DNA from: Amoebophrya sp. A120
Lineage: Eukaryota > Protista > Dinoflagellata
Length of the DNA: 64,000 bases
Assembly: GCA_905178155.1 (NCBI GenBank)
Contig: CAJINV010000027.1
Coordinates: 272,656-336,655 of the forward strand
Direction of reading: 5' to 3'
Part shown: positions 1 to 64,000 of the stretch, one piece after another
Layout of the letters: each line of letters begins with the position of its first letter
How positions within the stretch are numbered: position 1 is the first letter of the stretch
Translations under genes and position numbers: made by a program
Notes under the pieces: model-generated
What the model saw: the letters and a program-made list of their open reading frames with translations, nothing else
Told to the model about the DNA's origin: nothing
Database searches by the model: none

Positions 1-1381
1 AGGAAAAGGGTGGGAGCACTAGCAGCGAGGCGCAGGCCGCTAAGGCGACGCCTTCTCTCGCAAAGGAGTGCAGCACGGGGCAGCTGCCAGTGCAACTGAA
101 AGGGCAGAACAACACAAGGGAGGCGGCTAGGGTCGAGCAGAAGCAGGCATCTGTAAACGCATCGGCAAAGCATGCTAAACCTTTTGGCGGGCCCTTAGGG
201 GTAGAGGTGGGTAAGTTCCAGAGACTACTAGATGTTGTCCATCTGATGGAGCCAGCCAGCAGCGGGGACCACCAAGAAACGAAGGGGGACAGGTTGGAGC
301 GCGAACAACTTTCGCCCAGGAGCTGGGGCGAGATGTTGCGAAGAGTTACAGGCAAGAAGAAGGAGGAATTGCGAGTAGAGTACATACTCGGCGTCTAGCT
401 GTGTCAGTGCCTGCGCTACACAGGCGCAGCATTTTGAACCACTGAAACGCTACACACTCAGACACAAAAGCTATGCCAAACCACTCAGACTTTTCTTTTC
501 TTCGTGAGCAGTCACGTCAAAAACTCAGACTTTTCTTTTCTTTACAGACCGTAACGCAAGAACGAAAAAAGAGCAGAAGTGTAATACTTACTAGAGGGCA
601 CTCCAGCCCCTGCCCGTTGCTACATAAGCAGTTGGGTTCGACTCAGCAGCGAGGCCGCATTTGTGTGCGGCGGATGATTCAGTGCCAGCTGGTCTTCGCG
701 TGTTCTGCAACAGAAGCTAAGTGGTGGGTATGAGATGGAACGACGAATCATGCACAGTAATCGGGTATGAAGGGGATTGCCGGTCACCCTTAAGTGGTAA
801 GTTCCGAGACGATTCCGGTTTATGATCCCGGTCCCCCCTCCCACCCTTTGCTTCTGTTGCAGAATGAGTCAAGCTGAGTCACTACGGCTGCCACGCACAA
901 ATTAAGCCTTTAAGTTGTCGCTGTGCCCCAGGTGGGTTGCCAGTCAGCAGTGCCAGACAACTGGTCAATGGTTTGACAACTGTGGCCCGCTCGCTTGCCT
1001 TTTTCGTCCGTGCCGCAGGTAAGGCGCAAACGGTCCAGCCTCCCCTGTCTGGGCGGGGCTGCGGCTTAGGGGAGAGTCTCGCCCCTTCACCCAAAGGGGT
1101 ACGTCGTCTCTTCCGTGAGAACAAAAACGTAGGGCGTAAAATGGGTCGGGTCCTGGATCATTCTGTATGTTGGGCTGTCGCGCTCGGCTTGCTGGCCGGG
1201 CTGTACCGATCAGGTGTGGTGGGTAGCTCCCGACTGGTTGGCACCTTTCTTGGGGCGACTTGCCGTGGTAGCGCTCGGCTTTTGTATGATGAGGTCGCCG
1301 AAAGTGCTTCCTCGCCCACCCCCCGGGGAGGGGATTCTTGACCTGTGGCGCTGGGAGCGGGTGTCCACTACATGATGATGA

Positions 1382-1596
1382 TGATGCGGACTCCCACGAA
1401 AGCCATTTTCCATTCGTTTTTTGGAATTTGTAATGCTAGAATCAGCATACTGTGCGAGATCTGTGATGCTTCTGAACTAGCTAAACAGGATTACACTACG
1501 CGGACAAATTTGTCATGCCAAACAACCAAAGCTGGCTGATTTGTCTAGCAGATTTCCCATCTTGACTCTGGTGTGGGGACGTTTTTACTCAGAATA
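1382..1596. mobile_element. Introner family B, right portion only
   Basis: Ends gtggggacgtttttactcagaata like the 27388-27666 copy; no left TIR in the window. Confidence 0.7.
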
Positions 1597-1669
1597 GCCC
1601 ACAGCAAAGTATGTGTGTGGCTGCGCCGCAGAGCGCCGCACCTACAATCAATGCAAGATGAAGCGGCGT

Positions 1670-1988
1670 TATCAAAAGGAAAAATCCCCCCTCCCCATAT
1701 CAAAACGAAGTTTCTGATGCAGGATTTGCGTACACAAATCAGATTTGTCTTGCTGGAGAGGAATACAGGCCCATACTCAGCCCAAGTAGAGAGATTTTGT
1801 ACTAGGCGTCTAGAATGAGGAACGTCCATGCTGTAGGCCCATTAGCATCACAAATCACCTGCACAATGCTGCGGAGCTTGTGGAGTTGCCCTCTTTCAAG
1901 ACCGACGTGATTTGTGGTCTCAAATCAGCAATACAAATTTGGAAAAATACCTTTTTGATATGGGGAGAAGGGATTTTTCCTCTTAATA
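1670..1988. mobile_element. Introner family C
   Basis: TIR tatcaaaaggaaaaatcccc / gggatttttcctcttaata; TSD ggcgt/agcgt. Confidence 0.85.
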
Positions 1989-2353
1989 AGCGTCGTCGCG
2001 TCACATGTCGTCGCGGGCGGCGGCCCGGTGCTACGCAAGCCGACTAAGGGGTCCGGTAGGCTGGGCGCCAGTTCTCGTATCAATATGAAGAAGTGGCTCA
2101 CCCCTAGAAATTGCAAGAGGTTTCCATGATGCACTAATTTCTCATGCTTAGAAAACTAATGAAACATATCACAGTCTGCGTATGCAAAAGCTATATCATG
2201 CAGAGGTGTGCCAGATGGAATCAAATTTTCTCGTGTAAGTAAAAATACTTGCAATGCCGGAAACGCATCTTTCTTCTAGGGTAGAGGCACTTTTTCACGT
2301 GGAAAGTATCCCGCGTAACAGTACCGTTCGCGTTGTTGTTGCCTCGTCCACCC

Positions 2354-2695
2354 TATCAAATGCAAATATGTCTGGGTCTGGAAATCTGTGATGTTGAATT
2401 GAGCGTGATTAAACTTGAAGCGCTTGCAGTGGCAGCCAGGCATTACAAGTTTTGGAGACGCCTGCTGATGCCTACTTACCACACATCGCAAACTGCGTTT
2501 TTGCATGACAAAACAAGCTGCTTGCGGCCGAAGCTGCTTGCGGCGACGGTGCAAAGGTTTTTTATGTGGTGCAGTCGGGTATGCATGACAAAACAAGCTC
2601 CTCTTTTGCTGCTCATGCAACACAGCTTTTCCAGGAATGCAAAACACGCATCACAAGTTCCACTTTTCCAGACCCAGACATTTTTGCATTTGATA
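2354..2695. mobile_element. Introner family A
   Basis: 30-bp TIR tatcaaatgcaaatatgtctgggtctggaa; perfect TSD caccc. Confidence 0.93.
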
Positions 2696-2719
2696 CACCC
2701 GGAGTACCAATCGTGGAAA

Positions 2720-5700
2720 ATGCGGGGCATCGGGAGCAGCATGACGAGTATGCTGCGCTATCCAAGAAAAAAACGTTTTTAGTGTAAAGTTGTGATGCGC
2801 AGCATGCAAGATGATTGCGTCTCTCATGCTTGGCATGCCTCGTAGGGTCCATTAAAGGGCGTTTTCACGTACTATCTGCGCATGCCAGGTTTTTACTATC
2901 ATGCCAGACAAATTTGTAATGCTGTTCCTCCAAAAAAGTTACACCTACAATGCTTTTTTCTTGGATATGCGCTGGCGCAACTCCAGCGCGACGCCCCTGC
3001 AGGCCCAACTGAAGGAGGCGCTAAACAACAATAACTGGGGCTGTAGCATATTGTGAGGAAAATGAATCCGCGAGAACCGTATTCGATTTGGCATTTGTGT
3101 TGCTGGATTTTTAATACCTGTCCTCCGTCCGCTGAATCAGCATGAGAGAAAAAATCTTAATCTGAATATGGAAACGAGGTGGATTTTTCCTTGTGATATG
3201 GCAACACGATTCTCTACGACATCGCCAACCAAAGCAACTATTATCCAGCGTAAAAAAACTGTATCCTAAAACTACCTGAGTTGTCATGCATATAATGCAG
3301 CAGGAGTCTTTCTATGCGGCTTTTCCGCCCAGAGATACAACTCTCGTCCAAGTGTGCTGCAGACGATTTTGTTATGCAACATGCTCTCGTCACAAGAAGC
3401 AAAAGATGGGGCTGTACTAGGGAATAAGCAGTGCGTGTGCGCTGTGTATCCAAAGTTGCCCTTTGTGAGTCCAAAAACCTCTGCACAATCAGTCCAGCAC
3501 ATCAAGCCGCATCTTGAATCGGGGTTGTTCTTGGAAAAATTTTTACGTAGGGGTCCGGCGAAAATCCTCCTCTGCACGATATGCGGGCGTTCCTTGGCCA
3601 AAAGACTGCCGGGCATCGTTTGCATTTCCAGCTGGAAAATGCTGAGGGACCCGGAAGGAGGGTTTGCAAATGTCCTCCTCCGCACCGTATGGGGGCTTTC
3701 CTGGGCCCAAAAACTGGGCGACGTTTGGATTTGAGGGGGGAAATGCTTAGCGACTCGGAAGGGGGGTTGCAAAAATGCTCCCCGGCAAGGTATGCGGCCC
3801 CTTTTTGGCCCAAAAAGTGGCCGGCCTTTCGTCTCCAGCTGCAAAGGGTTGGGCACTCGGAAGGGGAGGTTGCGAAAATCGTCCCCCGCACGTTCTGCGG
3901 GCTTCAGGCGGTTTGTACTGCTTTCCGAAACCTTTTGTGTCAAGGTCGAGTGCCCGATCATGAGGCCCGCCCGATGTTATGGTCAGCAATAACCGGCTGT
4001 CCATATTGGCCTGCAAGGCGAAACGCTCACCGGGTGAGCGTTTCGCCTAAGAAGTCCATATTGGGATCTTTCCCACCACAGCACACCGTCGTGCTTCTGG
4101 CTGTTTGTGCTGCCTTTTGAAACCTTTTTTTGCCAAGTTCGAGCGCCCTTTCGTGAGGCCCGCCCGACGCTATGATCGACACAAGCCGATTATCCATATG
4201 GACCCTCAAGGCGAAACGCTCACTCGGTGAGCGTTTCGCCTAAGAAGTCTATATTGGGATCTTTCCCACTACAGCATACCGTCGTGCTTCTGGCTTGTTG
4301 TTGCTGCTTTTTGAAACCTATTCTGCCACTTTCGAGCGCCCTTTCTTGGGGCCCGCCCGACGCTATGGTCGACACAGGCCGACTATCTATATGGGCCTCC
4401 AAGGCGAAACGCTCACCGGGTGAGCGTTTCGCCTAAGAAGTCTATATTCGGATCGTTCCCACTGCAGCATGCCGTCGTGCTTCTGGATATTTGTGCTGCT
4501 TTTTGAAACCTATTCTGCCAAGTTCGAGTGCCCTTTCGTGAGGCCCGCCCGACGCTATGGTCGACACAGGCCGATTATCTATATGGGCCTCCAAGGCGAA
4601 ACGCTCACCGGGTGAGCGTTTCGCCTAAGAAGTCTATATTGGGATCTTTCCCACTGCAGCATACCGTCGTGCTTCTGGGTATTTGTGCTGCTTTTTGAAA
4701 CTTTTTTTTGCCAAGTTCGAGTGCTCTTTCTTGAGGCCCGCCCGATGCTAAGGGCGACACAGGCCGATTATTCATATGGGCCTCCAAGCCGCATCTTGAC
4801 TCTGGGTTGTTCTTGGAAACATTTTTACGCAGGATAACCACCAGCTGCAGCCGATCTTGGAGGCTATCAACCAGGTATTTAGGGGAGAGTGCATAGACAA
4901 AATGATGATCCTGTCAAGTGCATTCTATGGGACGAGCTGCAAGACAAATTATTGACTTCATTTTTCTGTAACGCATGGACAGTAGCTCCGAACTTGTGTT
5001 TCTACTGCATAAAGATGTCAAGAGCAAGAAATTTGTATTGCATGAACACGGGTTGTTCCCACCTTCATATTATTCCCACCTCCTCATCATCAAAAACTCG
5101 TTTTCTCAGGCGTTGGCCGAGCGTGACGGACGACGATGGAGGCGTGTGTGGAAGGCGCTGAACTTATCACAGGAAGAAAGTCCTTCTCCTCCGTGGTATA
5201 CTAAATGCAAAACGGAAAAAATCTTTGTCGTGCTGATTTGTCATCTTCAGAAGCCCCACTTTGCGGGCGGCCCACTTGGCATCGGTCATTTAACGTGCCA
5301 TTCTGGGATTCGTAGCCTTCTCCTGTCGTGGAGAGCTGGCAAATAGGTACTAACCCCTTCGTCCCATGGCATCATGACAAAATGATTTGTGTACACAAAT
5401 TTCGCAGCAGAAGTTTCCGTTTGGGTAGTGGGGGGAGGATTTTTCATTTTGACAAAACTTGATCGAAATCATCTTGAAGCACGGCGAAAATCCGATGTTC
5501 GAGGAGAGCATGAAGGCAGACCAGTATCCTGTGTAAAAACGCCCCTACCCCAGAGTTGTCATGCAAAATGGCATCCCTGAAATGTTTCTTATGCACGACG
5601 CCATGTTGAGGAGCATTTTGTAATGCTATCTGGAAGTTTGTCATGCTGAAATGAGGACAAGGTAGCCAATTTGTCGTGCGGTTGCACTAGCTAAACACGT

Positions 5701-8700
5701 TTACACTACGATGCCAAACTTGTCATGCGTGACTGCCAGAATTTCTGGACTTGTGTTGCAAATTTCCCATCTTGACTTTGTCGTGGGGACGTTTCTACGC
5801 AGGATAACCAGTGGCGAGTAATCTACTTTCTCGACTGGCGCTTACGGAAATGAAAATCCCTTCTCTCCTATCAAATGTAAAAATGTCTGGGTCTGGATGA
5901 AGATTGCAACTTGTGATGCTGTCTCTGCATTATACAAAAATGTGTATTGCATGACCAGCAAGAGGGCTCCAGTTTGTGCTACATGGAGAGGGTATTTCTC
6001 ATGCGGGATAGGCATCAGAAAGCCCGCTAAAAATCTGTGATGCCAGGTTACGCATTACAGGCGTCATGTGTCATGTAAAATCTGCATGACATCCAGACCC
6101 AGACATTTTTACATTTGATATCTCCAAATTCAAAACACGAAGGATTTCTCTTGCTGGACTTGTATATAGCAATCAGCTTTGTGGTCGAGCGCCCGGGGAT
6201 ACTCAGCAAACCCGGTCGCCTCGGTCTGTTTAGGTGCATTGGGCAGTGCAGCTGTTGAGCCCCCTTAACCGGCTCGGTGTCTCCTAGTACTTTCCTTCTG
6301 TCATGCAAGAGAAATAAGCTACTTGTTTTATACGCATTTTTTACAAACCAACACATCTAAACAAATTTCCACTCAGAACAATATGGGGGGGGAGATTTTT
6401 TTTTCCTGCCACAGCGCTACCAGGAGAACCAGAAGGACGTCACTGCGGGGATCCGTGACAAGGCCAAAAAGATTATCCCTGTGTAAAAATGTTGTGGCCC
6501 TAGATTTGTCATGCATATTTCCACGCCGCTGCCCAGGACGCTTCTCATGCTCAGCTGCATGAGAAGCGTTGTGTTCTCGTGGTGTTGTGGAAAAATTTGT
6601 CATGCCTTATACAGGACGAATTGGTGAATTTGTGATGCGACTAGCATAGCCATTCTTGTTACTCAGGATAAAGATCCAGCAGTTGTTGCAGGACCCGGAC
6701 CTGCTGCGAAAGGAGCGGGCGGATGCGCGACAGATCGCGAACAAGCTGCAGCTATGCATTGCAAATATCGATCTGGGTCCGGAATAAAGGTGGAACTTGT
6801 AATGCTGCTCCTACATGCGTGCGAAATCTGTATTGCATGACCAACAAATTATGTCGTAGCCTGTTTCATCTAATCCGGACTGCGTACGAGAACGCGTTCT
6901 GGAAACTTGTCATGCTTGTCTACATTCGGAAGTGTTTTCATCATGCACAGTTCAGCATCACAAATCTCCAGACCCACAAATATTTGCAGTTGATAGCAGC
7001 CGCCCTCGATGTCAGGCGGCGGTGGCGGCGGGATGCCGCAAAGCGGCTTGGCTGCAGGCCCCGGGCCATATCGCAAGAAAAAACTGTTTCACTGTGAACT
7101 TGTGATGCATACAATGGAACACAGAAGTATTTGTCTTGCCACACATGCAAGAAAGTGGATTTTTAGCTGTGTTTTCCCTTAGGAAGCTTGCGTGGCAAAT
7201 TTTTTCTGTCACGTAGAACGAACTTGTCATGCAAAACCTGCAAAATCATCACAGTGAAACAGTTTTTTCGTACGATAGGCCAGGCTACGGAAATAATGCA
7301 GGTTCGAGCTACAACGACGGCTATGGCAACAGTGCGTCGGTGTCGTACGGCTACGGCCCGACGACCACGGGAAGTGGCCTCTACGGCACCACGCAAGAAC
7401 CGATGTCAGGAGGGAGACCAGTGGACCGACCAGACTACAGCTTTCGGGCTTACGACCGCGATTTTTTGGGCGCCGGCCGTCCGGAAACCACGACGTTTCA
7501 GTCTTCCTACGCCGCCTCTGGTGCGCCGCCGTCGCTCCAGGTACCACCACCTAGTTCGGCGTCCCGAGCATTGCGACGCGACGTTCCGGAACCAAATCCA
7601 GCAGAGCCGAGTACTTCTAGCGCGGGTAATTGTCTATGTCTACAAAACATATGCAAAAATTCAGCGGTGTGCGTTTTTGTCATGTGTGTCTTGTGTCAGG
7701 TGTATGTAGTTTGATAAATGTACTAGTCTTTGTCACTACGTCGCTGAAAGAGAGTAAAAATGACACGCATGATTGATAAAAATTTTCAGATTCGCGAAGA
7801 CGGGTTGTCCAGGTTTGCGGGTGTACAGAAACGGAAGCGGATTATCATGTGAGAAATATCATAGTTGCTGGCTTGCATTTTGATGTTGTGCATGCAATTT
7901 TGAATTACAAGTCTTCGCCTTCGCGAGGAAAAGATTTTAATTTCTCATGCAGTTCTACTCCGTCACCAATTTGTTTCTTCAATCTATAGGAAAGAACAAA
8001 CCTTTTGTGCTTGCTATTTTTTGTGCAGCATTTTACAAGCGTCTTTGATGACAAAATGTACTGTCGCACGCTGGCTTCTTTCTCCGCTATCCCAGCCGAT
8101 TGCTGCGCGCGGCAGACGGAAACGTGGAGGACGCGTGCAACAAATTTTTTGCCCAGGCCAACAACGAGCCCGAGCTCGAGGCGCCACGAAGTGCCCAGGA
8201 CCAGCGGGATTCGGGGCCAGCCTCTTCCGACGAAGACGAGGAATTGGACGAGATGCCGAGCGGTAACGACTCGTCAGAGCCGGACCATAGTCCGGAGGTC
8301 GGTCCGCGTCATTACGCACAGCGAAAATGTCTGGGTCTGCGAAAAATGGAGTTTGTCATGCTATGTTTCGATCACGCAAAATGTTGTATTGCATGAGCAG
8401 GGGCAAAAAATCTGTGAAACTAGAGCATACTAGCTTGACGAAAATCGCGGGTCATCATGTAAAATCTGCATGACAAACTCCTCCAATTTTCCAGACGCAG
8501 ACATATTTGCACTGCATTGTGGTCTCCAACCCCAGATGTCAGGACAAGTAATGCCACCGCAGCATACCAATGCTTCGCAACCAGCGACGTGGGACCAGCA
8601 ACAGCGGGCACAGCAAGCGGCCAATATGCATTGCAAATACAGCTAGGTCTGGAAATAGACTGCGGATTTGTGTCATGTAGCTCTTGGACCACAAAAATGG

Positions 8701-11700
8701 AAAAAGCAACACGGGTCTTGCAACGACTTCTCCAAGCCTTTTTGCGTAGCAACAAGTAGGCAGCTTTTGGCGGTCTTGCAACACAGATTTTTGTGTGCGC
8801 GTCCCGAGCAAGCATCGCAAATTCGCTTCTTGCCTGACCCAGAGATGTTTGCAATGAATAGGCAGCGTCCGGCAGCAGCCGCAGGTACCGATGGAGCAGC
8901 GGCATATGAAATGCAAATATGTCTGGGTCTGGGAGTTTCTAAACTTGTGATGCTGTGTCTGGATTCCAAGAAAATTTGTATTGCATGACCAGCAAGAGGA
9001 CTCCAGTTTGTGCTACGCGGACGAGAGGACATTTCTCATGCGGTGCTGGCATCACAAAGCCCTCGCAAAATCTGTGATGCTAGAGGATCCATCACAGACA
9101 TCACGGGTCATTCAAAATATGCATGACAAACCTGGCAATCTTCGAGACCCAGACATGTTTGCATTTGATACGGCAGCAGCCAGCGCAACAGGGGGCGAGC
9201 CGCCAGTTTTCCCAGCCGTCAGGGTCGCAGCAGTACGGTACCGCGCTGGATGCACAAACTGGTATCAAATGTAAAAATGTCTGGTTCTGGAAGGATGCAA
9301 CTTGTAATGCTATTTTTGGATTCTAAAAAAATCTGTGTTGCATGACAGGCAATAGGAGTCCAGTCTTTGCCACGTGGAGAGGGCATTTCTCATGCAGGAT
9401 ATGCATCAAGACGCACTCAGAAAATCTGTGATGCTAGGGCATAGATCACAGCCGTCATGGGTCATGTCAGACGTGCATGACAAACAAGGTCATGGCGCGG
9501 GGACAGAGTCCCCGCGGCTGCGACCTTGCGGCTAAGAAGGGCCACCCGCGGTGGCTTTTCTTGCCCATTATGCGGCAGGTTTTTTTTTTGCGACAACACG
9601 GGGTGGCTTGGCGCTCGTGGTGCCGGCGCCCCCCTGGAACAGTGCGCCTTTTTCTGCGCCCCTGGGCGGGGCGCCCCCCCCCAAAGGACTACCCACGACC
9701 AACCGAGGGCGCGGCCGTCCGGGAGGTTGTTCTCCCGAACCAGGGCGCGCGGGCCTGTTTCTGCGCCCCTGGGCGGGGCGCCCCCCCCAAAGGACTACCC
9801 AAGACCAACCGAGGGCGCGGCCAGCCATACCAGGGCGCGTGGACCTGTTTCTGCGCCCCTGGGCGGGGCGCCCCCCCCCCAAAGGACTACCCACGACCAA
9901 CCGAGGGCGCGGCCGTCCTGGAGGCTGTTCTCCCGAACCAGGGCGCGCGGGCCTGTTTCTGCGCCCCTGGGCGGGGCGCCCCCCCCAAAGGACTACCCAA
10001 GACCAACCGAGGGCGCGGCCTTACCAGGGCTCGTGGACCTGTTTCTGCGCCCCTGGGCGGGGCGCCCCCCCCAAAGGACTACCCACGACCAACCGAGGGC
10101 GCGGCCCTCCTGGAGCCTGTTCTCCCGAACCAGGGTGGGCGCGCGGACCTGTTTCTGCGCCCCTGGGCGGGGCGCCCCCCCCAAAGGACTACCCACGACC
10201 AACCGAGGGCGCGGCCTTCCTGGAGCCTGTTCTCCCGAACCAGGGTGGGCGCGCGGACCTGTTTCTGCGCCCCTGGGCGGGGCGCCCCCCCCAAAGGACT
10301 ACCCACCCACGACCATGCGAGGGGGGGCGCGGCCACCTTCCTGGAGCCTGTTTTCCCGAACCAGGGCGCACAGAACTGTTTCTGCGCCCCTGGGCGGGGC
10401 GCCCCCCCAACAGGACTACCCACGACCAAGTGAGGGGGGGCGCGGCCTTCCTGGGGGCTGTTAGTTCGCTTCGCACTCCCGAATCAGGCCGCGCGGACCT
10501 GTTTCTGCGCCCCTGGGCGGGGTGCCCCCCCCAATGAATAGGCAGCCAACCTTTGGCCGCCGGGGTCGGGCCTGACTCTTGAAAAGTGGCCCCCGGGGCC
10601 GGGTGTTCCTTTTCCGAAGTCAGGCGGGGGGCATATTTTGGGTTGTGCAGGAGGTTTTTCTTTTTGCCGGTTCGGGTCGTGTTTGATACCCCGGAACAGG
10701 GGTCGGAACATACTCCGCAACACACCCCAGAACACACCCCGAAACACACCTCAGACCATGCCCCGAAAGCCACTCTCCGAAAGTCAGGTCCGGGGTCGGA
10801 CCCGACTCCCTAAAAGTGACCTCCGGGGCCGGGTGTCACTTTTCCGGAGTCAGGTGTGGGGTATGTTTTGGGGGGTGCAGGACGTTTCTGCCGATTCAGG
10901 TCGTGATTGATACCCCGGAACATGGGTCGGAACATACCCCCGAACACCCCCCGAAAACTCATTTTTGGGCAGTTGCTGCAGTTCAAATAGTAATCTTCCA
11001 ATCTTCCAGACCCACACGCTTTTACACTTGATAACTGGTACGTATAGCGGATTCTCGCAGTCGCAGCAGCAAGCTCAGAGTCGTGCACCCTACAGCCAGT
11101 ACGGGCAGAATTTGGGTACTACCAATCCGCTGGCACAGAATCTCTCCATCGGCGGCTCGCAGGTTATCAAAATGAAAAGCGCAGCCCCGTCTCCGGACTC
11201 GTTTCAAATGTTTGCGCTGCAAAGTTTTCAAGTGGGCGGGCTTTGTCGTGTATGCTCGGAATAAAATTCCAGTTGCTACAATATGCAAGGCTTCCGGAAT
11301 ATTATCATTTAGGAAAATTTGCAATGCAAATGTGTCCACGTGCTTCGGTCGCGAGGGCAGTTTTTATTCTGATACAGGTGCAGCAAAATCAGCTGCCATA
11401 CAACTCGACGCAATCGGCCACACTACACCCCTCTGGTATGCAAGTACCCATGGGCCAATCGGGTCCGCAACAAGGCACTGGTATCGACTGCAAATATGTC
11501 TCGGTCTGGGTAAGAGCACGCGAACTTGTCATGCTGGGTATATAGCATGACAAAGCAATGTTTTATAGAGCATGAACGCATCACAAATCTTTCGGCTGTT
11601 GTTGCAAGGTGAGTCGTGTTTTGCATGACAAACTCCCTCTTCGAGCATGACAGAAAAAATGGTCACTCCTATTCAGGCATCACAAATCTTCTTATGCTTC

Positions 11701-13711
11701 AATTTTCGCATAACATATCCAGACCCAGACATATTTGCAATGCAGGACTGGATTCGCACGACAATCGCCACCGACGTTGGTGCAGCACCAGACCTTTATG
11801 CATTACAAAAATGTCGAGCTAGTACAACTTGCATGAAAATATCTTTGGAAAGAAAATTGCAATCTGTGATGCAAATTTCGCTCGGGAAAGCAGATCTGTC
11901 ATGCATAGCTGCAATTTATACGGAGGCTCCGATACTCTTGTACGGCATAACCTTGCCACAGCAACCAAACGTCGGCTCGCAAGTTTTCGGCGGACAAAAC
12001 GTCCCAACACCGCAGCAGCAGTTCCTGATGCAGCTCCCGGCGGGTTCGCAACTGGCCCACCAGCATGTTCCGCAAACGTCCGCAAATTACCTTGGGCACG
12101 ACCCAACTGCCAGGCAGCAGCAGGTGCTGTTAAACTCGACACCGGCCGCCCAAAGTTCTGTGCAACAGAAAATGTCGGGGGGAACTACAGTGCTGATACC
12201 CAGTAGCGCGCAACAATTTGCTCCTATCGCAGGTAGCGGGCCGCAAGTTCCTCTGCAAGCCATCATGCAGACCACGCCACCGCTCCAGCAAGCACAGACG
12301 ATGGAGTCGCAGGCGATGCCGACGCAGCCGATGCAGCTGCGCGTACTACCCCAGACAGTGCCATCCATGGAATCGGTATCGACACGAAACGTGGTGCTGC
12401 AACGGCAGGTGCTAGTACCCGCACAGCCGCAACAGCAAACGCTGTTGCAGCAGCAGCCGGGCGACGCGACAACGATGGCGCAGCCGGCAGTGCGGGTCGG
12501 GCAGCACCTACAACCCGCGATGCCAACATTGCAGTACAGACCCGTCCTTTTACCGCAGCAGCTTGTGGCCTCCCAAATAATGCAACCACAAGCGTTGCAG
12601 CAGCGAGCCATCCTAGCCCCGCAGCAGATGGTACCATATTCTTCAGAAAAGTACACCCAACATGATACCAGGGAAAAAAAATGAGCCTAGTCATGCTTCC
12701 TTCTGTGTCACAAAAATATTCTGTAGCATGTTCATGACAAACCTAGTGGGCATCTTTTTCATGCTGGAGCACATCACATCATTCATCACGCATGACAGGA
12801 GCTTACCGCAGTTGTAGATCAGCAGCACAAATTTTTTCGTGCGAGAAAAAAAACAGCAACACAAATTGATTTTTCCCGGTTGTAGTGTGGGTGTAGTTTT
12901 CTGAAGGATGTACCTGTACGACCACAAATGGTCATGGCGCCGCAGCAAGTAGCGATCCAAAACCCGCAGCGGCAATCGTTTGTCCCGCCTGCAGGTCTAC
13001 CAATGAACTCGCAGCTGCAAAGCAGACCACCCATGGCACAGTACGGACAGGCAGCAGGAGGTGTACAAGCGAACCTCGGCGTTGCTGCAAGCCCGAGAGG
13101 AGTACTTCGCCCAGCCGCGGGAGAGGGAAACCAGATCAGCACGCCTCGGGAACCGGGCGGCCGGGGGGTATTTGAGTCGTTGCAATGTCTGCTTGTGATG
13201 CATATGATACTTTACTCACCGCATGAATGTCCTGTCCCGTTCCTGTATGTGCTTTCGTGCATGACAAAGAACTTCCAAATTTGCATACCATGCATGCTTC
13301 CGAATCATGCATTACAAAGTTAAAGTTATTGATTTTACAAATCAGCATTACAACTACATTCCAGGCAGCGACCAACCCCTTCGCTAAGTACGACGTGCGG
13401 CGTTTTTTGAATGGTATCCCGGGTAAAAGTGTCGCCAGCCCGTATCTGTCATGCAAATTTGCATGCCGAAAATGCAGTTCCTCATGCGCAGCTACATGAG
13501 CTGCAACTTCTAATTGTGTTTTGGAATTTGTCATGCCAGAATAAGCAGGAGAAGATCGGTTTGTGATGCGACTGAGCTAGCTAAATACGATTACGCTGCG
13601 AGCCCCACCTTGTCATGCGCAACAGCCAAAACTTGTTCATTTGTGTAGCAAATTCCCAATCCTGACTACGGGGTGGAGACGCTTTTACACAGGATGAACG
13701 GCACCCCATAG
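2720..13711 (+). CDS. Epsin-like protein (N-terminal ENTH domain, UBA-like segment, Q/P-rich tail with NPF), about 20 introns
   Basis: Joining exons after removing element+TSD gives MRGIGSSMTSMLRWRNSSATPLQAQLKEALNNNNWGCSNTILYDIANQSNYQLQPILEAINQALAERDGRRWRRVWKALNLIEIILKHGENPMFEESMKADQWRVIYFLDWRYQENQKDVTAGIRDKAKKIQQLLQDPDLLRKERADARQ, matching the ENTH consensus (WG.S, W+HV.KAL.L, +R+KA+.+..LL.D...LR.ER). Later exons include RLLRAADGNVEDACNKFF (UBA-like) and TNPF; stop TAG at 13709-13711. Junction at ~7843-8100 unresolved. Confidence 0.88.
2759..2967. mobile_element. Introner (tatccaagaaaaaa TIR)
   Basis: Right TIR ttttttcttggata; perfect TSD tgcgc; restores MLR|WRN. Confidence 0.9.
3049..3198. 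mobile_element. Short introner
   Basis: tattgtgaggaaaa / ttttccttgtgata; TSD tagca/tggca; restores ENTH WGCS|NTIL. Confidence 0.8.
3242..4836. mobile_element. Introner family B carrying a 1.2-kb satellite
   Basis: tatccagcgtaaaaa / tttttacgcaggata; TSD actat/accac. Confidence 0.8.
3551..4790. repeat. Composite tandem repeat (~110-bp units, then about four ~192-bp units)
   Basis: aaggcgaaacgctcac(c/t)cggtgagcgtttcgcc hairpin recurs at ~4015, 4208, 4401 and 4593. Confidence 0.9.
5165..5454. mobile_element. Introner (C-like, degenerate)
   Basis: TSD gaact/aaact; restores KALN|LIEIIL. Confidence 0.75.
5525..5806. mobile_element. Introner family B
   Basis: tatcctgtgtaaaaacgcccc / ggggacgtttctacgcaggata; perfect TSD accag. 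Confidence 0.92.
5843..6413. mobile_element. Introner (C-like) hosting a nested introner
   Basis: Perfect TSD gcgct; restores DWR|YQENQ. Confidence 0.8.
5869..6120. mobile_element. Nested introner family A
   Basis: Perfect 29-bp TIR tatcaaatgtaaaaatgtctgggtctgga; perfect TSD tctcc. Confidence 0.93.
6474..6670. mobile_element. Introner (B-like, shortened)
   Basis: tatcc / ggata ends; perfect TSD aagat. Confidence 0.85.
6753..6995. mobile_element. Introner family A
   Basis: Degenerate A-type TIR; perfect TSD gcagc. Confidence 0.88.
7069..7277. mobile_element. Introner (tatcgcaagaaaaaactgtttcactgtga TIR)
   Basis: Right TIR tcacagtgaaacagttttttcgtacgata; perfect TSD ggcca. Confidence 0.9.
8625..8860. 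mobile_element. Introner family A
   Basis: Degenerate TIR; TSD gccaa/ggcag. Confidence 0.8.
8905..9170. mobile_element. Introner family A
   Basis: A-type TIR; perfect TSD cggca. Confidence 0.92.
9263..11033. mobile_element. Introner family A carrying a 1.5-kb GC-rich insert
   Basis: A-type TIRs; perfect TSD actgg; restores AQTG|TYSG. Confidence 0.9.
9648..10535. repeat. GC-rich tandem repeat (variable unit up to ~120 bp)
   Basis: cctgtttctgcgcccctgggcggggcgcccccccaaaggactaccc repeated about 9 times. Confidence 0.92.
11165..11374. mobile_element. Introner with TSD caggt (GT-AG compatible)
   Basis: tatcaaaatgaaaa / ttttattctgata; perfect TSD caggt. Confidence 0.88.
11482..11746. mobile_element. 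Introner family A
   Basis: A-type TIRs; perfect TSD actgg. Confidence 0.87.
11797..11949. mobile_element. Short degenerate introner
   Basis: tatgc / gcata ends; perfect TSD acctt. Confidence 0.8.
12637..12910. mobile_element. Introner (tattcttcagaaaagtacaccc TIR)
   Basis: Right TIR gggtgtagttttctgaaggatg; TSD tacca/tacct. Confidence 0.85.
13415..13696. mobile_element. Introner family B
   Basis: B-type TIRs; TSD aatgg/aacgg; lies before the last 3 codons of the epsin-like gene. Confidence 0.85.
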
Positions 13712-14403
13712 TCAAGGAGGTGCACAGGACCGTGTTTTTTTCAAGTACATCACAGCAGCTTTGCGGAAAGCCAAGTTCTTTCCCGTTTGGCCTGCGAGTG
13801 CATCAGGGACTCGTTGTTTTCACCAGTCTTTACCGTTTCGAAAAATTTAGACAGGAATCTTCGAAAAAAATCAAGCAATATAATTCCAATGTTATGACAA
13901 TGAAGGAGGTACAACTTGGGCAAAAAAATTATCATCTGCAAAAAGATACAGTAGTTGCTCTATGCTACACATGTGGTTACAACATGGCAGGGGATTTTGA
14001 TGTCAGAAGCAGGTAGTTTATTTGCTGTACAATTCGTGACCCGAAAGAAGTCACGTCTGTCCTGCTAGCGTTTTCGTGCCTTTACAAATTCGGCTTCATC
14101 TCAAGAACGACCAGCGGAAATAAAAATCCAGCGGGAGAACGCGCGCCCTGAATCATGTCTCCCGCGAGGACACATATTTTTCTAGATTTCAAAAGGTACG
14201 GCAGATATCTTGTGCTTACCATGTTCTTCTTGCTTTCCCCTCGGAATGCTGGTATCCGACGTTGAAAAAAAGCTTTCTCTTCCTTCAAAACGTTCCTTTT
14301 TCGCGTTACCACCTTGTTTTTGTGGGCAATAGTGTAAATCGTTTTGGTTTTTATGATCAGAAAACCACTGTACAAGATGGCTCCCTTTTCGCACGGCCTG
14401 CGC

Positions 14404-17400
14404 ATGGCGCGTACATTTCTAATGCGGCTTTGCTGCTTATGCAAATTCGCCATCGCCGATTTTGACTTCGAAAGCCTGTTTGGCAACGTGGGACTTGAAT
14501 CGTGGGATAAATATGCAGCCAGCGACGCGAATGGCGACGACGCGAATGATCTCGCGGAAAAGTTGGAAGAATTCTCCAATGGTAGCTACGAGTACGAGAC
14601 CGTGAGATTAAGCTGGGACGGCATTTTGTTAGTCGACTGGAAAACACTCGCACACACAAGAAACGCACGCCGGCCCCACTTGCCTCGCTCGTTCTAGTGG
14701 TTCAATTTTCCCAATTCGAGCAAGCAAGCGACGCAGGGTCGCGTGCTCCGTTCGCATTCTGTTTTGAGATGCACGAAGAAGAATCAGCGCACTCTGCCCA
14801 TGAGTTCCACGAACGGCGCGCGGCGTGGCGTGGGCTCGTGAAATTTCTGGGACGAATCTCAGCCACAGTGATGGCGGCAATATTAGTTCTCAGCCCCAGG
14901 AGGCTCAGTCGTGTGGGCCATATCCAAAAAGGGTCGCTCGAAACCTAATTTAGCTTCTGCCGCTCGGGCTTGCAGAAGGAAATAGGATAAGCGACAGCAG
15001 CGCCCTGCGGTTTTGCACCTAGTAAAATGCCGGGAAACTGGCGGGGCCTTTTCTGTAAGATCTAAGACACGGCGGACCGTTTTGTCGGTCTTGCACTTTA
15101 AAACAGGCCACGTTGGCTTTCAGCCCCATCGCCTCCGCTATCCCGGTAACCCTAGCGAGGCCGCACTGACTTGGGAGAACACCACCGGGGGAATAGAATA
15201 AGAAAATAGCTATCGGCCAACATTCCGGTCCGCTGGGTTTTTCGTCGGGTTGTGGTATTTCAGGGGGGGAAAATCAGGCGCCGACTGGGGCTGTCGTGTT
15301 GCGTGTGTGCGAAGTCGCTTTCCATAGCCGCCAGATGCCGGGCGACGTACCGAATAGGGAACAGTTAGGCGACTACGACTTTGACGGCGACGGGGCTTTT
15401 GGGCTCTCAGAGATGAAGATCATGCACGACCTGAAGCTCGGCGACGCCAACGGAGTTGGTGAAGGCGTGGCGAAGCTCCTGTGCCCCAGCGATTGTGACG
15501 TGTCGAAGTACGACCTGGACGAGAACAACCACTATTCGCACACTGAGCTGAAGTTTCTTGCGAGGTCAATAAAAGACCAGGGCGGTGAGCTCCCAGACTG
15601 GAAGGGGTTTGTTGGACTTTGAACACACCTGCCACACTGAGTGCCTGAAGCTTCTAGCTGGCGAGATGCCTCGCAATCCCCCAGCGCTTTAACCCCTCAG
15701 CAGACAGGGCGAAAGCCTCGGGCTGCGTTGCATCCATCCCGTGGCGCCTCAGCGTTCAAGGCGCACCACCGCCATCATGCCATCAAGCTGGGCTCTGGAG
15801 GTACCTCAGACCCGCCATTCAGGTCTCGAGCCATTTCCGACCTCCCTCCACGTCGTCGCTGATGGATTTGATTCGGGACCGAGGTCCTGGGTAGAGGTTT
15901 TACTCAGGGCGGCGGCTCTGGATAAAGTACCTGCTCAGGATCTGTATACCCTGAAAGCAAGGACCCAGAGTGGGGCAGCCCACTCCGCGACGGCTACAGA
16001 TGGGAAGGTAGACCCAGATGACCGCCTGCCCATTCTGGGAAAGGTTTTTATTCAGGGCGGCGGTCCTGGATAAAGTTTGCACCCAGGGCGGCAGTCCTGC
16101 GGCTCAGGTCGCGAACAGGATCTGAACCCGTCTTCAATTCATCTGTCATTATTTGCATTTGTGGAACAGAGGACGGCTCGGGACCTCATAGAAGCTTCAG
16201 GCCTGCGTGGGGGGAGGGTTTCGATCGCATGACCGAAAAACTTTGACAAAGACGCGGCCAAGGTTGTGTATCCCGACCAGCTAACCAAAATCGACAGCGG
16301 CAAAGACTTTATAGACATCTTCGACACCGATACCGACGGCTGGTATTCCTTCCACGAGTTGAAGGCGATGCAACAATTTCCTAAGCACGGTCCGCAGCAC
16401 CTGAAAGAGTACTACGACATGGACGGCGACGGGGAACTTAGTCACTACGAAGTCAGGCTCGCAATGAGCAGGGCCGCGCATGTAACGGTCGGCGCCATCT
16501 ACAACGAGCAGGGCGGCGACGTTCATGCGGAACAACGTTCCGACTTGGAGCTGTTTACGAAGATTTCATCCTCGGGTGAAGACCACAAACTCGAACCAGA
16601 AGAGGCACGACTGGCGCTTTGGCACGAAGGTGAGAAATATGATCGGGCCGAGTACAACCATGAGCAGAACGAGCAGCTCGCTGAGCACGTAAAAGCGGGA
16701 GGACACAACTTAGCCTACCACGACATCATGAGTGACACGAATCACGGCCACCACAACCTCGCCCATGCAAAGTGGCAAAAAGTACACGACGTACTGCAAA
16801 TAAACGGCTACCTGTCGGAGAAGGCGTTCGAGCTGCGGGACCTGGATGGCGACAAGAAGATTAGCAGCAACGAGCTCAATATGATCGTGAGAAAAAACTG
16901 TCTCAGTCTCAACTTGTAATGCGCAACTTGTTCCTTCAGACAGTTTTTTGTCGTGCTCGACATGCAATCAAAGGAAACTCCGTACGTGTTTTCTCTTGCA
17001 TGTAAACAGTCACAGATTTTGCGTGTGATGCTAAGGAAATTTGTGTATCTGAAACTGCAAAGGTCTGAGACAGAGAACGTGTTTTCGTACGATACCCAAA
17101 GTCGCCGGCTTGCTGGGAAACGATCTACAAACGAAAGGCAAGATAGCCGTCGACAAAGCAAAGGTTTTGCTCCAGAGCATGAGCGCGACGAGCGACAACC
17201 CTTTGAAGCAGTGTACGGACGAAACAGGGTTCTGCGACTTCAACGGCGACGGATCTTTGACGGCTGAAGAAATCAAGCTTGCGAAACTCTGGGACGACAG
17301 TCCGCCCACTGCAAAAGTGAGTACGATTCTGGGAGATATCTTCCCCGACGCCACGGATTCGGAGATCAAAGGAGCTGACTTTGACGGTGACGGTGTATGG

Positions 17401-20400
17401 AATGTAAACAGGTCTGGGTCTGGAAAGGAGCTGTGATGCTGAATGGTCAGGATTGAGTCCGCCTTTAAATGCAGTGAAGCATGACAAATTATTTATAGAA
17501 CGCTTTCTCATGCGTGGTGCGCATTACAAACTGCGACAGTGTTGCATCCGTGAGGTACTTCTGTTGCTTATGCAATACCAATTTTTCTGGAATGCGGGAC
17601 ACGCAATACCAGATTTTGCACATTTCCAGACCCAGACGTATTTGCAGCGCATACGGTATCCTGTTGAACAACGTACCCCCTCTACACTTGCCACACAGAT
17701 TTGCTTGTCCCGCACAATTCTCATGCCGCTACCCACGGAAGCCGTTTTCCCCATGGGAGCCGTTTTCTGGTGGTGTTTGGAAATTTGTCTTGCGTTGTGA
17801 TCAGGATCAGAACGTCGGATTGTGATGCGGATGAACTAACTAGACACGACAGTCTTGCATGGCCAAGCTCGTCATACGTGAGCGCCAAAACCTGTCGATG
17901 TTTGTGATGTCCAGCCGATTTACAATCTTAACAAGGGGGGCCCGGACGTGTGTTTTCACAGGATGAACGGGCACCTGTCACAGAAAGAAATCGCGCTCCT
18001 GACTTTTGTATCAAAAAGACAAGCGCCCCACCACAGGATGTGGAACACATATATACACCCGACCTATAGACCATAACATAGTAGCCTGCGTCACAAATCG
18101 TTTTTTTCCACCCGTTATTCTGTCTTTTTCCTTTTCTCAATGTAATTCATTTTTTGTACGTTCTCTGTGCTGTATAGTTGTCTTGTCTCCAGAACACATA
18201 CTCCGGGGTGTGGGAACGCCCAGGGACACTTCGCCGGGGAACATTTCCCACATTGTATGCATCAGCATGACAAATTTTTAGCCCAGAGCAGCGACACTCT
18301 ACGTTGCACGATATCTGTCATGTCCTGGCGCGTTAGAGTCTGAACGAAAATGCGTCGCGTTCCCTCGATGCTACACAAAATCAATACAAACTGGCCGGTC
18401 GTCTGGTGGTGGGGCACTCTTTTCATTTTCATACTTTGAGCAGCAAGACCCTGACGATTTTGACCCGGACTCAGCAGCCAATAAGAAGTATCTTGACTAA
18501 AAATGTCCCAACCGCAGAGTTGCCATGCGGATTCTCAGTTGCAGGAAGATTTGTAATGCGCATCCCCACGTTGGGAATTCTTTGGCGTGATTTTTGATGT
18601 TGTAATAACACGATAGGCCGACGGCTCTGCGATCCACGGCTGTGCTTGCTAGCTTGCACTACACTACAGAGGAAAAATTGTCATGCGTAACTCCCAAAAC
18701 TTGATGGGTTGCGTAAACCACGTACCCATCTTGACTCTCGGGTGAGGACGTTTTTAGACGGGATAAAGAGTTGCTCCCAGCTATCCTCGGTAGCGATCAT
18801 CGCTTGGACTCTTACAAAATGCTGGATGGCGATGACAAGAAGCTCAGTCTGGAGGAGCTGCGGCTCGCTGTAAAACATCCGGAGACGAAGGATCTGCTGA
18901 CGGCGCAGGATCTTCACACGGTTGCCGACGCGATGTTTCCATCCGTTATCAAACTGAAAAGTGCCGGCCCCCAGAAAATACCGCGCGACGATTTTGTCTT
19001 GTGACGTTTCTCCATGAGGCTTTTTCGTCTTGCACAGAGATAATGCGAGTCGGCATACCATGACAGACGATAGTGCCTGTACTCTGCCTCTGTGCAAGGC
19101 AGAAGAACTTCGCTATTCTGGGTTGAAAACTAGAGTTGCTGCTACACAGATGGGTGTAAATATGTTTCTACAGAGTGAAGAACAGTGTTTGTATTGCAAA
19201 AGAACCAGAAGTTGCGCAATACAAACACTTTCCCGGTCTGTGGCGGGTGGAGCAATTTTCAGTTTGATAATAAGGTCCGATAACGCACACATGCTCGACT
19301 TTAATGGAGACGGAAAACTCGAGAACAGTGAATTGCTATCCAAAAAGAACATAAAAAGTGCATTGTTGGTGTACCTCTGTCTTGCAGAATCTATGCATCT
19401 TACGGCCAGGCTACTTGCAGATAAGTAAATGGCTGCACGTACCAGAGATGCATGGTAATTTTTTTGTATACATGCAGCTCTAATTTGTCGTGGTGCCGTC
19501 CCAAAAAGGTGTGCCCAAATGTGGAGGTTCTTTTCTTGGATAATTACTGGCGGCTGGGCAATTGGGGGCGCTGGTGAACACCAACGGTAAAGCGGTTATC
19601 CAAGGAAAAAAGGGTTACAGTATACACATTTGTCGGAGTTTCTGCATGACAAAGAAAACCTGTGATGCGCAGACTATAAGGGAAAACACGATTGAAATGA
19701 GGCTGGCAAGCGTTTTCTGCATGACAAATGTTACCTGTCTTGCTTGTTTCGCAACACAGTGCGTAACTGTAACACTTTTTTCTTCGCATACCGGTAGACC
19801 TCGAGTTATTGCAGGACCAGCTGGACGCGCTTCCGTCGGGTTTGCGGTATTGCAAGGAAAACGCCCACCTCCCCATTTTGAAAACGTATCTTCTGAAAAT
19901 TTGTGATGCGGATTTCGACCACAAACCCTGTCTGTCTTGCGAGAAGGCAAATCCAGGCTCTCTGCTACGCTATGCAGGCGATTTGTAATGCTGTAAGGAC
20001 TACAGGACAGCCGTCTACCATGCTAGGCGCCTACACCAAAGGGCCCCTATCTCGGCTGGCGATCTGCGTGCAGTCCTCTACTGCAAGACAAATCTGATTC
20101 GTGTACGCAAATCCAGCATCACAGATTTCCTTTTCGATATAGGGAGGGGGGATTTTTCCTTTTGATTTGCGGCAAACTGCGCTGACGGGAATATCCTGCG
20201 ACGGCGACCAAAACTTCGACCTGTGGGAGCTCGAGCTTTACGTAAAGGCGGGCGGATTGACGACGGAAAAGGTGCACGATTCGGCAATCCGTGGCATCTT
20301 GGATCAGGCCAGCGCTACAACCATCTCCAAAGAAGAGTTCGACAAAATCAACTTTGTAACCACGGGCCCGAAAGAAATCACCGCAGAGCTTCCGATGGAG

Positions 20401-23400
20401 TGGCCCGACTTTATCGTGAAGAAAAATCTCCCCCGCTTTATTGCTCTGAAAGGAAATTATCTCTCATGCTGGAATTCTGTACGCAGGTCAGTATTGCATT
20501 GCTAGAAGGCAAGAAGGAGATTCACCCTTGGCCGTTTTGGCAGGCAATTTGTAATGCTATTCCGGGCAATGTAGTGCCCGCCTGCCAAGCGGAATACGCA
20601 ACGCGTTTCCGTGCCAGACAGCAATACAGTTCGAACCTCCCCTCATCTCCCAGCACCACGGCAACTTGGTTTATTGCGATCACAAATCGTGCTTTCTACG
20701 AATTTCGTTTCAGTGTGGGCTGGGGACGACAGGTTTTTTCGCTTCGACACACTTCCTATCAACTGTAAAAATGTCTGGGTCTGGAAGATTCTGACACTTG
20801 TCATGCACGTTTTGCACTAGCCATGATGTCTGTAATGCATACCCTAGCAATACAGATTTTTTGAGGGCTTCTTGATGCGTATTCCGCATGACAAATGCCT
20901 TCTCAGCGTAGCAAAAATTGCATTCCCTTTTCTACTCATGCAATACAGATTTTTTTGGAGGCCAAACGCAGCATCACAAGTTCTATTCTTTCCAGACCCA
21001 GACATTTTTGCATTTGATACTTCCTGCGGAAACTCGACTCGGGGACGGGAAACGATGATATCAAATGCAAATATGTCTGGGTCTGGAAGATTACAGACTT
21101 GGCATGCGCATTTTGCATGATCCATGATGTCTGTGACGCATGCCGTAGGATCGCAGATTCTGTGAGGGCTTATTGATACCTATACCGCATGAGAAATGCC
21201 CTTCCGCATGGCAAAAACGGAACTCCTCTTGCTCCCCACACTAAGCAGATTTTTGTAGAATCCAAAGGCAGCAGCATCACAAGTTGCAACCTTCCAGACC
21301 CAGACATATTTGCACTCGATAGATGACGGCAAGGTGCAACTGTCGGAGCTCCAAGACTACCTGGTGGACTTGAACGGCGTTCCCCAGCCTGGCATGTCGC
21401 TGGGCTCCGTAGCAAACGCGATCCCGTATACGCCGGCTTCGCCTCTGGCTTTAGTTGGCCTGGCGGCGGGCGGCGGGGCTGCTTTCAGCAGAGTATTTTC
21501 AAGTAAACCGAGCCGGAAGCCGATCCCACTCTCGCCGAAAGCGCGGAGGGAGCGCGCGGCGCAACAAGCGGAGGCCGAGGCCACAGAAAGCGACGATGTT
21601 GGCAATGATGCTGGTACAACTCCAGCAGGAGACGCCCTCCAGTACCGATACGGCCATCTGCCGCCACCAACAGTAGTCGGACCAGCGCCCGCACCCTGGG
21701 TACCGCCGAGACCCGTGCCCTACGTCAAGCCCCCCGTGCCGGTGAAACAGACCCCCGCTCCGTCCCCCGAGAACCATCGAAAAGGCGGTCGCAGCCGGTC
21801 GATATTCAATATCCTGGGTAAAAACGTTCCCACCTTAGGGTCAAGAGGGGGATTTGGCTACACAAACCAACGAGCCTTGTGTGTTGCGCATGACAAGTTC
21901 CGGCCCGTGGTGCACCACCCGTGTTTAGCTAGTGCAGCTGCATGAGAAATGCATCAGCTCAAGCTCCTTCTACTGTGACAAAGGCTAACCCCAAAAAACC
22001 CCTACAACATGCCTGTCATGCCGCTCCACATGAGACACGTTACCGTTGCAGTTGTACAGATTTGCATTCTACCTTCCCTGCGTGACAGCCATCTGCGGCC
22101 GTTTGCAAAGGGGGAGGCAAAGTGTGCCGCACTTCTGTTTAGCATGACAACTCTAGGGTGGGGACGTTTTTACTCACGATATATAAGGAAGGGACGGACA
22201 TCCACACTGGAAATAGGTTGATAGCCTGCTCAGATGTTACAGTAACAGTCTTCAATGCTACAATAAAGTCTTAGTTTTGTCCTGCATGATCACCAGCATG
22301 AGTACTAACATGCAGAGACTTGCGCTTTTCGCAATACAAATTTCGTCGAATGCTGCTTCGGTTCGGCGTTCCAGACGTTGTCATGCGCCTTTCTGTGATG
22401 GCGGACCAGAGCACGCAGTTTTTGCATCACAAATTGCAGGGAATTGTATGGATGTACTTTTCTCGTGGGTAGCGAACAACTCAGCACAGACGGCACAGAA
22501 GCAGAAGAGACGATCAGCCACGAGAGAGACGCTCGCGGGCAGCGAGCAACTCAGCACCGGAGAAGAAGAGACGGCGCAGACGTAGCGGGAATACCAAGTT
22601 TAGCTTCCTCGAGGACGGAGCCGTGGAACCAGCCCGGGTATTCCAGGAACCCACCCTCGCGTCCCGTGCGCCGTTCGGCGAAGAGGCACGGCATGGGGAC
22701 CACGGCACGGAACACGCCGTTTCCACCGCTGGCAACGAACCTAGGGAGGGCGCCGACGCGAACGGGCTCAACGTCTATCCAGTGCAAATTTTAGTGGATC
22801 TGGAAAAATGGTACGTGGATTGCTTGTCTTGTATTCCCGTATTAAATCTGTGTTGCATGATGACTAAGAAAAGCGCCGCGGCCGTTTGTGTCATATGAAA
22901 ATACAGTTTGTAATGCGCACTATGCATGAAAAAACACTTGAAATATTCGTCATGCCTGGCTTCACTAGGAAGGCTATTCAATTATGCCCACGCAGAATCA
23001 CCAGTTTCCAGACCCAGACATATTTGCAAGGCATACCGCCGCAGACGAGCAGACGGAGGACGGCAGTACGGTGGAAGGAAGTACGGCGGATGGGAGTACG
23101 GTGGAACCGGACGGGCCCAACGATGGCGCAGACGAGCAGCCGGTGGAGGGAGGTACGGTGGAGCCGGACGGGCGTAATGACGGCGCAGACGAGCAGCCGG
23201 TGGAGGGAGGTACGGTGGAACCGGACGGGCGTAATGACGGCGCAGACGAGCAGCCGGTGGAGGGCGGTACGGTGGAACCGGACGGACGCATCGACAGCGC
23301 TGGCGAGCAGACGGTGGAAGGAAGTACGGTGGAACCGGACGACGGCCCAAGCGAGCAGACGGTGGAAGGAAGTACGTTGGAGCCGGACGGGCCCCGCGAC

Positions 23401-23646
23401 GGTGCAAACGAGCGAGCGGTGGAAGGAACTTCGGTGGAGCCGGAACGCAGCAATCTGCGTGGCGGGCTAGCGCAGGGAGCGAGGAAACGAAACGACCACG
23501 TGCGGCAAACGGAGCCATCAGTGGGTGGACTGCAGCTGGTGAGCATCCCGTGGAGCAACGCGTACTACGAGTGGTTAGTGGTTGGTGTGCTCTTGCTACC
23601 GTTCCTCTACTGGCTCCGGGCTGTGTGGTGGCGGCGCCGGCAGTAG
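14404..23646 (+). CDS. Large multi-EF-hand type I membrane/surface protein with 19-aa stalk repeat, about 15 introns
   Basis: Signal-like N-terminus (MARTFLMRLCCLCKFAIA). Many DxDGDG-type loops across exons (DFDGDGAFGLSE, DLDENNHYSHTE, DTDTDGWYSFHE, DMDGDGELSHYE, DLDGDKKISSNE, DFNGDGSLTAEE, DFDGDGHLSQKE, DFNGDGKLENSE). C-terminal TM helix plus basic tail (WLVVGVLLLPFLYWLRAVWWRRRQ*). Some junctions unresolved; it could be two genes. Confidence 0.72.
16880..17094. mobile_element. Introner related to 7069-7277
   Basis: TSD ctcaa/cccaa; restores NEL|KVAG. Confidence 0.72.
17396..17653. mobile_element. Introner family A
   Basis: A-type TIRs; left TSD cggtg, right TSD split by the next element. 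Confidence 0.85.
17657..17965. mobile_element. Introner family B inserted in the TSD of the previous element
   Basis: tatcctgttgaaca / tgttttcacaggatg; TSD tacgg/aacgg. Confidence 0.82.
18489..18765. mobile_element. Introner family B
   Basis: B-type TIRs; TSD agaag/aagag. Confidence 0.82.
18947..19269. mobile_element. Introner (tatcaaactgaaaa TIR)
   Basis: Perfect 14-bp TIR; the TSD-like tccgt/tccga is offset by 6 nt on the right. Confidence 0.75.
19337..19542. mobile_element. Introner
   Basis: tatccaaaaagaac / gttcttttcttggata; TSD attgc/attac. Confidence 0.83.
19597..19790. mobile_element. Introner
   Basis: aaaaaagggttacag / ctgtaacactttttt subterminal IR; TSD gcggt/ccggt. Confidence 0.83.
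19848..20167. mobile_element. Introner family C (opposite orientation to 1670-1988)
   Basis: Perfect TSD tgcgg; its right part is the reverse complement of the left part of 1670-1988. Confidence 0.86.
20412..20749. mobile_element. Introner (C-like)
   Basis: tatcgtgaagaaaaa / ttttttcgcttcgaca; TSD gactt/cactt. Confidence 0.8.
20757..21019. mobile_element. Introner family A
   Basis: A-type TIRs; perfect TSD cttcc. Confidence 0.92.
21059..21321. mobile_element. Introner family A
   Basis: A-type TIRs; perfect TSD gatga. Confidence 0.93.
21810..22181. mobile_element. Introner family B
   Basis: B-type TIRs; TSD ttcaa/tataa. Confidence 0.83.
22776..23035. mobile_element. Introner family A
   Basis: A-type TIRs; TSD acgtc/ccgcc. 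Confidence 0.8.
23041..23445 (+). repeat. Coding minisatellite, 57-bp unit (ADEQPVEGGTVEPDGRNDG)
   Basis: Unit starts at 23128, 23185 and 23242, with degenerate copies on either side. Confidence 0.9.
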
Positions 23647-26043
23647 CGGTGTAAGAGTCTCTACGGGGGAAAGTAGTGATTCTGGATTTATTGATCCGGA
23701 GTTCTGTTGAATATTCTTTGACATCTATTTTTTTTGCTACAGTACACATTATAACAAGGATTGAGCGACTCCATCAATCAGGAGTAAAGGGAAAAAAAGT
23801 TCAGATAATCTTACTGTTACTCATCTCAGCGTGCACAAGTATTTACAAAAAAAAGTTGCAGATTTTATAGGCCCGGCAAACGATAAAAGCGAAAGTGGGC
23901 ATGTATTTTTTAATCGCTGTGCCGGCCAAAGTGCCACACGGTAAGTATTTCAATGCGATCTAACTAATGATTTCCTTGCCGTTTTTCAGAACAAATAAGT
24001 TTGACGAAGAATTTTGTTGCAATAATTTGATTTTTCCCTACCAAAGACGACCAAACATTGAACTTTCGACGCCGTAGAAAATATAATTCCGTCGTACGGA
24101 TTCGGATACATACGGAAACGAAGTGTCTATCCTATTCAAGAGATGAGTCCGCGCCACCTCCTAACCTACTGAAGAGGAACAACATGGTAACAACATAAAT
24201 GTTGTTTGTCATGCTGTGATGAGCTGCTGATAAATTTGAGACAGTTGTTGCTTTCGCTAGCATGGCAGACTTCCAGTGTACAAAATCCTACCGGGGTTTT
24301 CGATAGAGGAACGTGCTGCAAGTCAGCAACCACGATGCGCCGGCGTTCTGATGCGAGCCCCGATAGCTTCTGCCGGAGCTCCTTCGGGATTTTTGTCGCG
24401 GGCTGGGGGGCTGCAACAAAGCTACCCTTTGTCTCATGTAGTAGTCATCTAGTCGAGCAAAATTGTAACGCCTTTTTATCTAAAATGGCAAAGCAACCGC
24501 TGGTCAGGAGACCTTTAAAAACCAATTTTTACAACTAGAAACCAGCAAAAAGGATAGCGAAAAGAAAGAAGCATAGGCGGAAATTCGTCTACAGCACGGC
24601 TCGACGACGCTCTGCATTTAGTTATAATCCGACCTGGCGAAATACACTTTTCACAAAACTTCATTCTTTAATTTTTTCCTTGTGTTGGAAGCATTTTCTC
24701 AGCATAAAGTAGAACGCGTAGCCGGCGCTTCGCAACAGCGATTGACCCGTTGGTGAAATATAGTGCTCTCCGACGGGTTTGCGCTTTAATTACCTGAGCG
24801 ATTTTGCTCGTGTAGATTTACAGGTATAAAATATAGGACGATTGACTGATCGGGAAAAAATAAGCATTAAGACGCGAAAGTCGCGCATAACCAAAAGCTG
24901 CACCCTGCCTCCACCTTTTTGTGCTCTGACCCAGTTTACATCTGCCTAATTTTTAACATGATGCTCTGCCCACCCGTGTAGCTGACCACCTTTTTTTTTT
25001 GAAGCTGCTTATTTCTAGCTGAAACCAAGCGGCTCACTTACTTCTGATAAACGAATAAACGATTCTTTATGATCCTGGTTTTTTTCTTTCTTTAGCACAA
25101 CAGACTTGGGCTGAAGATGTCCACCTGCTAGAAATTGCTAGTGAAGCTGCAACCTTTTAGTTTTACTATTGGTAAATGCGTCGCCTGGTATCTTTAACGA
25201 GTGAAGAACAGGAACGATAGAGCTTTTCGGCTCACAGGACAACTGGCGCTCCGGCCAAACATCGCGATGCAACGAGCTCCATAGCAGGGCAATAGGCCCG
25301 ATCTTGGGGCGAGCGAGAAGTAGTTTTCTGAAATTTTCCATACGATTTAAAGCGAAACGAGACCTGTCCACGCCAATTCCAAGCAAGCATCTGAAGCTGC
25401 TCGTAGCTTATTCAAACACCCAAGAAAACGTGTAAGTGTATCGGACAGAGCTATAAAAATCGACGACTTTTTTTTTTAAGCATGGGTTGCACGTTCAAAT
25501 TTCGCAATGTACCCTAGCCGATTGTAAATTTCGCCGCGCCGGCCACTTTTAGACGCACCCTTGTACAACAATGTAGACGAGTGAATGAACTGCATCGACC
25601 CGTTTGTGTCACTCCACAAGCTGTTGCACAGGACACCTTTATCTCGTACTACAAACATGCTGGCGATACGAATGTACTGCAAAAATGCACACCTGTATAT
25701 ACTTGCTAAGCAGCGGTGCCTCTTGGCAAGAAGCCGCTATTACAGTCAGCACTCTGGCGCTTTACTGAGAAGCTTTTTGATGAAAAACAAGAATTCGTGT
25801 TCCCCAATGTACGCATTTGTGTCATCACCGTGGGCATGGCAAGGGTGATACATTTTGAAGTATCTACACTACATGAACCATCCGCCAGATGTTCCGTGGT
25901 TTCCATGCTTCCAACGCGTTCACACTGCAACGAGCGAAGCACCCTAGTGCGGCTGGAATCACATTTGAATTTCCACATTGACTCTGACATTTTATCCTGA
26001 CAAAACCATGCTCCTGTCATTCCGGTTGCCCGTTACGCACACT

Positions 26044-29018
26044 ATGCGAAGGCCCTGTGTCCTGCGCCCGCTGCGATTTTGCGTGCCCTCCCTTCCTGCT
26101 AGAACGCAAGCCCGATTGGTGTTCGATGATCCGTGCTACCGGCGCCAAAACGAAGAGGATTGGACAAACGGCTCGAAGCAAACCGTCCATGCGAATGAGT
26201 GGCGAGATGCCGCCGGTGCTCCACTGAATAAGCAAGAGGCGAAGATGAGGCAGAAAACTGCGGTCCTCGCCACCGTGCCTGCCAGCGATACAGCGGTGGT
26301 TCACGATGTGCAGGTATCAACGACCAAATGAGTCTGTGGAAATGGAAAGTCCCCTTAGTAGAGTAAAGAGACAGGTATACCTTGCGTGAAAACGATTTAG
26401 AAGTGTGGTTGGAGCAATGCGAAATCCTATTGCCACATGAGAACCAGTCACGACCCTTTCCACCTGCTGGACATTTTTTTCCATACCAGCAGGCCCTGAA
26501 GCACTGTCTGCACGTGCTGTATACCAACGGCGAAAAGTTTCTAGACAGCGGTATGATGATGAAAAACTCTGCCCACATGCAAAAAACGCATTTTGCATAT
26601 GCAAATGAGCTGCCGTGCAGTGCCGAAACCAAAGAGACAATCGTGCCAAAAATGCCATGTGGGCAAAGTTTTTCCTACTACTGAAGACGGCGGGTACCAC
26701 AAGCCGATGCTAAATGCGGACAAGCTTTTCAAGTTTTGCGTCAAGGTCGAAATTGCGTTCCTCGTCACGAACCTGTGCCTGCAAACGCCCTTGCTGTTCG
26801 AGGTATTGATGATATCGAACAGAAGAGTACACCTGTACCACAAAGAAAATCGAATTTGTGTTGCTAAATTGACGTTACTGGAAAGTCTGTAATGCGGAGA
26901 CCACACAAGAAAACATTTTCCTTTGTGCAAAATGCAGTTTGTAATGCGTTCTGACGGTTGGAAAGAGGTATGGCAAAAACTCTGTCATGCTCTGCAGCCC
27001 AGAAGGGTTTTTTGCCAAACAAAAAACAGCATGTCAAATTTATTTCTTTTCTGGTGTGGGTGTACTTTTTTGGGGAATAGATGAATGCGCATCTCCAGTA
27101 CGCGTCGCTCGCACTCGCCTGGTGGGCTGCGGTCTATGTTATCAAAGTGAAGATAGCCCTCGTCCCATATTCAGATGGAAATTTCTGTTGCTGGATCGCT
27201 CTGAACAAATTGGGGCTGTTTTCCAGCAGGCAAGACAAGGATGATTTTTGACCAGAAATGAGCGTCACAAATTTCCGTTTTGATTATGGGGCGGGGGAAT
27301 TTTAGCTCGAGATACATGTTGGCTTAGACCTGGCCAAGTACCCTGGCTGGGTGGTATGCGGCACGACAACCGCACTCCAACTCCCGATATCCTGAGTAAA
27401 AACGTACCCACACCAGAGTCAGGATGAGGATTTTGCAACACAAACCTAGGAGTTTTGTGAGTCACGCATGACAAGTTGCACTATGCAGTGTAGTGCTGAT
27501 TAGCAAGTGCAGCCGCATCACAGATTCACCTGCTCATCCCGTTCACAGCATCACAAATTGCAAAACACAATTCGAAATAGCTCTCATGGGGATGCGCATT
27601 ACAAGTCTTCCTGTCTTTGCAAATCTGCATTACAACTCTGGTGTGGGTACGTTTTTACTCAGGATACCCGACTGCAAGGTGGTATCCACGAAGCGCGACC
27701 GCAAGTTTGGTCTTCGCTCTCGGGGTATACATTGCAAATACGTCTGGGTCTGAAAGGATGCGAAGTGTGTCATGCTCGTCTGGCATGCCTGAAGAGTTTG
27801 TGATGCACGTTCAAGAAGAGGTCCTTTTGCTCGTCATGCAAAAACGCAGTTTGTCATGCGTCGGAAAACGCAAAATGAAGCCGCGCAAATATTTCTCATG
27901 CTTGGCTGTGCATTACAGAGCATTCAGTATTCACAAGTCAGCATTACATCTTTCCAGACCCAGACATATTTGCATTGGATACGGAGCGATTGGGCTCTGC
28001 TGTACGGAAGCGAGCGTGCAACTTTCGTGTTATCCTGTGTAAAAACGTCCCCAGCCCATAGGTGTCATGCATATTTGCACCTGCAGAAATATCTGTAATG
28101 CGCATCCGCATGAGAAGAACTTGTAGTCGTGTTCTGAGATTTGTAATGCTGTAAACAGGACAAGCATGCATCTCCGTGGTGCGGCTGTCCTTGCTAAACA
28201 GCACTACACTAGTACAGATGGAACCCTCTCATGCGTAACTCCACGAAACTTGGACATTTGTGTTGCAGACTACTTGGCAACTTGACTACGGGGTGGGGCC
28301 GTTTTTGCTCAGGATACGGATGGACCGTGGATCAGCTACGGCGTCTTGCTGTCTGGCTACGGCGTGATGCTCCTCCTGGACTGTGCGTTCCACAAGTCGC
28401 TGATGCTGCCGTCTTGGCTCATTCGCTGTATCATATTGGGAATCATGTTTGCTCCCGATAGAGATTTCGGTTCTTATCTACCTAAAGCGAGTGATGTCGA
28501 CTGGGTATGGTTTGTCATGATGGAACCGAACCTCGCTCTATACATGCATGCGCCGGCGAGCTATCGCTTTACGTTTATCAAATACGGCAAACTTATCCTT
28601 TGCAAATATTTCTTCAGCTCTGGCGCATTGCAAAATTGCATCGTCGCTTCTGACAGAATATCCCCGCTCAGCAACACAAACTCAGTTTTCTGGGACTGCC
28701 CATGGTTCGCACATTGATACGCAGGAAGCTTCTCCTGAACGTCGCAGCAATTCTATCGCATTGAAAATACTTCCCAGCCCAGAGTACAGAGGAAAGCCTC
28801 TGTGAGGTACAGAGGGGTTTTGCAGACGATATAAAGGGATTTGCATTTCGCATGACGTCTGGCGCTTCATTGTAGTCCAGTATTGAAAAACAGCCCTCGT
28901 CGTAGTCGTAGCAGTTCAGACTTCTTTTTAAAACTAGTACAGGCTTAAACTATTTCTGGGCTGGGAGGTTTTCACGGTGATCGGCCCTTTCACTGTCAGT
29001 CTCCTGTGCGAAAGGTAG
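26044..29018 (+). CDS. DUF3429/TMEM69-like membrane protein, possibly mitochondrial
   Basis: Arg-rich N-terminus; GT-AG intron at ~26314-26374. Joined exons give HLQYASLALAWWAAVYVGLDLAKYPGW...SYGVLLSGYGVMLLLDCAFHKSLMLPSWLIRWKLLLNVAAILS, resembling DUF3429 (Q..YGA.ILSFLG.IHWGL...Y; D......P.W...R..LT). The last exon is tentative. Confidence 0.5.
27140..27314. mobile_element. Introner (C-like, short)
   Basis: tatc / gata ends; TSD tatgt/catgt. Confidence 0.78.
27388..27666. mobile_element. Introner family B (young copy)
   Basis: Perfect ~32-bp TIR tatcctgagtaaaaacgtacccacaccagagt; perfect TSD cccga. Confidence 0.95.
27726..27981. mobile_element. Introner family A
   Basis: A-type TIRs; TSD cgggg/cggag. 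Confidence 0.88.
28031..28316. mobile_element. Introner family B
   Basis: B-type TIRs; TSD cgtgt/cggat. Confidence 0.86.
28429..28719. mobile_element. Degenerate introner
   Basis: tatca / tgata ends; TSD cgctg/cgcag. Confidence 0.65.
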
Positions 29019-29423
29019 GGCTCTCGGACACGATGGGGCTGAGCTGCTGCTGCAACAAAGAAACGCGGGTCGTGACCTGACGGATCCTACTTTGATATAG
29101 TGCGCAGAAAGACGACTAGCTCAAGCGAAGAAGAAGGAAAAGATGTGGCGCAAATTCTAATGCACTCGAAAAAAAAAGGAAAAAAAAAAAACTGTTTGGT
29201 GTACTGTGCGGCAACGGCCGAAAAAGCTTCGTTTCTTCATCGTATTTGTTCCCTTCTCAAAGCTTCGCAGCGGTAGTTGCAAGATCCAAGTGCTGGACCT
29301 AGCTCCACGTTTTTCGATTAAAACTACCTCAACACCCAATGTTCTGCCATCAACACGATCTACTTTCTCAGGATCAGCCCTGTAGTTTGTGGTACAAAGG
29401 AGAGGCGGCAAACCTCCGCAGTG

Positions 29424-32400
29424 ATGCGAGGAAAATGGTTCTTCACCGCTCCGTGCGTTTGCACCAGCACCTCTTTCACACTTAAATGCTGTTTCTTGCT
29501 CCTTGCGGCATCCTGTGCCGCGGCAGTGGGGTCCGGTTTGCGCACCGCCATACTGCAGAGCTATTTTCCAGAACAACACAGGTCCGAGGAGCGGTTGTAC
29601 AGCTTGGTGGAGCGCGAAAATACAGCAGATACCGCAACCGCTGACACGACTTCCGGTGCTGCGCACGCTAGCTTCGCAAAACCAGGCGCAGCTCGACTCG
29701 ACGCTATCCTGTGGACAGATTCTATCATTTTTCCCCTCAGCTGCAACAGAGATTTAACAAGCATTCTCGAAAAGCTCGGGAATATACGTGGTCCTGCGAG
29801 ATGTGTATCAGCGTAAGCATGTGCTTCTTCTGCAGCAAATCTTGCAGTGTAGCAACCTTTGCATCTGTGCGGCGGGAGAGGATAGTTCTTCCACAGCATA
29901 CAATAATCTCTCTGTTTCGTCGACAATTACCGAAGAGCGCAGCAAGCAAACAGGACCAAGGATCAAGAAACGGAGCCAGCAACATCCTTCTTCACCTCCG
30001 CATCCACAAAACGCCGACGGCATTTTCAAACAATTGCGCGAAACCTTGGTGTCAGCTACTTCTTCCGCCCCCTCTTCGACAGCCCCGTGCTGTATGAGAA
30101 ATTGCAGCGCGGCAACGACTGGGCAAGCGCCTTGCTCTTCCAGCGGTTCTCAGGATACTACGACCAGCTCCTGTATGTGCACGAGTCAGCGCATCTCGAA
30201 AAAGATGTCGTGGAAGCGCTTCTGCGGCACTACCACCAAAGGAGAGAAGAGCCAGCGAGCTCAGCATCCGCGACCAAGGAAACAGTGGTGCAAGACACAG
30301 CGACGGCGGGAAGAATACTGCTAATCACAGCACCTACAGCTCCGGGTCGTCGTGCTACAGGAGATACAGCGGTCGCTACGCACCAAACAATCGCGATTCT
30401 GTCTACTGCGAGTGACATCGCGGAGGACGGCCGGACACTCCGCGGACGCGACGCTCTGATGGAGTTTTGGACGAACGTTTTTCTGGACCGCCACTGCCTA
30501 GACCTGACGGTTGCGAGCTGCGCGCATAGGCAAGGAGGGGGGGTTGAGTCGAGTAGTTGTCGCTTGTACAAGCTTGTCTCGAATTTCGTACCATCCCGAA
30601 TAAAGTGGAACGTAGCTTGAAGATGATGAAATGTGCATGACAAATCGCAATGTTTGACTTAACAAGCCCCTCCTTATTGCATAGTACGAAGGAGTGCCGC
30701 CCAGGGTTCCGAGTATTGGACGCTGACGGAAGCGTCTGGCTTTGTCGAGGTGCACGAACTGGCATTGCCAGACCCGCAAGACGCTCCGGTCACAGCACTG
30801 GACCTGGACCAGATTCAGTTCGTCGGAACAGTCGGCAGCGCAAACAAATCCCCGCTTTTCACTGGCGGTCCTCCTCGCGGTCCAATCGCAACTGCTACTT
30901 CAACAGCGGACGGTGTGCACGATTCGCCGAGCGGTGACACGCCTGACTCAGGCGTGCCCGCGGCACGAAAACTGAAGATCGCGGTCGTGCAGACGTACTT
31001 CCCGCGCTCTCATACGAAACGTGCCGAATTGTATTCCTGGACCGAAAGAGAACTTCTTGCCGAGCCACTGTACGAAGAGCATCTCGCGCAAGAAGGATCT
31101 CAAGGAAGCAGCCGAACCCGTTCCTTGTTCAAGGATTCTCGAGTACTGCAGACCGCGGAAAACCTGAAAAGCAGGTTTGATAAATCAGAGGGGGCAACAA
31201 CTTCTTCACCCAGCGGCCACGATCACTCACCCAGTGCTGCGACACAGCGCAGTCAGCTCTTCTTCCCTCTGTACGTGAAGGCCGTTGCCAAGATCAACCA
31301 AGCGTACTGTGTATGAAATGAACCGTGCCTCGATAGTAAATCCTTCGGAGCTGCACAGCAGTGCAACATCGCTATGCTCGGTGGGCGGACAAGGTCGTCT
31401 ATGTGGCCACGGTTCATTTTCATGCGAAAAACGACACAACTACGCCTACATCTTCCGCACAAAGTTCGAAGCGCGCGAGCCACTCTACGTCCAACGTGGC
31501 AAATTCGCGACCGCTGGTCACTTTCTGGATGGAGTGCAGAAAGAACGTCCGCATCGAGCGTACTCCTGGGGGCGAATTCTTCTCGTGTGGCGGTATTTGC
31601 CGTTTTACGACTACGTGCTCATCGCGGACCTGGACGCAGCATTCGTTCGCCCGCAAACAGTATCAAAGCACAACAGCGCATTAGCAGGCACTCCCGGGGC
31701 TATGGCACTTCCTCGGTGACGACGCTGAACAAGGCATGACATTTTGTATTCACTCTTGTGTACAATCTACGGGACACGAAAATTTTAGCTGGCTGTGCGT
31801 TCTGTGCATTCCTATAAATCCGTATAGAAACTTTGCTGTACTTCTGGGACCCAAGTGTGCGCTGGCTCTTGCAGACACCGGAAAAGAACGTGGATCGCCC
31901 GTCCAGACCAAGCGACCCGAGCCCCGCAAACCTGGTGTTCGAAAATCAGCCACTGAAATTCGTCGGCTTTTTCGGCACACAACTGCAGGCCGGCGTTTTC
32001 ATGATGCGGGGCGGCACGCTGGTAGCAGACGGTAACGAAGAATGGGGCTCGGAGTTTCTCATGAGGATGTACCTGCACCCAATGTGCTTCGACGGTGGAC
32101 TGTGTGAGCAGACTTGCGCGAATGCGTGGCTGCTCGCAGACCTGGGCAACTGCTGCGGACAAGCGGGCGAACACAGGGGCAGCGGACACCAGCAAATCCC
32201 TTCGTGCGGCGACCCAGCGCTCGACGGAATCCAAACGGGCTTCAAAGCTGCTGACGAAAGTGGTGCTCCGGTCGAACGTCCAGAAACTTCTGTAAACGAA
32301 CCTGTCCCGAGCGCAGCCACGAATAGCAACACTCCGGAAGACGAAAATGCCAGTTTCGCTTACATCAGGAACGGGCCGCACAGCATCCGCCACTTTGTTT

Positions 32401-32639
32401 TTGGACAACACTATCAACCCGGCGCACGAGCCCACAGCCGAGCCGCGCGAGTTCTTCCTGTTGGTACGATGCAGGCTATCGAAATGCGGACGAGACTGCG
32501 AATTGTCAGCGAAACGAATGGCGCGGTCCGGTTCTCGACCGGCTTTCCGAAGGAGCCCGGCGCCACGGAAGGCGATACGCAGTATACATTCCGAGACGAC
32601 ATTCTGGACAGGCCGTTGATGTACCACACCGCTGTATGA
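29424..32639 (+). CDS. Secretory-pathway protein with a GT34 (GMA12/MNN10 galactosyl/mannosyltransferase)-like domain, intron-containing
   Basis: Signal-like N-terminus; motifs KINQAYCEKRHNY, YSWGRILLV...YDYVLIADLDAAF (DxD), QLQAGVFMMR, WGSEFL, CEQ. Gene boundaries are uncertain. Confidence 0.55.
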
Positions 32640-32785
32640 GATTTGAAAAGCGCTGCGTACTTGACATCGTCAGGCATGCAGTCTCGCTGTAGTTCACCCT
32701 CGTTTATTATTTACTCAAACAAGATCTTTTTGCCAGACATAGTTCTTGACAAGATGAAAAAGTCCTGCAGTCAAGTAGGAAGCAG

Positions 32786-34144
32786 GTGTATTTTTTCCTT
32801 TCATGCGACGGCAGGGGCGAAACCTTCAAAAACGTAGTCTTTACAACCCTCCTTGATATGACGGCAAAAGATGAAGTTACAGGCAAAGCAGAGATTCATC
32901 GTGCTGCCCAACAACCGTTGTTGAAACCAGCATCCCGGCCAGAGCCCGAGTTCCTCTGGGAATGTCTCACTCCCGGCACGGCAAGCTCAGGAGAGCGAGC
33001 TGCTTCAACGCACACGTCGCTTTTTAACCGGGTAATGGACGCTTTGGGAGCCTACTATGGATACCAGTACGACTTTCAACACCACTATGGAGTCAGCCCC
33101 GAGAACACAAAAGGGACCATCGAAGGCCGCAACTACAAGGAACTACGGGGATTCTCGCCGAGCTTCGCCGAGACGATGACGGAGATATTCCCCGATGCGC
33201 CTTTTCGCCGGGGGATACACACAACGCCCAAAGACCTTGCGATCATAGTTCCTACTTTCAGCACGAAGACAGTAGGAGGACCCGAACACGCAACAAACTC
33301 GCCTGAACTTCCCAGGAAGTCACCTGTCCACTCCGCCCTGAATTTCGCCGCGTGTTACCAGGCCTACAGCTCCTACCATCGTGTCGGCGTGTTTGCAGTC
33401 GGACATCCCCTAGCTGCGGAAAGCATCTTGACCGCAAGTCATGCGCTTGGTGCGCTTCTGTATCGGCGTTTGCCTTCCTTTGTTCTACCAGCCCGAGGCG
33501 GCAAGTCCTACGGACCCGGCGGAACCGCTACAGAAATCGCAGTTCGCGAATACCACCGCGGCCGCAGCAACCAGTTCGTCGTGAAGCGGTCAAGGCCTCG
33601 CTCCAGGCCATCAGAGACAGATTTTCCGCACGCGGCCGGCCAAGAATACGAAGACGGGTTCAATTCCTTTTTCGAGCCAAGCATGGGCGAGGGCGACGGA
33701 GAAACAGTGACAACCTCGCGGTTTTGGTCCGCGTTCGTGATCTGGAATGCGGATGATGGGGCGGAAGAAGATGGACATGACGTACCGAGCACTGAAACTG
33801 CAATCGCGCAAACGGAAGCAGCTGTAAAAACCAGTTTATCGTCCTCAAACTCAACCGCCACACCGAGTTACAAATGGGCCAAAGCGACTGTCCTCCATGT
33901 CCGGGAGCTGCTGTCCTACGGTTGGCGTAGGAATGATCAGTTTTCCATCGACTACTTAAACATTCCCACGCGGGTTTTCATCGTATCCAGCAATGCAAAT
34001 TTGCGCCAGCATCTCCTAATACTTCACCTGCTGGAAAGGCACGTAGGCTGTACGATAGAGAAACTCTCAACTGCACTAGCAGTATGTAATTTCTCCGAAG
34101 AATTGGAACTAGATCGAATAGCAGGTAATGGCGCTTTCGCGTAA
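32786..34144 (+). CDS. 452-aa ORF of unknown function, probably further exon(s) of the GT34-like gene
   Basis: Long ORF on the cluster strand, separated from the previous exon by ~200 bp of AT-richer intron-like sequence. Confidence 0.5.
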   Translation: MYFFLSCDGRGETFKNVVFTTLLDMTAKDEVTGKAEIHRAAQQPLLKPASRPEPEFLWECLTPGTASSGERAASTHTSLFNRVMDALGAYYGYQYDFQHHYGVSPENTKGTIEGRNYKELRGFSPSFAETMTEIFPDAPFRRGIHTTPKDLAIIVPTFSTKTVGGPEHATNSPELPRKSPVHSALNFAACYQAYSSYHRVGVFAVGHPLAAESILTASHALGALLYRRLPSFVLPARGGKSYGPGGTATEIAVREYHRGRSNQFVVKRSRPRSRPSETDFPHAAGQEYEDGFNSFFEPSMGEGDGETVTTSRFWSAFVIWNADDGAEEDGHDVPSTETAIAQTEAAVKTSLSSSNSTATPSYKWAKATVLHVRELLSYGWRRNDQFSIDYLNIPTRVFIVSSNANLRQHLLILHLLERHVGCTIEKLSTALAVCNFSEELELDRIAGNGAFA

Positions 34145-34619
34145 AAAAGCTCTTCTGCTCGAGCTGCGACCAAGCAGGATCGGCACCTGCCCGCAGTTTA
34201 CAGCAGCATAACGCACCTTACATTGTTGATACATTTCGCCCGTTGTTCATGTTGGAACTGATTTGTCCCTCGCAGGAAAGTTATGCCAACTCGGATCCCT
34301 CCTAAAACACACCAAAGCACAGTTCCAGAAGGACACAAAAGATGTGGAAAAATTGAAAAACCGAAAAGAAAGATCCATGACTTGATGATGCAAGAGAAAA
34401 GAGGAATCAAAGGTCATCTCGCTGTCGATGAAGTGCTCAAAACACAATAGCAACCTTTTCCATTTTGAACAACGCGTCGCACCGGTATACGTTTCTATTT
34501 CGAAAAAACCAAGTCAACAAGCAACGTAAAATAGTAGAAAAAGTTCGTAGTTAGTCGGTCCCACAAGAAAATTATTGGCGCTTCGTAATACGCTTTTTGA
34601 ATCACAAGCAACACAAAAC

Positions 34620-35283
34620 ATGCGAACCTTCATTCGGGCTGCCGGGGTAGCCTATGCTACCGTCCGATTTGCGGCTGCGTCGATGAATTGTGACGACGAG
34701 TTTGAGCCCTACTGTATGAAAGATTTGCCGCAGGGGTACACTAATCTGGATCTCGGCAAATGCTTTCGCAACATCCCGGCGGATAAACGCTCGGAAGGTT
34801 GCAACAAGTGGTATAATTTATACTAAGCTGTTTTCTGCAGGTTTGATAATAGAAAACTTCAGCTGTTGTTCGAACTTTCGCACCAATGTCTCTTTACTAT
34901 GCACAAAGCCGCGGGAGGCGCCATGGTAAATCCTAGACAGAACAAACGACAGGGTCACGTTCCACGAACAGTGCAAGGAGGAATTCGCGGGTGAACGCTG
35001 CATGGGCTCCGCCTGGACCCCGGATGCGGAGATCTGTGTGAAATCCTGGACCCCGCGGAACGAGATCACGGCACCGTGCGGGGAGATGTTGCCGCCGGAG
35101 GAGAAGAACGAGGAGGCGGAGCTTTCCCCCGCCGCCAAGAAACGCAAGGAAGAGCGCCGCAAAATCCGCGAGGAGGCGGCCGCCCGGATGCGCGATGAGC
35201 AATCCGGCGGTAGTAAGAAGACCAAAAAGAAGAAGGGCAGCAAGAAGAAGAAGAGCAAGAAGACCGACAAGTCCGAGTTGTAA
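34620..35283 (+). CDS. Small Cys-rich secretory protein with a KDEL-like C-terminus (KSEL), one intron
   Basis: Signal peptide MRTFIRAAGVAYATVRFAAA, spaced Cys residues, Lys-rich tail ending DKSEL*; intron at ~34812-34935. Confidence 0.65.
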
Positions 35284-35475
35284 GTTGTGAACGCACGATC
35301 AACTCTGTCTCGGCAAGTTTGCTGTGAAGAACTCGTGGCTCTTCGGATCTGGTGTGCACCTCTGTGCACCGTTCTGAAGCCGCAACGCTGCGTTGCGAAA
35401 GTTATACGGAGTGGACTTTTTTAGAAACTTCGACACGGCAACCTCAAACATTTTTTTAATGAATTCTCTCAGGAG

Positions 35476-37910
35476 ATGCTAGTGCAACCTCTCAGCAACC
35501 TCGAGCCACGGGAACGAGTTGCGAATAATAACGAACCATTTTTCAATTGCCGTGCTGAGGTGTTGCGAACCGGAGCACAGCTCGAATCGGCTTCGCTGTG
35601 GGTATGCTGTTCTGCTCTGAGTAGTTTCGTGTGTGCTCCTTCGCAAATGATTTTCTCGTTTCGGACTTTCAACTCTTTCTCCTCTTGCGTTTCTACTTCC
35701 TGTTAATCGTTTTAGTTGTGGTGAGAAAAAAAGATCCCAGTTAATACGTAGTCACCAGTGCGTTCCGACCCTGTCGTTGGGTCTACCCGCACAAGTTTCG
35801 TCTAAACGCGGTCTTTTTCTCGAGCCCCGCTCGTGTGTTTCGTTATGCAAGTGCTACATGCTGCAACCGGGTCTGACTTCTCCACCTGCCTGCACGTCGT
35901 GGAAACTCCGGCGGGTGGTGCGTATATCGCGTATGGCACGGCGTTTGGGAAGATTGCGCTACAACAACTTTCCCGCGGAAAGCAGCTTGCCGAAGGAGGC
36001 AGTGGCGAGCGACCCGTTGAAGAGCTGGAGACGGGCAGGGCGGAACAACATGAACTCCAGAATTACCTGGGGTTCCCTGCAGTTCACGTCTGGATCGACA
36101 GTACGGCACCTGCTGCACCACGTACTGGTAGTAATGAGGATCCAGAAGCCGTAGCGCCTGGCCTCCGCGTGTGTGCGGTGTTTCAGTACGTCGGGAGCCA
36201 CCATCTCATTCGGGCATGGGAGCTTTATCCAGGGCGAGTTGCCGGGACCTCCAGTACCGGGGAGAAGCTGCAGCAGGTACGGACTGCTGTTCAATTTGTA
36301 CTGCACGCAGCCGATATGCGAGCAATCTCTTTTACGAATGATGGGGCGCTGCTACTCCTGAACAACAAATATGTTGGTGCTGAAATCAGAATATGAATAT
36401 AACAGGTTCCACCTCCTGTGCCAAAGCTCTCCGTTCGACCATCAGTAGAAGCTTGGGTCGTGTCCAGCAGCTCGACCTTTCACGTTCGCGAAAGCCGACC
36501 GCTCCCGAACGAAATTTATCCTGTTGAAAATATTTTCGATATTTGAATTGTCATTAGGAAATTAGAACAGAAAATATGAACTACCCAGAATTCTCTGCCG
36601 TGGAGATCGGCTCTGGGATTGAAAATATTTCAACAACATAAACGGTTGTACAACCTGTGGTCGCAGCTACCCGAGAATACGACGATTCGAGGAGCCGAGG
36701 AAGAAGCGTTTTTCTGTGCCACGAACGGTCACTTGCTGCTCTACGGGAAGCAGCAGACGCGGGTGATTCGGCTACGAGAACTCTGCACCTTCCTCTTGCC
36801 CCCGACATCGTCGGCCGGAGGCGAAGGTGAAGGCCGCGACACGAATAGTACAGTAGAAGTGGTCTCGCATATTACAATGAATAATGTCCCCTCCGCATTT
36901 CAACACCGGAAATCTGTGCTGCAGATTTGTGGTCACAAATCCGCTTTGTCATGGTAGAAGGCAAAAGATGCGGACTGTAGTGCTGGCTAGCGTGGGAAAG
37001 CCTTGCATCTTCAGCACGACACGAGGCAACTGGAAGTGGGAAACAGCATGACAAATTACCTGCAATGCAGGCCGCAGCTGCGTCTCTTGGCATTCTAGCA
37101 ATAGAAATCGGCTTGTGTACTCAAATACAGCAACACAAATTTCGTTTCCGATATGGGGAGGGGGCATTTTTCCCTTTGATATCGCAGCTTGGCTACACGA
37201 TTCCGGATTTCTACCCCCTGATCCGCAACGCGAACGAAAACTTCAGTGCCTGGCCCCTGCAATTTCACGACGGCGCCGTACTTTTTGTGGAAAAGCGCGG
37301 TGAGGATGACGAGCGAACGGAAATTGCAGTTGGCCCACCGGACGTCAGAATCCACGTGCTGCCGCTGCACGAGAACGAGTCATGCCCGGCCGGACCAGGA
37401 GAAGTCCATCACGAGTACCGTGTGCGCAAGCGCGTTACGGCGATGGCGCTTGTCGGATCTGGAAGTGCAGATCATGACCAGCCACAGCGGGTTGTCGTTG
37501 TCTCCGATTACCGCGAGGTGCAGGTATTCGACCAGGCTGCGAGCCGAAGCGCAGAGCAGCCAGCTATCGCTCCGCCAGTAATCCGACTGCCCGACGACTT
37601 TGTCGCCATGGACACGCAAGGCAGCATGCGAGGGCAACACAACGGTCAGGAAATGGTATACCTCCTCACCCGCGGGTGCCGCGTGTTCGAGCTCGATATC
37701 AACTCTGCGGCCACTGGATACACGGACTCCAGCAACAACACCATGTCCGAGTTTTCTTTCGTCCTGCATCAGGATAGCATCGCTGATACTTCGGGCACAC
37801 ATTTGAAAAGATTGACATTCGATCTGCCATCGCAACTTTTTTGCACTAAGGAGCTAGCAGTGATCAAGACTGATCAGGGACTCATAGCACTACAGAAAAT
37901 AACACACTAG
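35476..37910 (+). CDS. Hypothetical protein, possible beta-propeller (WD40-like), intron-containing
   Basis: Exons 35833-36396, 36619-36869 and 37187-37910 are in frame across the tcgca-TSD introner; beta-strand-rich motifs (IAYGTAFGKI, MRAISFTNDGALLL, VTAMALV). Confidence 0.45.
36870..37181. mobile_element. Introner family C
   Basis: Right TIR ggggagggggcatttttccctttgata; perfect TSD tcgca. Confidence 0.85.
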
Positions 37911-38247
37911 CGAAGAAGATCTTTAAAGCCCTCAATAAGTGTGTCCCGTAATGATAAACACACAACGCAGATTGCTTTTCCTTTTCGCGCCGTCCTGGAT
38001 TTCCAATTTGATCTTATGTTCAGGTTTTCTCCTGTTACAGCAACATCTTACTTCCTCCACTTTATGACCAGCGACCTTCTGTGAACGTACTACACACAAA
38101 CTATTTCGGCATACAGACACTATTCATCCCAAACCATGATTTAGACCGCAGTTATAGCATTCGTAGTTTTTCTTGAAGCCCGCATCTGTCTCTTAGTGAA
38201 GTTTCTCTTTCTTTGACAGCATAACTAGCACACATCCCGTCTTGAAA

Positions 38248-40992
38248 ATGTCAGCGACCGCGAACACTTTTCCAACCAGGCATAAGAAAAAGCCTGGCGC
38301 GGCTACGGTGAAGCCCGGTACGCTCGCATTTGCGGGTAGTGCCTCCAGCGAGCACTATGAATACGACCTGCACAGCGGCATTGTCATTCAGAGGAGTTTG
38401 AAAAACATGTATCCTAAGTGAAAATGGCCCCCCCGCGTAGTCAAGATGACAGCTTTGCTACACAAGCCAAGGACTTTTCGCTGTTGTGCATGGCAACTTT
38501 GAGCTTCTTCTAGTGCAGGGGCATGTCAAATCAATCTTCTAATGATCTCGATTCGAGAAAAACAAGATCCCAGATAGCGATAGCAAATGTTGCATCAGAA
38601 ACATTTGTAGAAATGCACGTTTGCATAAATATCAAAGCTGGGGTAGGAACGTTTTTGCACAGGACTACATGGCGGCCATTCTTATCGAACCGGAGGGAGG
38701 AAAGCAGCGAATTTTCATGTTCGACTCCGTGGAGCTTCTTGACAAATTCGTCGCCGCATGTACTGCATGTCAAGCTGGCAATAAGAATGCCGAGCAGAAA
38801 CCGGAGATGCAAGAACCGGCACCGGGTCGTACACCGAGTGGTGCGGCGAGCAATAGCGAACCAGAACAACCGGGGGAAGACGCGAAGGCGTCATCGAGAA
38901 TAACGACAGCAGATCAGAAACTACCCCAGCAAGAAGCACCGCTACAAGAAGAGGACGCGTGGTCCAAGCGGATCGCGGCTTTTCTCGAGGGCGATGAGGA
39001 CAACGAGTACCTGCAGAAAATTCTAGATGCGCACGGGGCGCTTTTCGAACAGTATGTCCTCGAGGAGCGATCACACACACCCGCCCAGTTCCTCCGGCAC
39101 GTACTGTCTACCATGACAAGCGACGCTAGCATAAACCAACAGTTCGCCCTGCCGCAGGCGCGACCGCAACCAAGCGCATTCGTAGCGTCCGCAGGACCTG
39201 AGCGCGACTTCTCCCGCTACCTGAACGCCTTCGCAACGGAGGATGGTACAGTTGGCCTCGACAGCGATATTCGCCAAGCACTGCTCGAAGAGAATCCGCC
39301 ACTGCAGAAACTGCACCGACTGTACGTAAACGACCGGTACAGCGATGACGATTTTTGGAACGAGTTTTGCATATCAACGTGAAAATTGCTCCGACCCTCA
39401 GAACAAGTTGATGGCACAGTGGTGATTGTCGATCCAAAGTTGTCATGCCTAGGTGGACTCAAGGATTTGTCAGGGGCATACAGCGCTGTGTCAATGAATC
39501 CACGGTGGAGACAATTTTTCTCGTAATACCCAACGCAATCAAACTACTTCCTCCTGTTGCAGGGAAAGAACGATGTGCGTCGCCGACACAACCCGAAATT
39601 CGATCCCTACATTCCACAGGAGCTGAAGTTTGACCAGGAGAGTAATCCGTCTGGCTTCGCCCACCTCAACGTCGCGGGGACTTCGTCGTCTGGTGCACGT
39701 AACGCCGCGAATGTATTACCTACTCAGCACGAACTGACCCTCGACGCCAGCTCCGCGCCGTCGCGAAGAAAAATGCAACAGCTGCTCGGCGAAATGGACG
39801 ATCCAAATGCGGCGGGTGTGGTGCAAAAATTGGACGATGATAGCAACCAGAAGTGGCGCCTGACGCAGTGGAATAACAACGACCAAAAGATGCTCGCATA
39901 TGGCACAGAAAGTTTTCTTCATCTCAGTGAATGACCATGAGCCCAAATTCCACGAACATTTTGCAACCCATTATGTATCTGTCTTGCACGACAATGCACT
40001 GAATTCATTTTTTCAAGTACCGGCCGGGCACCAAGTAACACGGCCATGCACGATCTCGCAGTGACCCCTCGTCGTGACTCTCTCGAAAAGTCCAGTTTGC
40101 ACGCGTGATGGTAAAAATCTGCTTGCGTGCCCTCTGTCTTCTCGGCCAAGGACTCGGGAACCTGGTTTGATGAAAACGGTTTCCATAGGATTTCCTGGGC
40201 GCCGAACTCGGAAAAGCACACACATCAAGGACGCGGATTTTGCATCGCGTAAACCAGCTATCAGCAAGGGCGCTGCCGCATCTGCTGCCGAGCCCGGCAT
40301 CTGGCAAGGAACCTAGCGTGCGATCCAGTAGCGATGACGAGAACGAGATGGAAGAAATGGTAGAACTATCGCGAAAAAAACGGCGCCTCGCAGATCCGTC
40401 GGGCTACGCGACCGAAACTGGTGTAGCACGATCGGACGGCACAAACAACAACCCAAGCGACGCCAGTTTGAGCACCGACCCCAGGAAGCCGGCACCGAAG
40501 TCCTTTGACGGAAACACGCTGAGTCCGATTGAGCACGAGGTGCTCAAAACTATAGCAAATCGCAGGTACCAGCTTCCTCAGGACAAGTGGCCCAGCAGTG
40601 TCAGCATGCGCAGCATTCGCTTTCCGGACCACCCGCAGGTGCAGAACGCGTCGAAGCACCTCTTGACCAAGAAGGACAAAGACAAAACCGCGGATCAGGG
40701 GCACCAGACGAAAGCTGTGCAGCCGCCCGCCATCCGAATCAGCAAAAACGATTTCAGGCTGCTGGAGCAGCAGCTTCAGTTATTCTACGCACCCATGAGC
40801 ACCTTGAAGCAGAGGCAGCTCATCTTGCGCAAGTTGGATATGGCGATCGACGAGCTGCAGCAAGAACGGCTCGGAGCGAATGAGAGGTACAGGCGCACCA
40901 GTACTAACAACGCCTGTCCGCAGCATTTTTTAAACCAGGTCGAACACGCGAAAAAACACCTCGAGCGCATGCTGAATGCGATTGATCCGTGA
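38248..40992 (+). CDS. TFB1: TFIIH p62 subunit (PH domain plus two BSD domains)
   Basis: PH-like N-terminus (KKKPGAATV...RIFMFDS). BSD-like LDSDIRQALLEENPPLQKLHRLYVNDRYSDDDFWNEFCTQSNYF rebuilt across the 39372-39528 introner; later LTQWNNNDQKML. Confidence 0.65.
38410..38666. mobile_element. Introner family B
   Basis: Degenerate B TIRs; perfect TSD acatg. Confidence 0.85.
39372..39528. mobile_element. Old introner
   Basis: tatcaacgtgaaaattgctcc / ggagacaatttttctcgtaata; TSD decayed, but 5-bp geometry restores EFC|TQSNYF. Confidence 0.7.
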
Positions 40993-41263
40993 TAAGTGTT
41001 TCTGTATTGACCCGCAGGTGATGATTAGAACAACCACAAAGAGCACTCAGGCTCGAGAATAAATACTGTCAGATCATCTGAAGCGGAAGCTCAACTGTTG
41101 TTCGTGCTCCTTCACGTCGTTCGTACTCTTTCGTGTTATTTCGCCCGGCATCTTAGAAGACGACGCTGCACTGTTTTTGATATAGAACCCTTTCGAAGCA
41201 TTGAGGGCCACACGCTTCTTGGAACAGATCATCGTCGCCAGGGACGCAACGAAAAATTCAAAA

Positions 41264-43054
41264 ATGAAGTCTGACTATCGTGCGTTGCCTTCCGACGGGC
41301 CGCCGCCTGCTCCTCTGCAGCGGAACTGGGTGCTGCTCTTCGTCTTTCTTGCTGCAAGTTTGCTATTCGGAACCTGCTGGCTTCTCCTGCCAGAACCTGT
41401 CTACCCAAGTGAAGTACCAGCAGCAAGGCTATCCGCAAAACCTTTCCACCCGCTGTTTTTTTTTCGCTGTTTTCTGTGACTGTGACAAGTATCTTTTTGT
41501 CGCTCTCGCTGCGATGCAACTTTATTCTTTTCTGCCAGGAAACGGCGAAAAAAAAAAACGATCTTCACTCGCATATCCTAAAGCCCAGTTTTCCGGAATA
41601 CTTGACGAAACAACGATGTACATCTTCAGTGGCCGCGGTGCTCATCGCTCCGTATTGCAAGACCTGTGGTCCTTTGACTTCTTTTCTAAGCGCTGGAAGC
41701 ACCATCGCAAGCCGAGTCCAAAGTTCGCGTTAGGCTTTCCAGAGGCAAACGGCGATGCCTTTCTTCTGCCGGTGACCGGCCGCTCCGAGGAGCTGTACAG
41801 CCCGGACAAGCAAATTGCACCGACAGGCCGTTTCAATGGATGCCATGTCAGCACGCAGGACGGCATCTTCATCTTCGGAGGCGACGAGAAGTTCTATGGC
41901 ACAGGCGACCCTGACCCGAACTTCATGAGTCGCGAGTTGTGGGTTTTGACGACTCGGCATCACAAAAAGAAGCCGCACTGGCAGCGCATCGGGCCGTTAG
42001 TCTGGAACTTTACGAACGCCACGGCTCCCTCAATGCTGAGCGGAAATGGCTTCAGCGACGAAGCCAAGGCAAAATATAGCGTGGAACGCTCTGCCCCTGC
42101 ATGCAGCTACGATGCGAATGCAAAACAATTTTTTTTTGTCGGCGGTCGACCTGGTGTGGGCTCTCCTGACAACGAGCTCTGGGTGATCGATGTCGGGTAT
42201 GGAAAAAAAAGACTTGTTCTGTGGACGCTTCTGTTGCTGCTTGTTCTGCTCTACATTTATGTTGTCTTCGCTAACTCCTATATAGCCAAGAGACAAAAGC
42301 GTCTGCAGCCGCCTTGTACCTGCATACCTAAACAAAAACTGCCACGCCTGCCACGATGAGCGGAACCGTCCGACCACTGCCAGTCAAAGGCGCGTGCGCT
42401 GGAAGTCCACGGGCTTTCGTGACGCCATCGACCGCACAGCCAGCAGATTTTTCATCTACAACTACTGCAGACCAAACGGCTAATTCAACATTCGATAACT
42501 GGGTGCCTGTTATGTATCTTCATGGCGGCCGAAACGGAAACCGATATTCCAATCAACTTCTGAAATTAAGGCGACACACTGCTTCCGGCATTTTCCAATG
42601 GGAGCCGCTTGCTGGAGAGTACGGCGTGGTGACATCGGGAACGATCCGGCAAGCCGTTTTTGAACCTAGCGCAACCGTGACCGAAACCCATGGCGCAAAG
42701 CGACGAGCAATCCCACCGGCCAGGAATCACCATGCCTGCACGTACATCGAAGAACATGACCAATTCTGGGTTTTCGGTGGTAGAAGTAATCACCGCGGCA
42801 ACGACGAAGGCCTCCTCCACGATCTGTGGGGATACAGTACGAAGAAAGGTCTCTGGCATCGCCAGGGGCCTCGCAAATCAGCAAAGGCATGGCCAACTCC
42901 ACGGTTTCTTCCTTCATTCGAATACCTTGCCAGCGCGGACAATTTTCTAGTCTTTGCTGGACAAGATAGAACTCAAAAAACAAACGACATCTGGCTACTG
43001 AGCCGCATGACCCATAAGACTGATCTTGTTCAGCCCTGTGAGTATTGTGACTGA
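41264..43054 (+). CDS. Membrane-anchored Kelch-repeat protein
   Basis: N-terminal TM helix; Kelch motifs MYIFSG...DLWSFD...W, IFIFGG, FFFVGG, MYLHGG, PPARNHHAC...FWVFGG, WPTPR; two introns (~41430-41565, ~42197-42350). Confidence 0.8.
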
Positions 43055-44865
43055 TAACAAGGAAAAGGCCATTGTGGCACCAGACGGCGCAACAAGATAC
43101 AGCACGGCACCGCCCAAAAACATTTGATGTTGATGTTGTGTTCGCGCATCATATGCATAGAACATCGGTGGAATCAGTTGCAGCACGAACTGCATCCGAG
43201 TTGAAGTTCCATGCAGCTTGCTTCTACAGCCTTGCACGGCTGCCGTATTATTGATCATCGCCTACTACCATCTTCTCCCTCTCTTCTCCCTCGTAGTCGT
43301 GAGAAAGATAGATCATCTGGAAAAGGCGGCTCGCGCAGTGACTTTCGGTGGTGACCATCAAGTGTCTTTTTTTTTGGCTGACAACTGTCGCACTACTTGC
43401 ATCTAGACAGCTTTGCAGCTGAGTTCCTCACTCGGTTTAATCGTCGCGTTGCTGTGAATAAGGAAATCCGTCGAAAGTCGGGAACCCCAGCGCCCTTCGC
43501 TAGTGGTCATCATTTCTCAGTTTTGTTTGGAGGTTTGTTTTTCATTTTTCTGTTTCCGCGTGAGGGTTTGAGTACTTCTAGATAGCAACACATAGCGCGG
43601 AAAATGTCTACGGCAACACCCCACCGTGTGCCGTCTCGTCCTGTTTTGTTTTTATTTTTGTGTATTGGTGAGACGACTTTTATTTTCCATACGGTGTTGT
43701 TTGGCACGATTTTGGAACCAAAAGCAAAAGCATTCACTTTTGCGAGACAGAACCATTGTTGCATCCGAAAACGCCGGTGAGACCCCGGCGGATGCTGATG
43801 TCCGCAAAACAGGGCAGGCGGATGACAATAGCTGAGGGCGACGATGTTTGTGGGGTACAGACGTGCTGCGAACCGTCGGGGCCCCGGCTGCTTCTTTTTG
43901 TTAATTGCCGGCGAGCTTGTCACACGTTCGGAGAACTATTGACACCGAACCAGAAGAAAAATCAACTCGATCCTTGATCCTATTCCGGAAGAAAAAAAAT
44001 CTACTCGAAAACTGTGAAAATTCTCTATTGATTTCTCTTATCGATTTCTCTATCGGGATTGCAGTATAATCAGCGATTTCTCGCATGGCAAACCAATTAT
44101 AGTTCATAAAAATCGAAACCAAAAGGCGAAGGAATCGGTAGTTATTTTCTGAAAATAAATCTTGGAGATCAATGTGGCTCGTCGGTTCGACTCATGGTTT
44201 CTCGTCCTGGGGGCTCGAGGTCGCAGGCTTTTCCATGGAAATCCTATGAAATCGACCTTCTCCCGATCTAAGAGGGCATTTTCAACAATAGAAAATCTAT
44301 AATCTTACTCCAAATCTCTAGAAAATCAACCCGATTCATGATGGAAAAAACCAATGAGGATTTTAGAGTGATGTAGCAGGTGTATTCGACTTACCGATCG
44401 GGATTCCGATAAATAATCCAAGATCTGTGAAATGGGTTGTATTCTTAACTCCTATCCTGACTCCCGACCAGAATCTGCATGCGATCAGGATTCGATAACA
44501 ATGAACGGGTAAAGTTTTGTTATCCGATTCTGCTTCCTCGATGGGATATGAGGATATAAGTGAAGTCTTAATCTGAATCTGGAAGGGTGAGATAGGTGTA
44601 TCCTGATTCCAATTCGAATTCCTCGATGGGATTTCCGAGTTCCTAATGATAAAGAGACAAATCTATTGTGTTTTCCGAATCCGGATTCCCGGTAGCATTA
44701 TTCGGTAAAGAATGGGGAAAATCTATTCTGAATCGAATTCGATTTCCTCGATGGGATTCGATAAAATATAGATTCCGATTCGCATTCCCGAGAGGATTCG
44801 ATTCGAAATGAAAAAATAGAAAGTTATTCCCGATGGGATTCGATTCAAAAGAAATCGTGATTGTT

Positions 44866-45256
44866 TTCTATTTTTTTCTTTCTTTCTTGTCTTGTCCTGG
44901 CATGATTCAAATTCTCGTTTTGGCCCCCCGGTCCGAGATTGTCTTTCTTCTTTCTCATCATCATGTAGCTCCCTCAAACGATAAAGATAAAGATGGAGAA
45001 GTAGAGAAAAGACAACGATAAAGATGATGAAGTTGTTTTCTATTTTTTTCAATTAATTACAATTCAAATAGTATTATTCCTATTCGAATTCTCTTCATAT
45101 CGAAATTATTTTTGTTCTTTGAGTTTCATCTTTATCTTTTGAGAAAGAATGACCTGATGATGAAAACAAAGAAGAATGGATAATCTCGGACCGGGGTTAT
45201 GATAAATTTGAGTCATGCCCCGACATGATCACAAAGAAAGAACCAAATAAATAGAA
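44866..45256. repeat. Degenerate long inverted repeat (foldback-like)
   Basis: catgattcaaatt...ccccggtccgagattgtc...tcatcatca (44901-44963) is mirrored by tgatgatga...ataatctcggaccgggg...aatttgagtcatg (45155-45217). Confidence 0.7.
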
Positions 45257-45891
45257 ATCTCGCCCCGATGGGATTCGATTCAAAATATTCCAAATCTATC
45301 CTGGTCCGTGGAGGGGTTTATGTTTGAATGCAAATCCGAAACATGACCCGGCTCGATTTTATCTCCGATCGGATTCGGTGAATTTAGGCCAGAAAAAGTG
45401 GTCATCATTAGGTGGTAAGTTGCATGACAGAGGTTCTGAGATTAATCCGACCGAGATTATGAACACAAAAAAAAGAATGGATGGAATTCATCTGAATAAA
45501 TAGGGTGTTTGCAGTCATTCGAGTGATTTCCTTCTCTATCTTCTGTGTCAGTCGCAAGCCTGTCTAGAGTGTGCCTGATTGTGTTTGCTCCTTGTCACAG
45601 GCCCGCCTGGAATGTGCCTTTCTCCTTTAACTTTTGAAGACCATAAATCGTCAGCCTGCTTTGCCTGAGAAGCCCATTTTCCGTCTTCGTTTTTACATCA
45701 GAAAGCAGGTCCGCTGTCATTTGTTTTTTTCTGTGTCTCGTCTCTCGTCGTGATTTGAGACCGTAGGCCTCAAAATCTTTGATCCTGGCCATTGTTTGGC
45801 AATGTTTGTTTGAAGGTGTTCCAGAAGTTTTGCAAAAACCACTCACGAAATGCTTTTTATTTTGATGACGCAGCTTGTGAAGGCATAAAAG

Positions 45892-46953
45892 TGAGTAATT
45901 CGTCGCTCCTGACAGCAATTTATCACGACTTCGAGCACCGACGGCAGAGGTTTTTCCGTAGACTTCCGCTGCAACAATTGCAACGTCGTCTTCGAATGTG
46001 GTCGAACTTACAGCTCTTCTATTTCGCTCTTCTAACTTCTCCCTTCTAGGTATTGAAATAACTCGCGCCAGTAGTCTTCTACATTTTCTAGCTGTCAGCG
46101 GGTTTTCTCGAGAGTCAGCAGATCCTCGACAGCACTTCAACTTCAACAGCACAGAGAAAGCAGCCCTGACGCCTATCTTCGACTTCAGTAGGGACAGCAA
46201 CAGCAACAGCGACTTCGACAGCAAAAAGGACGACTTCGACTACAGCAGGATCATGAAACTCCTGACGTATTGGGTTAAGGTAATCCAATACGTCGCGGGT
46301 CTTTGTTCTCGAACAAAATACAACTTCTACCTTCTTCGATTAGCCCGGAAACAAGTGGTCGGCGGGAGATGCAGCTTCCAACCAAGCGCAAGTACCGAGG
46401 TTCACGGGGTGCGAGTGTGTCTTGTTTTTCAGTCAAGCGGAATCTTAAAAGGGCCCAAGATTGTGCCAAAATCCTGTGAGTATGAAACCAAGATAACCAG
46501 TAACGCATAGAAGGCCGCTTTCGTATTGTATTTCTAGAGGTTTTCGCTTTCGATATCGCAAACGTGGCATCTTGATCATGGACCTTGTATTTACATCCGT
46601 ATTCGATTGCTCTAGTGGAGGAGGTGCCGAAATTGTTCAACGTATTGGTTTGAGGTAACCCAATACGTTAGCAAATGGATCAAGTAGCACAGAAGTGATT
46701 CAAATTATTTCGATGAAATTGAACTAAAGCATTGAAATCCGCGGACCATTTAGATCAAAAGGGTACGAAATTTGTATTGAAATCAACTACATCAATACTA
46801 CATGAGCCTTCAGAGTGTTGAACTTTTTCAGGTCTCGATAAATCGAATAGATCAATGAACTTTGTGGAGCTCTTTTTCCAACCTATTGACTTCCCTTAAC
46901 TCAATACGTCGCCGATCTGCATCATTTCTGCGCTCAGGATCTCAATTTACTCA
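45892..46953 (-). repeat. 3' LTR (1062 bp)
   Basis: Near-identical to 55108-56151; adjacent to the PPT. Confidence 0.95.
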
Positions 46954-46964
46954 AATTCCCCCCA
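46954..46964 (-). other. Polypurine tract
   Basis: Minus strand tggggggaatt directly before the 3' LTR. Confidence 0.75.
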
Positions 46965-47172
46965 GTGTAGACGCATGCAGATCAAGCGACTACATAAATA
47001 GAGTAGTAAAAGAAGAAGAAGAAGAAAAAGTCAGACAGTAGTAAACTCGTAGTTACAGCGCTAACCTTTTACGTAGGTCTTCTTCTTCATAAAATCGATG
47101 TAGTCATTGACTGTCCCAGGACGACCATCATCATCGTGCGCCGCGATCGCCTGCTTCGAACTGAACCAGGTG

Positions 47173-48366
47173 CTAATATCCCAAATTTTCCCGCTCCGCT
47201 TGCCATTCGTAAATATGTGGCCAGGAGTGCTGAAATCGTATAGGTGGACCTTCGTGTCCACGATTCGTTCCATCGAGACGGGGTTCTTGATTGCTAATTT
47301 CGTCGACCGCTCGCGATCCATCAGCAGATAGCTGCGCTGATATACCTTGTGGATGACGAACACACAGCTCACTGCGGCAGTTCCCCGCAAGCGAGACCTT
47401 AGCCCTTCGGTCCGTATGTGGGAGCTGCACCATCACAATCTGCCCACGAGGAAGCGCCTCCAAGTTGCAGCCGTGCGCCTGAGCGTTGAGGCGACTCCGG
47501 TAATCTGTCGTCGTTTTGCGCTGCTCTTGAGCAATCAGCTGCCGCTCTTTCCTTCGACGAGCAGCTTGATCAAATTGGTCCAGGAGGTCGTCTCCGCCAA
47601 TGCGCAGAGGCTCCTGCAGCAACAACTCCGTCGGTGTGAGGTTATCCCGTGCGCCACAGGGCATGTTCCTTAGGTAGTATTGAAACCGTTGGACCTGCTT
47701 GTCCCATTCGATCGCTTTCCGAAACGTGAAAAACTTCCGCGAAAACGGATGGACCCTCTCCACCGCCTGCTGTGACTTAGGGTTGTACGCTGTTCCCGGT
47801 GCGTACTTGGTACTCGGAAACTCTTTAGCCAGCCAGACGCGGATCTTAGCACTCTCAGCGAAACCGAAGCCGTTATCAGCCCGCAGCACCTTCGGAGGAC
47901 CAAACTCCAGGAAAATACGCCGACAGATTTTGATCACGGTGTCGGTGTCCTTCATCTTCGTTGCTTCGCCCCAAAACCACATGGTCGCGCTATCAACACA
48001 GGTAAACAAATGCAGATTACCGGCGCGAGTGATCTTGGACGGACCTTGGAAGTCGATGACGTAGATGTCCTTGAACTCGAGGCCCGATTCGTTGACCCGC
48101 AGAGCCGTTCTTTCCGGGGTCCCGTGGTACTCGGTACACTGGAAGCATTTTGCACAGTGCTGCGCGCAATCGTTCCAAATGGTTGGCCACCATACTCCCA
48201 AACGAGTCAGGTGCGCCATCGTTCCAGCAGCCCGAGCATGCTCAGAGTCGACGTGTGCGTGATCCAGAAAAAACCTTCTTGCAGTAACGCCAGCAGGGTG
48301 CTCCTCATTGATTTCCCAAATCCCTTTCGGGATGTACAAACTCCAAACCCCTCCACTAAAGACCAC
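47173..48366 (-). pseudogene. Integrase (HHCC + DDE), frameshifted from upstream pol
   Basis: H...H...CAKCFQC; VIDFQG, RADNG, VERVH. Confidence 0.9.
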
Positions 48367-49412
48367 AAGCGCGCCTCGTCGTCAATGCAGTGCGGTCGTA
48401 GTAAGCATTCGAGAACGATAGCCCTGCGCTCAGCAGTCGGGATTTTGTTGCCCAGCTTCACGATGCTGTCAGCAGTTGCAAAGCCTTGCTTCAGCAGCTC
48501 TGCGGCACGACGTAGCAGAGCACATTTGGGGTCTCGCTCTTGCAGGCGAATAATCCGAAGCGACCAATCTAGCCGCAGCTTCTCGTAAGCGTTGACAGTT
48601 CTCCGCTCGCTGCGCGGAACCTTCGGATCGCCAAAAAACGCAAAGAAGTCTGCTCCTGCTACCGGCATAACGTCACCAACTGCTCCAAACTCCCAGGCCT
48701 GTCCAGCTACAAACTTATCCGAGTAGCGAGCGACGTAGACATTACGCCAATCTGGGACGCGCACCCAGTCTGTACCTTCTTCAGGTTCTACCACTTGCGA
48801 CTGCGAAGGCATTGCTCTATTCGGAAAAAATTTCTTGAAAATTGTAGCGGGGTCGCGGTTCAACTGGTCCGGAGTCAGTTCTTCAGCTGGTTCTTCGATA
48901 GCTACAGGCTGCTGCTCATCCGCAGGCTCTTCCTCGCTCTCTTCCGCGCCTTCCTGCTGCTCTTCCGCCCCCTCTTCTTCGTCACTTGGCACGTACAAAC
49001 TATCGTCGTCGTCGTCTGAGCTCTCGTCTGCAAACTCGTCCGGAACAGAATCATCACCAGCCTCCAGACGAGCTTCTTCAACATTCCCCCCAGGCTGGTG
49101 TGATTCAGCCTCCATATTTCCGAAACGGAAAGACGAGTACGTGGGAGTTGGCGAAAAGTCCGGCGCTTTAGGGTCAAACAGCCAGGCCAAAATCTGACGA
49201 GCGGAGAACGGAAACGGAAGCTCTTCTTTTGTCACTGTCGACGTCTTCACAGACGGGTGGCGGGAGGCTGCGTCAGCTATGACATTGATGACGCCACTGA
49301 TGTACACGCGGCGGATAGCACTACTGTCCAGCTTGTACTTGACTGCCTCGAGCCATCGCAGCACTTTATCCTGAGCGCGCTGGTTGCCTACCAAGTCATC
49401 AAGTCGGCCCAA
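48207..49412 (-). pseudogene. RNase H C-terminus plus acidic linker of pol
   Basis: RWLE...YISGVINVIADAASR motif, followed by a long D/E-rich tract. Confidence 0.85.
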
Positions 49413-50925
49413 GTTTTCATGGTCGAACAGGAGGAAGCTCTGCTCTCGAGGCCTTCAACATACCGGAAGCCGTCCTCCACGAAGAGCTTCACGGCGGAAA
49501 GTTCTTGCTCCAACACTGACCAGGCCTGCTCTGTCTCATTGAAGGAGACACCTTTCACGACGCAGGGGCGTAATGGACCACCTGACCGCTCCGCCTGCGC
49601 GATCGTGTAGCTCCTACCAAAACGACTAGCGTCGCAGAGAATAACCACCGGCCGGCCAGTATTGCGCCAGTCGCGAGCAGCTTTAAAATCAATCGACCGA
49701 AGCGGGACGTCTACTGCAATGCTTTTCTTCAGAGCTTTGACTGCATGCTGCGCCTCGGTGTCGTGCTGGTACTGGGTGAAGCTCTTCCCGTGTTTCTTAG
49801 TATATGGCGCGAGAGGTCCGCGATGTCGCTGGTAGTCCGGTATGAACTCGCGGAGGTAGTTCACAAATGCCAAAAAACTAACCAAGTCGTCTTTGTTTTC
49901 CAGTTCGGGCCACTGCTGTAGCTGTTCCACCTTCCGCGGAGTAGGCTTGCGGCCGTGCTTACTGACTTGAAATCCAAGCACTTCGACCTCCCGCTTGCCG
50001 AAGACCGACTTCTTCAGTGATAGAGCAAACCCTGTTGCGCGGCAGCGTTCGAATGGTTTACGGGTTCGAGCGAGGAAACCCTCGAAGCTAGAGCCTTTGC
50101 GCACCAAATCGTCAATGAAAACGCCGTCGCAAACGTCCTCAAAGACTGAAGCCGTCTGTTTCTGAAAAAACGCTGGCGCAGGGGATGGCCCCAACGGTAG
50201 CCGCGTGGGGTAGTAGCACCCGTCAGGTCCGACAACGGCCAAAATCTGCTGCATTCGTGTGCTAGGCTTCACCTGGTTGTAACCCATTGCAAGATCACAG
50301 CACCCGAAAAACTCGCCCCCTTCCAGGTTACTGAAGATCTGCAAGGCGTCAGGCATCCGGAAGGCGACGGGCTGGAGGTTCTTGCTGACTGCCCGATAAT
50401 CGACAACGATCCGCTTTGTCAAATGACCACGGCGGTCCGCCAAAAACATGGGCGAAACGTGCAACGGAGTCGGCATGGTGTTGTCGACCTTCACCAGCTT
50501 GCCCTCACGAATCTGCTCCCGGACCAGAAAGTCCATCCGAATGCGATCCATGAACGACAGCGGGTAGGGCGAGAAACATTTCCACTGCGTCTTCTCCTTA
50601 ATTTCGAAATCAGCCTCGATGGGGTCCCCGGTCTTCGTTTTCAGACGCGGGAATGGGCAGCCGAGGTCGTGGAAGACGTCTGCAAACTCGCCAATCAGCT
50701 GCAAGAACTCCTCCCGCTGTTCGTCTGTATCGAACCCAAGACCGTCTTTCCGATACCTCTCTAGTACGACTTGCTTCCATTCTTCACCAGTCGGGTCGTA
50801 CTGCTTCACTAACTTCTTCTCTTTTTCTTCGATTTCTGCAAGTAATTCTTCGAGCTTATTACTACCGTCTTTCTTCTCTTCTTTCTTCTTGTATTTCGAA
50901 TTTCCATAATAACAGGGTTGTCGAG
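49388..50925 (-). pseudogene. Reverse transcriptase and RNase H N-terminus
   Basis: RIVVDYRAVSK, CDLAMGYNQ, RLPLG...PAFFQ, VFIDDL, VEVLGF, CDAS, EQELSA. Confidence 0.93.
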
Positions 50926-50929
50926 CTAG

Positions 50930-53900
50930 TCAAGCGACTGACTGCAGCAGGGACGCGTCGTTCGAGTCCTTGACCTCCTTTAAAAATGCCTCTGCATCCT
51001 GCTCATGCGGAATCGCTTTCAAAGCCTGTCTCAAGTCGCGGTCGCCTACCGATCCGACCCCGCCGTAAGAGCGAGCCAACACCTCGCGATCGTCTTGCAA
51101 GATGACGCCCGCTTTCTTGGCCTTCTTCTTGATTAGCTCGTGCTCGCGTCGCTGCTTCCGGGGAACAAAGGCGAGTTCAGGAATCATATACGCGAAGCTT
51201 CCAGACTCGGGTAGGGGCGACTGCTTCGGTTCCAAGAAATCCAAGTCAAAGCTCACTTGCTTGGGCTTCTTCTTCTGTGCGGCAGGAGGATCCGCAGGAG
51301 TATTGGTTTCCTTTAAGTCAATACGTTCTTCACTGGCTCCGTCGGGCGACGCTTTTGTCGCGGTCTTGTTAGCAGCCGGCAGCTTCTCCTCCTCCTCAAG
51401 CACGGCCTTTCCCGACGTATTGGGTTTAGGTAACTCAATATGTCGCGCCGCTTCTTCCTGGCCAGTCTCCGGGCCCTTCGTTTGCAGTGGCGGCAGCGTC
51501 GTCTTTTTCAGCTCTATCACGTCCTCCAACGCGATAGTGTGGAGACGTTTGTTGGGGTTGTGCAACGCAATCATCATGGTGTCCGGAAAGGAATTCACGT
51601 GAAGGACGGCCGGACCAGGGTAGAAGGTCAGCCCCTTGGTCTTCACCTGTTCCGAAACGTCAAGGACATACGCGCACTGCGGGTCGTGGACGAGCGGACG
51701 GACCACGTCCGCAACATCGACTTCGATCTCTTCGCCAGACGGCACCACCAGCATAGTGCCCATCTTGACGTCTTCGCCCATCTTGGACAGCATCCCGTCG
51801 ACTCCGAAGCTGTGTAAGTCCTTGGGCACGTTCCGGGCAACCAAGTAGTTAGGAGCGCGCTCGAACCCCAGCCCGAGCTGCATAAACATGGCGTAGCCGC
51901 AGGCCATGTCTTCAGATAGGTCAGGAACCACCAAAAACTTCACCGCCTGGGACCACGACTTTCCGCCGTTGTTCACCCCTTCGATGGCAGTCTGCAGCGT
52001 CAAGTACTTGGACTGGATCCGACGGGTGTGCTGCTTGCGCCCAAATGTGATAACGACGTCGGCAGTTTCTTCGTGCAGGGCCTTATCGCGGTGTCGATCA
52101 TACATCTCTTGCGAGATGACGCTCTGCTGCTGTCGGTTCACCAGGCAACCCGAGTCCTTCTGGCAACAGACGCGGGCGAAGGCCTGACCGTCATGCACCA
52201 GATTGACCATAACGTAAGGGCCATCCTCTCCGGTTTTCATCAGGTTCATCTCGGCAGCCGGCTCTTCCTTCGGCTCGTCAGCAGGATCCTCCTGGGCTGA
52301 CTTCGGCACCACGGCGTTGCTCCCCACACCGGAAACACTGAACTGATTGCATTCGGCGAACAGCTGGCCACTCTCCGTAACCCAGTAGCGCGCGATCATC
52401 GACTGCAAGTCGTCCTTCAGATTGACGCGCACAGCAGTCAATCCCTCCGGTAGCTTGTACCTGAACTGCTCGGCGGCGAAGATCTGGGTGAGGAACTCGG
52501 AGTCGTGCAAACGCAAGTTGGAAGCTTTGGCCGAGACGAGCTTCGCCTTTCGCGGGGCATCGGTTCCAGTAACAATCACGACCTCCTTCTGGGCCGGAGC
52601 GCTCACCTGCGTGAGGCGGCCGCCACCCTTCCCGTCTTCGCGAATCGCCCACGATGTCGGTGCTCCTTTGCCAGGAGTGATCGTGATCCGCGGGAGAGGA
52701 GCATCTTCTTGTCCCTCCCTTGCCACGGCTCCGCCCGGTGCTGCCACGGGGTTCGCGTCCTCAGCGTTAGCGCCCGCCGCGTTGTCCATATTGCCGAGAG
52801 CACCAGCATCGAAGCCGCGAAGGCCGCCAAACGTAGCCGGCAGCTTGACGAAGGGCACCCGGGAGCACCGATCTAAGGCATCCGCCAGCGGAATATGCTC
52901 GCCCCGAGTCTTCAAGTGCGCCACCTCCTCTTTATGCTTCGAAAATTCTGCGGAATTTATGAAGCGAGTCATTTTGGTGCTACACCCGCAAAGACCCTTC
53001 TTCGTCCAGACACTGCACTTGCCGGCGTCCCGGCGTCGCCGGAATGCGCTGTTCGGTGCACTCGCCCAAAAGGTCGGGCAGCATTCTGCTGCGTCGGGGA
53101 TGCCAGGGCGTGGCGACTCGGGAACCAAGTGAAACACGTCCTTCTTCTCGGCTTCGCTGCAAGTCGGGCAGCGTTTGTTCGCGAGCTGTTCACCGTGAAG
53201 GAGCACTTGCGTCTGTTTCTGCTCGGCCATGTAGTGCTCCTGTGCTCCATGAGCTACCGCTTCGCATTCGTCCTGGTTACTTCCGAAGGCTTGTCGGCGA
53301 CCACCATCTGGGCGGATGGGGTACGGCTGCCCCACATTTCCGTAGGAGTTCTGCTGGTGGGCTGCTTCCAAATCTGGGTCGATTTCTTCCTCTCGCTGTC
53401 CGCCATAGCGGCCGGTCTTCTCAATTTTCGACCTGAGTATCTCCTTCCCCTGCTTCTTGTTCGCCGCCGACCGAATCGGCTCGAGTACCCTCTGCAGGCT
53501 CAGACGGGCCTCAGGAATGTCGTCGATCTTCGTCTCGACACGGCTGACGACCCACGGCGGCAGCCCGGAGTTGTACAGGACGTGGTTGTTCAGGTCTGAC
53601 ATTTCTTGGTTGGTGTCGGCCTCCGTCCCGAGCGACCAGTAAAAGTTTTTGAACTTCTTGCGCGCGCGCATTAGTTCTTCAAATTCGGCAGTAAAGTTGG
53701 AAACAAACGCGGCAAGCTGAGATGGCTGCCCTCCCTCGCATCTGACCGCTTCGAGGGACTTGCGCTGGAGGTCCAGTTCCTTCAATGGTTCCAGTCCCAC
53801 CACCGCCTTCATGTCGTCGACCCAGTCGCGGGCTGCTGCAGCGTGCAAGTCGTCAGTGACGGTCGCCTTGTGGTCACTGATCATGCCGCTAAGCGAGTCG

Positions 53901-54955
53901 CGGACCCGCTTCCAAGCCGTCAGAGCAGTTCCGGTGGTCAGCGTCTCGAGCTGCGCCCACGCAGTTCCTGGCCGACGCTGTTTTACCCAAGACTTATAGG
54001 ACTTCAGCTCGGTGAAGAGCTTCTCCGGGTCCTTCGCCGAAATCTCGATCGTAGCAGCAGCAGGCTTTGCGAAACCGGCGTCCTGCTCTGTTCCCCCAGC
54101 GTCGGGACGACTTAACAGCTTGAGCAGCAGCTCTTCCCCCTTCGTTTCGCGATCAAGCGCGCTGTTGTGGATGACAAAGGTCGCGCGGAACTGACCCTTC
54201 TCGGTCACTTTCAGGGTCACGGGGGTACTGCTCCCGAGGCTCGCCTTCATTTTCTTCGCCAGCTTCTGCTTGAAGATTTCTGCTTCTAGGTGCTTCTTCA
54301 TGTACATTTTCTCGGCGACTACTTCGCCAGCAGTGCCCTCGTCTGTGCATTTCAGGTCCATGAAAACCATGCACGGAATTTTCAACAACTTCTCTTTCAC
54401 CTCTTTCAGTTTCTGACCGTCCTGCTCGTCCTCGCTTAGGTCGTCGAGCACAGCAAGATAAGAGTCGAAGTTGTTACGGAGCTGACCAGTCTCGAGACGA
54501 GTCTCGAGGACGACTTCGGGCAAAACTTCTTCTTCAACATCTTCAGCGTGGCCGTCGAGGTCCTCGCTGCCCCAGTCGCCTTGGGCCTCCTGCTGCTGTT
54601 CCCCGCTGTGGAGGTTCTGGCGGACGGTTCTTGCGCGGGGACGACGTGCCCCCTTCTGTTCGCCGTTCGGGTCATGAAGGACCGCGGTCCCTTCCACGAT
54701 CTGGGACCAATACTTCCTGTCCAGGTCCGACTTGCTTACCGAATTTCGCAAACTGATTTGCAAAAATTGACCGAGTTGCTCCGCGTAAGCGTGGCGGGGC
54801 ACACTAATGAAGCGCGCTCCGTCGGCGTACTCCGCAGTAAAGTAGAAGCAGCTTCCTCTATACCCTACGCAGATGAATGAGCGGCCGTCTTGATGCTCAT
54901 AGCCTTCTCCGGGTTTTAGCGTCGGCCCGGCGGCGAAGACGTTCGTCGTTGCCAT
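50930..54955 (-). CDS. Gag-protease polyprotein (~1340 aa from MATTN)
   Basis: Long ORF after the PBS; Cys/His clusters; aspartic protease motif QKDSGC. Confidence 0.85.
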   Translation of the reverse strand: MATTNVFAAGPTLKPGEGYEHQDGRSFICVGYRGSCFYFTAEYADGARFISVPRHAYAEQLGQFLQISLRNSVSKSDLDRKYWSQIVEGTAVLHDPNGEQKGARRPRARTVRQNLHSGEQQQEAQGDWGSEDLDGHAEDVEEEVLPEVVLETRLETGQLRNNFDSYLAVLDDLSEDEQDGQKLKEVKEKLLKIPCMVFMDLKCTDEGTAGEVVAEKMYMKKHLEAEIFKQKLAKKMKASLGSSTPVTLKVTEKGQFRATFVIHNSALDRETKGEELLLKLLSRPDAGGTEQDAGFAKPAAATIEISAKDPEKLFTELKSYKSWVKQRRPGTAWAQLETLTTGTALTAWKRVRDSLSGMISDHKATVTDDLHAAAARDWVDDMKAVVGLEPLKELDLQRKSLEAVRCEGGQPSQLAAFVSNFTAEFEELMRARKKFKNFYWSLGTEADTNQEMSDLNNHVLYNSGLPPWVVSRVETKIDDIPEARLSLQRVLEPIRSAANKKQGKEILRSKIEKTGRYGGQREEEIDPDLEAAHQQNSYGNVGQPYPIRPDGGRRQAFGSNQDECEAVAHGAQEHYMAEQKQTQVLLHGEQLANKRCPTCSEAEKKDVFHLVPESPRPGIPDAAECCPTFWASAPNSAFRRRRDAGKCSVWTKKGLCGCSTKMTRFINSAEFSKHKEEVAHLKTRGEHIPLADALDRCSRVPFVKLPATFGGLRGFDAGALGNMDNAAGANAEDANPVAAPGGAVAREGQEDAPLPRITITPGKGAPTSWAIREDGKGGGRLTQVSAPAQKEVVIVTGTDAPRKAKLVSAKASNLRLHDSEFLTQIFAAEQFRYKLPEGLTAVRVNLKDDLQSMIARYWVTESGQLFAECNQFSVSGVGSNAVVPKSAQEDPADEPKEEPAAEMNLMKTGEDGPYVMVNLVHDGQAFARVCCQKDSGCLVNRQQQSVISQEMYDRHRDKALHEETADVVITFGRKQHTRRIQSKYLTLQTAIEGVNNGGKSWSQAVKFLVVPDLSEDMACGYAMFMQLGLGFERAPNYLVARNVPKDLHSFGVDGMLSKMGEDVKMGTMLVVPSGEEIEVDVADVVRPLVHDPQCAYVLDVSEQVKTKGLTFYPGPAVLHVNSFPDTMMIALHNPNKRLHTIALEDVIELKKTTLPPLQTKGPETGQEEAARHIELPKPNTSGKAVLEEEEKLPAANKTATKASPDGASEERIDLKETNTPADPPAAQKKKPKQVSFDLDFLEPKQSPLPESGSFAYMIPELAFVPRKQRREHELIKKKAKKAGVILQDDREVLARSYGGVGSVGDRDLRQALKAIPHEQDAEAFLKEVKDSNDASLLQSVA

Positions 54956-55092
54956 CTTGACGCGGTGGGTTCGTGGTTGTGGAAGTTTTTTCGGGTTGGT
55001 GGGGCTGTAGTAGTCTTCGGGGTCGATAGTTGTAGTGGCGCTGTGGGAGTCTTCGGGGTCGATGGTTGTCGTGCCCAGGTTGTCGTAGATCA

Positions 55093-55104
55093 GCTGATGC
55101 ACCA
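55093..55104 (-). other. Primer-binding site (TGGTGCATCAGC), probably tRNA-Gly
   Basis: Begins TGG 3 nt after the 5' LTR; complementary to a tRNA 3' end ...ATGCACCA, typical of tRNA-Gly. Confidence 0.7.
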
Positions 55105-55107
55105 CTT

Positions 55108-56151
55108 TGAGTAATTCGTCGCTCCTGACAGCAATTTATCACGACTTCGAGCACCGACGGCAGAGGTTTTTCCGTAGACTTCCGCTGCAACAATTGCAAC
55201 GTCGTCTTCGAATGCGGTCGACCTTACAGCTCTTCTATTTCGCTCTTCTAACTTCTCCCTTCTAGGTATTGAAATAACTCGCTCCAGTAGTCTTCTACAC
55301 TTTCTAGCTGTCAGCGGGTTTTCTCGAGAGTCAGCAGATCCTCGACAGCACTTCAACTTCAACAGCACAGAGAAAGCAGCTTTGACACTTATCTTCGACT
55401 TCAGTAGGGACAGCAACAGCAACAGCGACTTCGACAGCAAAAAGGACGACTTCGACTACAGCAGGATCATGAAACTCCTGACGTATTGGGTTAAGGTAAT
55501 CCAATATGTCGCGGGTCTTCGTTCTCGAACAAAATACAAATTCTACCGTCTTAGATTAGCCCGGAAACAAGTGGTCGGCGGGAGTTGCAGCTTCCAACCA
55601 AGCGCAAGTACGGAGGTTCACGGGGTGCGAGTGTATCTTGTTTGTCAGTCAAGCGGAATCTTAAAAGGGCCCAAGATTGTGCCAAAATCCTGTGAGTATG
55701 AAACCAAGATAACCCGTAACGCATAGAAGGCCGTTTTCGTATTGCATTTTTCGAGGTTTTCGCTTTCGATATCGCAAACGTGGCATCTTGATCATGGGCC
55801 TTGCATTTACATCCGCATTCGATTGCTCTAGCGGAGGAGGTGCCGAAATTGTTCAACGTATTGGTTTAAGGTAACCCAATACGTTAGCAAATGGATCAAG
55901 TAGCACAGAAGTGATTCAAATTATTTCGATGAAATTGAACGAAAGCATTGAAATCCGCGGACCATTTAGATCAAAAGGGTACGAAATTTGTATTGAAATC
56001 AACTACATCAATACTACATGAGCCTTCAGAGTGTTGAACTTTTTCGGGTCTCGATAAATCGAATAGATCAATGAACTTTGTGGAGCTCTTTTGCCAACCT
56101 ATTGACTTCCCGATCTGCATCATTTCTACGCTCAGGATCTCAATTTACTCA
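55108..56151 (-). repeat. 5' LTR (1044 bp)
   Basis: Differs from the 3' LTR by scattered substitutions and an 18-bp indel. Confidence 0.95.
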
Positions 56152-56155
56152 AAAG

Positions 56156-57600
56156 AAGCCGCAAATGTTGCTTTTGCGTATCATTTATCGCTGTATAGTG
56201 ATTCTGGCTGGAAATACGCTAATTAACAAGCACCGCATAGCGCTTCGGGCTGCGGGGTGGACAGGCGCTGTCGTTTTCTTTTTTGTAGCGAATTGGTTGA
56301 AAATCTTTTCTCTGCGTGGATTCAAAAACTGAGCAATGAAGTACTCGAAAGGAATTGGCAACATTTGACAAAACTCCACGACATTCGCGAAGCGGTGAAA
56401 ATAATTTTCAACATGTAATTGCATTCCAGAAGATCTGCAAACATGTTCGAGAAAGTTTTGCATTCGATATCAAAATGTCAGCAATCGTAATTTCTAGTAG
56501 TGTCTAAAAAAATAAATGCATCGCCATAGCCGCAAACGATGCATTTGCGAATTTGCGCACATTATTTTTTATTTTTGCTGGAGCTTCACTGCATAATTTG
56601 GCGGAGCAAGGCGCTGGCGTTTTCTTCTTCGCACCGCAATCAACGTTGCAAAAAAAGGCGCCGGCGTTTTGTTACCTATTTTTCCAAAATAATGCGCAAG
56701 AAACTGCGGCGGCGTTTTGCTTTCCATCGATCCTTCGCGAAACGCTGGAAATATCTTTTAACATATGGGCGCGCAAAAACATTCGCGGAGGTTCTTTATT
56801 TGATATCACAAGGACACGAAAGTGCATGTATAATAGTGCTGAACTATTTAAACGTATCTTCTAACACGCAAACACTGCATTTGCGGAGCATTGATCACAT
56901 TTGCAAAATGTTGACTGGAGCTAAACTACAGAACTGCGTAGCAAAGAGCGTGGGGCAGACGCTAGCTATTTTTGTTGTGTCGTACTTTTATCATTCTCTT
57001 TCAAATCCATTCCAAAACTGAACAGTCAAATAAATATTCGAAAGGCGTCGGCAACAGAACTTGACGACATTCCTGAAGCTGTGGAAATGTTTGCCAACAT
57101 TTGATTGCAAAAGCATTCGAATACGTTCTTCATTTGAGATCACAAAGAAACTAAATGCGTTTTACACAAGTGATGCAGACTGTGATAATACTGAAGACAC
57201 CGCAAATGCTGCGTTTGCGAATCATATATGCCTTTTGAGAAATTTTGGCCGGGGATCCGATAAAGAACAAACAAGGCGTAGCGCTTCGGGCTGTGCTGTG
57301 GTGTTGGCGCTGATTTGACCATCAAAGTTGAAAACTATTTGAAATTATTTATTCCGGTAAACATTTTGAAATTCCGCGGATACACCACAAGAATATTCAA
57401 AATGTTTACCGGAATACATAATTTCAAATAGTTTTCAACTATAAAATTCAAATCAGCGCCATCATGTGAACAGGCGCTGGCGTTTTTTTTTTCGCACCGC
57501 AATCAACGTTGCAAAAAAAGGCGCCGGCGTCTTTTTAGCTATTTTTCCAAAATAATGTGCAAGAAACTGCGGCGGCGTTTTGCTTTCCATCGATTGCGAA
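56156..57600. repeat. AT-rich dispersed repeat, second copy at ~61977-63060
   Basis: 56730-57485 matches 61977-62730; 56250-56600 matches 62711-63060; 56609-56730 matches 57471-57595. Confidence 0.88.
57301..57465. mobile_element. 165-bp foldback MITE, TSD gtg
   Basis: ~70-bp inverted arms; empty site at 56235-56270. Confidence 0.8.
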
Positions 57601-58196
57601 ATCGGCAGCGACGGTTCGCAATGCCTCGCATGCTTTGAGTCGCTCGGTGGCGTCTTTTTTTTCCAACCGGTTGCGCGGCAACTGCCGCCCCAGGCGGCGG
57701 AAATGTCGGCAGCAAGCAGTTGGCTACTTGGGTTGCAAAACTGAACAGGCTGACCGCCATACCATCAACAACTGGAGCCGGTGACTTTTTTCACCGGCAG
57801 CGTACTACGGGCAGCCTGGCGCAGAATGTTACAAACCGACCCAGCCGAGCAGCTTCCTACGAGCAGGACCGCCTCCGTCATGGCGTGCGAGGTAGAAAGC
57901 GCGAACGCGGAGAGCCGCCACGCCGCACGGCACTACGCGCAGCCTGTTGCAGAACGTGGCAAACCGAACCAGCCGGGCAGCATCCAACCGGGCCGCCTCT
58001 CTCATAGCATCTGGGCGGGGAAGTGCGAAACCGGGCAGCCTTCTATCCGCGCGGTACTATGCGCGGCCTGGTGCAGAACGTTGCAAACCGAGCGGGCCGG
58101 GGAGCTTCCGACCGAACAGCCGGGAGGCGCGGACCCGGACCGCCTCCGATCCGCGCGCTGACCCTAAAAAAAAAAGCCCAAAACTGGCCACCTTGG

Positions 58197-59566
58197 GCGT
58201 CGATTAGCTCTCCACGGTGGGAATCTGGCCGCCCGTGGTCCTTTTTGCTGCCGGTCTTGGTTTGGGGTTTTAGAATCCCCAAACCCGTGGAACTTGGCGC
58301 CGGAGTTTTCTCGTTGAAACTGTAATCGACGCGGCCCGCGTCGATTAGCTCTCCACGGTGGGAATCTGGCCCCCCGCGGTCCTTTTTGCTGCCGGTCTTG
58401 GTTTGGGGTTTTAGAATCCCCAAGGCCGTGGAACTTGGCGGCGGAGCTTTCTGGTCGAAACTGTAATCGACGCGGCCCGCGTCGATTAGCTCTCCACGGT
58501 GGGAATCTTGCCCCCCGAGGTCCTTTTTGCTGCCGGTCTTGGTTTGGGGTTTTAGAATCCCCAAGGCCGTGGAACTTGGCGGCGGAGCTTTCTGGTTGAA
58601 ACTGTAATCGACGCGGCCCGCGTCGATTAGCTCTTCACGGTAAGAATCTGGCCCCCCGTGGTCCTTTTTGCTGCCGGTCTAGGTTTGGGAGTTTAGAACC
58701 CCCAAGGCCGTGGAACTTGGCGGCGGAGCTTTCTAGTTGAAACTGTAAGCGACGCGGCCCGCGTCGATTAGCTCTCCACGGTGGCAATCTGGCCCCCCGT
58801 GGTCCTTTTTGCTGCCGGTCTTGGTTTGGGATTTTAGAATCCCCAAGGCCGTGGAACTTGGCGGCGGAGCTTTCTAGTTGAAACGGTAATCGACGCGGCC
58901 CGCGTCGATTAGCTCTTCACGGTTGGAATCTGGCCCCCCGTGGTCCTTTTTGCTGCCGGTCTTGGTTTGGGATTTTAGAATCCCCCGGGCCGTGGAACTT
59001 GGCGGCGGAGTTTTCTAGTTGAAACTGTAAGTGACGCGGCCCGCATCGCTTAGCTCTCCACGGTGAAAATCTGGCCCCCCGTGGTCCTTTTTGCTGCCGG
59101 TCTTGGTTTGGGCTTTTAGAATCCCCAAGGCCGTGGAACTTGGCGGCGGGGCTTTCTAGTTGACACTGTAATCGACGCGGCCCGCGTCGATTAGCTCTCC
59201 ACGGTGGGAATCTGGCCCCCCGTGGTCCTTTTTGCTGCCGGTCTTGGTTTGGGATTTTAGAATCCCCAAGGCCGTGGAACTTGGCGGCGGAGTTTTCTTG
59301 TTGAAACTGTAAGGGACGCGGCCCGCGTCGCTTAGCTCTCCACGGTGGGAATCTGGCCCCCCGTGGTCCTTTTTGCTGCCGGTCTTGGTTTGGGGTTTTA
59401 GAATCCCCAAGGCCGTGGAACTTGGCGACGGAGTTTTCTTGTTGAAACTGTAAGGGACGCGGCCCGCGTCGCTTAGCTCTCCACGGTGGGAATCTGGCCC
59501 CCCGTGGTCCTTTTTGCTGCCGCTCTTGGTTTGGGATTTTAGAATCCCCAAGGCCGTGGAACTTGG
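58197..59566. repeat. 141-bp satellite (~9.7 units)
   Basis: gcgtcgattagctct recurs at 58197, 58338, 58479, 58620, 58761, 58902 and onward. Confidence 0.96.
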
Positions 59567-60080
59567 AGCAACTTTTTTCGGGTCTGGTCTCCTTTCCGGG
59601 GCCATACCAGGGGGGAAAGGGGCAGCAGATGAAAATCTTTGCTCCGGGTCGCGCGAACTCCGCGCCACCCGGGACAACTTTTTTCGGATCTGGTCTGCTT
59701 TCCGGCGCCATACCATGGGGAAAAGGGACAGCAGATGAAAATCTTTGTTCCGGGTGGCGCGAACTCCGCGCCACCCGGAGCAACTTTTTTCGGATCTGGT
59801 CTGCTTTCCGGCGCCATACCATAAGGGAAAGGGGCAGCAGATGAAAATCTTTGTTCCGGGTGGCGCGAACTCCGCGCCACCCGGAACAACTTTTTTCGGA
59901 TCTGGTCTGCTTTCCGGCGCCATACCATGGGGCAAAGCGTCAGCAGATGAAAATCTTTGTTCCGGGTGGCGCGAACTCCGCGCCACCCGGAGCAACTTCT
60001 TCTGGATCTGGCCTGCTTTCCGGTCCCATACCATGGCGGAAAGGGACAGCAGGCGAAAATCTTTGTTCCGGGTGGCGCGA
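59566..60080. repeat. 106-bp satellite (~4.8 units)
   Basis: gatgaaaatctttgttccgggtggcgcgaactccgcgccacccgg recurs every 106 bp. Confidence 0.95.
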
Positions 60081-60262
60081 GGTTCGCTGTGGCCACAGCG
60101 TGGGAGTTTGCTCTCAGTGTCCCAGGATTTTCACACCCCGAAGGGTTGCCCCGGTCGCCCCTTGCCTTGGCGCCTGCTTCTCCTTGTTTCCTTGCCTTCG
60201 TTGGTTGGGTCAGCTGGCGGGCAGCTGGAGGCCGACAAACACGGCCGGGGGGTGTGGTTTTG

Positions 60263-61065
60263 CATCAGGGTGCGCGCGTGCTCCCTGATAGAAAAGACCC
60301 ACTTCTATTAGCGGGGCACCCTCATGGACAGCGAGCTGGTGGAGATCTATCAGGGGGCACCCGTGCCCCCTGATGGATAGGAAGTTGGTGATGATATAGC
60401 AGGGGGCACGTGTGCCGCCTGATGGGAAGCGAGCTGGTCACGTTTCTATCAGGGGGCACGCGTGCACCCTGATGCTAAACCCCAGGCCCGGTCGAGACAT
60501 TTCAAAAGTTTACTGTTATCGTGCAGCGGAATCCGCGAAGTTTTAAAGTTTTATTTTTATTGACGCAGAAAAGCACGCGCAGGCGTATTGCTGCCGCAAA
60601 GAAAAACGCATCTTCTATCAGGGGCACGCGTGCCCTCTGATAGAAGTGCCCCCTTCCAGTAGGGGGCACGCGTGCCCCTTGATGGCAAGCGAGCTGGTCG
60701 CGTTTCTATCGGCGGGCACGCGTGCACCCTGATGCAAAGCCACAGGTCGTGGGCGAGACATTTCAAAGTTTTATTTTTATCGCGCAGCAGAATCCGCGAA
60801 ATTTCAAAGTTTTATTTTTATTGAAGCAAAAAAGCACTCACAGGCCTATTGCTGCCGGGAAGAAAAACACTTCTAGCATCAGGGGGCACGCGTGCGCCCT
60901 GATGCAAAGCCACAGGCCCGGGTCGAGACATTTTGCAGTTTTATTTCCATTGCGCAGCAGAATCCGCGAAATTTGCACACTTTATTTTCATCGAAGCAAA
61001 AAAGCGTCTGCAGGCGTATTGCTGCCGGAAAGGAAAACGCTTCCGCTATCAGGGGGCACGCGTAG
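60263..61065. repeat. Degenerate repeat built on the palindrome atcaggggg-cacgcgtg-caccctgat
   Basis: Motif variants at ~60264, 60348, 60448, 60617, 60708, 60878 and 61048. Confidence 0.75.
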
Positions 61066-61976
61066 GTGGCGGGCAGCTGGGGGCCGTGGTTTTTCTCTGC
61101 GTCCCAAGATTTGCGCCGGCCATACCATGGGGAATCGCTCTCAGCGTCCCAAGATTTACACCGCCCCGGCTGGCCGGTCCGGTGGGCAGCCGCGGGCTGC
61201 GGTTTTTCTCAGCGTCCCAAGCTTTGCTTTGGCCATAGCATGGCGGTACGCTCTCAGCGTCCCAAGATTAAGACGGCCCAAAGGGTTGCCGCGTCCGCCC
61301 CTTGCCCCGGCGCTTGTTGTTCGCTGTTCCGTTTTTTGCTTCGTTTACACCGTCGGGGATGGCTCTCGCTGTCCCGTTTTTTACATTTGGCGGCCGACAG
61401 CATCTTGGCGCCCGATGTATCCCCTTGCCTGCCTCTCCGGGCTAGGCCGTACGGCAGGCAGCCGGGAGCCGGAATTTTGCTCGCTGTCTCGTTTTTTGCG
61501 TCGGCCATAGCGTCGGGGATGGCTTTTGCTTTTCCGTTTTTTACGTTTCCCGAAGGGCTTCAGCTTGCCGCCCGCTCCGTCCCTTGCTTGCCTTCCCTGG
61601 TTGGGTCGACCGGCGGACAGTGGAGGGCTGTGGTTTTGCTCGCTGCCTCGTTTTTTGCGTCGGCCATCCCTACCGTCGGGCATGGCTCGCGCTGTTGCGT
61701 TTTTTACATTTCCCGGCCGGCTGCATCTTGGTTGCAGGTGTCCAAGGTTGTAAGATTTCGGCGAGAACCCGGCGGATGCTGATGTCCGTAAAACTCAACA
61801 GGCGGACGGATCGCGAGGCACAAGCGTGCTGCTAATCGTCGAAATCGTGGCGGCCGTTCTTTTTTATTTTTGGCAAGCTCGTCAAAGATTCGCGGAGCTC
61901 TGTGGCTGTGCGCCGATGTTGGCAGGTTCGACAACGTACGTGGAAGAGGTCAGGAATATTCGACGCGACTGGCGAA

Positions 61977-63060
61977 TCCTTCGCGAAACGCTGGAAATAT
62001 TTTTTGACATACGGGCTCGCAAAAACATTCGAAAAGCTTCTACATCATTTAATATCACAAGGACACGATAATAGTGTTAAACAATGTAAACGTATGTTTG
62101 AACACGCAAACGCTACATTTGCGGACCATTGACCACATTTGCAAAATTTTGACTGGAGCTAAACTACAGAACGGCGTAGCAGAGAATGTGGGGTAGACGC
62201 TAGCCATTTTTGTTGTGTCGTAGTTTTATCATTCTCTTTCAAATCCATTCCAAAATTGAACAGACAAATAAATATTCGAAAGGTATCGGCAACATTTGAC
62301 AGAACTTGACGACATTCCTGAAGCTGTGGAAATGTTTGCCAAGATTTGATTGCAAAAGCATTCGAATACGTTCTTCATTTGATATCACAAAGAAACGAAA
62401 TACGTTTTACACAGGTGATGAAGACTGCGGAGATATCGGAGACGCCGCAAATGCTGCGTTTGCGAATCATCTATAGCTTTTGAGAAATTTTGGCGGTTGA
62501 TCTGATGGATAACAAACAAGGCGTAGCACTTCGGGCTGTGCTGTGGTGTTGGCGCTGATTTGAGTTTCATAGTTGAAAACTATTTGAAATCATTTATTCC
62601 AACAAACATTTTGAAATTCCGCGGATACACCACAAGAATATTCAAAATGTTTACCGCAATAAATAATTTCAAATAGTTTTCAACTATGAAATTCAAATCA
62701 GCGCCAACATGTGAACAGGCGCTGGCGTTTTCTTTTTTGTGGCGAATCGCTTGGAAATAAGTCTGTTCTCTGCGTCGATTCAAAAACTGAGCAAGCAGAT
62801 ACTTGAAAGGAATAGGCAACACTTGACAGAACTCGACGACATTCGCGAAGCTGTGAAAATAATTTGCAGCATGTAATTGCATTCCAGAAGATCTGCAAAC
62901 ACGTTCGAAAAAGTTCTTCACTTGATATCACTATGTCGTCAGACGCAAGTTATACTCGTTCTAAAATTCAGAAATACACCTTAAGGGCCGCAACTGATGC
63001 ATTTGCGCACTCGTATGCATTGTTTCGTATATTTGCTGCATTTTCGCTGCATAATTTGTG
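61977..63060. repeat. Second copy of the AT-rich dispersed repeat
   Basis: Aligns to 56250-57485 in permuted order. Confidence 0.88.
62546..62710. mobile_element. 165-bp foldback MITE, copy 2
   Basis: gtgttggcgctgatttga...tcaaatcagcgccaacat; TSD gtg. Confidence 0.8.
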
Positions 63061-63277
63061 TTGGCGCATTGACCGGTTACGTACAAAAATAATTTCATCG
63101 TGCAAAACTACACAAGAAGAGAAAAGAGAGAGCAAGAAGCTGAAAGAGTTTCGTCGTAAAATTGTGAAAACGTGAACACCTTCCGAACCTGCAGGATGTA
63201 TTTTTAGCCCCGCTAAATACTACTTGAGTCATACCCGAAGTGGTGTTTTGTCCTTGAGGTTGCTAGTGTTCTCATGA

Positions 63278-64000
63278 TGATCTGCCCGGTGCCAACAATC
63301 TAAAAATACATTCCTCGACCTCAAAAGTGTTACTTTTCCGTTTTTTATTTCCCAACTACGAAATCAACTCGTACCGAATTCCCTTAACATTTCGACGGCG
63401 ATTTTTTCGACGAGTTTCCGTTTCAACCTGTTATCACTTTACAAATTGACACTGATGGGGCTGTATACGTGTTTTTGGAGTATGAAAATCATCGACGACA
63501 AAGGCATGGAAAGAGCACCGATTTACCGAACCAGTAACATGTACCAGGTGGGAGTTTATTACGATTCCGAAAAACAAGAAGTAGCAGCGATTTCCCAGAC
63601 CAGTAAAATGCTGCAACACCAGCGCAACATGCATTTTTTCGACACTACCTGCAGAATCAAGAACTGCCACGCCTGTCAGCAGAACAAGGGGCAGAAACCG
63701 TCGCACAACCGACGACCACAAGAAAAAGGAATAACGGCGAAAAAGTTCAACGAGGTGGTCCACATCGACATCGTTGGACCGATTTCCCTGCGCTCGTTTC
63801 ATAACCATCGCTACCTTTGCAACCTGGTAGATGGTTGCACAGGATGGGGGGAAAGCTACCCCCTCAAGAGCAAAACAGAAACCTACCGCGCACTACGGCA
63901 ATGGGTCCAATCTCATGGACGACCTGCCGCAGTAAGATGCGACAACGGCACCGAGTTCCAGTATCTGTTTGCAAAAGAGTGCAGAAGATACAACACCACC
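63278..64000 (+). CDS. Copia-type pol fragment (protease C-terminus, GAG-pre-integrase/HHCC, integrase core); runs off the window
   Basis: Open frame not in the ORF track (no stop in window): FNLLSLYKL...LQHQRNMH...CHAC...VHIDIVGP...RYLCNLVD...YPLKSK...VRCDNGTEF. Confidence 0.85.

What the first reader, a model, noticed from the sequence alone, without database searches (positions are those of the whole stretch)
1382..39528. Genes fragmented by ~40 frame-restoring TIR/5-bp-TSD transposon introns lacking GT-AG ends
Seen in sequence: several unrelated families of 150-370 bp elements begin TAT, end ATA, have 14-32 bp TIRs and sit between 5-bp direct repeats (caccc, tgcgc, accag, aagat, gcagc, ggcca, cggca, actgg, tgcgg, cttcc, gatga, cccga, tcgca, acatg). 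Deleting element plus one repeat rebuilds an intact ENTH domain, EF-hands and a BSD domain. Most TSDs cannot supply GT-AG or GC-AG in any register. Established: inverted-repeat non-canonical introners are described in Amoebophrya; to my knowledge their splicing mechanism and transposase are unresolved. Inference: removal is guided by the terminal hairpin plus the direct repeat rather than by consensus dinucleotides.
Basis: partly seen in the sequence, partly recalled or inferred. Interest (0 to 1): 0.88.

Follow-up and report, generated by a model that had tools for sequence, protein, structure and literature searches.

The report
Reversible transposon introns cut by ruler
Genes of the marine parasite Amoebophrya are riddled with small transposons, already described, that are removed from the RNA without the usual GT-AG signals; here every testable cut fits one fixed offset from the transposon's ends, which likely means its end sequences serve as splice signals in either orientation.

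Summary
Observation confirmed; the elements are known. Window exons are 100% identical to three proteins named Amoebophrya sp. A120, and the TAT-N7-AAA ends match the A120 introner elements of Farhat 2021. All 14 listed repeats are real. A 5-bp TSD is firm (124 of 152 perfect in related contigs). Contigs from RNA-like runs skip the elements; summed lengths match element+5 exactly (701, 994 nt). Added here: of 46 junctions, only one register fits all (46/46; next best 38/46): cut 1 nt before TAT and 4 nt after ATA. The paper's text calls these borders variable. In that register +2 is U, -7 is nearly always A, and termini are free. Related elements are spliced in both orientations. The direct repeat is dispensable (cuts hold at 0-1/5 match). 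Hairpin evidence is mixed. Best reading (0.5): a relaxed spliceosome reads the TIR as donor and branch signal; no lariat data. The transposase was not found; an integrase-like one is likely. The scan noted similar non-GT-AG transposon introns in other dinoflagellate DNA (untested).

The parts
1597..13711 (+). Epsin-like gene (ENTH, UBA-like; CDS from 2720). Elements, TAT to ATA: 1670-1988, 2078-2308, 2354-2695 (upstream of the annotated start), 2759-2967, 3049-3198, 3242-4836, 4876-5105 (GT-AG), 5165-5454, 5525-5806, 5843-6413, 6474-6670, 6753-6995, 7069-7277, 7627-7785 (GT-AG), 7843-8091, 8313-8518, 8625-8860, 8905-9170, 9263-11033, 11165-11374, 11482-11746, 11797-11949, 12637-12910, 13169-13360 (GT-AG), 13415-13696. 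Each intron = element plus 1 nt on the left and 4 nt on the right.
   Evidence: P0002; RNA-like contigs hold 1863 and 1867 nt upstream of 11950 against 1860 modelled from 1597
1382..1596 (+). Right half of a TATCC-family element; its middle holds a foreign insert ending in ATG repeats, and its left end was not found in the window
5869..6120 (.). Element with perfect tctcc TSD nested inside element 5843-6413: the 5-bp repeat forms inside introns too
   Evidence: skip 576 = both elements plus two repeats
8625..8860 (+). Register-informative element (gccaa/ggcag): excludes a cut directly before TAT
   Evidence: k 2-4
12637..12910 (+). Register-informative element (tacca/tacct): both RNA-like contigs end their piece at 12630 with no other letters, so the fifth base comes from the right copy
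   Evidence: table 8
14353..23646 (+). EF-hand gene. Introns 14628-15330 and 15611-16235 (GT..CG, no clear left TIR); elements 16880-17094, 17396-17653 + 17657-17965 (composite), 18009-18433, 18489-18765, 18947-19269, 19337-19542, 19597-19790, 19848-20167, 20412-20749 + 20757-21019 (composite), 21059-21321, 21803-22471 (holds 21810-22181), 22776-23035
   Evidence: P0001; contig spacing 701 and 994 nt equals the model exactly
18947..19269 (+). Element whose repeat has decayed to 0/5; the only junction that fits the protein is 1 nt before TAT and 4 nt after ATA
   Evidence: predicted stem 0.92
21803..22471 (+). Outer element ending GTA (no A at -7), with nested 21810-22181; skip 674; an intron-retaining contig (22185-22505, depth 5.1) is also seen
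   Evidence: table 8 (k 4-5)
26008..28980 (+). Gene without Pfam match. Elements 26315-26485 and 26552-26682 (both GT-AG in the common register), 26813-27079, 27140-27314, 27388-27666, 27726-27981, 28031-28316; predicted only: 28429-28719 and 28754 to about 28980
   Evidence: P0004
29705..32805 (+). Predicted further elements 29705-29900, 31312-31424, 31661 to about 31810, 32635-32805; ends partly uncertain, no RNA or protein support
35845..37910 (+). Predicted gene: removing elements 36517-36640 and 36870-37181 and a 33-nt GT-AG intron (36373-36405) opens 528 codons
38248..40992 (+). BSD-like gene; elements 38410-38666, 39372-39528, 39899-40192
   Evidence: P0005; homologues align without a gap at the junction column: P0007 at 3 of 3, P0006 at 2 of 3

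Best explanation
These are non-autonomous TIR DNA transposons (Amoebophrya A120 introner elements) with a 5-bp target duplication that are removed from RNA, with every testable cut fitting one offset, 1 nt before TAT and 4 nt after ATA, likely by the host's U2-type spliceosome reading the inverted repeat itself as splice signals. Shown: 5-bp TSD with no target preference; removal of element+5; both orientations spliced; free terminal bases. Inferred: TAT supplies +2 U and +3 A of a donor whose +1 G is no longer required; the mirror ATA supplies a branch adenosine at -7 with a U-tract at -15 to -17; the 3' cut is set by distance, not by AG; the TIR stem may hold the ends together in place of the U1 snRNA reported missing. 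Because 1+4 equals the TSD length, any insertion in either orientation restores the original mRNA, which would explain the invasion. The mobilising enzyme is inferred to be an integrase-like DDE transposase.
For: Register: k=4 fits 46 of 46 junctions, k=5 38, k=3 36. A cut at TAT is excluded by 8625, 18947, 26552 (protein), 12637 (both RNA-like contigs) and 26315 (both); cuts further left are excluded by 7843, 8313, 18947, 28031, 39372, 39899 (protein) and 21803, 22776 (one contig). Motifs in that register: +2 T 46/46, +3 A 43/46, -7 A 42/46, but +1 G 17/46 and -2 A 10/46. Asymmetry: among 36 single non-GT-AG elements +2 T is 36/36 while its stem partner -5 A is 28/36 (p 0.005), and -7 A is 36/36 while its partner is 34/36; same direction in 252 oriented elements from metagenome contigs (1 vs 4 changes; 9 vs 4). 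Independent: all 9 top A120 and all 9 top A25 non-canonical motifs in Farhat Table S4 have T second. Five GT-AG introns fall in the same register, a continuum. Both orientations: 8905 vs 21059, 5525 vs 27388, 33:20 in oriented contigs. No G-U excess in stems. A120 has U2, U4, U5, U6 and 83 of 89 spliceosomal proteins; Fritillaria is a precedent (review).
Against: No lariat, branch or knock-down data. Most register calls rest on annotated proteins from a transcript-based pipeline that may favour GT-AG and that has apparent errors here (last intron of P0002, tail of P0001); only 24 of over 20,000 contig pieces were shown and the RNA joint rows were crowded out. The left end of 6 junctions (4876, 7627, 13169, 14629, 15612, 17394) was placed by me, so they fit by construction, and +2 T is partly ascertained. 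The -7 region fits the YUNAY branch consensus only in some families (-9 is G in 23 of 46). -7 A is not invariant: 4 of 252 oriented elements and 21803 lack it. A stem is predicted in 22 of 38 introns and lost in 5 of 5 GT-AG against 4 of 33 others (p 0.0003; confounded by age), which favours a structural role. A predicted 30-nt ordinary intron has its CTAA box 15 nt from the AG, not 7.
Confidence: 0.5

Rival explanations
1. A structure-guided, spliceosome-independent (or separate) machinery recognises the TIR stem and cuts at fixed overhangs of 1 and 4 nt, as proposed for euglenid nonconventional introns.
For: Terminal stem predicted (mean pair probability 0.5 or more) in 22 of 38; kept in 5 of 9 non-canonical introns with decayed TSD against 0 of 4 GT-AG ones; A-tract at +12..+14 and T-tract at -15..-17 are both kept (35-40 and 40-44 of 46); fixed offsets and orientation independence are expected from a stem; U1 not found in A120.
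Against: No G-U excess over A-C (44:38; 141:160, p 0.88); the base of the stem is conserved asymmetrically; 4 of 33 non-canonical introns have no predicted terminal stem yet are removed (one of them, 16880, may pair in a shifted register); no bulge-helix-bulge or IRE1-type loop is evident by inspection.
Confidence: 0.33
2. The direct repeat guides joining (repeat-mediated recombination of RNA), or the junctions are reverse-transcriptase template-switch artefacts at hairpin bases.
For: 29 of 46 junctions have 4-5 matching repeat bases at the foot of a hairpin; contigs come from cDNA-type data.
Against: Junctions with 0-1 matching bases are cut at the same offsets (18947, 7843, 39372); removal restores Pfam domains and gap-free alignment to 38-40% identical homologues; depth in RNA-like runs is 0 in the intron bin 14688-15296.
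Confidence: 0.07
3. The elements are cut out of DNA, like ciliate IESs, in some nucleus or life stage.
For: TA-type ends, transposon origin, alveolate host; exact restoration of the empty site.
Against: DNA-like run X1 has unbroken contigs with 0 differences across 11034-15638, 16900-19679 and 24970-27413 at depth 23-29, like other unique stretches; an intron-retaining contig is present in an RNA-like run. Contigs drop rare forms, 603 joint rows were hidden, one sample only.
Confidence: 0.04
4. The genes are insertion-riddled pseudogenes.
For: About 50 insertions in 40 kb; several genes lack Pfam hits.
Against: Spliced contigs of 2.7-3.3 kb in two RNA-like runs (one sample), exact length match, intact frames and domains.
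Confidence: 0.01

Closest known systems
Introner elements / non-canonical introns of Amoebophrya sp. A120 (Farhat et al. 2021, PMC7789003)
   Same: Same organism by 100% protein identity; IR motif TAT + 7 nt + AAA; direct repeats at the borders (5 bp in Fig. S19 legend); mostly non-GT-AG; about 240 nt; many families.
   Different: Nothing in kind. The text calls splice sites variable relative to the hairpin, DRs 3-5 nt, and finds no dinucleotide signature; here one register, a strict 5-bp TSD, +2 U, -7 A and orientation independence are found. Figures 3 and S19-S25 could not be seen and may show part of this.
A120 introner family 38, 'Ginger', TA/TA termini, 5-bp TSD (Gozashti et al. 2025, PMC12130899, Dataset S2)
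   Same: Same termini and TSD length; points to an integrase-like transposase.
   Different: Family 38 is about 808 bp with LTR-like ORF homology; window elements are 131-425 bp without ORFs; no sequence comparison was possible.
IS3EU/GingerRoot and Ginger2/TDD DNA transposons (PMC10045372, PMC2836005)
   Same: TA..TA termini (IS3EU/GingerRoot); 5-bp TSD (TDD-4, TDD-5).
   Different: IS3EU/GingerRoot make 6-bp TSDs; Ginger termini are TGT; no transposase linked here.
Euglenid nonconventional introns (review PMC11282704)
   Same: TIR stem, TSD-like repeats, non-canonical ends at fixed offsets from the stem.
   Different: Other offsets and motif (CAG/CTG at +4..+6 / -8..-6); reported to leave as circles; no such data for A120.
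Fritillaria borealis transposon-derived non-canonical introns (review PMC11282704; bioRxiv 10.1101/2025.08.15.670264)
   Same: MITE-derived introns handled by an adapted U2 spliceosome.
   Different: Fixed AG-AC/AG-AT ends and TAC target preference; here termini and target are free.

Membership tests
Amoebophrya A120 introner elements | IR motif TAT + 7 variable nt + 3 or more A | tested here: met
   End matrix, (TAT 44/48/48 of 48 ends; A 45/45/43 at positions 11-13); paper text
Amoebophrya A120 introner elements | 3-5 nt direct repeat at the exon/intron border | tested here: met
   5 bp: 124 of 152 perfect; 1 or fewer at n=4, 6-9; 12 at n=2; 16 of 46 perfect in the window
Amoebophrya A120 introner elements | Removed from transcripts with non-GT-AG ends | tested here: met
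   RNA-like contigs and length match; 39 of 46 without GT/GC-AG in any register. RNA status of the runs is the tool's guess, supported by their behaviour
Amoebophrya A120 introner elements | Repeated families; host is A120 | tested here: met
   Families of 8, 7, 3 and 2 in the window; named proteins 100% identical
Non-autonomous TIR DNA transposon (MITE) | Short, TIR, fixed TSD, no coding capacity, high copy | tested here: met
Non-autonomous TIR DNA transposon (MITE) | Autonomous partner with the same TIR | tested here: inconclusive
   6 TIR pairs of 481-1185 bp in the loci, longest stop-free frame 198 codons, not annotated; an integrase ORF at 63281-64000 runs off the window and is not linked
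IS3EU/GingerRoot | TA..TA termini | tested here: met
IS3EU/GingerRoot | 6-bp TSD | tested here: not met
   0 of 152 at n=6
Ginger1/Ginger2 | TGT termini | tested here: not met
   TAT is the rule; TGT/ACA only as rare variants
U2-type spliceosomal intron | GT donor and AG acceptor | tested here: not met
   5 of 46 in the common register; +2 T kept in 46 of 46
U2-type spliceosomal intron | Lariat through a branch adenosine; U2/U6 dependence | not testable with these tools
   -7 A in 42 of 46 is only a candidate
Euglenid-type nonconventional intron | Selected RNA stem joining the ends | tested here: inconclusive
   Stem in 22 of 38; no G-U excess
Euglenid-type nonconventional intron | CAG/CTG at +4..+6 / -8..-6 | tested here: not met
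   position counts; definition
Ciliate-type IES | Excision from DNA | tested here: inconclusive
   Not seen: DNA-like contigs carry the elements unbroken; one sample, rare forms invisible

The most novel reading that the evidence does not exclude
A120 has a spliceosome that needs neither +1 G nor the 3' AG nor U1: it reads a transposon's inverted repeat as a two-way splice cassette (U-A at +2/+3, branch A at -7, 3' cut by ruler), with offsets summing to the TSD length so that any exon insertion is silent. Farhat's text (A25 IR starting TTA, all top motifs TT-) suggests A25 reached the same +2 U/+3 A solution with another transposon.
Probability: 0.4. Interest if true: 0.78.

Novelty: already known. 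Interest (0 to 1): 0.45.

Why it matters
The elements are published, but how they are spliced is an open question. A single register turns 'variable borders without signature' into a testable rule: it predicts the branch nucleotide, the lariat RT-PCR product and minigene outcomes, and lets A120 genes be annotated from DNA. If right, it shows how a transposon becomes harmless at any exon site and in either orientation, and how far spliceosome end recognition can relax.

Tried and rejected
No whole genome was held. Read-level junction tables for RNA alone were not obtained; the DNA-like run crowded out the RNA joint rows, so RNA evidence is from contig piece coordinates only. G-U versus A-C test: no signal. 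A first orientation method (longest ORF) was unvalidated and used a matrix biased to intact TAT/ATA; replaced by a codon model that called 15 of 16 window elements correctly, trained partly on the same genes. No clear drift of decayed TSDs toward G at +1 or AG at the end by inspection. No autonomous element found in 153 loci. The protein atlas gave no answer for the integrase ORF. Bulge-helix-bulge and IRE1-type geometry rejected by inspection only. The insert at 1-1386 has no Pfam hit. snRNA alignments in the Farhat supplement are figures and could not be read, so U2/U6 complementarity was not tested. Searches for a published register or branch point found none; subscription papers are not covered.
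Full report
Observation. All 14 named repeats are present. The ends share one matrix, TAT, seven looser bases, then AAA, and the interiors share a TGTNWTGC-type motif (95 hits in 9.2 kb of introns, 1 in 8.5 kb of exons), so the families are related.

Identity. Three exons are 100% identical to proteins named Amoebophrya sp. A120; a fourth matches an unnamed 673-aa protein. Farhat 2021 describes A120 IR motifs as TAT, seven nucleotides, three or more A, with 3-5 nt direct repeats. The window therefore shows the published introner elements.

Transposon anatomy. Of 152 distinct elements found without assuming a TSD, 124 have a perfect 5-bp repeat and 145 at most one mismatch; lengths 4 and 6-9 give at most 1, and the target sequence is unbiased. 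Elements nest in each other with their own 5-bp repeat (5869 in 5843). TA..TA termini with 5-bp TSD resemble A120 family 38, filed as Ginger in Gozashti's Dataset S2, but fail the 6-bp TSD of IS3EU/GingerRoot and the TGT termini of Ginger. No autonomous copy was found.

Removal from RNA. Four of 11 listed runs were laid on 11034-29300. X3 and X4 (one sample; RNA by the tool's guess) have depth 0 in the bin 14688-15296, inside an intron, where DNA-like X1 has 26, and their contigs skip elements. Contig spacing between anchors is 701 and 994 nt, exactly the model that removes each element plus 5; 306 nt between 12630 and 13700 fits a 197-nt last intron (the script's 307 counts one shared base). 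X1 contigs cross the elements unbroken, which argues against DNA excision in that sample only. Homologues at 38-40% identity align without gaps at the BSD-gene junctions in 5 of 6 cases.

The register. With a perfect repeat the cut cannot be placed, but decayed repeats fix it. I enumerated all junctions compatible with the annotated proteins and with contig piece ends. Over 46 junctions, keeping 4 bases of the left copy fits 46, keeping 5 fits 38, keeping 3 fits 36. Six left ends were placed by me and fit by construction. The independent exclusions are: against 5, junctions 8625, 12637, 18947, 26315, 26552; against 3 or fewer, 7843, 8313, 18947, 21803, 22776, 28031, 39372, 39899. For 22776 and 26315 the contigs show only the left side. 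The intron is thus N-TAT...ATA-NNNN. Farhat's text calls the sites variable and finds no signature, yet its Table S4 lists nine top A120 motifs and nine top A25 motifs, all with T second. Caveat: most calls rest on a transcript-based annotation with visible errors, and only 24 contig pieces were shown.

Signals. In this register +2 T is 46/46, +3 A 43/46, -7 A 42/46, T at -15..-17 40-44/46, while +1 and -4..-1 are free; 39 of 46 have no GT/GC-AG in any equivalent register and 5 are GT-AG in this very register. The repeat is dispensable: 18947 has 0/5 matches and a unique junction. Related elements are spliced in both orientations, so the signals must lie in the TIR. Conservation at the stem base is asymmetric (+2 T 36/36, partner 28/36), partly by ascertainment; symmetric detection in 252 oriented elements shows the same direction on few events (1 vs 4; 9 vs 4), with four elements lacking -7 A. 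Stem mismatches show no G-U excess (44:38; 141:160). Against that, a terminal stem is predicted in 22 of 38 introns and lost in all 5 GT-AG ones.

Mechanism. Shown: 5-bp TSD, removal of element+5, one compatible register, two-way use. Inferred: a relaxed U2-type spliceosome uses U-A at +2/+3 and a branch A at -7, cutting by distance, perhaps helped by the stem where U1 is missing (0.5). A structure-guided machinery remains a serious rival (0.33). Repeat-guided or artefactual joining, DNA excision and pseudogenes are unlikely.

Literature seen. PMC7789003: abstract, passages, last part of Results, Discussion section 16, supplement parts 1 and 3 and passages; no figures. PMC12130899: passages and rows of supplement files 1, 7, 8, 9; files 13-14 not searched. 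PMC11282704: passages and section 6. PMC2836005, PMC10045372, bioRxiv 10.1101/2025.08.15.670264: passages. Henriet 2019, Roy 2023 and the euglenid circle work are known only through the review. The YUNAY consensus, bulge-helix-bulge and IRE1 geometry, and the Copia-like and Ty3/Gypsy-like labels are recalled. Searches found no statement of a fixed register or branch point; unseen figures may hold part of it.

Verdict. Real, already known as a class; the fixed register and the two-way TIR signal are a modest but useful addition that makes the open splicing question directly testable.

Noticed in passing
window 1-1386; L021:4372-4556: A foreign insert ending in ATG repeats sits inside a TATCC-family element; a 185-nt, 98% identical piece sits at the same site of a related element in L021. 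Looks like the 3' end of a non-LTR retroelement that targets introners, or one insertion carried along. No Pfam hit.
   Followed up: partly
window 63281-64000 (+): Integrase-like ORF (rve E 6e-7, below cut-off) with a Copia-like zinc-finger region, running off the window; candidate relative of the missing transposase or a plain LTR element.
   Followed up: partly
window about 45890-56110 (-): LTR retrotransposon, 1.0-kb LTRs 97% identical, order RT-RNaseH-integrase (Ty3/Gypsy-like), pol split over frames.
   Followed up: partly
window 3242-4836 and 9263-11033: Elements carrying 1.3-1.5 kb inserts of GC-rich tandem repeats (one with palindromes); still removed as element+5 according to P0002 and contig length.
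   Followed up: partly
window 13168-13364; 22776-23646; 28429-28719: Probable errors in the public models: contigs support a 197-nt last intron that adds an NPF motif to the epsin; element+5 at 22776 gives an acidic repeat and hydrophobic tail; P0004 reads through an element.
   Followed up: partly
window 34811-34840 and 36373-36405: Predicted 30- and 33-nt GT-AG introns with in-frame stops, below the 40-nt floor used by Farhat; the first has a CTAA box 15 nt from the end.
   Followed up: partly
window 17394-17970 and 20412-21024: Elements inserted into the border of another element, implying ordered or recursive removal (a 2-nt leftover between 20412 and 20757).
   Followed up: partly
run X9 on window 21057-21093: A 2026 RNA run that does not cover these genes has about 75 reads with a closely related TIR end, suggesting the family in another strain.
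   Followed up: no
window 56100-63100: 141-bp and 106-bp tandem arrays and duplicated AT-rich blocks with long inverted repeats.
   Followed up: no

Follow-up and report, generated by a model that had tools for sequence, protein, structure and literature searches.

Introduction

Introners of Amoebophrya A120 are introns of about 240 nt in co-oriented genes, with ends other than GT/AG (Farhat et al. 2021, PMC7789003). In the parts of that paper considered here their inverted repeat begins with TAT and ends with at least three A, direct repeats of 3-5 nt accompany them, and they are split into 1,954 families. The same parts report putative transposases in A25 only and not in A120, report that U1 snRNA was not detected, rule out general mobilisation by transposases, and state both the spread and the removal of introners as open questions. 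In the portion of Gozashti et al. 2025 used here (PMC12130899), the A120 families are classed as TIR DNA transposons of superfamily Unknown. Subterminal repeats offer a second comparison. In Arabidopsis Emigrant/Lemi1 the transposase binds the subterminal repeats of the MITE cooperatively, and such repeats are cited in the relevant portion of the same paper for Sleeping Beauty, pogo, CACTA and hAT elements also (PMC1636448).

We analysed a stretch of 64,000 nucleotides from Amoebophrya sp. A120 (the window). Its elements match the published A120 introners: as described in the consulted parts of PMC7789003, they have a TAT inverted repeat with at least three A about 10 nt in, direct repeats at the exon/intron borders, a size near 240 nt, co-oriented host genes and non-GT/AG ends, and their family sizes are those given in PMC12130899 (about 150, 209, 250-260, 278, 305 and 320 bp). 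What distinguishes them is an internal site, arranged in pairs, which the families of the window share; no internal motif is named in the portion of PMC7789003 considered or in part of the A120 rows of supplementary file 8 of PMC12130899. The paired-site geometry common to all nine large families is new here. Our literature searches found no report of the motif, which figures S19-S25 of PMC7789003, a paper used in part, may show, and none on an introner internal motif with transposase binding in dinoflagellates; searches with the literal 9-mers gave only unrelated literature among the matches listed.

Results

Elements of the window

The elements and related introns of the window are as follows (strand in brackets where assigned; "joint" means that a contig joint was seen).

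1380..1596, truncated element, right part (left limit approximate), sites 1426, 1459, 1508
1670..1988, element, 320-bp family, 4 sites, TSD 4/5
2354..2695, element, 5 sites all minus, TIR 23/24, TSD CACCC 5/5
2759..2967, element, 209-bp family, pair at 30/61
3049..3198, element, 2 sites
3242..4836, element ends around 193-bp tandem array
5525..5806 (+), 280-bp asymmetric family, 6 sites all plus
5869..6120, element, TIR 24/24, TSD 5/5, 6 sites, apparently nested in older element
6473..6670, shortened element, 5 sites
6753..6995, element, 6 sites, one within TIR
7069..7277, 209-bp family, pair at 30/61
8313..8518, element, 2 sites
8625..8860, element, 3 sites
8905..9170, 262-bp family, 6 sites, pair at 39/70
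9263..11033, 262-bp-type element split by satellites, TSD ACTGG
11165..11374, intron element, 1 site
11482..11746, intron element, 7 sites
11797..11949, intron element, motif inside left TIR (TAT-GCATTACAA)
12637..12910, intron element, 4 sites all minus
13169..13360, TIR-poor intron, 4 exact copies, length by contig arithmetic, exact ends inferred
13415..13696 (+), 280-bp family, 4 sites all plus
16880..17094, intron element, 2 sites
17396..17653, outer intron of nested pair, 5 sites
17657..17965 (+), 280-bp family, nested in 4-nt tail of intron 17396..17653
18009..18433, intron element, TIR 16/24, TSD 4/5, contains 18265
18489..18765 (+), 280-bp family, pair at 30/61
18947..19269, intron element, 2 sites
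19337..19542, intron element, 1 site
19597..19790, intron element, 4 sites
19848..20167, 320-bp family, 5 sites
20412..20749, intron element, then putative 2-nt exon 20754-20755
20757..21019, 262-bp family, 6 sites, pairs at both ends
21059..21321, 262-bp family, 5 sites
21810..22181 (-), 280-bp family, reversed
22213..22471, element, left TIR lost, 4 sites, boundaries by reading frame only
22776..23035, intron element, 3 sites
26315..26485, site-free old element, ends now GT-AG
26552..26683, site-free old element, ends now GT-AG
26813..27079, intron element, 5 sites, joint
27140..27314, intron element, 3 sites, joint
27388..27666 (-), 280-bp family, reversed, 6 sites all minus, joint
27726..27981, intron element, 5 sites, joint
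28031..28316 (+), 280-bp family, forward, joint, same gene as reversed copy 27388..27666
28429..28719, intron element, 3 sites, joint
28754..28982, non-canonical intron, no internal site, joint
29705..29900, old intron element, 1 site
30527..30683, old intron element, TIR 15/24, contains 30635
31312..31424, old intron element, no site, by reading frame
31661..31816, old intron element, no site
32635..32805, non-canonical (GT..AC) intron, no site, joint
36517..36640, non-canonical intron, no site, joint sets cut at -1/+4
36870..37181, 312-bp family, 5 sites, joint
38410..38666 (-), 280-bp family, reversed, 2 sites
39372..39528, old intron element, TIR 20/24, TSD 1/5, one site (39440)
39899..40192, old non-canonical intron, 1 site, joint sets cut at -1/+4

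The elements have the traits of MITEs: they are short (110-430 bp), have TIRs and a TSD, lack coding capacity and occur in many copies, with 10-92 per family in the window and about 0.5 Mb of partly overlapping loci. Families said in the earlier note to have different TIRs carry related ones, all variants of one consensus, TATCN6AAA (terminal matrix T.89 A.95 T.97, then A.93 A.89 A.91 at positions 11-13). In elements detected without using the TSD, the duplication was 5 bp in 265 of 383 and 6 bp in one, compared with direct repeats of 3-5 nt in the part of PMC7789003 considered. The TA..TA termini of IS3EU/GingerRoot are shared by the window elements, but those elements usually have a 6-bp TSD according to the part of PMC10045372 used. 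Target sites showed no sequence preference beyond mild GC richness. No transposase ORF was found in three long TIR-bounded elements and no transposase family among 52 of 127 long ORFs of the loci, both samples being a small part of the genome.

In place of genome-wide counts we used 160 loci from one second assembly, of the same or a different strain, after removing 3 of 163 that came from other records. Since the pattern by which these loci were picked requires a pair spaced 31-33 bp, we tested spacing and decay on the window and on 208 unselected neighbours (164 where clustered).

An 11-bp site concentrated in the elements

The 9-mer reported earlier, TTGTNATGC, is real, and every position at which it had been noticed is a match. 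The window holds 78 exact matches, against 2.84 +/- 1.94 expected from 100 dinucleotide shuffles, and T occupies the N position in only one of them; the fuller form is an 11-bp site, AYYTGTVWTGC. All but two of the matches (76/78) lie within 110-430 bp TAT...ATA elements with 5-bp target duplications: 52 delimited elements contain 70, and those at 1428, 1510, 3281, 3369, 9302 and 9475 belong to one truncated and two satellite-interrupted elements. The matches at 24206 and 41957 are outside elements. Exact-match density is 4.65 per kb in genic elements, 0.07 in exons and 0 in the Gypsy element and the satellites, in line with the rarity noted by eye, and a search of viral contigs gave no match. 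The motif is also common to all large families, as first proposed.

Some details of that proposal changed. The sites at 2440, 2503, 2583 and 2648, described as lying in both orientations, are all on the minus strand. Occurrence in introns without recognisable TIRs holds for two cases only, 13169-13360 (TIR 7/24 ungapped, four exact copies of the 9-mer) and 22213-22471 (left TIR lost, two exact copies). The elements around 18265 (TIR 16/24, TSD 4/5) and 30635 (TIR 15/24) do have TIRs, and the supposedly very degenerate intron around 39440 has a TIR of 20/24 after gapping.

Sites are paired three helical turns apart

In each of the nine large families the sites form direct pairs 31-33 bp apart, or three helical turns (19 pairs in total), usually 30 or about 40 bp from the element end. 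Before any selection by pattern, the window showed this spacing in 30 of 72 cases of adjacent sites on the same strand, and in the 208 unselected neighbours 158 of 365 adjacent sites were 30-34 bp apart compared with 8.5% on permutation (maximum 12.3%). Near the ends the sites of the window point inward (left half 57+/24-, right half 32+/52-, p 4e-5), and they spread through the whole interior beyond the end-proximal zones. An outward-oriented site lies inside the TIR at position 3 in 41 ends of the 208 neighbours; TIR positions 3-14 are the best-scoring outward copy, a score of 6 being exceeded by only 10% of ends. Like subterminal repeats, the sites are thus repeated, oriented to the element ends and related to the TIR. 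The relation of repeated motifs to part of the TIR and their direct and reverse orientation recall Emigrant/Lemi1; in contrast to what is described there (PMC1636448, in part), the window sites occur in 31-33 bp pairs throughout the element, recur in families whose spacers are unrelated, and lie in elements that are spliced out.

The sites could instead be passive leftovers of duplications within a single ancestral element that play no part in binding, and the shared TIR consensus means that families may share ancestry. This is very unlikely, as pair length is kept although the spacer sequences are unrelated (33% identical between families) and the core changes five times more slowly than spacers on internal branches.

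Orientation and folding

The sites lack the traits of an RNA-level splicing signal. They show no strand bias relative to the transcript (58/54 in the window; 364 sense and 345 antisense in the larger set), and 7 of 40 introns have none. Motif orientation follows the element and not the transcript: the 280-bp family is skipped in both orientations within one gene.

The earlier note also proposed that sense and antisense copies pair in the pre-mRNA, fold the intron and bring its ends together. Some inward-facing copies are indeed predicted to pair and extend the stem, as in 19848 and 20757, but these amount to 22 of 112 sites, and 13 of the 39 elements with at least two sites have a single orientation, which largely refutes the idea. 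The TIRs alone give a predicted terminal stem in 38 of 40 introns, and a fixed 31-33 nt spacing of direct copies would be useless for pairing. We therefore hold out little prospect for this explanation.

Separately, the first T (intron +2 U) seemed better conserved at the 5' than the 3' end in the window (39/40 versus 28/40). This asymmetry is not claimed because it was not replicated in 161 strand-called, mostly young elements (154 versus 152).

Removal is probably measured from the element ends

Contigs that we guess to be RNA skip the elements, with at least 13 element joints in four contig sets from one sample, and contig gaps (306/306 and 994/994) correspond to element removal; the elements thus behave as A120 introners, being removed, in these probable-RNA contigs, with non-GT/AG ends. 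Cutting occurs 1 nt ahead of TAT and 4 nt beyond ATA, a rule (-1/+4) obeyed by 12 of the 13 listed joints, whereas splice sites are variable relative to the hairpin in the part of PMC7789003 considered. What is lost is the element and exactly 5 further nt, and no dinucleotides are fixed. Together with the nested intron and the putative 2-nt exon, the rule indicates that removal is measured from the element ends. Euglenid nonconventional introns and the MITE-derived introns of Fritillaria are likewise transposon-derived with non-canonical ends, joined by a TIR stem at a fixed offset, but they have another terminal consensus and offset, and the part of PMC11282704 used mentions no paired internal motif. 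A 2026 raw RNA run with the same species label gave no exon cover; only 96 of its reads fitted in part, most of them on one TIR with the motif next to it, and these were kept out of the evidence.

The motif as a needed mark for removal, another suggestion of the earlier note, does not hold, since three non-canonical introns without any site (28754, 32635 and 36517) are skipped in contigs. Of its overall interpretation, a shared conserved site resembling a protein-binding site stands and most of the splicing reading falls.

Removal of the element plus exactly 5 nt, and the guessed nature of the skipping runs, would also suit a site-binding protein that cuts elements from DNA in one life stage, like the eliminated sequences of ciliates. 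We regard this as the most improbable alternative: DNA contigs are continuous through elements (11050-15638, 16900-19679 and 28182-31000), the same runs skip two ordinary GT-AG introns, and the 4+1 join always lies in transcript direction, while a symmetric DNA cut would be expected, once replicated, to yield both 4+1 and 1+4.

Conservation and decay with age

Across copies the motif is far better conserved than the interiors, as had been noticed (core 87-96%, spacer 70-91%). The statement that it outlasts TIR decay is, as a rule, reversed: 16 of 40 genic introns lack an exact 9-mer and 7 of 40 any matrix match, with TIR arms that still match at 14-20 of 24. Site density tracks TSD identity in the window (rho 0.59, n=40) and in the second-assembly neighbours (rho 0.34, n=208). 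The core/spacer ratio of changes is 0.19 on internal branches, which represent transposing lineages, and 0.51 (0.44-0.59) on terminal branches; conservation while transposing and erosion after insertion are what subterminal transposase-binding repeats would show. Matching for base and CpG left the terminal ratio at about 0.5, not 1, and a CpG effect does not explain the core/spacer gap.

As the TSD decays, changes per site rise by 0.030 in the core and by 0.045 in the spacers. The motif had been taken for more than a decaying transposase site; it largely decays with the element, the core/spacer ratio of age increments being 0.65 with an interval of 0.23-1.37, on a TSD clock of 5 nt that is noisy and with the oldest copies falling out of family alignments. 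The core increment exceeds zero (0.010-0.050), and the terminal 3 nt, which were used in element detection, are flat with age. Columns without internal change give age increments of 0.033 in the core and 0.036 in the spacer. The wide interval leaves room for partial host constraint, and the residual terminal ratio can be explained by sparse copy sampling or by host selection.

Discussion

Pairing three turns apart and fading with age suggest that the motif is likely the grip of a transposition enzyme and not a splicing signal. From the sequence patterns we consider it probable that the paired motif is the double-stranded DNA binding site of one shared transposase that copies all families. A protein dimer would bind both sites of a pair on one helix face, and once bound may help to assemble the cutting complex on the element ends. 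New copies would arise only from copies with intact sites, which would account for a core that stays alike from family to family but wears away once a copy has inserted. The paired ends probably guide intron removal, for which the motif is not required. We counted against the transposase reading that no transposase or autonomous element was found in the elements and ORFs scanned, the terminal ratio of about 0.5 and the interior-wide sites. The two TIR-poor elements (13169 and 22213), which retain four sites each, were also counted against it.

A host or domesticated DNA-binding protein might instead, or in addition, use the paired sites on DNA, marking young introns during transcription and aiding their removal. 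If it recognised double-stranded DNA, orientation would again not matter; on terminal branches, too, the core changes only about half as fast as the spacers; and 13169-13360, with four exact sites, is removed despite its poor TIR. The lack of a reported A120 transposase and of detectable U1 snRNA (PMC7789003, in part) also fits, as does the placement of 238 of 248 elements within reading frames of at least 90 codons, compared with 76% of random positions. Against this, site-free introns are skipped, site density drops with TSD decay, and the core accumulates changes with age while the terminal nucleotides, used in detection, do not. We judge a host protein in this role unlikely; partial host use of the sites alongside transposition is possible.

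Returning to the shared transposase, the fact that all families have the paired site, the TIR consensus and the 5-bp duplication in common suggests a single mobilising protein, in contrast with the case against transposase mobilisation in the part of PMC7789003 considered here, and the shared paired site is a defined bait for finding that protein. Removal measured from the element ends makes exact re-annotation possible and the splicing route directly testable. More speculatively, and with rather low expectation, a transposase-derived host protein on the 31-33 bp pairs may load a U1-free splicing machine onto new elements; a ruler, on this equally doubtful extension, would place the cuts 1 nt ahead of the terminal stem and 4 nt beyond it, and the sites would become dispensable with age. 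If true, elements newly inserted into coding exons would be harmless at once, and the mechanism would account for the massive intron gain as well as for why no transposase has been recognised.

Distribution of the motif and make-up of the elements

The 9-mer TTGTNATGC has 78 matches in the window where 2.84 would be expected, and no match lies past 41965. The elements that host it are short, run from TAT(C) to (G)ATA and have a 5-bp target duplication (TSD) on either side, a layout that fits the account of the Amoebophrya A120 introners in PMC7789003; by this resemblance the DNA is probably from Amoebophrya. We delimited 52 elements, 40 of them genic (from 11165 onward) and 12 upstream ones set by their ends alone. 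These hold 70 of the 78 matches, six more lie in three truncated or interrupted elements and two lie outside. Matches to AYYTGTVWTGC, the consensus of the iterated 11-bp matrix (termed sites), number 11.6 per kb within genic elements, against 0.27 in exonic DNA and none in the Gypsy element. There are about 40 elements in 14.8 kb of exon and almost none in 8.7 kb of intergenic DNA (13720-15320, 23650-26220 and 43054-45590). At metagenome loci, 238 of 248 element junctions fall within long ORFs, versus 76% for random positions. Such a concentration in coding exons is unusual for a transposon. Other features of the window are:

45595-55966: LTR retroelement whose minus strand holds gag-like, reverse transcriptase/RNase H and integrase frames; it contains neither the motif nor an introner
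3901-4788 and 9647-10534: tandem arrays (193 bp; about 90-110 bp) enclosed by element ends 3242-4836 and 9263-11033
16233-23646: gene for a secreted-looking multi EF-hand protein, interrupted by about 15 element introns; the C terminus has a hydrophobic stretch

Geometry of the paired sites

Of the 72 adjacent same-strand sites in the window, 30 show a spacing of 31-33 bp. The first site usually faces inward at 30-32 or 38-43 bp from the element end. A search pattern taken from this geometry led to 163 metagenome loci, 160 of them of one assembly and with the same families as the window. They yielded 383 elements with a perfect 5-bp TSD in 265 and a 6-bp one in 1, old copies being under-sampled since the detector regained 24 of the 40 window introns. 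Among the 208 neighbours (elements at these loci that the search pattern had not matched), 158 of 365 spacings fall at 30-34 bp versus 8.5% by permutation, copies of one family being non-independent in such counts; a site lies within the terminal inverted repeat (TIR) at 41 of their ends. Pairs of this kind occur in 9 of 9 family consensus maps, up to three per family, and their spacers, the DNA between paired sites, are 33% identical between families. At about 10.5 bp per turn of B-DNA, 31-33 bp amounts to three turns, a spacing that suggests a protein sitting on one face of the double helix. Families 2 and 7 carry a second geometry, with back-to-back sites 15 bp apart and then a direct site 18 bp further.

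Strand, conservation and decay of the motif

The earlier note had read the 9-mer as a maintained signal, such as a mark for intron removal or sense/antisense folding units. Relative to the transcript, the window's sites split 58 to 54 between sense and antisense; in 161 strand-called elements outside it the split is 364 to 345. In the 280-bp family all sites run in one direction, insertion occurs in either orientation and both orientations are skipped within one gene. Pairing with an opposite copy is predicted for only 22 of 112 sites, which argues against folding.

The constraint on the motif is real, its core being 87-96% identical to consensus across copies versus 70-91% for spacers. The core-to-spacer ratio of change rates is 0.19 on internal branches of the family trees, which passed through transposition, and 0.51 (0.44-0.59) on the terminal branches of 164 unselected copies. 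Between perfect and decayed TSD, changes per site rise by 0.030 (0.010-0.050) in the core and by 0.045 in spacers (ratio 0.65, 0.23-1.37), and another estimate came out similar; at columns without internal change the rises are 0.033 and 0.036. Since the core gains changes as the TSD decays, it erodes after insertion. Drawing tens of copies from a far larger family would be expected to bring the terminal ratio below 1, but the value also leaves room for host selection on the core as its source.

That the 9-mer outlasts TIR decay, as had been proposed, fails as a rule: 7 of 40 introns have no site and still match 14-20 of 24 TIR positions. A weak remnant appears at lowered threshold in only one of these seven, and three are non-canonical introns with an observed joint, a contig junction skipping the intron. 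Site density drops with TSD decay in the window introns (rho 0.59, n=40) and, in the 208 neighbours, from 1.87 per 100 nt where the TSD matches at 5/5 to 0.8-1.0 where at most 2/5 still match. Positions 18265 and 30635, thought to lie in introns without recognisable TIR, and the very degenerate 39440 are all within elements with recognisable TIRs. A motif without TIR does describe two elements, 13169-13360 and 22213-22471.

Elements as introns and the cut rule

Contigs of four runs of one sample, guessed to be RNA, skip the elements at 13 joints and also skip two ordinary GT-AG introns (among the 15 of 23 joints listed). DNA contigs pass through the elements without break. The elements are introns. 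At 12 of the 13 element joints the cuts fit positions 1 nt ahead of TAT and 4 nt past ATA (the -1/+4 rule), and two joints fix this rule uniquely; the joint that departs from it ends in canonical AG. The rule gives two contig gaps exactly, 306 nt over 3 introns and 994 nt over 12, with the left end of one element placed with the contig's help. Applying it opens reading frames, and a 2-nt exon inferred between two adjacent elements (20754-20755) agrees with the 994-nt gap. In a nested pair (17395-17971), element 17657-17965 lies inside the 4-nt tail of 17396-17653, and taking out the two according to the rule recovers an EF-hand loop, which implies ordered or joint removal.

A terminal stem is predicted for 38 of the 40 genic introns. 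The first T of the TIR is kept at 39 of 40 5' ends versus 28 of 40 3' ends, like the invariant +2 U; this excess was not reproduced among younger elements elsewhere. Two GT-AG introns (26315-26485 and 26552-26683) retain TIR remnants and TAT at +2, from which old elements appear to become canonical introns. In a 2026 RNA run with the same species label, 77 reads carry the TIR of 21059-21093 and then the motif, and exons go uncovered, a hint of the same family in another isolate or of an abundant unspliced transcript.

Proposed mechanism

Most likely, one putative transposase or its DNA-binding partner would bind the paired sites and a related TIR site, cut at TAT/ATA and insert with a 5-bp stagger. 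In Emigrant/Lemi1, cooperative binding of transposase to the subterminal repeats of the MITE has been established (PMC1636448). Removal from the message would likely be measured from the terminal stem, by analogy with what PMC11282704 proposes for euglenid introns. The TA..TA ends recall IS3EU/GingerRoot, an assignment we dropped because the duplications of these are usually 6 bp (PMC10045372) and here 5 bp. No transposase was found in three long TIR-bounded elements or in 52 of 127 long locus ORFs scanned, and PMC7789003 reports none in A120; this absence is the main gap of the transposase reading.

The A120 introners are already in the literature, catalogued as TIR transposons of superfamily Unknown (PMC12130899); neither the internal motif nor its pairing nor a fixed cut rule turned up in the running text of the available literature. 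The paired motif is a real and apparently undescribed feature of a known system, and is best read as a set of transposase grips and not as a new splicing signal.

What the first reader, a model, noticed from the sequence alone, without database searches (positions are those of the whole stretch)
8905..21321. The same introner family works as an intron in either orientation
Seen in sequence: family A copies at 5869, 8905 and 9263 contain catttctcatgcgg...aaaatctgtgatgc, while copies at 20757 and 21059 contain its reverse complement (cagatt...ccgcatga(c/g)aaatg), yet both host genes are on the + strand. Family C shows the same (1670-1988 vs 19848-20167). Established: spliceosomal signals are strand-specific. 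Inference: recognition is symmetric (RNA stem or dsDNA-bound factor).
Basis: partly seen in the sequence, partly recalled or inferred. Interest (0 to 1): 0.8.

Follow-up and report, generated by a model that had tools for sequence, protein, structure and literature searches.

The report
Reversible transposon introns, one-way cut register
Known transposon-derived introns of the marine parasite Amoebophrya sit in either direction inside genes and are cleanly missing from the spliced sequences either way, likely because their mirror-image ends pair into an RNA stem that is cut at one fixed position set by the direction of transcription.

Summary
The inversion is real. Family A copies at 8905 and 9263 are opposite to those at 20757 and 21059 (70-76% identity). 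Both host genes are + strand Amoebophrya A120 genes. Spliced contigs match removal of element plus one 5-bp target duplication exactly (765/765 and 701/701 nt). Corrections: the 5869 copy is nested inside another intron, and the 1670 copy is not shown to be an intron. These are the introners of Farhat et al. 2021, and either-orientation introners are published for Polarella and Aureococcus. Terminal inverted repeats make both orientations present the same ends, so orientation independence is expected. Not found in my searches: (i) no orientation bias (A 37:29, B 9:7, C 8:7 in a second assembly, direction inferred); (ii) one cut register, N|TAT...ATA|NNNN, fits 35 of 35 introns, while its mirror image is excluded by 11. 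The ends are symmetric but the cut follows transcription, which argues against DNA-level excision or a symmetric DNA-level cut. Non-GT-AG introns keep strong end-to-end pairing (median -29.6 vs -14.8 kcal/mol). Most likely a divergent spliceosome uses the stem as bridge and ruler (inferred).

The parts
8905..9170 (+). Family A introner, forward; 5-bp target duplication; intron 8904-9174 in the fixed register (AT..GC ends)
   Evidence: skip 271 = element + 5; 765/765 sum
9263..11033 (+). Family A introner, forward, interrupted by a repeat-rich insertion (about 9486-10960); spliced as 1776 nt
20757..21019 (-). Family A introner, reverse orientation in a + strand gene; intron 20756-21023 (CT..TC ends)
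   Evidence: joint skip 611 with 20412; 701/701 sum
21059..21321 (-). Family A introner, reverse orientation; intron 21058-21325 (AT..TG ends); interrupts an EF-hand-like loop
   Evidence: contig piece resumes at 21322; skip 268
5869..6120 (+). Family A copy nested inside an outer introner (5843-6413); not itself a junction of the mature mRNA
   Evidence: (skip 576)
19848..20167 (-). Family C introner, reverse relative to the 1670 copy; intron GT..CG
   Evidence: (skip 325)
1670..1988 (+). Family C copy with inverted repeats and a target duplication; intron status not shown
   Evidence: outside P0001 and upstream of the inferred contig start
27388..27666 (-). Family B introner, reverse, in gene P0003
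   Evidence: skip 284
28031..28316 (+). Family B introner, forward, in the same gene P0003; its mismatched duplication bounds the cut to offset -2 or -1
   Evidence: skip 291
18947..19269 (.). Introner with a fully decayed duplication (5 of 5 mismatches) but intact arms; pins the cut at exactly 18945/19274
17394..17965 (.). Nested pair: an A-like element (17396-17653) inserted 2 nt into the 5' arm of a family B element; removed as 577 nt in total
2720..13700 (+). Host gene 1: epsin-like protein (ENTH + UBA-like domains), annotated protein P0001
14353..23645 (+). Host gene 2: EF-hand protein, annotated protein P0002 (3' end approximate)
26008..28950 (+). Host gene 3: annotated protein P0003, no Pfam hit (3' end approximate)

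Best explanation
These are miniature inverted-repeat transposons that insert in either orientation with a 5-bp target duplication and are removed together with one duplication's worth of bases, likely by a divergent major spliceosome that uses a predicted stem between the two terminal repeats to bring the ends together and fix the cuts. SHOWN: the anatomy (TAT-N7-AAA arms, 5-bp duplication); precise removal in both orientations; one register, 1 nt before the 5' arm and 4 nt after the 3' arm; ends mostly not GT-AG. INFERRED: that the stem forms in vivo and replaces U1/U2AF recognition; that the invariant U at +2 is read like the U of a normal GU donor; that the chemistry is spliceosomal (lariat). 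Orientation independence follows because flipping the element leaves both arms and the stem unchanged. The 1+4 split removes exactly one duplication, so the mRNA is restored at any target.
For: Precise removal: 30 of 43 introns are simple elements with skip = element + 5 as listed; the rest are nested, interrupted or degenerate. Contig sums are 765/765 and 701/701, while run X5 contigs run unspliced through such elements. Register: offset -2 fits 35 of 35, -1 is excluded by 5, -3 by 4, the mirror -5 by 11. Polarity: +2 T 38 of 38 vs partner A 30 of 38 in non-GT-AG introns; with symmetric scoring 38 of 39 vs 30 of 39, p=0.014. All nine predominant A120 non-canonical motifs in Table S4 of PMC7789003 have T second. 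Stem: end duplex median -29.6 kcal/mol in 38 non-GT-AG introns vs -14.8 in 5 GT-AG introns (p=0.004); -25.2 in the 10 with 2 or more duplication mismatches (p=0.02); ends of different introns pair at median -14.2. Machinery: U2/U4/U5/U6 and 83 of 89 spliceosomal proteins found, U1 RNA undetected (PMC7789003 section 10). Four GT-AG introns begin GTAT like the arms.
Against: No lariat, branch point or knock-down data exist in my calls. No conserved branch-site-like motif is visible (position -9 is G 21, T 10, C 9, A 3 of 43). G.U versus A.C mismatches show no sense-strand excess: 55 vs 40, p=0.15; 159 vs 162. Terminal-base polarity did not replicate in the young second-assembly set (1 vs 3, p=0.63). 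Whole-intron folding gives near-zero in-register arm pairing for 8 non-GT-AG introns. Arm complementarity is also expected from transposition alone, and the GT-AG group is only 5 and is older. Most register bounds come from annotated proteins, probably built from RNA of the same project; only a few come from contig ends. In 6 of 35 cases the bound is to one or two positions; most are uninformative.
Confidence: 0.58

Rival explanations
1. A spliceosome-independent protein endonuclease plus ligase recognises the terminal RNA stem and cuts 1 nt before and 4 nt after it (tRNA/IRE1-like logic, recalled; a similar question is open for euglenid nonconventional introns).
For: Fixed ruler-like offsets from a stem. 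No GT, no AG and no clear branch motif. U1 RNA undetected. Euglenid inverted-repeat introns leave as circles without a typical lariat (PMC11282704 section 6).
Against: The invariant +2 T matches the spliceosomal donor. GT-AG introns with the same GTAT start suggest one machine. The spliceosome is otherwise nearly complete. No candidate enzyme was sought.
Confidence: 0.2
2. The spliceosome reads linear, strand-specific motifs in each arm (nTAT at the 5' end; a T-tract and ATA at the 3' end). The stem is a by-product of transposition.
For: Positions -15 to -17 are T in 37-41 of 43 and -7 is A in 39 of 43. No G.U bias. Several introns lack a predicted in-register stem.
Against: Own-partner pairing is retained in old non-GT-AG introns and weaker in GT-AG ones. 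18947 keeps 7 of 7 pairs in the variable middle of the arms despite a fully decayed duplication.
Confidence: 0.14
3. A factor bound to the double-stranded DNA repeats (e.g. a domesticated transposase) marks both ends for co-transcriptional removal.
For: An internal 8-nt motif is about 45-fold enriched (22 per kb vs 0.44 shuffled and 0.51 in exons), shows no strand bias (446 vs 408) and points inward from both ends, like a DNA-binding site.
Against: The cut register follows transcription, so a separate polar RNA step is still needed. Two spliced non-canonical introns (14628, 15611) carry none of these motifs. The motif is explained by mobilisation.
Confidence: 0.05
4. The elements are cut out of DNA (programmed elimination) rather than RNA.
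For: Orientation independence and exact restoration of the target would follow naturally.
Against: DNA-like run X5 gives long unspliced contigs across such elements. A symmetric DNA cut would not give a register tied to transcription in all 35 cases. 499 joints were not displayed, so rare DNA joins are not excluded.
Confidence: 0.03

Closest known systems
Amoebophrya A120 introner elements (Farhat et al. 2021, PMC7789003; I read the abstract, sections 10, 11, 12, 16, passages, and part 3 of the supplement)
   Same: Same organism label. Arms start TAT + 7 variable bases + AAA; 3-5 nt direct repeats; non-canonical ends; predicted hairpin; U1 undetected.
   Different: The passages I read do not discuss element orientation relative to transcription, and Fig. 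[quoted passage not shown] Here one register fits 35 of 35 and both orientations occur about equally. Figures S19-S25 are images I could not see and may show part of this.
Either-orientation introners of Polarella glacialis and Aureococcus anophagefferens (bioRxiv 10.1101/2020.10.14.339549; I read part 1 of 4 and passages; Huff et al. 2016 recalled, not held)
   Same: Transposon introns with target duplications that make introns when inserted either way round.
   Different: Those use GT/GC/GA..AG sites taken from the duplication or element end, and show an orientation bias. Here 38 of 43 are not GT-AG and no bias was detected.
Euglenid nonconventional introns (review PMC11282704, section 6)
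   Same: Non-canonical ends, terminal pairing offset from the junctions, duplication-like repeats, probable MITE origin, unknown mechanism.
   Different: Their pairing is +4..+6 with -8..-6; here it is +2..+4 with -7..-5. Circular excised forms are reported for euglenids and untested here.
Fritillaria borealis non-canonical introners (review PMC11282704; passages of PMC13326754 and its preprint)
   Same: Non-GT-AG introns from inverted-repeat transposons, handled by a modified major spliceosome.
   Different: Their splice dinucleotides are fixed by the repeat ends (AG-AC/AG-AT). Here +1 and the last four bases come from the target and are free.
Stwintrons of Hypoxylaceae (PMC8469720, abstract only)
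   Same: Symmetric introns with terminal inverted repeats; an inner intron interrupting the donor of an outer one, as at 17394.
   Different: Canonical U2 sites and no target duplications.

Membership tests
Amoebophrya A120 introner element | Terminal inverted repeats starting TAT, 7 variable bases, then 3 or more A | tested here: met
Amoebophrya A120 introner element | 3-5 nt direct repeat at the exon/intron borders | tested here: met
   5-bp duplication, perfect in 16 of 38 non-GT-AG introns and one mismatch in 12
Amoebophrya A120 introner element | Repeated family and spliced out of transcripts | tested here: met
   RNA status of X1 is the tool's guess
Amoebophrya A120 introner element | Host genome is Amoebophrya A120 | tested here: met
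   three exon queries match annotated A120 proteins at 100%
Canonical U2 spliceosomal intron | GT..AG (or GC..AG) termini | tested here: not met
   5 of 43 GT-AG in the window; 7 of 196 in register and 13 of 196 at any slide in the second assembly; none of the four spliced family A copies
Canonical U2 spliceosomal intron | Lariat intermediate and branch point | not testable with these tools
   no raw reads cover the locus; no clear branch consensus
Polarella/Aureococcus-type either-orientation introner | Creates introns in both orientations | tested here: met
Polarella/Aureococcus-type either-orientation introner | Near-canonical splice sites recruited from the duplication or element end | tested here: not met
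MITE (non-autonomous DNA transposon) | Short, non-coding, inverted repeats, target duplication, many copies | tested here: met
   173 of 196 have stops in all three sense frames
MITE (non-autonomous DNA transposon) | Cognate autonomous transposase with the same ends | tested here: inconclusive
   an integrase-core ORF at 63281-64000 (rve E 6e-7, below the curated cut-off) is cut by the window end and was not linked to these repeats
Euglenid nonconventional intron | Excised as full-length circles, after conventional introns | not testable with these tools
   no data

The most novel reading that the evidence does not exclude
Most Amoebophrya introns are removed by a spliceosome-independent, stem-measuring RNA cut-and-ligate system that cuts 1 nt before and 4 nt after any terminal hairpin, exactly undoing a 5-bp transposon duplication in either orientation and so making exon insertions harmless on a genomic scale.
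Probability: 0.2. Interest if true: 0.85.

Novelty: already known. Interest (0 to 1): 0.42.

Why it matters
The elements and the hairpin idea are published, and reversible introners are known elsewhere, so the finding as written is not a surprise. What remains useful is a concrete rule. How more than 60% of Amoebophrya introns are spliced without GT-AG or detectable U1 is an open question, and the literature treats the cut position as variable. A fixed, transcription-polar 1+4 register predicts the true intron ends for tens of thousands of introns. That makes lariat mapping, snRNA pairing searches and minigene tests directly designable. It would also explain why any 5-bp target in either orientation is tolerated.

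Tried and rejected
No whole genome was held, so no genome-wide tabulation in this strain. No RNA holder listed: none of the 7 runs that hold the stretch is on record as RNA. Direct junction rows for 19280-29100 were not obtained, so the register there rests on annotated proteins. My first sequence-only gene models missed the contig lengths (1740 vs 1793; 1274 vs 1263). They matched only after adding a missed exon, correcting one element end and recognising the nested 17394 pair, in line with the annotated proteins. Canonical GT..AG splicing inside the arms (which would keep the frame and add 15 or 39 nt) was considered and rejected: the length sums leave no room. G.U versus A.C test: inconclusive in both sets. 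Terminal-base polarity in the second assembly: inconclusive, with one case against (L004). Simple ORF-length thresholds discriminated poorly: 179 precise vs 167, 161 and 164 controls of 196. Papers not held: Roy et al. Curr Biol 2023 and Huff et al. 2016 by a recalled id. Literature searches gave no paper stating orientation counts or a fixed register for Amoebophrya; subscription papers and figure images are not covered. Earlier scan findings: none.
Full report
Observation. Self-BLAST confirms family A copies at 5869, 8905 and 9263 in one sense and 20757 and 21059 in the other (70-79% identity, E 1e-37 to 1e-73), and family C 1670 versus 19848 inverted at 74%. Because the ends are inverted repeats, I repeated the test on interiors only: the best orientation scores 99-157, the other 16-35, and 300 shuffles reach at most 24. 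Family B also splits into two senses, with 27388 and 28031 opposite inside one gene.

Host and strand. Three exon queries each returned one protein at 100% identity, labelled Amoebophrya sp. A120. They thread onto + strand exons. P0001 has ENTH and UBA-like domains, P0002 has EF-hands, and P0003 has no Pfam hit. No whole genome was held.

Are they spliced? Of 4 runs laid on 1600-21590, X1 (RNA by the tool's guess) gave two contigs in separated pieces; X5 gave contiguous DNA-like contigs plus many junctions from other copies; X8 and X9 laid 4 and 0 reads. The gaps between displayed pieces imply 765 nt of exon in 7625-11949 and 701 nt in 17390-21321. The model from the annotated proteins, removing element plus 5 nt, gives 765 and 701. 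One piece resumes exactly at 21322. My first sequence-only models missed and needed three corrections. The contig is not a copy of the annotation: in 12631-13699 it needs a 197-nt GT-AG intron where the annotation skips 211 (my arithmetic). It may still come from the same project, so it is not fully independent.

Anatomy. Each element has arms reading TAT, seven variable bases and an A run, flanked by a 5-bp duplication. An internal 8-nt motif occurs at 22 per kb versus 0.44 in shuffles and 0.51 in exons, at least twice in 191 of 196 elements, without strand bias (446 vs 408) and pointing inward from both ends. I read it as a transposase-binding site (inference). Of 43 introns tabulated in three genes, 38 are not GT-AG.

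Register. Where the two duplication copies differ, the protein or contig shows which copy survives. One cut, 1 nt before the 5' arm and 4 nt after the 3' arm, fits 35 of 35 arm-bearing introns with a bounded range. One base to the right is excluded by 5, one to the left by 4, and the mirror register by 11; 18947 pins it exactly. Most of the 35 have perfect or near-perfect duplications and are uninformative. All genes here are + strand and elements lie both ways, so the register follows transcription, not the element. The +2 T is kept in 38 of 38 non-GT-AG introns and its partner A in 30 of 38. Symmetric scoring, to reduce my ascertainment on TAT, gives 38 of 39 versus 30 of 39, p=0.014. The nine predominant A120 motifs of Table S4 in PMC7789003 all have T second, though aligner preference may contribute.

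Orientation at larger scale. Whether it is the same strain is not known. A symmetric detector found 282 elements in 145 merged stretches, 29 in window 1-44000 and 1 in a shuffle. A codon model called direction correctly in 29 of 29 cross-validated 4-kb window chunks. I kept 196 of 282 elements, in 63 stretches, dropping short stretches, weak direction calls and weak arms; 97 could be assigned to a family. Relative to inferred transcription: A 37:29 (p=0.39), B 9:7, C 8:7; same-family pairs within a stretch were 13 same and 10 opposite. Precise removal gave a longer open frame than both 1-nt shifts in 26 of 37 forward and 21 of 29 reverse A copies (p about 5e-6 and 2e-5 against one third). There is no RNA for this set. 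In these young copies, terminal polarity was 1 versus 3 (not significant) and G.U versus A.C 159 versus 162.

Stem. The arms of 8905, 20757 and 21059 pair with mean probability 0.91, 0.91 and 0.57 on the sense strand, but 8 non-GT-AG introns show near zero in whole-intron folds. End-only duplexes are stronger in non-GT-AG introns (median -29.6, n=38) than in GT-AG introns (-14.8, n=5; p=0.004), also for the 10 with older duplications (-25.2; p=0.02); ends from different introns give -14.2. This suggests pairing is kept where canonical sites are missing, with small numbers and age as a confounder.

Mechanism. Flipping an element with inverted repeats leaves the transcript's two arms and their stem unchanged, so orientation independence needs no symmetric reader. 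The polar 1+4 cut removes exactly one duplication. I favour a divergent major spliceosome using the stem as bridge and ruler and still reading U at +2 (0.58), over an endonuclease-ligase (0.20), linear arm motifs alone (0.14), a DNA-bound marker (0.05) or DNA excision (0.03). The chemistry is untested.

Known versus new. Farhat et al. (PMC7789003) describe these very elements, their repeats, the hairpin and the missing U1. Either-orientation introners are reported for Polarella and Aureococcus, with near-canonical sites and an orientation bias. Euglenid and Fritillaria introns are the nearest non-canonical parallels. Eight literature searches found no statement of orientation counts or a fixed register for Amoebophrya; supplementary figures S19-S25 are images I could not see and may bear on this. 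Verdict: a real feature of a known system; the fixed polar register is the addition worth following up.

Noticed in passing
window 17394-17965: An A-like element sits 2 nt inside the 5' arm of a family B element. Removing the inner one in the fixed register restores a perfect B arm, suggesting two-step, twintron-like splicing.
   Followed up: partly
window 20754-20755: Under the fixed register, a 2-nt microexon lies between the 20412 and 20757 introners, whose duplications overlap.
   Followed up: partly
window 14628-15330 and 15611-16235: Two long GT..CG introns, displayed directly in the X1 contig, with no duplication and no internal motif but end duplexes of -26 and -23 kcal/mol; possibly old introners.
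   Followed up: partly
window 13168-13364: The contig length implies a 197-nt GT-AG intron instead of the annotated 211-nt skip. This would change the frame and give the epsin-like protein a C-terminal NPF motif (typical of epsins, recalled), so annotation P0001 may be wrong at its end.
   Followed up: partly
window 28429-28719 and 28754-28940: Annotation P0003 reads through what looks like an introner (arms and near-perfect duplication); the true C-terminus is probably different.
   Followed up: no
window 4875-5109, 13168-13364, 26314-26489, 26551-26686: GT-AG introns that begin GTAT like the arms but have decayed 3' arms: possibly introners that became canonical.
   Followed up: partly
window 45892-56153: Retrotransposon-like element with about 1.06-kb direct terminal repeats, 95% identical, and long - strand coding regions seen by eye.
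   Followed up: no
window 63281-64000: Open frame with an integrase core match (rve E 6e-7, below cut-off), cut by the window end; a candidate relative of the integrase-like inverted-repeat elements noted for A120 in PMC12130899 (passages).
   Followed up: partly
window 3520-4795 and 9486-10960: Tandem-repeat-rich insertions inside introners (family B at 3242, family A at 9263); introns of 1600 and 1776 nt are still skipped in the annotated model.
   Followed up: no
window 58200-60100: Tandem arrays of roughly 140-nt and 115-nt units, seen in the sequence.
   Followed up: no

Follow-up and report, generated by a model that had tools for sequence, protein, structure and literature searches.

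Overlapping transposon-derived introns in an EF-hand gene of Amoebophrya sp. A120, probably removed in two steps

Analysis of a 64,000-nucleotide stretch of Amoebophrya sp. A120 (the window) revealed two transposon-derived introns that overlap within one EF-hand loop and are exactly removed from the transcript, probably in two steps, with the upstream element (family A) leaving first and the downstream element (family B) second. The whole compound intervening sequence spans 17393-17969 on the forward strand, as do all features described below, and its 577 nt (GT...CG by the cut rule given below) correspond to a skip of 577 in four sequencing runs.

Architecture of the compound intron

The family A introner (17396-17653) consists of 258 nt, reads TATG...CATA and has terminal inverted repeats (TIRs) complementary at 22 of 28 positions. 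The family B introner (17657-17965) consists of 309 nt, reads TATC...GATG and has a complete left end. Three bases, cgg, separate the two elements. These coordinates, proposed in the initial annotation, are correct in the sequence, and its assignment to two distinct families is supported by alignment: A scored 150-232 (best strand) against the 10 other A-type copies in the window, compared to 80-120 against seven B-type copies, whereas B scored 140-216 against B-type and 47-92 against A-type copies. Maxima for shuffled sequences were 40-105 in these alignments.

Each element is bordered by a 5-nt duplication in which four of five letters are equal. For A, the left copy is cggtg (17391-17395) and the right copy is cggta (17654-17658), the last two bases of which are also the first two bases of B. 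For B, sequence comparison places the right copy, aacgg, at 17966-17970, and the preferred insertion history would place the left copy, gacgg, at 17389-17393. The latter is followed by a putative 2-base stub of B's original left end (17394-17395, TG from TA), which also provides bases 4-5 of A's left duplication.

Introners of A120 are described in the text of Farhat et al. 2021 (PMC7789003) as non-canonical introns of many families, with terminal inverted repeats, 3-5 nt direct repeats and a motif of TAT, seven nucleotides and a run of A. Both elements share these TIRs, border repeats and TAT-type ends. Inverted repeats of 8-20 nt are present at both ends of each element, with 15 of the first 20 positions pairing in register in A and B alike, and the border repeats, at 4/5 each, fall within the range of 3-5 nt. 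The motif of TAT, seven nucleotides and at least three A is found at the left end of A, and with two of the three A at the left end of B. On an end profile whose training left them out, the four ends reach scores of 10.4-13.8. Both elements belong to repeated families, with 10 other A-type and six other B-type copies in the window; family A also has 192 ends in 156 loci of another assembly, where the 5-nt duplication is 5/5 identical in 22 of 25 complete A copies. The TIRs, the fixed 5-nt duplication and the occurrence of copies in both orientations are those of non-autonomous, MITE-like TIR DNA transposons. The right end common to B and a second B-type copy at 13415 was considered as a family trait and rejected, as, among 55 B-type ends in the other assembly, four have a terminal G and none of these shares the next four bases.

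Exact removal and the cut register

The compound interrupts a multi-EF-hand protein of the A120 annotation (P0001, 1032 aa; PMC7789003), and the part of its gene checked here (15353-22775, residues 100-990) contains 12 intervening sequences. Pfam EF-hand domains above cut-off are PF13405, PF00036, PF13499 and PF13202, and the best PF13499 stretch (445-505) includes the junction loop (493-504, D-x-D-x-D-G...E). Spliced contigs of all four runs, X1, X2, X3 and X4 (which bear one sample label, S1, and whose RNA nature is a guess, not on record), contain the joint 17389|17967 with a skip of 577, four ambiguous letters and no differing letters. The left duplication of B at 17389-17393 matches this four-letter ambiguity. 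Since 577 is exactly 258 + 5 + 309 + 5, the sum of both elements and their duplications, and the ends of each element are predicted to pair strongly with one another, the observation is beyond chance; whichever of the five possible cuts is taken, the borders are not GT-AG. Translation across the joints yields 891 aa with no stop, and these agree completely with residues 100-990 of P0001.

By the cut rule, the upstream exon (17097-17392; contig piece 17097-17389, with four ambiguous letters) ends with D-F-D-G-D and the first base of a Gly codon, and the downstream exon (17970-18007; contig piece 17967-18004) continues with the G-G of Gly and then H-L-S-Q-K-E-I. The spliced loop reads DFDGDGHLSQKEI, with His and not Asp, and the Gly codon before His is GGG. 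The rebuilding of an EF-hand loop by removal of both elements, as initially annotated, is seen in the contigs.

Comparison of the neighbouring introns revealed a common register, in which the cuts fall one base before the left repeat and four bases after the right repeat, irrespective of the bases at these positions (N-T donors, AG absent). Keeping four bases of the left duplication fits 14/14 simple introns, 13 of them independently, as the right end of one was placed with the cut rule itself; keeping three or five fits 12/14 each. The joint 18945|19274 is compatible with register 4 only, and register 4 is allowed by 12/12 further elements matching annotated proteins. Among family A copies, those at 8313 (4 or 5) and 8625 (2-4) have only 4 in common, and the one at 22776 needs a register of at least 4, as judged from a contig piece end. 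Under the fixed register, T at +2 and A at -7 occur in 13/13 donors and 13/13 introns, respectively, both of which follow from the repeat motif. Applied to the compound, the rule defines A as an intron at 17395-17657 (GTATGG...CGGT) and B, in the pre-mRNA, as an intron at 17656-17969 (GTATCC...AACG). The two introns overlap by two bases (17656-17657), so that the exon between them measures minus 2 bases, in line with the earlier view that essentially no exon separates the elements.

In the text and supplement legends of PMC7789003, the place of splicing with respect to the hairpin is described as variable or unknown in A120; compared to this, we propose a fixed register and an overlapping, ordered removal, and the fixed register resolves borders left ambiguous there. 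We tentatively suggest, as a possibility of some weight, that A120 introners are cut by a ruler on the terminal hairpin, so that any transposon inserting within another's first bases forms a functional twin intron by means of the target duplication it makes, and that the routes differ by a silent base, such that the mRNA shows 5'-first ordered removal. If the ruler is true, splice order and register could be read genome-wide from existing RNA-seq, and a route to 2-base intron sliding would be at hand.

Order of removal and alternative routes

We propose that the pre-mRNA folds into two separate hairpins. Most pairs of A's own stem are predicted at 0.9-1.0 (duplex -36.5 kcal/mol), and B's own stem at ~0.67 in the pre-mRNA (duplex -27.1 kcal/mol), rising to 0.92-0.99 after removal of A, with the first pair at 0.71. 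Cutting A (17395-17657) would join the stub to the body of B and thereby rebuild the same B donor at 17393, and the cut of B would then join 17392 to 17970. In simulations at register 4, the contig was reproduced only by removal of A then B and by a single outer cut. Removal of A then B gives GGG, whereas B then A gives GGT and the same protein; since the contig has GGG, the order A then B is likely. B first is possible in principle and would be at most a minority route. The initial annotation had proposed the His or Asp codon as the marker; it was rejected, as both orders yield His in simulation under the cut rule, and what distinguishes them is the third position of the Gly codon just before it. 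GGG versus GGT is thus a natural reporter of splice order, with two predicted intermediates that are distinguishable. No intermediate, and in particular none with A removed and B retained, was seen among the joints listed, which come from assembled contigs that drop rare forms; the raw RNA runs X8, X9 and X10 contributed no aligned reads.

Removal of all 577 bases as one intron that starts with the GT at 17393 and ends at the 3' site of B at 17969, with both hairpins looped from a three-way junction closed by exon-exon pairing, also yields exactly the observed mRNA in simulation, and we consider it rather unlikely. The outer end starts with GT, and its first three positions can pair with the end of B (two G-U, one U-A), but this end, GTGTAT, scores -12.4 on the end profile, compared to a median of 15.5 for true ends, and its stem with the end of B has a predicted probability of 0.0. 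A bare GT donor may work, as the intron at 15611-16235, whose left repeat has decayed, is GT...CG; here, however, the better donor GTATGG (17395) lies two bases from the outer GT, on an intact hairpin. The exon flanks pair at -11.4 kcal/mol, closing both hairpins in the minimum-energy fold, and could bring the outer ends together. This pairing is stronger than in 14 of 15 control introns, but one control pairs more strongly, and exon-exon pairing was therefore rejected as a special feature. Moreover, at a second compound in the same transcript (joint 20407|21019), one rule-conform cut would remove 613 bases against 611 skipped, which suggests that two excisions separated by 2 bases are already required in this transcript.

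The observed GGG would also arise if B left first and A was then cut off-register, keeping at most three bases of its left duplication. In the pre-mRNA, both the donor and the hairpin of B are complete, and this simulation matches the contig at A register 2 or 3; nevertheless, registers of 3 or below are excluded by the family A copies at 8313 and 22776 and by two other introns, which makes this order very improbable. The initial annotation had called for either recursive splicing or joint removal using ends of different families, of which sequential removal is the best reading. Joint removal through the left end of A and the right end of B, with the TAT...ATA motif common to all families as an aid, is extremely unlikely. 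These ends pair in register at 13 of 20 terminal positions, within the 10-19 of 20 of true introns, and their 30-mers form an off-register duplex of -24.9 kcal/mol, compared to -27.1 kcal/mol for B's own ends; however, all cross stems between A and B, including this one, have a predicted probability of 0.0, and the cut rule would give a skip of 575 and a frameshift, against 577 in the contigs. It may occur as a rare error. An assembly artefact or a chance juxtaposition without function is hardly credible: the best-matching DNA runs may be the assembly's own source, but all sampled words of 16200-19000 were found in runs X5 and X6, an unspliced X7 contig over 17135-17679 crosses the A/B border, and the skip in independent spliced contigs corresponds precisely to the two elements combined.

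Insertion history and related compounds

To judge from the sequence, B would have inserted first, in the EF-hand loop, and A then directly after the second base of the B intron. A's 5-base duplication would have copied three flank bases and the first two of B, so that B stands again with a complete left end behind A. This history needs two changes, both transitions in spliced-out positions. The initial annotation had B inserted at the right border of A, with the duplication tacgg (17652-17656) and aacgg; both copies are present and 4/5 identical, but the order is probably reversed. If A came first and B inserted into the right duplication of A, cggtg must have turned into cgggc and t into a, which amounts to three transversions, one of them replacing Asp by His, compared to two silent transitions. 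In addition, insertions nested inside the left end of a host element occur twice more in the window, at 7 and 26 bases. We regard the A-first origin as improbable; it concerns the origin only, and splicing of A then B would still fit the mRNA. Duplications carry one mismatch in 11 of 32 window elements and two in 5 of 32; because mismatches are this common, the landing of A two bases inside B is more likely than the reverse as a preference, not a proof. Neither a search of metagenome contigs with the upstream exon (349 pattern matches, 0 confirmed), nor protein searches (only the genome's own annotated proteins, 1/677 and 1/1908 candidates), nor tblastn of P0001 against the 156 loci of the other assembly (no match) yielded a relative lacking one element, and thus no empty-site or single-element allele was found.

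Recursive splicing proceeds through zero-length exons at AG|GT ratchet points. The compound resembles it in that the first excision would make the donor of the second, with no exon between, and differs in that its units are separate mobile elements of ~300 nt and the junction region reads cgg|TATC, in which the AG|GT site is absent. Fungal stwintrons include the [D2,3] type and the alternatively spliced [D1,2]/[A2,3] type (Fekete et al. 2017, PMC5587772; PMC9024468). As in [D2,3], the internal intron separates bases 2 and 3 of the outer GT donor, which is restored once the internal intron has left, here in silico by the cut rule; as in the alternatively spliced type, two overlapping introns are in principle removable in either order with the same protein. 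Losing either constituent would shift the intron position in both systems. Unlike in stwintrons, which consist of canonical U2 introns (GT-AG with a branch point) and leave in two consecutive reactions of the U2 spliceosome, the constituents here are TIR transposons with GT donors, no AG acceptors and 3' ends of ...GT and ...CG; the intermediate is demonstrated there and proposed here; the 2-base overlap is made automatically by the target-site duplication; and the routes differ by a silent base, so that the mRNA records their order. By analogy, the compound would work in the manner of a [D2,3] or an alternatively spliced stwintron, with non-AG introns of transposon origin as its constituents, and the locus shows how a DNA transposon can make a stwintron-like structure in one step.

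Among introners, nested or merged elements that form near-canonical introns are described in Micromonas (Verhelst et al. 2013, PMC3879977), similar to the insertion of one introner in another here; the passage concerned is silent on overlapping splice sites or order. The words "nested" and "recursive" are absent from the text and supplement legends of PMC7789003, and the open-access literature searched yielded no account of Amoebophrya introners being removed in an overlapping or ordered way. Euglenid nonconventional introns (review PMC11282704) have ends set by a terminal stem at a fixed distance from non-canonical borders, as well as duplication-like repeats; the stem-defined ends and repeats are similar here, but lineage, motif and register differ, with CAG/CTG at +4..6/-8..-6 there and TAT/ATA at +2..4/-7..-5 here. 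According to the text of PMC7789003, tens of thousands of non-GT-AG introns are spliced in Amoebophrya without detected U1 snRNA (U2, U4, U5 and U6 are reported in A120) and the splicing mechanism is open, for which this locus offers a direct test.

The window contains three further compounds. The second (20411-21023), in the same transcript, combines an element at 20412-20749 with a family A element at 20757-21019, 7 bases apart, which leaves a 2-base exon (20754-20755) by the rule; its skip of 611 equals 338 + 5 + 263 + 5. In the third (21802-22475; joint 21801|22476, skip 674), a family B element (21810-22181) is nested in the host element 21803-22471, 7 bases inward from its left end. The fourth (5842-6417), in a neighbouring gene, has a host element (5843-6413) that contains, 26 bases from its left end, a nested family A element (5869-6120), with a skip of 576 and a junction taken from the annotated protein P0002, not from RNA. 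In the other assembly, no neighbour lies within 27 bases of any of the 192 A ends, compared to 58 at 28-83 bases. This depletion of gaps of 0-27 bases suggests a minimum exon size or an exclusion of insertion, which these compounds escape.

Removal of two adjacent introners from the host transcript

The window contains dozens of terminal-inverted-repeat elements of 150-430 nt that start with TAT and carry 5-nt flanking duplications, and their ends agree with the A120 introner motif described in the accessible text of PMC7789003. Two of them, element A (17396-17653) and element B (17657-17965), belong to different families and are separated by the spacer cgg. A protein search with the upstream exon gave a sole match, the 1032-aa EF-hand protein P0001, with the source label Amoebophrya sp. 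A120.

Comparison of the window with eight sequencing runs revealed spliced contigs in X1-X4, which share one sample label and are presumed to be RNA, and unspliced contigs in X7, in addition to 0 aligned reads in the raw runs X8-X10. The joint 17389|17967 was found in all four spliced runs, with four ambiguous letters and no mismatch, and its 577-nt skip equals 258+5+309+5. Combining 12 joints, the first of which (15610|16236) was taken from a loose contig end, yielded a reading frame that runs for 891 aa with no stop and matches residues 100-990 of P0001 exactly, indicating that the public gene model already has the 577-nt stretch removed. The loop encoded across the spliced joint is DFDGDGHLSQKEI, in line with the initial annotation that both elements are removed and the EF-hand loop is rebuilt. 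The compound intron A+B is real and expressed; as contigs lose minor variants, the majority spliced form alone is known. Further downstream (22776-23444), beyond element 22776-23035, the annotated C-terminus of P0001 departs from the element+5 junction and falls in a 57-nt tandem array, and the annotation there may be off.

A fixed splice register

Each simple intron skips the element length plus 5 nt. At introns with a mismatch between the duplication copies, the joint reveals the register, namely the number of left-copy bases kept in the spliced product. Excluding intron 15611, the repeats of which are unclear, and three compounds, register 4 is the sole value that fits all 14 simple-intron RNA joints, compared to 12 of 14 for either 3 or 5; the right end of intron 13166 was placed by the rule itself, leaving 13 independent introns. 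Among 17 further elements compared with annotated proteins, 12 were matched and all 12 allow register 4, whereas the other five comprise three upstream of the annotated start, one nested and one with discordant annotation. The family A copies 8313 and 8625 together leave register 4 alone. Each intron thus spans from one base before the left repeat through four bases after the right repeat. The last two letters are AG in 0 of 13 introns, and the first two are GT (5), TT (4), AT (3) or CT (1). Altogether, the RNA joints (14/14) and annotated junctions (12/12), which span 10800-22950 and 2759-11033, allow a single splice register that is fixed across the introner families in the window. PMC7789003, in its accessible part, calls introner borders variable or unknown; its figures may show the register, and the words "nested" and "recursive" are absent from the searched text and supplement legends.

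In the neighbouring gene, a family A introner (9263-11033) is swollen to 1771 nt by internal tandem arrays with units of 86-198 nt, and a family B introner (3242-4836) to 1595 nt by an array of 193-nt units; the element+5 junctions of both persist in its annotated protein P0002.

Insertion history and order of excision

The initial annotation placed B as an insertion at the border of A. Such a history gives the duplications tacgg/aacgg and cggtg/cgggc, and needs three transversions, one of which changes Asp to His. By contrast, insertion of A two bases inside B gives gacgg/aacgg and cggtg/cggta, and needs two transitions, both in spliced-out positions. Given that duplication mismatches occupy 26 of 160 positions across 32 window elements (~16 per 100), the nested history would be favoured by about 15 to 1, a rough sequence-based estimate with transition bias uncounted. 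Metagenome contigs, protein searches and tblastn of 156 loci yielded no single-element allele at this site. The right ends of two B elements (13689-13701 and 17958-17970) share an identical G-type terminus and five flanking bases, by chance or gene conversion.

Under the cut rule, introns A (17395-17657) and B (17656-17969) overlap by two bases. Simulated removal of A and then B leads to the joint 17392|17970 with GGG-CAC, the contig sequence, whereas B-then-A joins 17394|17972 and gives GGT-CAC, which leaves the protein unchanged but does not match the contigs. No rule-conform route produced the Asp version; the H or D codon, initially proposed to show which duplication copy is kept, thus does not distinguish the routes. 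Pairing the left end of A with the right end of B skips 575 nt and shifts the frame, compared to 577 nt in the contigs, and the predicted folding consists of two separate hairpins with no cross stem. Thus, of the two routes initially put forward, recursive splicing agrees with the contigs in the A-then-B order, whereas joint removal by ends of different families does not. The predicted B stem gains strength once A is removed. We propose that the site is probably an A-inside-B twin intron, from which A would be excised before B.

The main alternative, which we regard as rather unlikely, is that the whole stretch leaves by a single outer cut. A simulated cut of 17393-17969 gives the same product as A-then-B. 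Pairing between the exon flanks is stronger than that of 14 among 15 control introns, and the duplex that A and B can form off-register has nearly the stability of the duplex of B itself. Moreover, the host gene contains a 625-nt GT...CG intron (15611-16235) whose terminal repeats are decayed and offset and whose interior carries short repeats. However, in the same transcript the joint 20407|21019 skips 611 nt, whereas a single rule-conform cut would skip 613. This favours sequential removal, as it suggests two excisions flanking an exon of 2 bases. The two introners concerned (20411-21023) lie seven bases apart, with the 2-base exon following from the rule, and are spliced in X2-X4.

Sequential removal from the twin intron would work like a [D2,3] stwintron, and similarly to the alternatively spliced [D1,2]/[A2,3] stwintron, in which, according to the consulted parts of PMC5587772 and PMC9024468, two overlapping introns lead to one protein. 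Nevertheless, A/B is not a stwintron member, as its constituents have no AG acceptors and its intermediate is a predicted one. The fixed register together with a silent-base reporter makes the open splicing mechanism testable from existing data.

Occurrence of compound introners

The host gene carries three compounds among its 12 intervening sequences, and the neighbouring gene has one more. Besides A/B, an introner is nested seven bases inside the left end of its host introner at 21802-22475, and another 26 bases inside at 5842-6417; all three nested cases found sit within 30 bases of the left end of their host. Nested introners are described for Micromonas in the part of PMC3879977 consulted. 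Our literature searches found no report of overlapping, ordered introner removal of the A/B kind, nor did the consulted portions of PMC12130899, PMC11282704, PMC9860276, PMC8469720, PMC12787238 and the preprint 10.1101/2020.10.14.339549 contain such a case.

The comparison set comprised at least 156 loci with well-conserved family A ends from one other assembly, which may be another strain. Among the loci listed, no neighbour starts 0-27 bases from any of 192 family A ends, whereas the first neighbour lies at 28-83 bases for 58 of them (binomial 6e-11 under uniformity, the ends being not fully independent). A far lower threshold gave 11 weak matches in the 0-27 zone of these loci, none with a convincing partner, and six of the 192 ends are possibly nested, all at least 50 bases from the host end. 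The close compound arrangement is uncommon, not unique.

Toward the right end of the window (44000-64000), introner ends are few and repeats are large, including 141-nt and 106-nt tandem arrays (58197-60080) and duplicated blocks at 45892/55108 and 57054/62299; these large repeats are possibly larger mobile elements.

Follow-up and report, generated by a model that had tools for sequence, protein, structure and literature searches.

The window, that is, the whole 64,000-nt stretch of Amoebophrya sp. A120 DNA analyzed here, carries many short elements with inverted-repeat ends, which form repeat-end families of 10-12 copies. Three of them, named E1, E2 and E3, lie close together in one gene (Table 1). 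The transcript of this gene was followed in contigs of four sequencing runs (X3-X6), which derive from one sample and are called RNA-like because their RNA label is a guess, no listed run being recorded as RNA. Of eleven listed runs, six (X1, X3-X6 and X9) were compared with the window. Twelve observed pieces between 17097 and 23154 join into 1888 nt with one open frame that includes the residues PDFLRK across E1 and E2. We infer that this transcript also includes an open frame further upstream (16233-16877); that frame matches the EF-hand domain of Pfam with an E-value of 2.5e-6, and the exon at 17098 matches it weakly. Two of the four gene pieces tested had no match in Pfam. Near the end of the gene (23037-23645), 57-nt coding repeats are followed by a hydrophobic stretch ahead of the stop codon and, as read by eye, the product may be a membrane-anchored EF-hand protein.

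Elsewhere in the window, exon pieces at 4800-7300 resemble, as judged by eye, an ENTH/epsin-type gene with many introners. Two long elements (9263-11033 and 3242-4836) have family-type ends and internal tandem arrays with units of about 110 nt and 193 nt. Paired elements are nearly absent from 40000-64000, where tandem arrays of 141 nt (58056-59624) and 106 nt are present together with duplicated blocks (45892/55108 and 57054/62299).

Table 1. Features of the E1/E2/E3 stack and of two reference sites in the same gene (window coordinates)
Feature	Position	Strand	Basis or remark
Interlocked pair, 3-nt gap	17396..17965	.	joint 17389>17967
Control intron	18947..19269	.	joint 18945>19274, no sliding, 4/4 runs; k=4
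Upstream coding exon	20172..20410	+	last codons P-D; putative borders from the -1/+4 register
E1 left target duplication GACTT	20407..20411	+	sequence
E1 introner, 338 nt, degenerate inverted repeats	20412..20749	.	missing from RNA-like contigs
7-nt gap CACTTCC	20750..20756	+	sequence; DNA contig
Putative net 2-nt exon TC (predicted, not directly observed)	20754..20755	+	simulated -1/+4 excision
E2 introner, 263 nt, near-perfect 30-nt inverted repeats	20757..21019	.	ends match 28/30
Net exon of 34 nt separating E2 from E3	21024..21057	+	joints in 4/4 runs
E3 introner, 263 nt, duplication GATGA	21059..21321	.	ends match 28/30; starts 39 nt after E2

A set of relatives was collected from one related public assembly by a pattern scan on one repeat family, giving at least 151 loci (L001-L151; 624 kb merged), among which neither the locus of the window itself nor an orthologous one is listed. 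In these listed related loci, 388 elements were called vs none when the sequence was reversed, and of 293 strong repeat pairs from the loci and the window, 226 have perfect 5-nt flanking repeats; the 5-nt duplication is therefore not a product of chance. Element lengths in the same material peak at 250-274 nt. A motif of TAT, seven nucleotides and at least three A fits E1-E3 as well as the 388 related elements, and a repeat-end matrix was built from about 410 elements. Copies similar to E2 occur in the related assembly, the best relative among the matches listed being L142 (94% identical across its length); E1 has no match of at least 150 nt of its own in the listed related loci. The elements are short, with terminal repeats, a duplication of fixed size and no ORF (coding capacity being judged from length only), as is typical of MITEs. 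They also share the features of Amoebophrya-type introners, namely inverted repeats, a border direct repeat of 3-5 nt, the A120-type motif, repetition in the genome and, in the one sample, removal from RNA without GT-AG. Target 5-mers show no splice-signal bias, with G at position 4 at a frequency of 0.31-0.34 vs a background of 0.30; an enrichment of G at that position, first an impression by eye from the window, did not appear when 190-312 oriented duplications from the listed related loci were counted. A search of viral contigs gave no matches.

Re-examination of the sequence confirmed the extents that the initial annotation had given for E1, E2 and the 7-nt gap between them, and also the third copy, E3, beginning 39 nt further on. 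The gap consists of the right duplication of E1 (CACTT, 20750-54) and the left duplication of E2 (CTTCC, 20752-56), which overlap by 3 nt, so that the two target sites are 2 nt apart. CTTCC stands on both sides of E2 (20752-56 and 21020-24). The two duplication copies agree at 5/5 positions for E2, 5/5 for E3 and 4/5 for E1, where the first base of the left copy, the G of GACTT, is retained in the transcript and the right copy has C instead. The ends of E1 are degenerate. Of 13 candidate right ends tested (20743-20755), 20749 gave the best duplication match (4/5) among the 10 that were scored. The E1 ends are pairable at 13/20 positions and compatible with TAT-N7-AAA, the right end beginning with TGT and scoring 4.9 vs 21-24 for E2 and E3. 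A DNA contig of run X1, which may be the source sample itself, reproduces 20137-20780 without mismatch, crossing the gap and entering E2 by 24 nt.

In 4/4 runs, the RNA-like contigs match 20166-20407 at every base and show the joints 20407>21019 and 21053>21322; the other exons are likewise covered free of mismatches. By the record coordinates, exactly 35 letters lie between 20407 and 21322 in all four runs, with no extra letters, and the bases expected of a micro-exon are present in frame among them. The cDNA that had been predicted, an in-frame PDFLRK product with no frameshift, is thus what the contigs of all four runs contain. The initial annotation had also argued that this frame needs exactly two nucleotides from the gap. 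The frame is as proposed, but the need would follow only if the cuts had fixed positions with respect to the repeats, as ACTT occurs twice, once at 20408-11 and once at 21019-22, where its A is the last base of E2. The mature mRNA consequently leaves the micro-exon unproven, because a single cut of 611 nt would yield identical letters, the joint sliding by 4 nt. Among the X3-X6 contigs, which show the major form and drop rare ones, no intermediate is listed that lacks just one of E1 and E2 and retains the other. The raw RNA run X9, probably from another strain, contributed 95 partially matching reads that fall on repeat ends, none of them in the exons upstream of E2. Low-depth contigs of X4 were also seen inside intron sequence at 18503-18668 and 22185-22505, and represent either pre-mRNA or DNA carry-over.

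Information on where such elements are cut comes from the neighboring introns. In all nine simple introns of the gene with RNA joints, the removed length equals the element plus 5 nt, and the only register common to the nine has its cuts 1 nt upstream of the left repeat and 4 nt downstream of the right repeat (-1/+4, or k=4). Four bases of the duplication are then retained from its left copy and one from its right. The two offsets always sum to 5 in simple introns, so they are not independent measurements. The control intron has flanking 5-mers with no base in common, which pins the register exactly, the sole such junction of the nine; its cut skips an in-frame 4-nt repeat located 6 nt past the end of the element. 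As this intron is cut at -1/+4 without a remaining duplication, the direct repeat is not what guides the cuts. Three more introns (19337, 21803 and 22776) allow only k of at least 4; altogether, four of the nine exclude a 3' cut before +4 and five permit one. The weakest case is the element at 21803-22471, whose left end (score -7.7) was placed by hand with knowledge of the junction. From these junctions we infer that the cuts are measured from the repeats. The direction of mismatches within duplications was also considered as an RNA-free test of the register in the listed related loci and was uninformative, with 11-14 mismatches at every position.

Two further observations concern these neighbors. 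At 18947-19279, six extra bases separate the right end of the element from an apparent old copy of its duplication, and the fixed cut inserts two additional codons in the protein. An older element, 21803-22471, apparently has another (21810-22181) nested within it, 7 nt in from its left end, the joint being 21801>22476.

When E1 and E2 were excised in silico at -1/+4, either order gave the observed mRNA and retained 20754-55. The E1 intron would then extend over 20411-20753 with ends TT..CT, and the E2 intron over 20756-21023 with ends CT..TC. One cut across both elements in the standard register leaves 61 nt vs 63 nt, 2 nt short, and any single cut that gives the correct product ends at +3 or earlier. 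The two bases in question had been named as CC; under the -1/+4 register they are TC, and CC would result from a register of five instead, the net length being 2 in both cases.

A second tight pair, at 17396/17657, bears on the same question. Here, the left repeat of the element 17657-17965 is interrupted after 2 nt by the element 17396-17653, and the net exon is negative, yet the site is resolved in the RNA-like contigs. The observed joint is the product of removing the upstream element first, a step that rebuilds the TATCC start of the outer element. With the reverse order, the codon would be another synonymous one, and a single cut obeying the rule would leave 2 nt too many. Treated as one cut, this pair needs element+7 and E1+E2 needs element+3; both are reproduced by two successive +5 excisions. 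An automatic scan that needs intact ends found no complete nested element in the window or the listed related loci, and it misses the window's own nested cases.

On these grounds, we consider it likely that E1 and E2 are removed successively, each at a fixed distance from its own repeats, leaving a net 2-nt exon TC. In the proposed course of events, the -1/+4 register would apply to E1 and E2 too; E2 would be the younger insertion, having landed 2 nt beyond the target site of E1; and each excision would restore the pre-insertion sequence, so that the two bases become the end of a long exon and need no exon recognition of their own. The catalyst could be a divergent spliceosome or another enzyme. 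The intron-autonomous recognition put forward in the initial annotation is supported by the cut register and the interlocked pair, whereas the frame argument originally given for it is insufficient.

Predicted folding adds to this picture. Within 20390-21040, the predicted fold consists of two separate hairpins; for the left end of E1, pairing reaches -18.2 kcal/mol with the right end of the same element vs -5.5 kcal/mol with that of E2, and the own-end duplex of E2 reaches -44.1 kcal/mol. The right end of E2 pairs still more strongly with the left end of E3 (-46.7 kcal/mol) than with its own left end, and crossed pairing dominates the equilibrium fold of E2+E3, yet the intervening exon is present in 4/4 runs. 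Because equilibrium folding would pair these two ends, excision would probably be early and mostly 5' to 3'. The most favorable stem of E1 is offset by 3 nt from the register of its duplication and motif (-103.9 vs -100.6), which makes a pure hairpin ruler a poor fit for E1. Taken together, the modeled crossed E2/E3 pairing and the stem shift of E1 suggest either early, ordered excision or a machinery that reads the motif rather than the most stable stem. As a separate observation, the facing ends of E2 and E3 (20990-21088) could form a hairpin stronger than that of either element itself; none of 102 adjacent pairs in the listed related loci has a facing hairpin of this kind.

The main competing reading is that E1, the gap and E2 leave as one 611-nt intron between the ACTT copies, in which case the micro-exon does not exist. 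It predicts the same mRNA, and the contigs report one joint, 20407>21019, which can slide by 4 nt; no intermediates are listed, the right repeat of E1 is degenerate, and splice sites are described as variable relative to the hairpin in the part of Farhat et al. (PMC7789003) available to us. However, such an intron requires a removal of element+3 vs the +5 of 9/9 simple introns, and its 3' cut could fall no later than +3, something that 4/9 of them exclude. Moreover, the outer ends would pair weakly (-5.5 kcal/mol), the control intron skips an available direct repeat, and the pair at 17396 would demand the opposite shift (+7). We regard the composite intron as unlikely, though it deserves to be kept in mind. 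A genuine micro-exon, with both flanking introns recognized simultaneously through exon-bridging or helper factors as in animal microexons, is compatible with the mRNA, and the depletion of net exons under about 25-30 nt in the listed related loci could reflect an exon-size constraint. Two bases nevertheless offer too little space for two complexes, an argument made along the lines of the accessible part of PMC4674806, and the interlocked pair at 17396 is resolved despite its negative net exon; this makes simultaneous recognition very improbable. Still harder to credit is that the joined contigs are DNA, from an intron-free allele or a retrocopy, and hence uninformative on splicing. What speaks for it is that X3-X6 are RNA by guess only and stem from one sample; against it, each of the 11 junctions is joined, the product mixes bases of the left and the right copy where the duplications differ and includes 19274-79, beyond an element end, depth is zero in most intron bins, and the DNA run X1 contains the elements.

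Beyond successive excision as such, a ruler-type machinery might read the repeat motif itself and cut at -1/+4 regardless of the flanks, element by element on nascent RNA. We hold this stronger version to be a tentative idea with the chances against it. Instead of a spliceosome, such a machinery may perhaps be a domesticated transposase-like factor or an endonuclease acting together with a ligase.

The initial annotation had also suggested that elements insert preferentially near the ends of existing ones. Spacing in the listed related loci does not bear this out, as short gaps are depleted and it is the range of 35-84 nt that is in excess. Measured from each right end to the left end that follows it, the 366 gaps include 0 at 1-4 nt, 3 at 5-24 nt (one of which is an internal motif and not a real end), 7 at 25-34 nt, 133 at 35-84 nt and 15 at 85-104 nt; the rate at 35-84 nt would predict 53 at 5-24 nt (P about 2e-19). 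Net exons below 25 nt number 7 of 158, vs 40-93 expected under truncated exponential models. A relaxed scan over 968 strong ends gave just three matches with spacings up to 12 nt, each of 6 nt and all of one internal motif; it recovered one of the two short cases of the window, and a partner with ends as poorly conserved as those of E1 would escape the automatic scan. The shortest real related gaps listed, at 7930-7947 and 8978-8992 of locus L062, measure 16 and 13 nt, with net exons of 11 and 8 nt. In the window itself, candidate right and left ends stand 4 nt apart at 5011-5016 (scores 9.8 and 8.0).

The 13 gaps of the window gene are 301, 3, 43, 55, 181, 67, 54, 57, 244, 7, 39, 481 and 304 nt; the 39-nt gap before E3 is typical, and two of the 13 are below 10 nt. 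Random placement in this gene would give one net exon of 2 nt or less with P=0.19 and two with P=0.016. Contrary to a reading without preference, the proportions 2/8 and 1/158 differ (Fisher P=0.006), in a gap comparison that is biased both ways, the window being hand-curated, the loci being picked by one repeat family and many contigs ending at elements. A small excess of very short gaps is possible, and the very short gap between E1 and E2 probably reflects a rare accident that is tolerated rather than a favored site. Selection against complementary facing repeats was tried as an explanation of the short-gap depletion and rejected, since 102 adjacent and 1178 distant pairs are alike (P=0.86) and there is no trend with gap length (rho 0.10, P=0.30) in the listed related loci. 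The gaps at 35-84 nt form a sharp-edged, box-shaped distribution in the same loci, without bias toward any frame (53/50/52). Their excess could possibly arise from chromatin spacing, a transposase footprint, selection or assembly, and is a new lead.

In the accessible text of Farhat et al. (2021, PMC7789003), Amoebophrya introners are described as elements of ~250 nt with terminal inverted repeats and border direct repeats and without GT-AG. A 5-bp border repeat is given as an example (legend of Fig. S19), TAT followed by 7 nt and at least three A is reported for strain A120, the border is left unresolved with the repeats 1-5 nt from the splice sites, and the splicing mechanism is stated to be open. 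The anatomy found here is the same; what differs, relative to those parts of the paper, is that a single register accounts for all junctions. The main text of the paper contains no mention of micro-exons, short exons or exon definition. In the literature covered, with subscription journals mostly outside it along with figures S19-S23 of that paper, the register, micro-exons and ordered excision are unreported for these elements. The register and the serial logic thus appear new, for a class of elements already known.

Several known systems resemble the present one in part, as far as the available portions of the sources go. Nonconventional introns of Euglena also lack GT-AG and have paired motifs near their ends, with cuts at fixed spacers outside the motif (PMC12501133, PMC6221363), the spacer on the acceptor side tolerating some change (PMC12501133). 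Their motif is CDG/CHG with spacers of 3 and 5-6 nt, compared with TAT-N7-AAA and 1 and 4 nt here, where the spacers, unlike those of Euglena, are parts of a transposon target duplication; the two are alike in working but different in family. In fungal stwintrons, as described in the portions available, the inner intron breaks an end signal of the outer one and is removed first, both being canonical U2 introns. The inner element at 17396/17657 likewise interrupts the end signal of the outer one, and the order of removal would be similar, but the putative ends are not GT-AG at both ends, so that these are not canonical U2 introns and the pair does not belong to the stwintrons; E1 and E2 are adjacent rather than nested. 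The single-nucleotide exon of Arabidopsis APC11 is constitutive and explained by intron definition and successive removal in the accessible part of PMC4674806; there, in contrast to E1/E2, the flanking introns are canonical and did not arise from two transposon insertions. According to the consulted portions of reports on Polarella, Symbiodinium and Aureococcus (10.1101/2020.10.14.339549, PMC9860276), introners form introns of the element plus one duplication copy and leave the coding sequence unchanged. Those introners recruit GT/GC/GA and AG from the duplication, a bias that the 5-mers here do not have. Nested or merged introner copies are known from Micromonas, as noted in the available text of PMC3879977.

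Taken alone, the tiny exon is a curiosity, 1-nt exons being already known. Closely stacked pairs, on the other hand, are natural experiments that set serial against composite excision, and annotation would be corrected at such sites, where aligners report the pair as a single intron. If the fixed -1/+4 register is true, it would allow exact prediction of borders that are now ambiguous, in tens of thousands of cases. If the reading as a motif ruler is also true, adjacent, overlapping and nested stacks would be undone exactly, with exons down to 2 nt or below zero, and the missing mechanism for the non-canonical introns of Amoebophrya would be supplied.
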